A stretch of 36,343 nt of DNA from Reclinomonas americana ATCC 50394 (taxonomy: Eukaryota), in contig PS015521.1 of NCBI GenBank assembly GCA_048213135.1, positions 1-36,343 on the forward strand. Reading direction: 5' to 3'. The notes below the pieces were generated by a model. It did not search any database. It saw only the letters and a program-made list of their open reading frames with translations, and had not been told where the DNA came from. The position numbers and the translations under genes were made by a program. Below are positions 1-36,343 of the stretch, piece after piece; position 1 is the first letter of the stretch; each line of letters starts with the position of its first letter.

Positions 1-154
1 ACTCATTGTGTCCCCGTTCGCGCAGTGCAAGTTCAATGTGCGCACGATGCCGCAACCGCCAGGCGCCAACTGACCGACTGGCGAGGAAGTCCTGTTATGT
101 TTGTGTTATGTGCATGTGCATATGATAAACAAAGCTATTGTGTTTATGATTTCG

Positions 155-676
155 CTATAATTCTTCGTGAAGCTCCAGTCCTCGATTCTGAGTTCGGCTC
201 GGCAGCGACCAGCCGACAAACATGGCCACGCAGATGGTGCAAAACGGAGAAGGTCCCGCCGGCAACCAAGTGCATTCCACGAGCAACATGAAGATTCCGA
301 TGGTGATTGCATACGTTCGTAACTGCGCGACGCTCAGCCATCAAACAAACATGAACGCATGCAATCAACGCGCACAAGAGGCGTCACGCACCAGTGCTGT
401 TCCATGACGAATGCACCAATTGGAGTAGCGCACCACCCAGCTGCGTGGTGGCGGTTTGGGTGGAGGGAGCTGAGCTGACAAATAGTCCCACAATACAGGT
501 GGATGCAGAAAGCCGCCACGTATTCTGCCGTCCACAATCGTCACCGTTTTCGCGGGTGGAGCGTCGGCAGTAGATTCCAGTATTGGTGCATGCAGCGGCC
601 CCGCAACCCGCTTGCTGACAATGTCGGCCAGTGGGGGGGCCGGCGGCGGAGCCTTGATGTTGCGTCTGCCAGGCAT
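155..676 (-). CDS. Hypothetical ~150-aa protein, Pro-rich N-terminus and hydrophobic C-terminus (2 exons: 676-392, 322-155)
   Basis: ATG at 676 (MPGRRNIKAPPPAPP...). A phase-0 intron GTGCGT...GCGCAG (391-323) joins it to LRTYAITIGIFMLLVECTW...HEEL*. No recognisable family. Confidence 0.5.
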
Positions 677-830
677 TATCGCGTAAGAGAGACCCAACGA
701 AAGAGAAGCGCATCACACAGCAGGGAGCGACGAAACTGTTTGCCTTCGGCTCGGTAGTAGCCGCGCATACTGCTGAATATGGCGAATTTTGACTGCGACT
801 CCGATGGCTGCGCGAGGAAGCAGAATCGAA

Positions 831-1398
831 TCAGCGTGCGCATATCATTGTCAGCTCATCGTGCAGGAGCGCACGCCGCACCGACGCAAAGGCATCGCGC
901 TCCAGCACCCGCCACAGATTGTCCGACCATTTGTATCGCAGACAAATGTGACACATGCACCAGCTAAAAGTGTCGCACGCTAGTCGATGGGAGCTGGGCG
1001 ACAGGTTCACAAACAGCAGCCCGATCACCGCGGCAACTAATGGCGGCAGCGGCAGCGTGCGCATGTCCACTTGGCTTTGTCGATGCCACAGAATATTGGC
1101 AGTCACTGAGTGTTGAGCAGGTTGGTGAGTTATCACTTACCGGATTTTATGCACACGCACACACACACACACACGCACCCGACAACACAACAACCAAGGG
1201 GTACAACGCCACATGCTCGTGACCAGTGCCGTCGAGCAGTCCGCGCACATGCATTATCAATCCGAGACACAGCCACGGCGAGAATTCCACGTAAACATCG
1301 ATCAGGCGCTCCTTCAGCTGCCGCGAATACAACTTGCACGGAGGGGCCGGCAGCGGTGTCCGGTGCACGTGCTGTCGTGCAACGCCCGTCATAAACAC
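831..1398 (-). CDS. Possible small spliced membrane protein (tentative)
   Basis: Two protein-like hydrophobic segments (LKERLIDVYVEFSPWLCLGLIMH...YPLVVVLS and DMRTLPLPPLVAAVIGLLFV...) can be joined by a phase-1 GTGCGT intron containing (TG)n. Boundaries are uncertain. Confidence 0.25.
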
Positions 1399-1737
1399 GG
1401 CGACAATCTGCCAAGCATGTGAGACACACTTCCCATTTGATCAACAACCGGATTTCACACTCTCTCTCTCTCTCTCTCTCACCATCCACCAGCCGAACAC
1501 CAGCCATCGATTCACCATCGCGGCGCTGCGTCACAGAGTGAGCAAGCGGCATCGATTACAAGGACACACGAGGAACGCACCACTGCGACACCAGTTCTAT
1601 CCTCCGCGCCGCACTCAATCGTCTCTGGCTCAACGGCCATTCGGTTTCGGCACACATGTCGCGAATGAGCCACGCTGCAAGTGCCGTCACACATCAGTAA
1701 GCAACACAACGTTGGTAAGACGTGGCATCAACAACAC

Positions 1738-3337
1738 TCAACCCTGATCGGCCGTGTTCGGGCACGTGGTGGCAACGCGGGACAACTGCATCGATTTGAA
1801 GAGCTCCGACACGGTGACGGTCACCGTGTTGGAAGACACGGCCAGCACAATACAAATGGCCATGCAGATATGCATGGTGCGGTCCCGCCATCGCGTGCAC
1901 CGCCCAACGGCGTAGTAGACGACAAACTGGATCACGTGAAGCAGTATAGTGCGCATTGCGCCCTCCATTTCTATCGTGATGCCGGCGAAAATGTCGAGCA
2001 CAGTGAAGATGCACAAGACTGCACACGAGCATGAGAGGACGAACGCAAAGTGGAGTCAGTGGGAGGGAGCAGCACTCACATCCAACCAAGGCGTAGGTGA
2101 TGAAACGTGCAGGCCAATGTCCTCGCCACACACGCACGCAGACCATTAGCTGCAACAGCAAGGTACCGCAACCGCTGACGACGCTGAGCGTGCGTGCGTT
2201 CCACTCGCGACCAGGTGAGTCGAACGCCGACAGCGCAGCGACAATGACCGATGCCAGCCAGGAGCCGACCTGCAATCACATGAGCGAGAGGGGACAGGGT
2301 AGCAGAAGAGAGCTCTCTTCCTCCCGCTTCCGCACACGCACCACAGGCTTGGCTATGCTGGCAATGACCGCCACCGTCGTCAACATCGAATTGGAAGACA
2401 CCGGAATGAGGGCCATGGCGACCGACGCCACCATCAACAGCACGAAAAAGTAAAAGAGCACGATGGCCCACGCAGGCATCCACGGTGTCCACTCGTCACG
2501 CCGACCAAAGCACACCGCAAACACCGCCGCGTCAATGATCACGGCCAGCAGCAGGCCCAGCCGGCGGCGCGCATACGCGCTAACAATGTACGGCGACAAC
2601 ACCTCCACCAAGTGCGATACCAGGAAGCAGGCAATGGAGGCGCCGGGCAGCAGCACCACAGGTCTCAGCAGGGCGCCCAGCGGACCACTGGATGACAAGT
2701 AGAGCGATAATAGTGCAACCAGCACGGCCACCAGCAGTGCGCTGCGGCGGGATACCTCTCGGCGGAGTGCGCGTCGGGCGTGCAGGATCACGGCGAACAT
2801 GAGCATTACCGCTGTGGGGGGTAGAAGGGAGAAGGGAGAGGGGGTGAGGGAGGGAGAAGGGAGGGAGAAGGGAAAGGGCGTGAGGGAGAAGGGAGAGGGA
2901 GTCTCTCCCTCTCTCTCGTTCTTGATACTGCCCTCAATGTCATTCTCTTTCTCTCTTGTGATTACTCTCGCGCCCGTCCCCCTTTTCCTTCGCGATGCCC
3001 ATAGATATAAAGGGGGGAGGGAGAAAGAGAGTGAGGCGAGGTGCATGCCTGGGATCATCGATCACTCACTCTTCCTCATGTCTCTTCAAAGAAAAAGAGA
3101 AAGAGAGCGAGAAAGACACAGAGGAACAACTCGGAATGGAACTGCTGCATGTATCGAGCCACTAACTGTCATCACTTTCTCCACCCGGCCTCACCCACTT
3201 CTTCTTCTTCTTCTTCTTCTGCCCTCTCTCTTCAGGAGGCAGCGCCGAATCACTGGGTTCGTCACCGCGAATCCCCCACGATTCACAGAGAAGGAGGGGT
3301 AGCAGCAGCAGAAGCGTATCGCGACGAACCAGCAATT

Positions 3338-3378
<41 letters not shown>

Positions 3379-4557
3379 CTTGGTACTGCCCCCACTGCCG
3401 AATCACAGATCGTTCTTTCACCCTTGTCTCTCGCGCTCATTCCCCTTCTCACTTGCGATGCCACAGATATGGAGAGGGCGGAGGGAGAAAGAACGAGAGA
3501 GAGGCGACTGTTCCAAGTGAAGCAGGTGCATTCGTGGGATCACGTATCTCTTCAAAGAGAGAGAGATCGGAATGGAACATCTGCATACATCGACTATAAT
3601 CGTCCACACTCACCCTCTCATCTATCTTGAGGGACGAGGGAAGAGAGAGTGGAACAGCTGCATGTATCGACTCACTGATCGCCCACGCCTTTTCTCTCGC
3701 ACTCGTCTCTCTTCTCCCCGAGCCCGATGCGATGCCCGCAGAGACATAGGGACGACGGAAGAGAGCGAATCACTGATCGTTCTCACTTTCTCACTCTTGC
3801 ATACCTCTTTTTCCCCCGAGCCCGATGCGAGACAGAGGGAAAGGAGATAGAGAGCGGAACAGCTGCATGTATCGACTCACTGATCGCCCTCACTTTCTCT
3901 CTCGCACTCGTCTCTCTTCTCGCCCACAACGAGACAAATCAGAGTGGAATCACTGCCAGTATCGGATCTTTGCTCACCCTCTCCCCCTGCCCCTGCCCCT
4001 CCCCATCCACCCACCAGCACTGGTCATCGCGCCAACCATACAACACATGCCAAAGAGAATGGTCTCCGGCGCCAACGCGCTCCCCGACACCCACATCCAC
4101 CAGCCCAGCACCAACACACCACTCCATCCCGCAGTCACCGACACCATCGATCGGATAGACAACAATAACCTCGCCTGCGCAGCGCGACGAGTGATCGCCG
4201 CCACAAGAAGCAACAGATTCACCGACTGCCACCCTCATTGATTCAGAGACTGATGATGCGCGACATAGATGGACTGTGTGCGCGCACCACTAATGCATGC
4301 ACACAAAAGGCGACAGCGAAGAGGACCCAGGCTCCGCGTCCGTGATACATGCGCCACACCAGAGGCATGTTGTAGTCGGCGGCGGAGGAGGCGGCGAGTG
4401 GCCAGTGGAAGTAGGCGTAGCAGGCAAAGTAGCCGATGAGAGCGGAGAGTGAGACGGTGGCGGTGAGAAGGAGGAGAACAAGAGCGCCGTGGCGCAGGCG
4501 GCGGGGAGGCCACCTCATGGAGGTGAGAGCGAACGATTGGATTGAGTGACAGGACAT
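1738..4557 (-). CDS. Hypothetical multi-pass membrane protein, ~5 exons, roughly 480 aa
   Basis: Hydrophobic exons join in frame through GT-AG introns at 4287-4226, 4014-2812 (phase 1 at both ends), ~2341-2271 and ~2078-2019. Many TM-like stretches; no family recognised. Confidence 0.6.
2990..3925. repeat. Degenerate intronic repeat family plus (CTT)n and (CT)n tracts
   Basis: The unit GGAAC(A/T)GCTGCATGTATCGA..CACT.A..G recurs near 3138, 3574 (diverged), 3651 and 3856. Copies 3646-3716 and 3851-3921 are near-identical. (CTT)n at ~3198-3218, (CT)n at ~3339-3375. Confidence 0.7.
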
Positions 4558-5182
4558 GCCGAGAATGGATCTTGGAGGACACGTGGAATTGTGAGCTCTC
4601 CTGTACACTGTTGCGTGTTGCGATAGCTTGTGCTGGAACTCGTAAGACCTGTGTTCCAGCTGGCGACGTCGAAGTTTGATTGCGAATCACTTCGAGGTCA
4701 GGATTGCCACTTCAGTGCAAAGCTGTGCTTCTCACGATCATGCAGTCCGGAGAATCCGGATTGAAAGGGCCTGCCAGCCCTGCGACTGTAGAAGAGCGTG
4801 GGCACTAACCTCGCTTTCTAGAAGTCTGTATGCGTCTGTCACTTGAACTTCTGTGTCTCTCTCAGTATCCTCTTTGCCATTCTGCTGAAGAATGTTTCTC
4901 TCTATCACTATCTCTCTCTCTTTCTCTGTCTCCGAGGGGCTCCTTGCAAGCAGCGTGAAGCGGAGTTCACTGCTGCAATGGACGACGTCGCTGGTAATTG
5001 GTCATGATGCAGTACGACGCGTGTCTGTTGTCGCAGTGGATGCAGCGACAGCTCGACAGCACACAAGACACCTACACCTGCGCAGCGCAGCATGCAGTTG
5101 TCTCTGACAGCATGCAAACGCACCAAGTGTGTTCACTCTCTTCGCAGGTCGCCTCACCGCCGCTGCATCTCCACGACAATGC

Positions 5183-5761
5183 TCACAGCTCATCATGCGT
5201 CTTCTCCTCATCGTCATCGTCGTCGCCATCATCATCGACATCGACATCGTCATGAGCGGCGACAGCCTCCTCCTCGTGCTGCTGCTGCGACGCGACCGGC
5301 GCCTCCTCCTCCTGCACCACCGCCTGCACAACGCCACACTCACTTCACACGTCTCACACACGCACGCAAGCACCTCACGCCCACGTACCTTCTCCTCAAC
5401 AGGAGTGACAATCTCCTCCTCGTCCTCCTCACCAAGCGGCGGAGTCGTCTCAATCTCCGTCGGCGGCGCTCCGAAATGCACAGACACCTGCCAGCGCGCA
5501 TATCAGCACAAGGCACACAATGAAAGACAAGGCACACTCTCTCCACCTTCTCAATGGTGCTATGCAGGCGCTCCTGCACACGTGTCACCGCCTTTTGCGC
5601 CCACTGCTGCACCTCGCCCACCGTCTCACGACGCGCCAGCGTCTCCCAGTTGACAAACGCCGCGTGCATCACCGCAAGAACAGCAACAACAATAATCACG
5701 CGAAGCAACAGCAGCAAAACACGCTGCAACTTGCGCGTCGCCCATCCAGACACGCACCTGC

Positions 5762-5796
<35 letters not shown>

Positions 5797-6407
5797 AGCA
5801 AGTGAGAAACGCACAAAGTCTTGCACACATGCATACTTGTACACTTGTCACACACGAAACGCACCAAACACGCACTTTTCACACTAATGCACACTTTTTG
5901 CACACTACTGCACACACTTGCACATAACACACACTGGCACACACTTACACACACAAACGCACACTTTCTGCACACTTTCCGCACACAAATGCACATTTGT
6001 GTACACTTTCGCACACTTTTTCACACTAATGCACACACTTTTGCATACTCTGGCCCACACTTGCACATAACACACACTGGCACACACTTGCACCCACAAA
6101 CGCACACTTTCTGCACACTTTTTGCACACTTTTTCACACTAATGCACACTTTTCGCACACTTTTGCACACTTTCACACACTTTTGCACACTTTCTTTGCA
6201 CTTTACGCACACCTATACCCACAAGCACACACTCCTGCACACTCCTGCACACAAAACACAAACAAACTTGCACTTTTCTCTCTTTGTCTTTCTCTCTCAG
6301 TCTTGTCTCACTCACCAGGCAAGCCACACAGCAAACGTGGTCAGTGCAACAAACACAATCGCATACGGCGACGCAGCCAACTGCGTGAGCGATACACTCT
6401 CCGTCAT
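5183..6407 (-). CDS. Hypothetical ~180-aa protein: two N-terminal TM segments and an acidic C-terminal tail (4 exons)
   Basis: MTESVSLTQLAASPYAIVFVALTTFAVWLAW | CVSGWATRKLQRVLLLLLRVIIVVAVLAVMH...IEK | VSVHFGAPP...EEK | AVVQEEEAP...DDDDEEKTHDEL*. All introns are GT-AG and phase-compatible. Confidence 0.65.
5765..6270. repeat. (CA)n microsatellite grading into a degenerate TGCACACTTT-type minisatellite (intronic)
   Basis: Directly visible CA-rich tract with recurring GCACACTTT and ACACTAATGCACAC units. Confidence 0.85.
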
Positions 6408-6697
6408 GGCAAAACACAATACAAAGTAAAGTGAACTCCGTTGATCGGAGCTCGTGTTTGTCTTTGCAAAGANNNNNNNNNNNNNNNNNNNNNNNNNNNN
6501 NNNNNNNNNNNNNNNNNNNNNNNNNNNNNNNNNNNNNNNNNNNNNNNNNNNNNNNNNNNNNNNNNNNNNNNNNNNNNNNNNNNNNNNNNNNNNNNNNNNN
6601 NNNNNNNNNNNNNNNNNNNNNNNNNNNNNNNNNNNNNNNNNNNNNNNNNNNNNNNNNNNNGTGCATGCCATGAACATATGTGGACGACGGAACACAC

Positions 6698-7027
6698 CCG
6701 CTTGTGCAACATGCGCGAGTGTGGAGGTGAGGAAAGTGGGGTGTCGCGCGACTGCATCCACGAGGCGATTCACACAGGCGGATAAGTCACGGACGCGCTC
6801 GTATGCGCTGCGTGGAAGAAGCGCTGCGCGGAGAGTCACAGGCGCCACCATCATCGTCCCAGCAGACGAGGCTGTGTGTGAGAGTGAGAACAAGGGGAGA
6901 GTGAAAGAAAGACAGAGTGTGCGTGCGCGCAACGAGAGACTGTGACACCAGGCGCAGGCAACGGCGGCCTCAGCAGGATGCCAGTGGAGGCGCAGTACCA
7001 TGCTGCGTCTTGCAACACACTCTGCAT
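6698..7027 (-). CDS. GSS: Glutathione synthetase N-terminal exons, on a 409-bp gap-flanked contig that is probably inverted in the assembly
   Basis: Exons 7027-6949 and 6871-6698 give MQSVLQDAAWYCASTGILLR...APVTLRAALLPRSAYERVRDLSACVNRLVDAVARHPTFLTSTLAHVAQA. This matches the eukaryotic GS N-terminal pattern (DA..W....GL, AP.TL.P...P, N.LVD.V.....FL..TL..V..AD). Confidence 0.75.
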
Positions 7028-7035
7028 GTTTGCTC

Positions 7036-7069
<34 letters not shown>

Positions 7070-7888
7070 NNNNNNNNNNNNNNNNNNNNNNNNNNNNNNN
7101 NNNNNNNNNNNNNNNNNNNNNNNNNNNNNNNNNNNNNNNNNNNNNNNNNNNNNNNNNNNNNNNNNNNNNNNNNNNNNNNNNNNNNNNNTTTGTAATGATT
7201 GATTGGTCACTCTATCGGTCTCCTCTTTGTCTCGGAGTGAGGAGAGCGACTGCGGTGGTCGGCTTTTCCACTCTTCTGGCCTTTGTGGCGTCCTTGCGTG
7301 CACGTCCCCGACTCTCCGAACATCCCTCTTCCTCACTCCGACTATCCGTCTTGCAGTCAGGCTTCTCTCGCCTTGCTATTGCCTCTTACTCGCCCACGCT
7401 CGTCTCCTCCACTCTCTTCTATCTCTCTTCCAGTTACGAGCTTTTCTTTTCTCTCCAACTGCTCAGACTGTGCTGTTTTCGCTCTCCCCCCTGCGGTTTG
7501 CCTCTCACTTCCGCCCTCTTCTTTCTCTCTTCCAGATTCAACCTTTTTTCTTTCCATCTGATTAGAAAGTGATGTTTCGCTCTCGCCTTGCTCTTTGCCG
7601 CTCATTCGCCCGCACTCCTCTCCTTCCACTCTCTTCTGTCGCGCTCCCCAGCTGATGTTAGTCCAATTTTCCCTTCTCCCGTTTCGCTTTTCCTCACTCG
7701 CCTGCTCCTCCCCTTCGGCCGCACCCCCTTCCCGCCATCTCCATCATCTGTCTCTCCCTCTTGTCAGCAATGCATTTGTGTGCGCTGCGTTAATCCGTCA
7801 TCAGTTCCTCCCCTCACGTCGTCCCCAAGCTCCATCATCCATCTCTCTCTCTCTCTGTCTGTCTGTCTGTCTGTCTGTCTCGCTATCC

Positions 7889-9180
7889 CCGTCTCTTTCT
7901 CGCTCTCATACACATCTCTCGTCATTGAAGCTGTTGTGTGCTTGATCTACCTGCTTCTCTGTCTTCCCTCTCTCATCAATGATGCTGCATGCAGCAAAGG
8001 AAAGAGACTTACACCTTCTTTGTGCCCCTGTCCCTNNNNNNNNNNNNNNNNNNNNNNNNNNNNNNNNNNNNNNNNNNNNNNNNNNNNNNNNNNNNNNNNN
8101 NNNNNNNNNNNNNNNNNNNNNNNNNNNNNNNNNNNNNNNNNNNNNNNNNNNNNNNNNNNNNNNNNNNNNNNNNNNNNNNNNNNNNNNNNNNNNNNNNNNN
8201 NNNNNNNNNNNNNNNNNNNNNNNNNNNNNNNNNNNNNNNNNNNNNNNNNNNNNNNNNNNNNNNNNNNNNNNNNNNNNNNNNNNNNNNNNNNNNNNNNNNN
8301 NNNNNNNNNNNNNNNNNNNNNNNNNNNNNNNNNNNNNNNNNNNNNNNNNNNNNNNNNNNNNNNNNNNNNNNNNNNNNNNNNNNNNNNNNNNNNNNNNNNN
8401 NNNNNNNNNNNNNNNNNNNNNNNNNNNNNNNNNNNNNNNNNNNNNNNNNNNNNNNNNNNNNNNNNNNNNNNNNNNNNNNNNNNNNNNNNNNNNNNNNNNN
8501 NNNNNNNNNNNNNNNNNNNNNNNNNNNNNNNNNNNNNNNNNNNNNNNNNNNNNNNNNNNNNNNNNNNNNNNNNNNNNNNNNNNNNNNNNNNNNNNNNNNN
8601 NNNNNNNNNNNNNNNNNNNNNNNNNNNNNNNNNNNNNNNNNNNNNNNNNNNNNNNNNNNNNNNNNNNNNNNNNNNNNNNNNNNNNNNNNNNNNNNNNNNN
8701 NNNNNNNNNNNNNNNNNNNNNNNNNNNNNNNNNNNNNNNNNNNNNNNNNNNNNNNNNNNNNNNNNNNNNNNNNNNNNNNNNNNNNNNNNNNNNNNNNNNN
8801 NNNNNNNNNNNNNNNNNNNNNNNNNNNNNNNNNNNNNNNNNNNNNNNNNNNNNNNNNNNNNNNNNNNNNNNNNNNNNNNNNNNNNNNNNNNNNNNNNNNN
8901 NNNNNNNNNNNNNNNNNNNNNNNNNNNNNNNNNNNNNNNNNNNNNNNNNNNNNNNNNNNNNNNNNNNNNNNNNNNNNNNNNNNNNNNNNNNNCTCTCTCT
9001 CCCGCCCTTTCCCCTCGCTTCCCTCCCTCTCCTTCCCCCTTTCCCCCTTCCCTATCACGTCTCTCTCTCTCTCGCTTTCACCGTCTCTTTCTCGCTCTCA
9101 TACACACGTCTCTCGTCATTTAAGCTGCTCCTCTGTCTTCCCTCTCTCATCAACGATGCTTCATGCAGCAAAGCAAAGAT
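7889..9180 (+). repeat. Imperfect ~100-115 bp direct repeat flanking the 8036-8992 gap (7889-8005 and 9081-9179)
   Basis: Both copies read CCGTCTCTTTCTCGCTCTCATACAC...TCTCTCGTCATT.AAGCTG...CTCTGTCTTCCCTCTCTCATCAA.GATGCT.CATGCAGCAAAG.AAAGA. Confidence 0.8.
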
Positions 9181-9301
9181 ACCTGTCCCTCTCTCTCTCC
9201 CTCACCGTCCCCCTTTCCCCCACTCACCTTCTCCCTTTCCCCCTTCCCCCTCACCCCCTTCCCCTTCCCCTTTCCCCCTTCCCCCCCCTCCCCCCTCACA
9301 G

Positions 9302-11133
9302 CGCGGTGATCCTCATGGTGGTGCAGCCAAACGAGCGCAACCTGGCCGATCAAAAGGGCATTGAGTACTACGCTCTGGCAACGACACGGCATTCGCACGG
9401 AGAGACGCACGCTGACCGAGCTGCATCGCATCGCCTCGGTGGATGCCGCCTCGCGCGTGCTCTTCGTCACCGACAGCAGCCTGAGCACACCGACTGCTGT
9501 CTCCCTGGTGTACTTCCGTGCAGGATACGCTCCCGGCGATTACCCGTCGGAGAAGGAGTGGGAGGCGCGTGAGCGGTTGGAGCACACGTGCGCCGTTTTG
9601 TGTCCCACGGTGGCGTATCAGCTGGCCGGCACGAAGAAAGTGCAGCAGGAGCTCTCCAAGCCCGANNNNNNNNNNNNNNNNNNNNNNNNNNNNNNNNNNN
9701 NNNNNNNNNNNNNNNNNNNNNNNNNNNNNNNNNNNNNNNNNNNNNNNNNNNNNNNNNNNNNNNNNNNNNNNNNNNNNNNNNNNNNNNNNNNNNNNNNNNN
9801 NNNNNNNNNNNNNNNNNNNNNNNNNNNNNNNNNNNNNNNNNNNNNNNNNNNNNNNNNNNNNNNNNNNNNNNNNNNNNNNNNNNNNNNNNNNNNNNNNNNN
9901 NNNNNNNNNNNNNNNNNNNNNNNNNNNNNNNNNNNNNNNNNNNNNNNNNNNNNNNNNNNNNNNNNNNNNNNNNNNNNNNNNNNNNNNNNNNNNNNNNNNN
10001 NNNNNNNNNNNNNNNNNNNNNNNNNNNNNNNNNNNNNNNNNNNNNNNNNNNNNNNNNNNNNNNNNNNNNNNNNNNNNNNNNNNNNNNNNNNNNNNNNNNN
10101 NNNNNNNNNNNNNNNNNNNNNNNNNNNNNNNNNNNNNNNNNNNNNNNNNNNNNNNNNNNNNNNNNNNNNNNNNNNNNNNNNNNNNNNNNNNNNNNNNNNN
10201 NNNNNNNNNNNNNNNNNNNNNNNNNNNNNNNNNNNNNNNNNNNNNNNNNNNNNNNNNNNNNNNNNNNNNNNNNNNNNNNNNNNNNNNNNNNNNNNNNNNN
10301 NNNNNNNNNNNNNNNNNNNNNNNNNNNNNNNNNNNNNNNNNNNNNNNNNNNNNNNNNNNNNNNNNNNNNNNNNNNNNNNNNNNNNNNNNNNNNNNNNTGT
10401 GCTGGCCCAGTTGCGTGCTCACATTTTCTGCCCCTTCTTTTTGTGAAAGGCCACGCCTGAACGACGCGGCAGATTTGTGCCGGACGCCGACGAGCGACGA
10501 CGCCTGAGCGACACGTTCATGGGGCAATTCGCTCTCGAGGACACGGATAGCACAACACTGACTGCCATTCGTGACGCCGCGGCTCATCCCGAGAATTATG
10601 TGCTCAAGCCGCAGCGCGAGGGTGGCGGCAATCTGCTTTTTGGCGAGGAGCTGCGCCGCACCGTGCAGCGCGTGTTGGACGCCAAGGTCTGTGCTCGCAA
10701 CAGGGTGACTCGTCTTCTGACCACTCACTTCGCGCATCATCACAGACGGACGACGAGCGCATTCATTACGGCGCCGAGTTCACGCTAATGAGCCGCATTG
10801 ATGCGCTGTCGGTGGAGAACTCGTACATTTTGCGCGACGGTGCTCTGTACCACGGACCCGTGCAAAGCGAGTTTGGCATCTACTCGTGTTTCTTGGGGTG
10901 CGTCGTGTCGTTTTGTGTGCCTGCCACCTACCGTGAGTTGTCTGCCTCACATTCCCCGCCCCGCTCGCAGCAATGGCAAGGCCGAGTACGTCAACTACTT
11001 TGCCGGCTACCTGGTGCGCACCAAATCTACTGGCACGCAAGAGGGTGGTGTTGCGGCGGGCGCCTCGGCCCTGGACTCCCTCGCCTTGGTCGACAACGCC
11101 AGTGAGATACCCGCGGCCAAGTCCACGACGTGA
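9302..11133 (+). CDS. GSS: Glutathione synthetase (eukaryotic type), central and C-terminal exons; gapped, with one apparent +1 frameshift near 9369
   Basis: Motifs VQPNERNLADQ, VYFRAGYAPGDYPSEKEW, CPTVAYQLAGTKKVQQEL, YVLKPQREGGGN, SEFGIYS, GYLVRTK and EGGVAAGASALDS. Introns at 10410-10472, 10687-10746 and ~10898-10970; stop at 11133. Confidence 0.95.
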
Positions 11134-11211
11134 TATTTAGCCAGCAGTGAACAACAATAACAGACTCTTTTTTTTACACATATATGTTTTCAAGTTTTTC
11201 TCGTTTCCCCA

Positions 11212-14200
11212 CTATGGTATCGTGTATGTCGACGGACTGCGCGCAGCCACTTGCTGCGTGCAGCGTAGTGTCTCCACACAGTTCCGCAGCACAGTCTCCA
11301 ATTTTGGCTTGTGAATCGGTTTCACGAGGTAGTCGCTCATGCCCACACTCAAGCACTGGTCGCGTGTTTCGGGTCGTGCATCGGCCGTAACACACGCCAC
11401 AAACAAGTTGCATAAGCGTGGATCCTGCGTGGTTGGGTGAGCACGCTGGAGACAAGCGGCAAGCAAAAACAAATGCTGACCTTGCGAATTTCAATGACGG
11501 CCGAGATGCCATCCATTTCGGCCATGTTCTGCAACGCAAACGACGGAGGTGAGAGGAATGCCGGCTCGACCAATAGCACCACCAGTAGAGTATGCGACGC
11601 AACAAGATCCATCAACACACACTGGAAGCGGCTCGCATCGGCCAGAAGCCGATCGAGTGCGCGCCGACCATTTTCTTCGACCACCGCCGTGTGACCAAGT
11701 TGCTGTGTGCGCACGCCCAACACAGTGAGACGCACGCACAGCCAACATTATCCGCAAACGACGACGCACCTCCAACATCCGCACAATGACTTTCTGATTC
11801 AACTTGTTATCCTCCACCACCAACACATTTAGTGCTTTCGACGACTCCTCCGTGTCAACCGCTTCGAGAAGATCAGGCGGCAGCTCGTCCACCGACACGT
11901 GCCGCTGTTGTTGAACTGCCAGTCGACGCGTCAGCTGCTCCAGCAGTATCACCCGTTGTACGGGCACAGAAAGGATCGACATGGAGGGCGGGAGGCCTGT
12001 CGCAGGAATCAGCACGCAGATCGACAAGCAGACGACACAATACACGCTGCGCACCTTCGGGGCGCCAGTTGCGCCGCCCGATCAAAACTAGAGGCGGATC
12101 GGTAGTTACCGCACCGCACCGACTCGCTCTGCGCCACGCGCGCGTGTGAGTACCACTCACCACCACACAAAGGCAAGCAAGAGACCACAAGACGCAACGA
12201 TAAGCTCAACAAATGGTGCACAAGATCCACGGCTCCACGTAGCCTCACGTCGAGCACAAACACACGCTGCGACTGCCTCACAACCAGTGTCAGCCACAAC
12301 GAGTGCAACTCACCAGGAGGAATCATGTCGCACGCCACGCACCGTAACCAGACCACCAGTGGCCGCCCACTGCGTCATGCAAACACGCGCGTCGTCTGCA
12401 TTGGTGACAACATCACACCTGGCGCCAGCGGCCAGTACGTGCGCTCGAACACTCTCTGTCAGCACTTGCCCCTCCGACACGATAGTGACGGAGTGCAGTC
12501 GACATATGCTGCGCGCCTGTCTCAAAATGCGAGCGTGACGAGCGTCGCCGACATCAAGCACCATGCTGCTGCCTATGCTGGAGTTGCCTGCTCCCAACAG
12601 CAATCAATTTTACATGTGCAACAGAGACACAACAAAGCAGGTGACGCGCGCACCATCTTCCTGCGACACTCGACTGAGCTGACATGTGAACAAGAACGTG
12701 GTGCCTGCACCTTCGACGGACTCGAACCAAATCACACCGCCGAGTCGACGCACAAACTCTTTCGAAATCACCAGGCCTACAACCATTGTCAGCATCGTTT
12801 GTATCACAACCCTCTCTGCCACCATATGTGCGACTCACCAAGGCCGGTGCCACCAAAGCGACGAGTGACAGACGCATCGAGCTGCACAAACGAACGGAAG
12901 ATAATGTCCTTGGCCGACTTGGGCATTCCGATACCCGTGTCTGTCACTGAAAACAGGATAACAGCCGCCTCGGGGTCAAACTGTGCGATTTGCCGACTCG
13001 TATTGAGCGGCCGAGACGAGGGGGAAAAACATTAGACTCATCCCCGACGCAACCGCAGGAATCTCCTCATCGGCACCATCCGGCCGCCACTGGCGGTACT
13101 GATCCATCACCTCGACGTACGAGGCGGCATTCAACTCTTTCACACGCAGCACTACATGCCCTGTACCGGTCGCAGCAAGCATAAGATACATGGGTTGGCG
13201 CACGTGATGGTGGCCTTGCCCTACCGGACTGTGTAAACTTGACGGCATTCGACAGTAGATTGAGAATGACTTGCCGCAAGCGCGGTTCATCGCTAATCAC
13301 GTGATCGTCGCCAGCGGTGTACACGCTGGCCAGCTCCAACTCCTTCTCCATGGCCGCCGTGTACACTGCATGCCGACACGTGAGGTTCTTCTGACGCTTT
13401 CACAGCACGATCGCAAACAAAGCTCACCAATCTCCACAGCACTCTCCACACAGCTCAGGAGCGAGAATGGTCTCTTCTCCAGCACCAACTTCCCGCTTTC
13501 AACCTTGCTGAGGTCGAGCACGTCCTGAATGAGGTCAAGCAGTGCCTTGCCGGCCAACTGGATGGTGGCCACACAATCGCGCTGCATTTCGTCCAGATGC
13601 GTGCCCATGATAACGGAGCACATGCCGATCACCGAATTCAGTGGCGTCCTGCAGCGCGCGGCAGCAACAGAGGGTAGATGAACTCAACAGCACACGAGGG
13701 CGATGATCAACCGGCAAGAGAACAAACCTCAGCTCGTGGCTCATGTTCGAGAGGAACTCGCTCTTAGCTTGCGACCCAGCCTCGGCAGCCTCCTTGGCAG
13801 CTCGCAAGTCGGCTTCGTATTGCTTCTCAGCCGTAACATCGGTCACCGTCAGCACAAACGACGGGTCGTCGCCAGCTTGAAGCCTGCAAAAAGAGGGAGA
13901 CGACCGTGCGACGTGAGTTTTTTTCGCGTCGAGAGACTCCGCCCACCCTCAACACGAGACTCAACCGCATGGAGACCACATTCCAGTGCGTGGCGAGGTC
14001 GCCGGTTTCGCAGGCAAACGAGTCTGGCGCAGTGTCGCTCTGGTGGAAGTATTGCTGTAGCCGAGCGATGACATGGCCCGGCACACCGCGATCTCGGAAA
14101 AACTCGGTCACCGACAAGCACAAGTCAAAGTTGTTACCCGATACGAAACGCGAGCTGCAGATGTCAACGATGAGGCTGCTTAAAGGCAAGGGAAACAGAG

Positions 14201-17118
14201 AGAAAGAGAGAGCAGCTATGCGTACCTCAGGCCGGACACATCCACCTCGTCGGCGAACATGCGAAGGAATGCGGAATTCACAAACTGTACCACACACTGG
14301 TGCGACGGCATCAGCTTGCGCACAACCAGCAGACCCTCCTTGGTGCTCTCCATGGCCCTCTGGTGCAGTCTGCGAGTTGTACACACGAATTAACAGCCGT
14401 GAGCAACACCATGCTGTCAAGGTGCACGACTGAGAGAAGCACACGCACGCAACGTGAGTTCACGCTGAGCATTCAGCTGCTCGGTCATGTCGATGACGGC
14501 AATGCCGACCGAAGTGGCGCCGCCACTGGAGAGTGGGAAAATGCGCAGCATGCAAATGCAGTCGAGGAGCTGGAATCGCGGAACGATGCGGGCCGATCGC
14601 GTGGTCGCCACCAGCCGGTACTCGTTGAGCAGGTATCGCGTCTTCAGCGCCGCTGGCAGATTGCTCAACTCGGCAGCCGGTTTGAGCAGCGCCCGGCTGG
14701 ACATCCGATGTGAATATCGACTGCGGCTGCCCTCCGAATGCATGCTGATGCTGTCGCCAATGTCAAAGTCGACATCGCTGTCAATTGAATCGTCGTCGTC
14801 GCCGTCGTCACCGTCCAGCGCATCCTCCGTGACTGCCAAGTGTACGCGTGAGTGAAGATTGTCCTTCCCCGAAGTCTTTGCCGTGGTTGACGCAACCCGA
14901 TTGACGCGCACTACACCGTCGACCGTGCCACTGGAACCAGTTGCGGAATGCATGGTTGGCCACTTCCACGGGAAGACTGACTTGGCACGTCTCGGATTGA
15001 TCGTCACCGGCCAGGTCCAGCTGCGACAGAGACTCTGTGTTGAAGACAATCACGCCAACCTCAATGTTGCTGTGTGTATGCGAGCGTGAGACAAGGACGC
15101 GACCGAGGGAGGCACCGCGTGAGCAAGGCGCAACTCAAAGATGTCCTGGTACACGGTAATGGTGCGCGCAGCGGCCTTGCGCTCACTAAGGTCCGTGAGT
15201 TCCACAATCACGCTGTCGGCCGCACCATCATAGCAGAGAGCCTGCGGCAGAAGAACCGTGAGTGGAATCACGCACAATGCGTTTGGGGAATGAGGCAGAC
15301 GCACGTGGTCTTGCGGTACTGGCTTAAACTGCAACAGACACCACTTGGTCTGCCCGTTACCAGTGTTGATTCGAGCCTCCAACGAAGACTGCACCAGCAC
15401 CGCCATCAGAAGATCCTCGAGTCAACAAATGATGCATCTTCTCTATTACGCAACATCGTGCCCCGTGCGAATGGATCTTGTGGTTGTCAACACCACGGCA
15501 TCGGCGTCCACCACCGCCACCAGCGACGAGAGGCCACTGCCCACGACCGCTCCATTCGTCTCGCCACACTCGTGACAAAAGGCTGTGTTGGCAAACTGCA
15601 CCTTCAAGCCGAGATGAAGTGCGCTGAGATCGAATGACTGCGCGGTCCGAGAGTGAGCATCAAGAGTGAGCATCAATCCGCTTTCTCCCCCTTGCATACC
15701 GCTTCGTACTCCTCCAAGGCGCATCGCGGAATCTTCACCACAGCGAGGGGTTGCTTCACCAGACTGAGTGCACTCGTCAACGTGTGCATCGCCACGGATT
15801 GCTCCACTACGTCCGTGACATCCTGCTCTTCGACAAGGAAGAAGCGCGATCCTTTTTCTTGCTGCAGCAGCCGCCGGGCAAACACACGGTGATATCTGCG
15901 CCGCCGGCAGAAGAAGAACAGCTGAGACGGGGCCCATGTAGAGAAGAGAGACACTCGTGAAGACAGACAGACCGTCGGCCGTTGGGCATCGTGGCGCGCA
16001 GCTGCGGCGCCGAGTACGACTCGCCGTCCACAAACACCTGACGGCGTTTTCGAGTGAGCCAGCTGTGACAAGAGTAGCACGCCTGGAAATACACACACTC
16101 ACCGATTTGACAAGCATCTGCACGGCACGACGATCGTCGAGGTGCGGCAAAAACTGAAGCTGCCAGAAATCACTGTGCGGGGAGCACACAGCGCACGGAC
16201 ACGCAACGGCCTCTGCGCCGCCCGTCGGGGTCGCGCGATTGCGGCACTCGAACAGGTCATTGTCGGCCGCATCGCGAACCTCGACCAAATTCTCGGCACC
16301 GATCACATTGTATGCCTCGATGGCGGCTGCGTTGTGGAATACCACGCTGCCGTCCTCGGCATACACGGAGACGTAGCTCGACGTGCGTCGAATCACTGCG
16401 GAGGAGTAGGATGGTGATGAGCCACGGTCGGTGGCCGGAGGGTCACAATGAAGAAACCAGGCGCACCATCGGTCCACAATCGCATGTTGCGCTCGTTGCG
16501 CAAGGCGTCCGGCAGTGGCGTGGCCTCGTTGAAGAGCAGCGTCCGGCCCGACAGTGACACATACGGCGACAACAGAGATCGCGTCCGCACCGCCTTGCCC
16601 TGCACTCACCAGTTAACCAACACAAACAGATGGCAAAACTCCATTCGACAAAAGGGCGCTTGCCTTGGGCTGCCAACAGTGCGACAATTAGTAACCTCCA
16701 AAACGGCAATTGAGGCAATACAGCAAATACGCAACGTTATACGTGAAATTCACCACAACCGGAATCTGTGAATGCCACTGCTCTCGCAGCTGGTGCACAG
16801 GCAAAGGGTGAGTGAGTGAGGACATGGGTGCGAGAAAAACAACTCTCGGCACACCTTTCGCAAAAACATGCTGGATTCGGCGCTCATATCCTTGAACGAG
16901 CGACTAAACATCTCACTCAACGACGGCGAATTCCACAACTCCAGTGCGCTCTGTTATTAGTGCGCACAGATATACACATGTCAGTGTTGCGCTTACCGCA
17001 CATCAAGGGAGAGCGAAGAGAGGACGCACCTTGTTCGCAAAGCGCATGCAATAGTGATCCAAGTCCTGAAATGAACAGAGAAAAACGAAGATCATTTTAT
17101 GCTTTCTCGATGAGGCTT

Positions 17119-17154
<36 letters not shown>

Positions 17155-17601
17155 GACGCAACAAACACCCAAAAGGGAGTCTGCACTTGCGCGGCCAGTC
17201 TGTACTGTCGGGTGAGAAGAAAATCACCGTACTCACCAAAGATGGACACTAATTCGCGGACGGAAACCAGGCACGCACACACACATTCACACACACTCTC
17301 TCTCTCTTTCACACACACACGCACACACGCACCTCTCGAGGAACTCATAGTCAATGTCCTCGCCTCCGGGAACCACGCTGTAACGCGACCACAACGGCGA
17401 CACCTCTCTCGCGTGTCCTGCGCTCATCGCCTCTCCTCCTGCTCTCGAGCTCTCCCCGCACGCGCGTCCTCGTCCTGCGCCACTGCCTCCCTCATCATCG
17501 ACTTCAGCAGCAGCAGCAGCAGCAGCGACGCTCTCCTCATCGTCGGCGGACGGATGAGGAGGAGTCGGAGGTCGCATCTTCTCCAAGTACACAAACGGCA
17601 T
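11212..17601 (-). CDS. Hybrid histidine kinase 1: ~5 PAS-like domains, HisKA, HATPase_c, pseudo-receiver, receiver; more than 20 introns
   Basis: H-box [23 protein letters not shown]-box [18 protein letters not shown]1/[10 protein letters not shown]...[19 protein letters not shown]2 [10 protein letters not shown]. Receiver [11 protein letters not shown]...VLMDL|NMAEMDG...VTADA...LVKP. PAS hallmarks FAN.AF and the terminal motifs DVTD, DLSERK, DMTEQ, DVTAEK. No obvious TM segment. Confidence 0.93.
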
Positions 17602-18118
17602 GTTGGGCGTGTGTCTCTCTCACACACACACACACAGGCACTGATCACACAGCACTCTTCTCTCTCTCTCTCTCTCTCGTCGTTGACGTGTGCCTGCTCC
17701 AATTAACAACAAAATACAAAAGTGATTGGCTGCCAATTGGAATCGCCGCATATTCGCGACTTCCGCGGCTTGCTTGCCTCGTCTGCAAATTCCGACTGGT
17801 TTTACTTGCTTCGGTGTTACGGTTGGTGGCCTGCACTTGGCAATCAAGCGTGCAGCTACTCCCTTTGCGTCGATCGCATGCAAAAGGCCTTCTTGAACCG
17901 GTACCCTTGCTCCTCACACACTCGACCGCCAGAGATACAACAACCGTTGCGCACGCCGGGTACAACTCGCGCAGCCCTCCAGGCTGCCTGTTCGAACTCA
18001 CCTCGGTCTCCAATAACAACCACCACCCACACATTTCCGAACACCGTACCCGCCGCAACTCCGCCAATGGCGAGAGTCCGCGATGATGACCACTGAGAAG
18101 CACACGAGTCGCGTTTTA

Positions 18119-21100
18119 TCATGGTGCGCTTGCCAGTGTCACCGTCGGCGTCGTCGGCGTCGACATTGTGGCGGAGAGTCGCCGTTGCTGCCGGAGGTGC
18201 TGCTGGCACAGGTCCAAGGTGGCCACCAGCTTTGGCTTGTGGATGGGCTTGACGAGGAAATCATTCATGCCCACACTCATGCAGTGTCCGCGCGTCTCCG
18301 GGCGAGCGTCCGCTGTCACGCAGGCAATGAATAGGTCCGTGAAGCGCGGATCCTGATAGCACAGTGAGCCACCTGTATCGCAGCAATATCGTGCACCCAC
18401 CACACCACACACACCGCACGAAGTTTCGCTGTGGCCGTCAGACCGTCCATTTCGGCCATGTTCTGCAATCATCACGCACGCTCGCGTCAGGCAGAGAGGA
18501 CTTTGTTTGTGAGGAAGGGGAAGGGGAGAACGAAACCAAATCCATCAACACGCAATGGAAGCGTGTGGGTTCCTCCGCCAGTCGGTTGAGCGCGCAGCGC
18601 CCGTTCTCCTCGACAACAACGCGGTGGCCGAGTTGCTGCGGCGGACGGATCGGCAGCGTCAGTGACGATACTCGCTCCGAACAACACAGATCACCACAAA
18701 CCTCAAGCAGTCGCATGATGACTTTCTGCACGCGTGCACACACACACACCCCTCCCGAGTGAGCATTCGTGACAGTTCCTCACATGAGCAGGCGGTGCCT
18801 CACGCAACTTGATTCAAGCGGTTGTCCTCCACCACCAGCACATTCAACGCATTGCTCGAGCCCTCCGCATGATGTGTGTCACTGCAGTCGCACTCCGCAG
18901 TCGCGGTCAATGGACCGGCGACCGGCGCGTGAGTCGGCGACAGCAGACGCTGTTGGAACACGGCGAATCGCTCCGACAAATCCCTGCAAAATGGCAGTCG
19001 TTGTACCGGGAGCGACATGCACGACACGTGCAACGACAGTCCTGTTCATCGTCATCATCATCAACCGTCAGTGAGAAGCACACGAGAAATTCCCCGAGCC
19101 ACACACCTGCTGGCCGCTGACTGCGCTGCCCGAATAATATTAGTGGTGGCAACTGTAATGGACCTGCCTGCAGTCGCTCTCTGTGTGGCAAAGGACGAAT
19201 GAGGAGAGAATCGCAACACGTAGCGCACACCACAACACGCAACAGAGCGTTGAGGCATTCGTTTGTCCACTCCATCACCCATGGTAATCGTGTATCCAGC
19301 ACCACCACCCGCGGTGTCTGTCGAAAGAACAAGGTCGGCAAGTGAGGTGAGCAAGGGAGGACACAAGAAATAACACGTACCGAGAATGGTGGCTCTGCAA
19401 ACGACCACTCGCGAAGCAACTCAAATACTTCCTCCTGGGCGCGCATGATGCGCGGACGGCAGCCAACCGAACGCACGTGCTGTTGTATCGACTCTTCCAC
19501 TGCCGCACGCGGTGTCACGATCACCACCTCTTGACCTGCGTACCGTCGGCATGCCTCCATCACCGATCGCCGACTCTGCGACGCCTCAACAACGCCGGCC
19601 TCCTGACTCGCCTCTGCATGTGTGGGGGGCAAATCGGTGAGCAGAATGCGCAGCTACTGGCTGGAATAGATGTCGTGGCCACCACCCACCAGGTAGTCTG
19701 CCGAGCTGACACGTGAAGAAGAATGTGGTGCCGACACCCTCGGTAGACTCGAACCAAATGACGCCACCGAGGCGTCGCACAATCTCTTTCGAAATCACCA
19801 GACCTGTCACAGGATAATGAATATCCACTCTTTGCTGCCGCACGCCCTGCACTAAAATAGACTCACCGAGACCGGTGCCACCGAAACGACGAGTGACAGA
19901 GGCGTCGAGCTGCACGAATTGCTGGAAAATGTGGCTCTTGGCCGTCTCTGGCATACCAATGCCGGTGTCGCTCACCGACACCAGTACTGCGGCCAGATCG
20001 TCGTCAAACTGCAAGTCAGTGAAGGGGTGAGTGGGTCCGATTGCGCCGACCTTTAGTCGCTCGATGACAACTCAACTGGTGGCACTTCGCTCGTGTTGAG
20101 GACGATACCCGGCTGCCATCGCGTGTATCGCTCCATATTCTCGGCGTAGGCTGCCGCATCGAGTGACGACACTCGCAGCACCACGTTTCCTGCGCCCCCG
20201 CCTCGACATAAGCACGGGCGGCCACGACAAGAAACAACTCACATACGTACCGACTTCGGTGAATTTGACGGCGTTGGACAGGAGGTTGAGAATGATCTGC
20301 CGCAGTCTCGCTTCATCGCTCACCACTTCGTCGATGGTGGTGGAGCACACACTCGCCAACTCGAGACCCTTGTCCGACGCCGCCGTGTACACTTGCCAGC
20401 AGAATGTATTAGACAGGTGCATTAGAAGAAACAGCAGTGCTGCAATACTACTTACCAATCTCCACCGCACTCTCCACACAGCTGATGAGTGAAAATGGTC
20501 TCTTTTCCAGCACCAACTTCCCGCTTTCCACCTTGCTGAGGTCGAGAACGTCCTGAATGAGGTCAAGCAGTGCCTTACCGGCCAGCTGGATGGTGGCCAC
20601 ACAATCGCGCTGCATCTCGTCGAGTGGCGTCTCCATGATGACACTGCACATGCCAATCACCGAGTTCAACGGCGTCCTGTAGCACGTGATGAGATGCACA
20701 GTCGACGATTATCGAGACAAAAAGACACACACACGCGCGCGAGGACCAACCTCAGCTCGTGACTCATGTTGGAGAGGAACTCGCCCTTGGCTTGCGATCC
20801 AGCCTCCGCCGCTTCTTTCGAAGCCCGCAAATTGGCCTCGTACTGCTTCTCGGCAGTCACATCGGTCACCGTCAGTACGTAGGACGAGTCGGAGCCCGAC
20901 TCCCACCTGCGACAACAGAACAGAGCAGCTCAGTTGTGATACCAGCATTCTCAACCACAAGTCCCACAACGCACACACCTCATGCACACAATGCTCCATC
21001 GCGTCACGCTTCCCCCATTGTCACACTCAAAGGAGGCCGTCGACGTGGACCCCTGGAGCAAGTATTGTTGTAGAAGGCTGCTGGCCGTGTCGGGGACGTG

Positions 21101-24100
21101 GCGATCGGAGAAAAACTCATTCAGTGGAATGTACAAATCGGCCATCTCGGACGATGATCGGGAACTACGGCGGTTGAGAATGAAAGAAGGGTGACGCAAG
21201 CGCGCACACACACATGCACCTCGACACGCTGGAATCACCGCCAGCCGCGGCGGCATTCAGGTCCTCGGGAAACATGCGCAAGAATGCCGAGTTGACAAAT
21301 TGCACCACGCACTGCTGCACCAGCTCCACGCGCTTGATGATGAGCAGGCCCTCCTTGGTGCTTTCCATGGCGCGTCGGTGCAATCTACCGCGAACGCAGA
21401 TGAGCACTCAGGCGAGGGATTACTTCTCCCTGCTTCCCATCCTCTCCTCACGCACGTCAGCTCCTGGCGCGTGTTGAACTGCTCGGTCATGTCAATGAGC
21501 GCCAGGCCGACGGAGGTGGTGCCGCCGCTCGACAGCGGAAAGATGCGCAGCATGCAAATGCAGCCATAGATGTGAAACCGCGGCACAATGCGCGCCTGCC
21601 GTGTGGTGGCCACCGTCACATACTCGGCGACGAGGAAGGACGTGCGCAATTCTGGCGGGAGCTCGGGCATCTCGCGCCGGTTGCGTGGAATGCTCAATCG
21701 AGCCGGGTGGCTGTAGTACTGGCTGTCATGCTCCGGGATGCGGCAGTCTTCGGCAAAGTCCTCGCCTTGGATGCTGCAGTCGGTTACTGCGGCGGCGGGA
21801 AGGATGCAAGGGGTCAGCCAGAGAAAATCACTCAATAACGAAACAACAAACAGCGCAACATGAATCCAAACTCGAGTGACTCGGTCGCTGACTGGTACTG
21901 CGCATCTCCGCTGCTGTTGTCAGCAGCGAGCCTGCACGCAGTCGCGCGAAAATAATGAGTGAGCAACGAGAGCGAACACAGTAACAAAGTGCAGGAAAAA
22001 TGCAAGCGCAACTTGCATCTTCACTGGGTCGCTGGCGACGTCCGTGCAGGGCCAGCCACTGGCGAAAGGCATTGTTGGCAACCTCGAGCTTGAGGTCAAC
22101 GTCGCACACGGAAGATCCGTGCTGACCAGACAGATCAGAGTTCACCGCGTTGTCAATGTTGAAGACCACGACGCCGACCTCGATGTTTCTGCGCGGAATG
22201 CGATGAGAACCCTGAAGGGAAGGGGAGCAGAGAGCAGAGAGAAAAGGGGAGAAGGGGAGGAGAGGGATAGAGAGAGAGAGACAGAGAGAGAAGGAGAGAA
22301 AAGTGGACAAGAAATGGGTGAAGATGAGGAGGTGGACGGGAAGGAAGTCGAGGAGAAGCAGACGGAATTGGAGAAGGAGGCCAAGGAAGAAGAAAACGCG
22401 GCATCTGTGAAGCACGCAACTCGAAAATGTCCTCATACACGGTGATGGTGCGCTGGGAGGCCTTGCGTTCGCTGAGGTCGGTGAGCTCGACGATGAGACT
22501 GTCGCTCGTCGACTCGTTGCGCAGTGCCTGCACGCGAGCGGTAAGCGCGCCAGCCAAGTTTCACGCACTCGCGACGACAGTGACGCAACACTATCTCGCG
22601 GCACCGGCTTGATCTCAAACAGGCACCACTTGTCTATCGCGCGCACTCGAGCCTCCACCGAAGCCTGTAATAGGGAGACGCCGATGTGACGAAGAGTGCC
22701 GAACCCTCCTGCTGGCAAGAAAGCATACGACACCTCTTCGCCCGACTGCACTGCGCGCAACAAGTGCAGCAGCACACTGTCCACGTCCTCGGCAGCCACG
22801 ACAGTCGCCAGCGCCTCGCCCGTCAGCGATGCAGGGCAAGACGGATCGCAATTGCCGCACTCCTTGCAAAAAGCCGAGTTGGCAAACTGCACCACAAAGC
22901 CCTTGCACAGCGCCTCCATGTCGGCCGTCTGTGTTCACGTGTGAGGACGTGTGTGTCACAACAAAATATCCGGCGCTCGAGATGTGAGTCAGACGCGCCT
23001 CTTCAAAGTGCTGCACGGCATCCACGGCGATGCGGACCACCGCCAGCGGCTGCTTCACCAGACTGAGTGCACTTGATAGGCTGTGCACCGCTCCGGTTTG
23101 CTCAATCACGTCGGTGACGTCCTGCTCCTCCACCAAGAAGAAGCGCGGACCGCTCTCTTGCAGCAAGAGCCGTCGCGCGAACACGCTGTGATAACTGGGG
23201 AGGAATGCAAGAAAGAGTAAGAGACACATCGTTCATGGCCAACGCCTGTCGCGCAGCGCACCGTCTGCCACTCGGCATCAGCGCCCGCGTCTGAGGCAGA
23301 GAAAAGATTGTGCCCTCCACGAACACCTACATCCACAGAGTCAGCAGACAGCAGGCGCGTGTGACAACTGCTCACCACGAGCACGCAACTGCTTGCACGA
23401 GGCGCGCCACGGCCTCTCGGTCCTCCAAGTGCGCAAGGAATCGGTGTCGCCAAAAATCGCTGTTCGGCGAGCACGCTGCACACGGGCACTCTTCGACGCG
23501 CTCAGTGTGTCCGGCGGCGCGATTGCGGCACTCGAAATGCACCGGCTCTGTGGCGTCGCGCACCTCCTCGTAGTACTCGGTGCCGGAGAGATCGTGCGCC
23601 TGTGCCGCAGCACCGTTGTGAATCGTGGCGCTGCCATCCTCACAGTAGACGGACAAGTAGCTGCGAGCGCGACGAATAACTGCGCGGCAGCACAGGCAAC
23701 CCCCTATGAATACACCAGGCATGGGGTAAAAGGGGAAGGTGGTGAGCACGCCACTGACCATCGCCACGGAGTCGCATGTAGCGTTCGTGGCGCATCGCAT
23801 CAGGCAGCGGCAAGGCCTCGACTTGGATCAGGGCACGCCCAGTCAGCGATAAGTACGGCGTCCACAGACTGCGCGTGTGCACCGGTTGTCCCTAATTATA
23901 ACAGACGCACGGGCGACAGTGAGGTACATGCACAGACGCAAACGATGCCATTGGTAGCGCACACCTTGGGCTGTGCACAAAGAACAAAATACACAGTTAG
24001 CAACAGCAGCACTCAGTGTAAGTGGAGGAAGGGAAAGCGCAACATTGTACGTGTAGTTGCACGGCACGGGGATTCGTGTATGCCACTCGTCCATCACCTG

Positions 24101-24419
24101 CAACAAGTAAGCAACGAGAGAGAGACAGGAAAACACCAGAGTTGCAATGGACACGCCTTCTCCAAGAAGCGCAGTCCTTCGGCCGAGTAATCAGAGTATG
24201 AGCGGCTGAGCAGCTCAGCGAGTGATGGAGAGTTCCACAGCTCGAGGGCGCTCTGAGGAGGGGGGAAAGAGAAAAGCAGGTTGTGAGAGTGAGAGAGAGA
24301 CAGAGAGAAGTTGCGTTTCACGCAACTCTGTTGGCGTATCGCATGCACATGTTCTCCACATCCTGTATGAATGCACACGACGTGATTCTCTTCGTCAGCA
24401 ATCAGGTGGCCATGGAGGG

Positions 24420-24450
<31 letters not shown>

Positions 24451-24842
24451 AGAGGGAGAGGAAGACAGAGAAAGAAGAATAAGATGCAACACACATATGC
24501 ATGCATTCTCAAACGCAACGTATACCCACAGTGGCGTTTGAATCTGTCGAGCAACACTGCACACATACACACAGGGAGAGAGAGAGTGTGTGTGACAAGA
24601 GTGTGACAACAACGAGTTAGCAAAAAGTTTCAGACTCTCTCTCTCTCTCATGCTCGCATCACTCACGACTCCCAATAGGCATAGTCGACGTCTTCGCCAC
24701 CGGGTCGCACGTGATAGAGAGGCCAGCGCGGGGAGCGAGTCACGTCGTCGTCGTGTTCGGGTTCGGGAACTTCTTCAGCGGAGTCGACCTCGCCCCACCC
24801 ATGTGGCGGCGTCGGTGGCCGCATGCGCTCAGTGAAGGACAT
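18119..24842 (-). CDS. Hybrid histidine kinase 2, tandem paralog of kinase 1 with the same architecture
   Basis: [14 protein letters not shown] start; [48 protein letters not shown]...RRFGGTGLG; receiver VEDNRLNQ...VLMDL|NMAEMDG...FLVKP. Intron positions are mostly shared with kinase 1. Confidence 0.93.
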
Positions 24843-26202
24843 GGTGCGAGAGAGCGCGCGTGCGTGTGTGTTTGCGTGCCTGCCACTGACGCAATGTTCG
24901 CTGTGGCAACGGCGAGTGAGTGGCTTTTCGCGCGCGCACACGAGTCGGACATGCTGACGTCGATTTACTTCCACCGCTCCGGCCGGGGGCATGCCAGCGG
25001 TTAATCTCTTGTGTAAGTCTGTGGCGCATTGATATCCACATGTATGGCATAAGAGGAAGAGGAAAAGTAACCGCGAGTTGGCCGAAAACGGAGACCGATA
25101 TTGAGGCGTCGATTGAGTTCGCAGCGCTCTGGCGACTCAAACAGCAGCGCTGGACGAGTACAGCCATCTAGCGAGTGTGGGAGTCAAGTGCTTGTGGTCC
25201 GGGTTGCGGAACAACGTCTCGCAAGTGCCGAGGTATTCGAATTCGCCGAGAAACTTGGTGCGAACGTTGATGACTTGCCCGAGTCCCGTTTGCGAGAAGA
25301 CTGAACATCCAGTCGCATGAAACCCTGCTGCTTCTGCCATCAGGACTGGCGATTGTGCTGGCTCTTGGAACACGGTTGGACTTTGAGAAACAAGGCAGCT
25401 TCACAGAAGTTGCCGCGGCCTGTTCGAACTCGTCGGACCATGAATTCGTGCTGATCGCAAGTCTTTTCGCTTTCATTTCCCAGTGGGTGTTTATTGTGAT
25501 CGGGGAGTAGCACTGGCGCGACTAAGCGCCAACGCATCTCAACCCGACCACAGTCGCTCTGGTCGCCTTTCGGCGAAAAATTCTTCCGACTTTTGCTAGT
25601 GCTAAGTTCGCATGGTTGTGTGAGTTGATCCTGATGAATACGACAGCATGTTATGTCGGTGCCCGTGCAGGGGACGGTTGTGGGATGCGGCAGCGCGGTG
25701 TCGACCCGTCAACAAGCCAACAAATCGCGAGTTCGACAGGTCGTGTTCGAATTCGAAGTCGCCAAATCGGGCATGCTGCAGCGAGTGGCCATAGTCGACC
25801 ACGGCAGCTGAACGGGTCTAGTCAGCACCAGCTGCACCTTGCAGAACCTGTTGTCACCGACGACCGTGCTCACAAGACTTCCATCATGTCTTCGACGTCG
25901 ACGTCGACATCCAAGCCAACGCCGCCATTCGCAACCACTCTGCAAATGCATGCACCACAAGCCCTCCATGCACCTCCACATTAGATTCACGTCACAGAGA
26001 AAAAATCTCCAACCGCAGTTGCCAACGAACGTCGCCAGTGTGTCCTCGGACTCTCCCACACATTACACTCACCTCCTGGCAGCACTCCAGGTGCCGCCCG
26101 AAAAAAACCCTGCGCCGGGTTTGCCTCTCCGTCTGAACCGACAACGCGGCAACCCGACGATACGTCGTCGCAATCTGACAAGTACAGACTGCTGTGTGAG
26201 AG

Positions 26203-27684
26203 ATGACTGGGGGAGGAGACACCGTGTCTTCCACGACGCCGGCAGAAGGGCGCGGGAATCCGCCACACCTGCGCCGCCTGGCCAACTTTGGCCTGCCTTT
26301 CCTGGCGGTGACAGGCGGCCTCTTTTACTCGATTGGCGCCTTTGCCGCCGATCTGAAGACGGCCGGCGAGTTCACACAGAAGCTGACCAACGTGCTCTGC
26401 TCCATTGGCTACCTCGCCGGCTGTGCCTCGCAGTTGTTTCTGTGGCCGCTGGGCTCGCGATTCCCTCGCGCCACCGTGCTCATCGCCAAGGTGGCCGTGT
26501 TAGTCGGCTGGTTCACGGGCGCACTGGGCATGTGGCTGGCGCCGACTGCTGCTGCGCCGCTTGGCATCGCCATTGCGCTGATGGGCATTGGCGAGGTCTC
26601 GCTGTGTGGGCCAGCGATGAACGTGGCCAGCAGGGACAGTGACGTGCCGGCGCAGCGGCGCATGGTGCAGCATGCATATCTGAGTTCGTATGCGCTCACC
26701 GGCGCCGTGGCCGCCGTGATGTACACGTTTCTCGACACGGAGGCGCACGTGCGCACCAAGTTGGCGGTGACATTTGTCATCTTTGGTACGCTGCAGTTGG
26801 TGTGCGTGGCCACCACCTCGTGGTGGTTCGCGGTCTCGTACAAGCACGAGACCGGCGGCACGACGGAGCGCCGCAAGTTGCTGCCGACAGCCGCGGGGTC
26901 GACAAACGCGGCCGACGTTGAGCAGAGCGCGGCAGAGGGCGCTGCTGCCTCCACCGGCCAGCCCGCGGGGAGCGACGACACGAACCTGCTGAAGGAGGCG
27001 TTGCGCGAGTACCGCGTGATGTTCACGCAGCCGATGGTGTACGTGGTGCTGCTGGTGCTGAATGTGGTGTTCGCCGTCGGCATCAACTTCACCAACAACA
27101 TGGGCGCCATGGTGCTGTCGATGGGCGGCAATCGGCACGACGTCACCTACATGTTTCTCGTGTTTTGTGCCGGCCAGCTTGCCGGCCGCACCCTGGGCTC
27201 GCTGTGGATGCACGAGCACGCGCCTGCGTGGCACGGCCACGTGGCGCTTATCACCATCTGCTTCTTGCACTTGACAGTGTCGGTGGTGGCGTGGCTCGCC
27301 AACGGCGTGACCGTGATGTACGTGCTGACGAGCATGAATGCCTTTGCGTATGGCGCCAGCTGGACGCTGGTGGTCGACTTTGCCTTCCCCGGCCGCGCGG
27401 TGCCTCGCGATGTGATGGAACAAGACCGCCTCTCCTTCATCGCCCTGCTCTCCATCTTCACCGCTCCCGTGGCCGTCGGCCCCGTCGTCTTTGACGCCGT
27501 CTCGGGCGCGCTGTACGACCGCGAGGCCGATCCCGTCACGCTGCTCTGCTACGGCCGCCACTGCTACGCCACGTACTTTCAGATTGCGGCCGGCACGCTG
27601 GCACTGTCGCTGGCACTCAGTGTGCTGCTGCTGGTGGTCGCCGCCAAGCGGTGGCCGCATCGTGGGTATGCCAAGATTTTCTAA
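26203..27684 (+). CDS. Nodulin-like (NFD4/Mch1-type) major facilitator superfamily transporter, 493 aa, intronless
   Basis: About 12 hydrophobic helices in a 6+6 layout with a central hydrophilic loop, NNMGAMVLSMG, GQLAGR, and the C-terminal GALYDREA...CYGRHCY..YF motif typical of nodulin-like MFS proteins. Confidence 0.85.
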   Translation: MTGGGDTVSSTTPAEGRGNPPHLRRLANFGLPFLAVTGGLFYSIGAFAADLKTAGEFTQKLTNVLCSIGYLAGCASQLFLWPLGSRFPRATVLIAKVAVLVGWFTGALGMWLAPTAAAPLGIAIALMGIGEVSLCGPAMNVASRDSDVPAQRRMVQHAYLSSYALTGAVAAVMYTFLDTEAHVRTKLAVTFVIFGTLQLVCVATTSWWFAVSYKHETGGTTERRKLLPTAAGSTNAADVEQSAAEGAAASTGQPAGSDDTNLLKEALREYRVMFTQPMVYVVLLVLNVVFAVGINFTNNMGAMVLSMGGNRHDVTYMFLVFCAGQLAGRTLGSLWMHEHAPAWHGHVALITICFLHLTVSVVAWLANGVTVMYVLTSMNAFAYGASWTLVVDFAFPGRAVPRDVMEQDRLSFIALLSIFTAPVAVGPVVFDAVSGALYDREADPVTLLCYGRHCYATYFQIAAGTLALSLALSVLLLVVAAKRWPHRGYAKIF

Positions 27685-28093
27685 ATGAACGTATTCTCGT
27701 CGTCGAAGCTTCATTCATACTGTGAGACTTGTTGGCGATCACTGAGGTTCTGGCTGTCTATTAGTTGGACAAATTGGTTTTGAGACAATTGCCGGCACGC
27801 TCACACACTCTCTCTCTCACACACGCCGCCGTGCGCGCCACTCTCCTCCCTCACTCTCACTCACGCACACACACTCTTTAACACCCTCACATCTCACACA
27901 CAGCTGCGGCCCTATTTCTGGGTGGTTTGACGGTTAATTTTTTCGTTGGCCCTTGGATGCTGGGGGAATGTCAGTGTGGTGGTTTACCGCCACAGCCTTA
28001 CTGTTTTTTTACTCCGTGGGACGCGAGCACTGACCAAGCACACCCCACACACCCCCTAAACACATCGCCCCTACCACATTCCTCAACAATCAC

Positions 28094-28182
28094 ATGGGTT
28101 GCAAGCACAGCGTCGGCACCCGGACAGTGGCCTTTACCCCTGCGCACATGCAACAACGACAGCCGCACCAGCAGCTGCAAGC

Positions 28183-28215
<33 letters not shown>

Positions 28216-29599
28216 CCATCAGCAACAGTATGGCACTCGTGGTGGTGAGGAGACCATCTCGGGCGCGGTCACTGAGGTGGCCTCGCAAAGATCGATTGTC
28301 GTTCCGCCAGCACAACAGCAGCAGCAGCAACAGCAGCGACAGCGTGCCTCGCGTGACAGTGTGCCGGACAGCGGCCACCGTCGATCATCGCGCAGCTCGC
28401 CACGTGACACTCAACAGCAATCGGTGTCCCCTCAAGCACCGGCGCCGGTAGTCCGCGCCACGACGCACTCGGGCCTCCCGCACCGCCAGCAAGTACGACC
28501 GCAGCATCCGCATGCGGCCGCCATGTCGAAGCAGCAGACGACGCCCCAGTTCTTGGCGACGCAAGGCGGCGCTCGTGTGCCTGGCTATCACGCGCATGGC
28601 ACGTCGATGCGATCGGTGCACTCGCAGGCGTCGTCGACGTGGCAGGCCGAGGTGGAGACGGCGGCGTCGCAGCCGTGGAAGCAGGCGAGCAAGCTGGAGC
28701 GGGAGACGACGGAGCGTATCTTGCATCGGCTCAGCGATCAGCGACGCATGCAGCTACTGGCCAAGCAGCAGAGCGATTTCGGGGCGCGCACCAATGGCAT
28801 CACGGTGGCGGCGGCACGCGATGCTGCGCCCAATGCGGCCGTCGATCACGAGCCGGTGCCGTCGATCGAGGAGCTGAAGCGCAGCATGGACGTGTTGCGG
28901 CCAAAGTTGCTGCTCCTCACCCGCGGTCACGAGGTCATTGATCCCGAGGTTGGTGCTGCCCCATCTCTCGCGTCTTTGTTGTCGGTCTTCCACCACCGTC
29001 GCCATTTCATCTCACCCCTTTCCCCCTCACAGACGGGCATTCGCCGCCACGACTCATACCTGGACGTGCTCAGCACGGAACCGCGCTGGGTGCGACACGA
29101 GCTGGAGCGCGTGGAGACGCTGTTTGAGCGCATTGACGAGTGGGTGACGGACGTGGTGCAGCAGAGCGCACCGCTCATGGCCGTCGCCACACAAGCCGGG
29201 CAGCAGGCGGCGGCGTCCACCAACAACGGCGGCGCCTTCACCGCCACGTCGACCACATGCAGCGATGCCGACGACGCCAGCGCCACAGCACCCGATTCGG
29301 TGTTTTCCACGCCGCGCACCTCGGTCGTCGCCCACCACCACTCGTGCAAGACCGTGTCGTCGTCGCGCCCGACCTCGGCCAACAGCCGTCGCCAGCCACT
29401 GGTGCCGGTGGTCGTGCAGCCGCAGCAGGCGAAGCACCAGGAGTACGCGGCACACCCGTCGGCCGTCATTCACGCCGGCAAGGGCCACCACCACCAGCAC
29501 GCGGGTGACAGTGACATTGAGACGGGGTCGAGCGACACGGAGAGCGACCTCATTCCCGGCAGTGTTCCCGACGACCACCAGGCGGTGGACATGTGCTGA
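28094..29599 (+). CDS. Hypothetical polyQ / low-complexity protein with a central helical region; probable in-frame 84-nt intron at 28949-29032
   Basis: 501-codon ORF with (CAG)n tracts. GTTGGT...pyrimidine tract...CTCACAG lies inside the ORF. The start may be 28094 or 28148. Confidence 0.7.
28184..28335 (+). repeat. (CAG)n coding microsatellites (polyQ)
   Basis: About 10 CAG codons at 28184-28213 and a second CAG/CAA run at ~28313-28336. Confidence 0.9.
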
Positions 29600-29990
29600 A
29601 AAGGAGAGAGAGAATAGTTGTACAAGTAGCAAGGATTCCATGAAACAATGTGAACGCCATAATGATAATAATAATACGAGTGATGGAGAGGGAAGCGGGA
29701 AGTGGGGAGCAACGCGAGCTGCATTTCACAGAGACAACCATCGAATTCACAAATGCAATCCTGATGGCAAAGCAACAGTTACTTGAATCGTGGTAGGAGA
29801 CTGTCGCTCGTACCAGCACAAGCTGCAGCTTCTCGAATTACGGCGACTTCGACGTCGAACTTCTTTTGTGTCTTCAATTCTCATCTCTCCTTCTCTTCGC
29901 CCATTCCTTCGTCGGCCACGCGACTGCCACACACACGCATATACGCACAAAGATCGCACTTCTTCACGCTGCCATGTCCCGCACCTCATC

Positions 29991-32979
29991 ATGTCCGAAG
30001 TTGGCAAAAACCACACGAAAGAGAGTTTCCGAGCGATGGGCACCAGCACCTCTCGCCCACTCGACAATGTCGTGCTCTCCACACGCTCAGACGAGGTCCA
30101 GTGCCAGTGCGCAATCATTGAAGACTTGCGCCAGCTGCAGGTAAGCACACACACAGAGAGAGAAGAGAAAACACGCGCATTTCGTCAGGACTCCGAGAGC
30201 GGTTACTCTTCTCAATGACATGATTCTCACTCTTTTGTGTGTGTGTTTGTGTGTGTCTCTTTGTGTTTGTGTTGTGTGGCAGGTGCTTCTTGGTCGACAG
30301 CGCAAGGAGCTGACTCCGCATCAAATGGGCGAGTTGTTGTATGATCTCAAGCGACAGCGACATGAGTTTGAGGTCGCCTACAATCAGCGTGATGCGCCTA
30401 AGGTGTGTGTGTGAGAGAGAGTGAGTAAGAGAGTGAGAGAGTGAGTGAGAGTGTGTGTCGCATGTCGCTGCTCTGTTTCCCTGTGAGGTGCATTTTTCCG
30501 GTCGTCATCACGGCTCATTGATTCCGTGCCATTCCACTCGTGTTTATCATGCCTTTTGCTCCCTTCCAGTCGCTGCGCTACTCAGCGTCTCACTTGCGAT
30601 GCTTTCTCGTCACTCAGCGCATCGAATCTGTGTTGTTTCCACTCACGATGATCTTCTACGTCTTCAGTCTTTGTCTCACTCACGATGATCTCTGCCTCCT
30701 GTCACTCTGTCTTTACCATCACTGTCTCATCACTCTTCCCCACAGACAACGGTCAGTGAGGCTCACGAGGACACGCTGCCTGATGTCTTCCACAACACGA
30801 GCGTGTACCCGGTGTTGAGCGACATTATTATCAAGTCGCGGCATCCGCACCCGTGGACGATGGCCATGATGCTCGTCGAGGAGTCGCTGCAGATTCGCCC
30901 GTACAGTTGCGATCGCGCGCCCAGAGTGTGTCGTTTGTGAGTGTGGCTGGCTCACGGGTGTGTGCGCGTGCGTGCAGTGCTGAATGCGCAGACGGCGCTT
31001 GGCAGGGCCGGTCTGGTCGAGAACCTGGTGCGCGTGCTCGCCGGCAAGGGCTACATGGATGGGCCGGAGATCAAGCGTTTGTCGGCTGCCGTGCTCTACT
31101 TGCTGATGAAGGGTGCGTGTTTGAAAGACTGCGTCTGCTGCACGAAAAATGCTCATCATAATGCCCCCCACACACAGACCAACACCAGGACAACCAGACG
31201 CGATTCCGCACTGGCGAGGGTCTCCGGTGGTGCATCACCCAGTTGTACCTGTCGGAGCCGGTGCAGCATGAGTTGCGTCCTCGCCGCACGCCCTCATCTT
31301 TCTTCACATCGGCAGGCCCTCACCCTTGCGCACGTTACAGAATGCACAACATTCCCCCGCGTGTCGGCGAGCGCAACCAGACGGAGCAGGATCAGTATCG
31401 CGTGCAGTTGGCCATGAGTGCCACGGCGCATTTTAGCCACGACAAGGAGCTGTCGGAGCACCTTGGTCATCGGCCGCACCGTTTCAGCCGCCGTCGCCAG
31501 GGCGATCCACGTCGCTTCGACACGCGCCATGTGATTCACCCCACGGCCACCGAGACACAAGGATCCATTCGCCCGCCACTGCGCAAGGATCTGAGGTCGG
31601 TGTTGTGTGTGGTACATTTTCTTGCCCCTTGTCGATTATTAACTCCCCTCCTCTTGCAGCATGGCTGTCATGACGCAAGATGAGTTCGATTCAGTGCACG
31701 CCACCATGCTTCTGCGTGAGCGCAAGTCGCGCAAGCAGTCCACCAGCAAAGCTGTGGTCGGCAGGTGAGCGGACGATGCGTTTGTGTGTTTGCTTGTCGA
31801 ATGCAACAACTTACACCCCGTTCTCCGTATAGCATGCTGCTGAACCGCTCACCGCAAGCCGAATGGGAAACGGCCGTCGCCACTGAGCTGATTTTCGTGG
31901 CGTGTGAGGGTGCGTAGTTCATCATGGCCCCCCACTCGCTGTCTCCATCCCTCACTCTCTCGTCACAGGCAACGAACCAAATGCCAAGTACGTCTTCAAG
32001 GACGGCGGCATTCCAGCGCTGTCGTTCCTGGCGGCGGCCGGTGATCGCACGCACGCGCAGCACAGCGACGAGATGTACGACGTGGCTCGCGATGACGCGT
32101 ATGTGTCGCTCAAGGCCGTTCAGTGCCTCGGTCATCTGGGCCAGGTCGATCCGCTGTCGGCAGAGGTCTGTTATTTATCCGTCTCTCGTCTTTGTCGATG
32201 AACAAGCGTGCTGACTGTTCGTGACGACACGATGCAGGCTGTGCAGCAGTACGACTTGGTGGCCAGCATGCTCATGCGCTGGAAGACGACTGCGCGGTGT
32301 GTATTCCGCCTTGTCAACTCGTCCGTTCTCATGTTGATGAGCTCAACTCTTTTGCATGCACAGTGGCGAGCCGAGTGAACAAAATGTGCCGGAGCGTTTC
32401 GACACGGAAATCGCACACATTGCGAATTGCCTCACGGCCCTCGTTCGTTGCGTGCCTTGGCCTTGTTTGCGCACCCAGTAGTGTTCTTGTGCTCACCAAC
32501 CATTGGATTCAGGCGATTCTGGCGCACGAGGAACGGCGACAGCTGCCCGCAAGCATGCGCGCAATTCGTTTGCCGAAAACCACGGCTTCCGTCTGGTGGG
32601 CGAGTACATGCACGACGTGCGTAACTATTTGTACGTCCGCTCCCAGTCCGAGCTCGGCATGCAGTCGCTGGCGGAGTGCGTGCGCCTGCTGGATGCTTTC
32701 CATTCGTCACACGGTGAGTCGCACGCGTGACACATCTGCCAGTCGATGCACCACGTCTCGCTGTCTCACACGTGCATTCGATAGACATGATCGACTACGA
32801 GGCGGCCATTGCCGATGCGGATCTGGGCGGCTTGTTGGCTGCCATCACTGACCGACTTGACGACGGCAACTGCCCCGATTTCACGCAGGGCTGCCAGATG
32901 CTGCTGCAAAAGTATTTCCCGCACGGTCGCACTGCCAACAGGGATCGCGCGAACCATCAGTGGCGCACCCGCCGTGACC
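29991..32979 (+). CDS. Multi-exon protein with armadillo/HEAT-like helical repeats; 3' end runs into a gap
   Basis: About 12 exons join in frame. ARM-like segments: NAQTALGRAGLVENLVRVL...KRLSAAVLYLL, NEPNAKYVFKDGGIPALSFL, KAVQCLGHL, IANCLTALV. The frame is still open at 32979. Confidence 0.7.
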
Positions 32980-33231
32980 NNNNNNNNNNNNNNNNNNNNN
33001 NNNNNNNNNNNNNNNNNNNNNNNNNNNNNNNNNNNNNNNNNNNNNNNNNNNNNNNNNNNNNNNNNNNNNNNNNNNNNNNNNNNNNNNNNNNNNNNNNNNN
33101 NNNNNNNNNNNNNNNNNNNNNNNNNNNNNNNNNNNNNNNNNNNNNNNNNNNNNNNNNNNNNNNNNNNNNNNNNNNNNNNNNNNNNNNNNNNNNNNNNNNN
33201 NNNNNNNNNNNNNNNNNNNNNNNNNNNNNNN

Positions 33232-35395
33232 CCTGACAGAGATCTCGGCCACACCGCCATCGGTACCGATGGCGTTCACACGGAGCGCTCACGCGCCCTC
33301 TGGCAGCGGCTTGACCGAGGAGACACGCGAGGCCGCCGTTGCGGCATCGGAAGCGGCTCGTGCTCGCACTGGCGCCGCTGGAACAGCAGCCAGTGCCGCT
33401 GCTGGTGACGTGTTGGACCGCGTTCCACGACGCGGCGACATGGCCGTCCCGGAGACTGTCGCTCGACTTAACGCGCGCGAGGACCTAATCCGCCTTTACG
33501 ACGACGCACCACGACGTGCCCGTACTGGCGCTGCGCCGGCCGAGCAACTCGGCTCTGATTTGTCATCCGGTGTCTCATCGGCCGTCGGCCGTGCCGCCGC
33601 TGTGCCAGGACAGTACGGCTCGGACCTGTCATCCGGCGTCTCATCGGCCGTCGGCCGTGCTGCAGCCGCGCCTGGGCAGTATGGCTCGGACTTGTCGTCT
33701 GGCGTCTCATCGGCCGTCGGCCGTGCTGCAGCCGCGCCTGGGCAGTATGGCTCGGACTTGTCATCCGGTGTCTCGTCGGCCGTCGGCCGGGTGGGAGCCG
33801 TGCCTGGACAGTATGGCTCGGACCTGTCGTCTGGCGTCTCATCGGCCGTCGGCCGGGTGGGAGCTGTGCCTGGACAGTACGGCTCGGACTTGTCATCCGG
33901 TGTCTCGTCGGCCGTCGGCCGGGTGGGAGCCGTGCCTGGACAGTACGGCTCTGATTTGTCATCCGGTGTCTCGTCGGCCGTCGGTCGTGCCGCCGCCGTG
34001 CCTGGACAGTATGGCTCGGACTTGTCGTCTGGCGTCTCATCGGCCGTCGGCCGCGCCGCCGCCGTGCCAGGACAGTATGGCTCGGACTTGTCATCCGGTG
34101 TCTCATCGGCCGTCGGTCGTGCCGCCGCCGTGCCTGGACAGTATGGCTCGGACTTGTCGTCTGGCGTCTCATCGGCCGTCGGCCGGGTGGGAGCTGTGCC
34201 AGGACAGTACGGCTCGGACCTGTCATCTGGCGTCTCATCGGCCGTCGGCCGTGCCGCCGCTGTGCCTGGACAGTACGGCTCTGACTTGTCGTCTGGCGTC
34301 TCATCGGCTGTCGGCCGTGCCGCCGCTGTGCCAGGACAGTACGGCTCGGACCTGTCATCCGGTGTCTCATCGGCCGTTGGCCGGGTGGGAGCAGTGCCTG
34401 GACAGTATGGTTCGGACCTGTCGTCTGGTGTCTCATCGGCTGTCGGTCGCGCCGCAGCCGTGCCTGGACAGTATGGCTCCGACCTGTCGTCGGGTGTCTC
34501 ATCGGCCGTCGGCCGTGCCGCAGCTGTGCCTGGACAGTATGGCTCTGACCTGTCGTCGGGTGTGTCGACGGCCGTCGGCCGGGCGGGAGCGGTGCCGGGA
34601 GACGCGCTGTCGTCGACGGAGGACCGCTTCCGACAACTGCGCGACCGTGTGGATTTGTCAAAGTCGCCGGAGCGCGCTACGGCTGCCGCTGCCGGGACCC
34701 TTGGCAGTGCATCGGCGGCTGCTGCCGGCAACGCCTCGCGTCTGACTGACTCTGTTGGCTCGAACGTGGGCTCAGCGGACGACAAGTTCCAGCAACTGCA
34801 ACAGCGTCTCATTGGCGACGCGCGTTCGCGAGTTGGCGATGTCGTTGCGTCTGCGTGTAGGTTTCTGTTCTCCCACTATTTGTCGTGAGAATCTTACTCT
34901 TTTCGATAATGGTGCAGGCCGCCCGTGGCGAGAGCGAAGTCGGCCAGGCGTCCAGTGCTGCGGCATCGGTTCCTGGTGCTGCTGCCGCTGCAGCGGAAGG
35001 CGGCTCCACGGCGCTGAGCGATCGCAAGCGCGAACTGCAGGAGCGCAAGCGCCAGTTGCAAGAGACCATTCAGCAGGCGAAGCTGGCCAGTGCTCGTTCG
35101 GGCGCACTGCCGAATGCCATCACGTCGGCCAACTTTGTTGCGTTTCGCATGTGTTACACTGCTCGTATTTTCGTCGTCGTGCTGACAGGTGGTCTGCCAG
35201 ACGGGAGCACGGCGGCCCGCTGCTGTCCCTGCCGGCGTCAATGACGACGACGACGATGACGACGATTACAATCTCGGTGCTGGACCTGCCGCCGCAGCGC
35301 CTCATCGCGCCCGGTACGACGACATGCGACGCGCCAATGACGGCTTCCGACGCGCCCTCGAGAACGCAGAGCGCCGACGAGACACCAATGTGTGA
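33232..35395 (+). CDS. Ala/Ser/Gly-rich protein with 16 x 22-aa tandem repeats and a C-terminal coiled coil; 5' end possibly in the gap
   Basis: The frame is open from the gap edge (first ATG 33269). Phase-0 introns 34844-34917 and 35137-35188 add the exons AARGESEV...RKRELQERKRQLQETIQQAKL...NF and VVCQ...DTNV*. Confidence 0.8.
33551..34600 (+). repeat. Coding minisatellite, 66-bp unit x16 (GSDLSSGVSSAVGR[AA/VG]A[V/A]PGQY)
   Basis: Units start at 33551, 33617, ... 34541. Differences between copies are mostly synonymous in the + frame. Confidence 0.97.
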
Positions 35396-35617
35396 GCAAT
35401 CACCAGTCTCGACTAGATCCCCTCAAGTTTTGTGTGAAGATGAAAGACAACGAAGAAGAAGAAGAAGACGACGAATGTGTAGGAATGTGCGTGATGCAAG
35501 TGATTTTCCCCCTTTCCCCTTGTGCCGAGTATACATCCCCCTTGGATTTCAACATTTGACTTGGGGGGAGTACACGCCTGCACGGCTCATAGTACACCAG
35601 CTCTTGATGCGCTGGTA

Positions 35618-36343
35618 TTATGTCGCCGCTGCGGCGACTGGTGGCGGCTCCTCATCGTCCACAACCCTCCACACATTTACGCAGCTGTCGTAGGCGGCAC
35701 TGAACAGATGATCGTGATATGTGAGCAGGCACGACAAGCTGCCCGTGTGCTCGCGTAGTACGCGCAGGCAGCGATACTCGTGCGCCGAATCCCACACCTG
35801 GAGCACTCAATCAGTCAGCAGGTTGATTGCACGAATTGACGGCGCCTCACGCAACTCGTACTGTGTTGTCAAAGGAGCCACTGAACAGGTAGTTGCGAGT
35901 GGCCTTGAGCGCCGTGACCATGGCCTCGTGGCCCCACAATGTGGTCACCTCGCCAGCTGGCGCCTGTGGTCCACGACGAATGTCCCACACGCGAATCGAG
36001 TGATCCAACGACCCCGAGTACAAAAAGTAGCCGTTCGGGCTGATCGTCACACAGCGCACCCAGTCGGCGTGCCCCTCAATGTCATTGCACGGCTTGCCGA
36101 GGCGCAAATCGAACACCTTGATGCTCGACTCGCCAGTGCACATGTAGAGGCCGCAGTCTGGCGAAGCAATCATGTCGAATATGCCCCACTGGTAGCCGCC
36201 GACGGATTTTTGCAGTTCAAAGGTTTCACCACGCTGCTCCGTCCACTTGTAGACCTGCAACGGGGCGGGTGTGGAGCGTGTGTGAGAGAAAGAGAGATAA
36301 AGGGGACAGGAAAGGTGCGACAAATCTCCACGCAACTCCAATG
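35618..36343 (-). CDS. WD40-repeat protein, 3' portion (runs off the window)
   Basis: GHADWVRCV...LYSGSLDHSIRVWD, GHEAMVTAL...LFSGSFDNTVR|VWD, EHTGSLSCL...LFSAAYDSCVNVW. Intron at 35855-35798; stop at 35618. Confidence 0.92.

Follow-up and report, generated by a model that had tools for sequence, protein, structure and literature searches.

The results obtained here suggest, with a probability that we put at about 0.6, that GTTGCGT represents a discrete second class of 5' splice site, in which the recognition helix is shifted by one base relative to the ordinary donors. This reading is drawn from the sequence of a single 36,343-nt contig stretch of Reclinomonas americana (hereafter the window), in which 72 introns were modelled. 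The best account of the sites concerned is that they are true GT-AG donors, belonging to short spliceosomal introns of the ordinary kind, and text searches of the literature returned no paper describing a GTTGCGT donor.

In the window gene models GTTGCG was the top donor hexamer, starting 24 of the 72 introns, a share that differed between genes and may be nearer a quarter, since none of the ~21 low-confidence introns predicted in 1-6400 of the minus strand starts with it; the second commonest hexamer, GTGCGT, starts 9 of 72. These models were made without the donor motif, yet the visual selection of 15 tier-2 introns was made with knowledge of the motif. Compared with its frequency among all GT sites of the window (1.26%), the hexamer was strongly enriched at intron starts (binomial p = 1e-27). 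It occurs 57 times in the window versus 36.8 ± 6.1 in dinucleotide shuffles, a count reached in 0 of 100 shuffles, and 22 of the 27 copies of the heptamer GTTGCGT are inferred donors. In 80 metagenome loci with glutathione-synthetase homologues this heptamer has a density of 0.088 per kb, compared with 0.79 per kb in the window. Donor-blind parses again chose GTTGCG most often (9 times). One exonic GTTGCGT in the kinase gene HK-B described below (16201..16207, minus strand) lies within a protein stretch conserved with its paralogue HK-A and is not a donor; a donor-trained parse took it for one. The counts support GTTGCG(T) as a frequent donor, used by approximately one intron in three in the window, and not as the rare tail of a degenerate consensus, an outcome that the initial annotation had itself envisaged. 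All 23 sites proposed in that annotation carry the hexamer on the strand given; its list was incomplete, lacking 12198 (minus), 31272 (plus) and 36336 (minus, at the window edge).

Ordinary donors in the window follow G|GT[G/A/C]NG[T/C], the second class N|GTTGCGT. A G at -1 precedes 37 of 40 ordinary donors versus 2 of 24 GTTGCG donors (Fisher p = 6.8e-12), T occupies +7 in 20 of the 24, and C fills the variable position in 21 of 23 shift-type donors versus 17 of 40 ordinary ones (p = 1.3e-4). When GGTGCGT and GTTGCGT are aligned a single letter differs, and the GCGT block of the latter, which places C at +5, sits one base deeper in the intron than in ordinary donors. We infer from this a one-base register shift: at GTTGCGT donors the recognition helix would lie one base further into the intron, with G+1 filling the slot that G-1 takes in ordinary donors, and cleavage would still occur directly before the GT. 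Since a simple bulged U would still gain from G-1, the loss of this preference favours a shifted helix over a bulge. Introns of the two classes are alike in length, composition and acceptors, and have no common intron body.

A rival account, which we consider distinctly unlikely, dispenses with a second register: GTTGCGT would be just the most frequent form of a loosely defined consensus, the genome being GC-rich, and a textbook U1 would tolerate it weakly, while recognition would in practice depend on exonic enhancers, on U1C or other proteins and on the later U6/U5 checks. Consistent with looseness, other donors with T at +3 (GTTTGT, GTTGGT and GTTTCG) are present in the ordinary register, keeping G-1 and G+5, and all three GTTTGT/GTTGGT donors are preceded by G-1. 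These three are HK-A intron 17 (20677..20750, minus; GTTGGT, with G-1, G+5 and T+6), which splits the HisKA H-box, HK-B intron 17 at the H-box junction (13649..13727, minus; GTTTGT), and HK-A intron 27 (18636..18701, minus; GTTTGT), whose HK-B partner starts with GTGCGT. For HK-A intron 17 the next exon begins at HisKA profile position 15, and moving the donor worsened the score in 114 of 120 comparisons. Human 5' splice sites, moreover, can function with numerous mismatches and in a range of non-canonical registers (Tan et al. 2016, PMC4856993), and GTTTGT is the norm in Entamoeba (PMC4053983). Against this account the GTTGCGT class, far from being looser than the ordinary one, is more sharply defined, being near-invariant at seven positions; the two classes are split by G-1, and predicted pairing of the GTTGCGT class with a textbook U1 falls below that of random GT sites.

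The strongest evidence that GTTGCG sites act as donors comes from the in-register junctions of two tandem histidine-kinase paralogues at which GTTGCGT is swapped for other donors. HK-A, a hybrid histidine kinase gene (18119..24842), and HK-B (11212..17601) both lie on the minus strand, as do all their introns, and both run from ATG (24842 and 17601) to stop with the ORF open through 29 and 28 modelled introns, respectively. HK-A exons match HisKA, HATPase_c and Response_reg, and an alignment of the two proteins over 1472 columns contains 805 identities, the intron junctions of both falling in matching columns. The 17 sites of the initial annotation that fall in these genes (nine in HK-A, eight in HK-B) all fit the uninterrupted-ORF models with junctions in register, and two of the protein motifs it reported as split by such introns, VLMDL|NMAEMDG and TPFWVF|DLD, are present at 11603 and 17162.

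At seven homologous junctions one copy carries GTTGCG and the other a different donor (GTGCGT three times; GTGAGT, GTGTCG, GTTGAG and GTTTCG once each). In HK-A these are intron 3 (24253..24326, GTTGCGT), facing GTGCGT at the same codon boundary, intron 7 (23327..23389, GTTGCGT), facing GTGAGT, and intron 11 (22528..22589, GTTGCGT), facing GTGCGT, all three gapless and top-scoring. In HK-B they are intron 10 (15389..15454, GTTGCGT; HK-A partner GTGTCG), which is top-scoring, intron 14 (14370..14453, GTTGCGT; partner GTGCGT), gapless and top-scoring, intron 20 (12981..13053, GTTGCGT; partner GTTGAGT), and intron 27 (11529..11603, GTTGCGT), which splits the receiver motif mentioned above and pairs with HK-A intron 28 (18463..18536, GTTTCGT). 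Two paralogue junctions carry the shift-type donor GTTGAGT, at HK-A intron 20 (20009..20076) and HK-B intron 16 (13884..13965).

These junctions bear directly on the possibility, which we regard as very improbable, that the true donors lie elsewhere: the introns might start at GC three bases further on (GTT|GCGT) or at an adjacent GT, both intron ends might be slid by one base, or the gene models might be wrong. Real GC-start introns do exist in HK-A (24156 and 22998), GC-start solutions often rank high in raw junction scores, and in-frame alternatives are available at 30906, 35855 (-6), 24519 (-6) and 22012. However, at six of the seven mixed-donor junctions no gap is needed under the GTTGCG reading, while an extra residue appears under the +3 reading; at the seventh, 13053 against GTTGAG, a two-residue indel in a variable loop makes this comparison, like the ±3 nt test, uninformative. 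HK-A intron 26 (18726..18808, GTTGCGT) is absent from HK-B, where the same codons are read straight through, and both its ends are therefore fixed. Donors were also moved by ±3 or ±6 nt and the blastp scores compared against 120 bacterial kinases, and these external homologues disfavoured the shifts: for 18808 the score fell against 58-59 of the 120 and rose against none, and for 11603 it fell against 64-65 and rose against at most one. Sliding both ends by one base would alter a conserved residue at each of these two sites, Lys at 18808 and Asn at 11603.

Five further junctions carry GTTGCG in both paralogues. HK-A intron 2 (24363..24519, GTTGCGT) and HK-B intron 2 (17066..17162, GTTGCGT) conserve frame and phase; intron 5 (23892..24043, GTTGCGC, and 16600..16735, GTTGCGT) is gapless but ranks fourth in raw score behind longer GC-start solutions; intron 12 (22189..22420, GTTGCGT, and 15070..15134, GTTGCGC) is identical in phase; and intron 24 (19181..19243 and 12129..12198, both GTTGCGT) is identical in phase with flanking exons of equal length. 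The fifth, intron 13 (21787..22012, GTTGCGC, and 14833..14896, GTTGCGT), is ambiguous, lying in a variable, poorly conserved region where the rival donor pair 22024/14905 scored 62 versus 58 for 22012/14896, and in HK-A this stretch may contain two introns. Across the 25 paralogue junctions scored, the raw score favoured other, mostly longer GC-start, solutions at five, and these were overridden. At the five shared junctions a GC start 3 nt downstream would be in frame, adding one Val in both copies, and it is solely by analogy that we would set this reading aside.

Outside the kinases, where the initial annotation had proposed six sites, 35855, 32447 and 34844 held, 35137 and 30906 have alternatives, and 10410 is unverifiable. 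Gene C (30749..32979, plus strand), a protein without known family, has ten modelled introns and a 519-codon open frame that runs into an N run; a Pfam scan of ten exons gave no match. Its intron at 32447..32512 (GTTGCGT) is needed, since read-through meets a stop; that at 31272..31340 (GTTGCGT) came from the donor-blind parse, and its retention would also be in frame; that at 30906..30977 (GTTGCGA) is frame-consistent but ambiguous, with an in-frame alternative donor at 30930, 24 nt downstream. A second protein without known family, G33, whose last three exons (33407..35395, plus) form an ORF chain to the stop codon, contributes a GTTGCGT intron at 34844..34917, with a frame change and a stop on read-through, and another at 35137..35188, frame-consistent, without which the ORF ends ~100 nt later. 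In a WD40-repeat gene whose 5' end lies beyond the window (35618..36343, minus; WD40 Pfam matches on both exons), the GTTGCGT intron at 35798..35855 splits DNTVR|VWD, as had been reported, and splicing there gives the spacing of the preceding WD repeat (SGSLDHSIRVWD versus SGSFDNTVR|VWD). A probable second intron of this gene at the window edge (36255..36336, minus; GTTGCGT) has only 7 nt of upstream exon in the window, is pyrimidine-rich and ends in TTGCAG.

The glutathione-synthetase intron claimed at 10410..10449 (plus, GTTGCGT) starts 12 nt past an N run. With the single acceptor that could serve it, it would measure 40 nt, less than any of the other 72 introns, and the exons on either side of the gap overlap by four residues on homologues. 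Assembly gaps are present in this region, and the glutathione-synthetase gene has an apparent 1-nt frameshift.

Such gaps and the frameshift would suit the idea that the two kinase duplicates are degenerating and that their odd donors are splice sites inactivated by mutation. We find this extremely improbable: both kinases, at 55% protein identity, keep ORFs of ~1400 codons from ATG to stop with conserved catalytic motifs, their exons are far better conserved than their introns (57-63% identity in exon flanks, 26-28% in intron flanks), and three genes unrelated to them use the GTTGCGT donor as well. Hardly more credible is the view that a mobile, introner-like element gave rise to the GTTGCG introns, bringing its own 5' end with each copy. 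The first 7-9 bases are common to many introns, and those at 18808 and 35855 are alike over their first 16 nt (94% identity); an all-against-all blastn of 74 introns, however, gave low-complexity CT/GT matches only and no shared body, and donor type switches between homologous introns of these old paralogues.

Regarding the RNA that would read the GTTGCGT class, duplex energies were predicted with the textbook U1 5' end as printed in Tan et al. 2016, ignoring pseudouridines and U1 proteins. Ordinary donors came to -6.96 kcal/mol, the GTTGCG class to -1.51 and random GT sites to -2.82 ± 2.28. Predicted pairing of the textbook U1 is thus weaker for the GTTGCG class than for random GT sites, which makes a diverged or second U1 a real possibility. 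Of what the initial annotation proposed, a separate, one-base-offset class is supported, while the bulged U on a standard U1 looks weak (-1.5 kcal/mol), which adds weight to that annotation's other option, a variant snRNA. A textbook U1 in a shifted or bulged register, aided by protein, seems to us possible but unlikely. When 1024 variants of U1 positions 4-8 were tried in silico, ends of the ACGCACC type were able to bind both donor classes; an Rfam scan of the window found nothing.

Several known systems come close to the GTTGCGT class. Atypical human 5' splice sites can be read in a shifted (+1) U1 register (Roca & Krainer 2009, via Tan et al. 2016, PMC4856993), which predicts the loss of the G-1 preference, as observed here. 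That register is rare, however, the validated human non-canonical registers together making up 1.5% of 201,541 sites (Tan et al. 2016) and using an AAGU-type block that fits the textbook U1, whereas about one third of the introns here carry a fixed GCGU block with poor predicted pairing. The bulge +2/+3 register (Roca et al. 2012; 68 predicted human sites, 54 curated, in Tan et al. 2016) likewise concerns a GUU start, and one bulged U would restore GU-GCGU; it keeps G+1 on C8, however, so that G-1 should help, unlike what is seen in our donors. Ostreococcus lucimarinus, likewise GC-rich and with two intron populations per genome, has atypical GCG-core donors, GTGCGTG, outside chromosome 2, and snRNA changes were raised as a possible complement to the divergent sites (Irimia & Roy 2008, PMC2483917). 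GTGCGTG is nevertheless in the ordinary register, matching our ordinary class (GTGCGT), and the portion of that account covered describes no extra T or second register. In Entamoeba T at +3 is the lineage norm, shared with the GTTGCGT class, but its consensus GTTTGT (Ehrenkaufer et al. 2013, PMC4053983) keeps G+5/T+6 in the ordinary register, like the GTTTGT and GTTGGT donors here, whereas GTTGCGT has C+5.

With regard to mechanism, the 5' end of U1 counts among the best conserved of all RNA sequences, so that a variant is less likely a priori. The U12-type introns, which U11 reads, have a second, highly uniform donor word and a second snRNA, and may offer a working model for GTTGCGT: a uniform second donor word in the same genes, with its own snRNA. 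The U12 word itself is unrelated to GTTGCGT, and the introns described here are of ordinary length, with ordinary pyrimidine tracts and a terminal CAG. The seven near-invariant bases, together with the poor pairing with the textbook U1, suggest that the RNA reading these donors has a 5' end probably complementary to GCG. Tentatively, and at somewhat less than even odds, this reader would be either the resident U1, diverged and able to work in both registers, or a separate, second species of U1.

The minus strand of the window carries two tandem paralogous hybrid histidine kinase genes, HK-A (18119-24842) and HK-B (11212-17601), recognised by codon-scored frames and by tblastn of one region against the other. 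All GT- or GC-to-AG introns near block ends were enumerated in both genes at 25 junctions, and the junction peptides of HK-A and HK-B were scored against each other using a score without any donor motif; the linker region and a single additional intron were assigned by eye. With the 29 and 28 modelled introns removed, respectively, the frames are open from the start of the conserved alignment over 1406 codons in HK-A and 1439 in HK-B, and the ORFs, which begin with ATG at 24842 and 17601, are both terminated by stop codons. The two proteins are identical in 805 of 1472 alignment columns and have their introns in the same columns, and near the junctions the paralogues share 57-63% of the 18 nt of adjoining exon and 26-28% of the adjoining intron. 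GTTGCG is the donor of 18 of these 57 introns, nine in each gene.

The initial annotation had listed 23 GTTGCG sites as a class of one-base-shifted donors, and all 23 coordinates do carry the hexamer; site 12198 in HK-B is a further donor of this kind. The hexamer occurs 57 times in the window, compared with 36.8 +/- 6.1 in shuffled sequence (57 or more in 0 of 100 shuffles), and 19 of the claimed 23 sites have T at +7, versus 8 of the 34 other occurrences. Our intron set (n = 72) joins the 57 paralogue-supported introns to 15 supported by frame continuity, which were chosen by eye in knowledge of the motif. Its donors are GTTGCG (24), GTGCGT (9), GTGAGT (5), GTGCGC (4) and GTGTGT (4), with other GTT words in six cases and GC starts in two. 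Of all 4534 GT sites in the window, 57 (1.26%) are GTTGCG (binomial p = 1e-27). The heptamer GTTGCGT has 27 copies, of which 22 coincide with inferred donors, a single one falls inside a conserved exon (16207) and the other four are antisense or in unresolved sequence. It occurs at 0.79 per kb, where base composition would give 4.5 copies, whereas 80 metagenome loci with glutathione-synthetase homologues (407 kb) hold 0.088 per kb (36 copies versus 42.8 expected). The exonic copy (16201-16207, minus strand, HK-B) is apparently unused as a donor; it might be an alternative one, a 54-nt in-frame 'intron' being possible on paper.

A donor-trained parse of low confidence, used solely for estimating the introns of this stretch, predicts about 21 introns on the minus strand of 1-6400, none with GTTGCG, so the share differs between genes and overall may be nearer a quarter. 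Dynamic-programming gene finders blind to the donor over-spliced and chained genes, and served only as a rough check, excluded from all counts. Short introns are dense in the window (median 66 nt; 48 of the 57 best-supported measure 50-84 nt). The donor-trained parse also splits the HK-A introns 23892-24043 and 21787-22012 (minus strand) into pairs of about 73-81 nt, leaving pieces of 6 nt and 72 nt between them; the second split would add another GTTGCGC donor, at 21859.

All 24 class introns run GT...AG, and with them removed the frames of HK-A, HK-B, gene C and G33 (the last two being plus-strand genes of no known family) are open. Evidence that separates the possible donor positions comes from seven homologous junctions at which only one copy has GTTGCG, the partner donors being GTGCGT (three), GTGAGT, GTGTCG, GTTGAG and GTTTCG (one each). 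At six of these junctions GTTGCG as the donor gives an alignment without gaps; at 13053, whose partner is GTTGAG, the alignment needs a two-residue indel in a variable loop and discriminates neither this reading nor its rival. That rival would cleave 3 nt downstream, as a GC-AG intron with donor GTT|GCGT and the Val codon kept. The raw junction score did favour other solutions at 5 of the 25 junctions, mostly GC-start donors retaining extra residues, and was overridden there for GT donors with gapless alignments; junction 13, where it preferred the pair 22024/14905, is ambiguous. HK-A also has two GC-AG introns, at 24098-24156 (donor GCGTGT, HK-B partner GTGTGC) and 22929-22998 (GCGCGT, partner GTATGC), both on the minus strand and both with G at -1. 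Applied to the class, however, the GC-AG reading leaves an extra residue relative to the paralogue at six junctions, and at 18808 relative to the intron-less HK-B copy, and it lowered the score against external homologues in 64 and in 59 of 120 comparisons.

HK-B lacks the intron at 18808 and continues through these codons without interruption, which fixes the intron at both ends. We rejected a one-base slide of the two intron ends (TT...AGN), since conserved residues would then be replaced, a Lys at 18808 and an Asn at 11603. As an outside test, single donors were moved by +/-3 or +/-6 nt and the resulting proteins compared with 120 bacterial kinases. Moving the donors at 11603 and 18808 made the match worse in 58-65 of the 120 and better in at most one, the remainder being unchanged, and moving those at the H-box junctions 20750 and 13727 made it worse in 114 of 120; in the variable loop (13053 and 20076) the comparison did not discriminate. 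Pfam profiles run on across the junctions with abutting coordinates: the first residue of the exon after 20750 is position 15 of HisKA, and across 19866 HATPase_c ends at 75 and resumes at 77.

Outside the kinases the introns are constrained to different degrees. Gene C (30749-32979, plus strand) has an uninterrupted frame of 519 codons once ten introns are removed, and three of these introns start with GTTGCG: the one at 32447 is required because read-through meets a stop, the one at 31272 is optional because its retention stays in frame, and the one at 30906 has a rival in-frame donor at 30930. In G33 the change of frame needs the intron at 34844, and that at 35137 is consistent with the frame, not compelled by it. 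For the WD40 gene, identified by Pfam at the right window edge, splicing at 35855 restores a repeat spaced exactly like the one before it. A GTTGCGT at 36336 opens an intron-like stretch with just 7 nt of upstream exon inside the window. Site 10410, which follows an N run by 12 nt and would open an intron of 40 nt, is at most a putative donor.

The GTTGCG donors form a separate class, offset by one base, as had been claimed. Of the 40 ordinary donors, which have A, C or G after the GT, 37 carry G at -1, 38 carry G at +5 and 38 carry T or C at +6. Among the 24 GTTGCG donors, only two have G at -1 (Fisher p = 6.8e-12), and 20 have T at +7. Read from -1 the ordinary donor is GGTGCGT, one letter apart from GTTGCGT read from +1, implying that in the class G+1 takes the place of the ordinary G-1. 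The class is also tighter: the variable position is C in 21 of 23 donors of the shifted type versus 17 of 40 ordinary ones (p = 1.3e-4). Among the six other donors with T at +3, GTTTGT and GTTGGT keep G-1, G+5 and T+6 and thus follow the ordinary register, resembling the Entamoeba norm (PMC4053983), and GTTGAGT is a shifted form.

No class difference was seen in intron length, composition or acceptor: T+C amounts to 63% in class introns and 59% in ordinary ones, the ends are mostly CAG, and a branch-site-like CTRAY word is present in 8 of 26 and 10 of 42, respectively. Introns of the U12 type have the donor consensus [AG]TATCCTT, and all 24 class donors have GTTGCG in its place. An origin from mobile, introner-like elements was examined by all-against-all blastn of 74 introns, and as this returned only low-complexity CT/GT matches the class is not a mobile intron family.

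Recognition of the donor by U1 is treated as nearly uniform among eukaryotes, with shifted or bulged registers regarded as a minority curiosity in human genes. Tan et al. 2016 (PMC4856993) describe a human 'shifted' register, in which all pairs of the donor/U1 helix move one position while cleavage stays at GU, and a related mode with a bulge at +2/+3, found at a few dozen sites; the validated non-canonical registers together account for 1.5% of 201,541 human donors. The class donors follow the shifted pattern, in which G+1 would stand in for G-1 opposite C9 of U1: their preference for G-1 is lost. A +2/+3 bulge, in which G+1:C8 and G-1:C9 are kept, is allowed by the sequence, with G-1 in 2 of 24 and weak predicted duplexes; since G-1 would still contribute in a bulge, its absence speaks for the shift.

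Duplex energies were computed with the textbook U1 5' end (the 11-mer printed in Tan et al. 2016), ignoring pseudouridines and proteins. Predicted duplexes of ordinary donors average -6.96 kcal/mol, G+1 lying opposite position 8 in all but one of the 40. For the GTTGCG class the best duplex in any register averages -1.51 kcal/mol, with G+1 at position 9 in just 2 of 24, and 400 random GT sites average -2.82 +/- 2.28 kcal/mol. For class donors on textbook U1, then, the shifted register is not predicted to be more stable than the canonical one. We also modelled 1024 in-silico U1 variants (positions 4-8). Of these ACGCAAC would bind the class best, and 5' ends like ACGCACC are predicted to bind both classes (-10.0 and -7.6 kcal/mol) and would make the shifted register the more stable. 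The modelled duplexes, together with the seven near-invariant bases of the donor, make it a serious possibility that the class is read by a U1 matching GCG or by a second U1. In the most far-reaching interpretation, to which we give roughly one chance in three, the U1 5' end has changed from ACUUACC to an ACGCA type used in two registers, or two U1 species split the introns of the same genes. The changed U1 would read G|GUGCGU and |GUUGCGU in its two registers; the alternative would amount to a major spliceosome with two U1s. Searches of the window found no RNA families (Rfam, gathering thresholds) and no ARAGORN match. The GTGCGTG donors of Ostreococcus are in the ordinary register, and the same thought of an snRNA change was raised by Irimia and Roy (PMC2483917).

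The kinases have further features of their own. Both are about 1400 residues long, including an N-terminal region of about 750 residues without a Pfam family, in which weak 4Fe-4S-like Cys-motif matches fall on one exon only (22734-22928). A protein search with the kinase ORF gave only bacterial relatives, with 36-51% identity in the catalytic core, and a metagenome scan found no relative of the N-terminal domain. The segments 20259-20891 and 13233-13868 (both minus strand) form a single blastn match of 645 nt at 76% identity, spanning three exons and two introns, and protein identity reaches 95% over the HisKA exon, compared with 55% overall; a match running through introns and so similar an exon suggest gene conversion.

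The window itself is 36.3 kb of eukaryotic nuclear DNA (G+C 58%) with five N runs (6473-6660, 7070-7188, 8036-8992, 9666-10397 and 32980-33231; 2248 bases in total), two of which cut gene C and the glutathione synthetase, one each. Pfam scans of open frames placed a eukaryotic glutathione synthetase, in pieces, at 9300-11130 (plus strand) and histidine-kinase, ATPase and receiver domains at 11.2-24.8 kb (minus strand); several genes fall in no known family. The best glutathione-synthetase exon match has 59% identity, the relatives being pelagophyte, green algae and others, and a second metagenome scan gave no close relative (best 53% over the full query span). Mastigamoeba, a GC-rich relative of Entamoeba, was rejected as the lineage because glutathione pathways and eukaryotic histidine kinases are missing from it (PMC8136499). 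The pieces are disordered (6690-6845, minus strand; 9300-9663 and 10450-11130, plus strand), the N-terminal one lying on the opposite strand, and around 9369 the reading frame is displaced by one base compared with homologues. Aligned to homologues, the exons flanking the N run 9666-10397 have four residues in common, so this gap hides a duplication or misjoin, and the disorder points to misassembly, a duplicated copy or a pseudogene. An intronless 460-codon frame (26269-27648, plus strand) has the top codon score of the window (210 bits), no Pfam match and no homologue found in a collection of 5.8 billion proteins.

In literature searches with the donor as a DNA or RNA word and with 'shifted register', no such donor class appeared in titles or abstracts among the best 15-25 of up to 145 matches listed, and it may have been described earlier as a logo. 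In the literature examined, non-canonical U1 registers are not described at this scale or with this uniformity. Gene finders expecting G|GTRNGT would miss or misplace about one third of this organism's introns, which may be part of the reason why none of its proteins was among the matches in the protein collection searched. With about a third of introns using one fixed shifted donor word, the organism would offer a natural experiment, bearing on how mobile the register is, how the cleavage site is fixed with U1 one base off, and whether the U1 5' end and its sites can co-evolve. If the interpretation of a changed or second U1 is true, the spliceosome's most conserved recognition RNA has been rewritten in this lineage.
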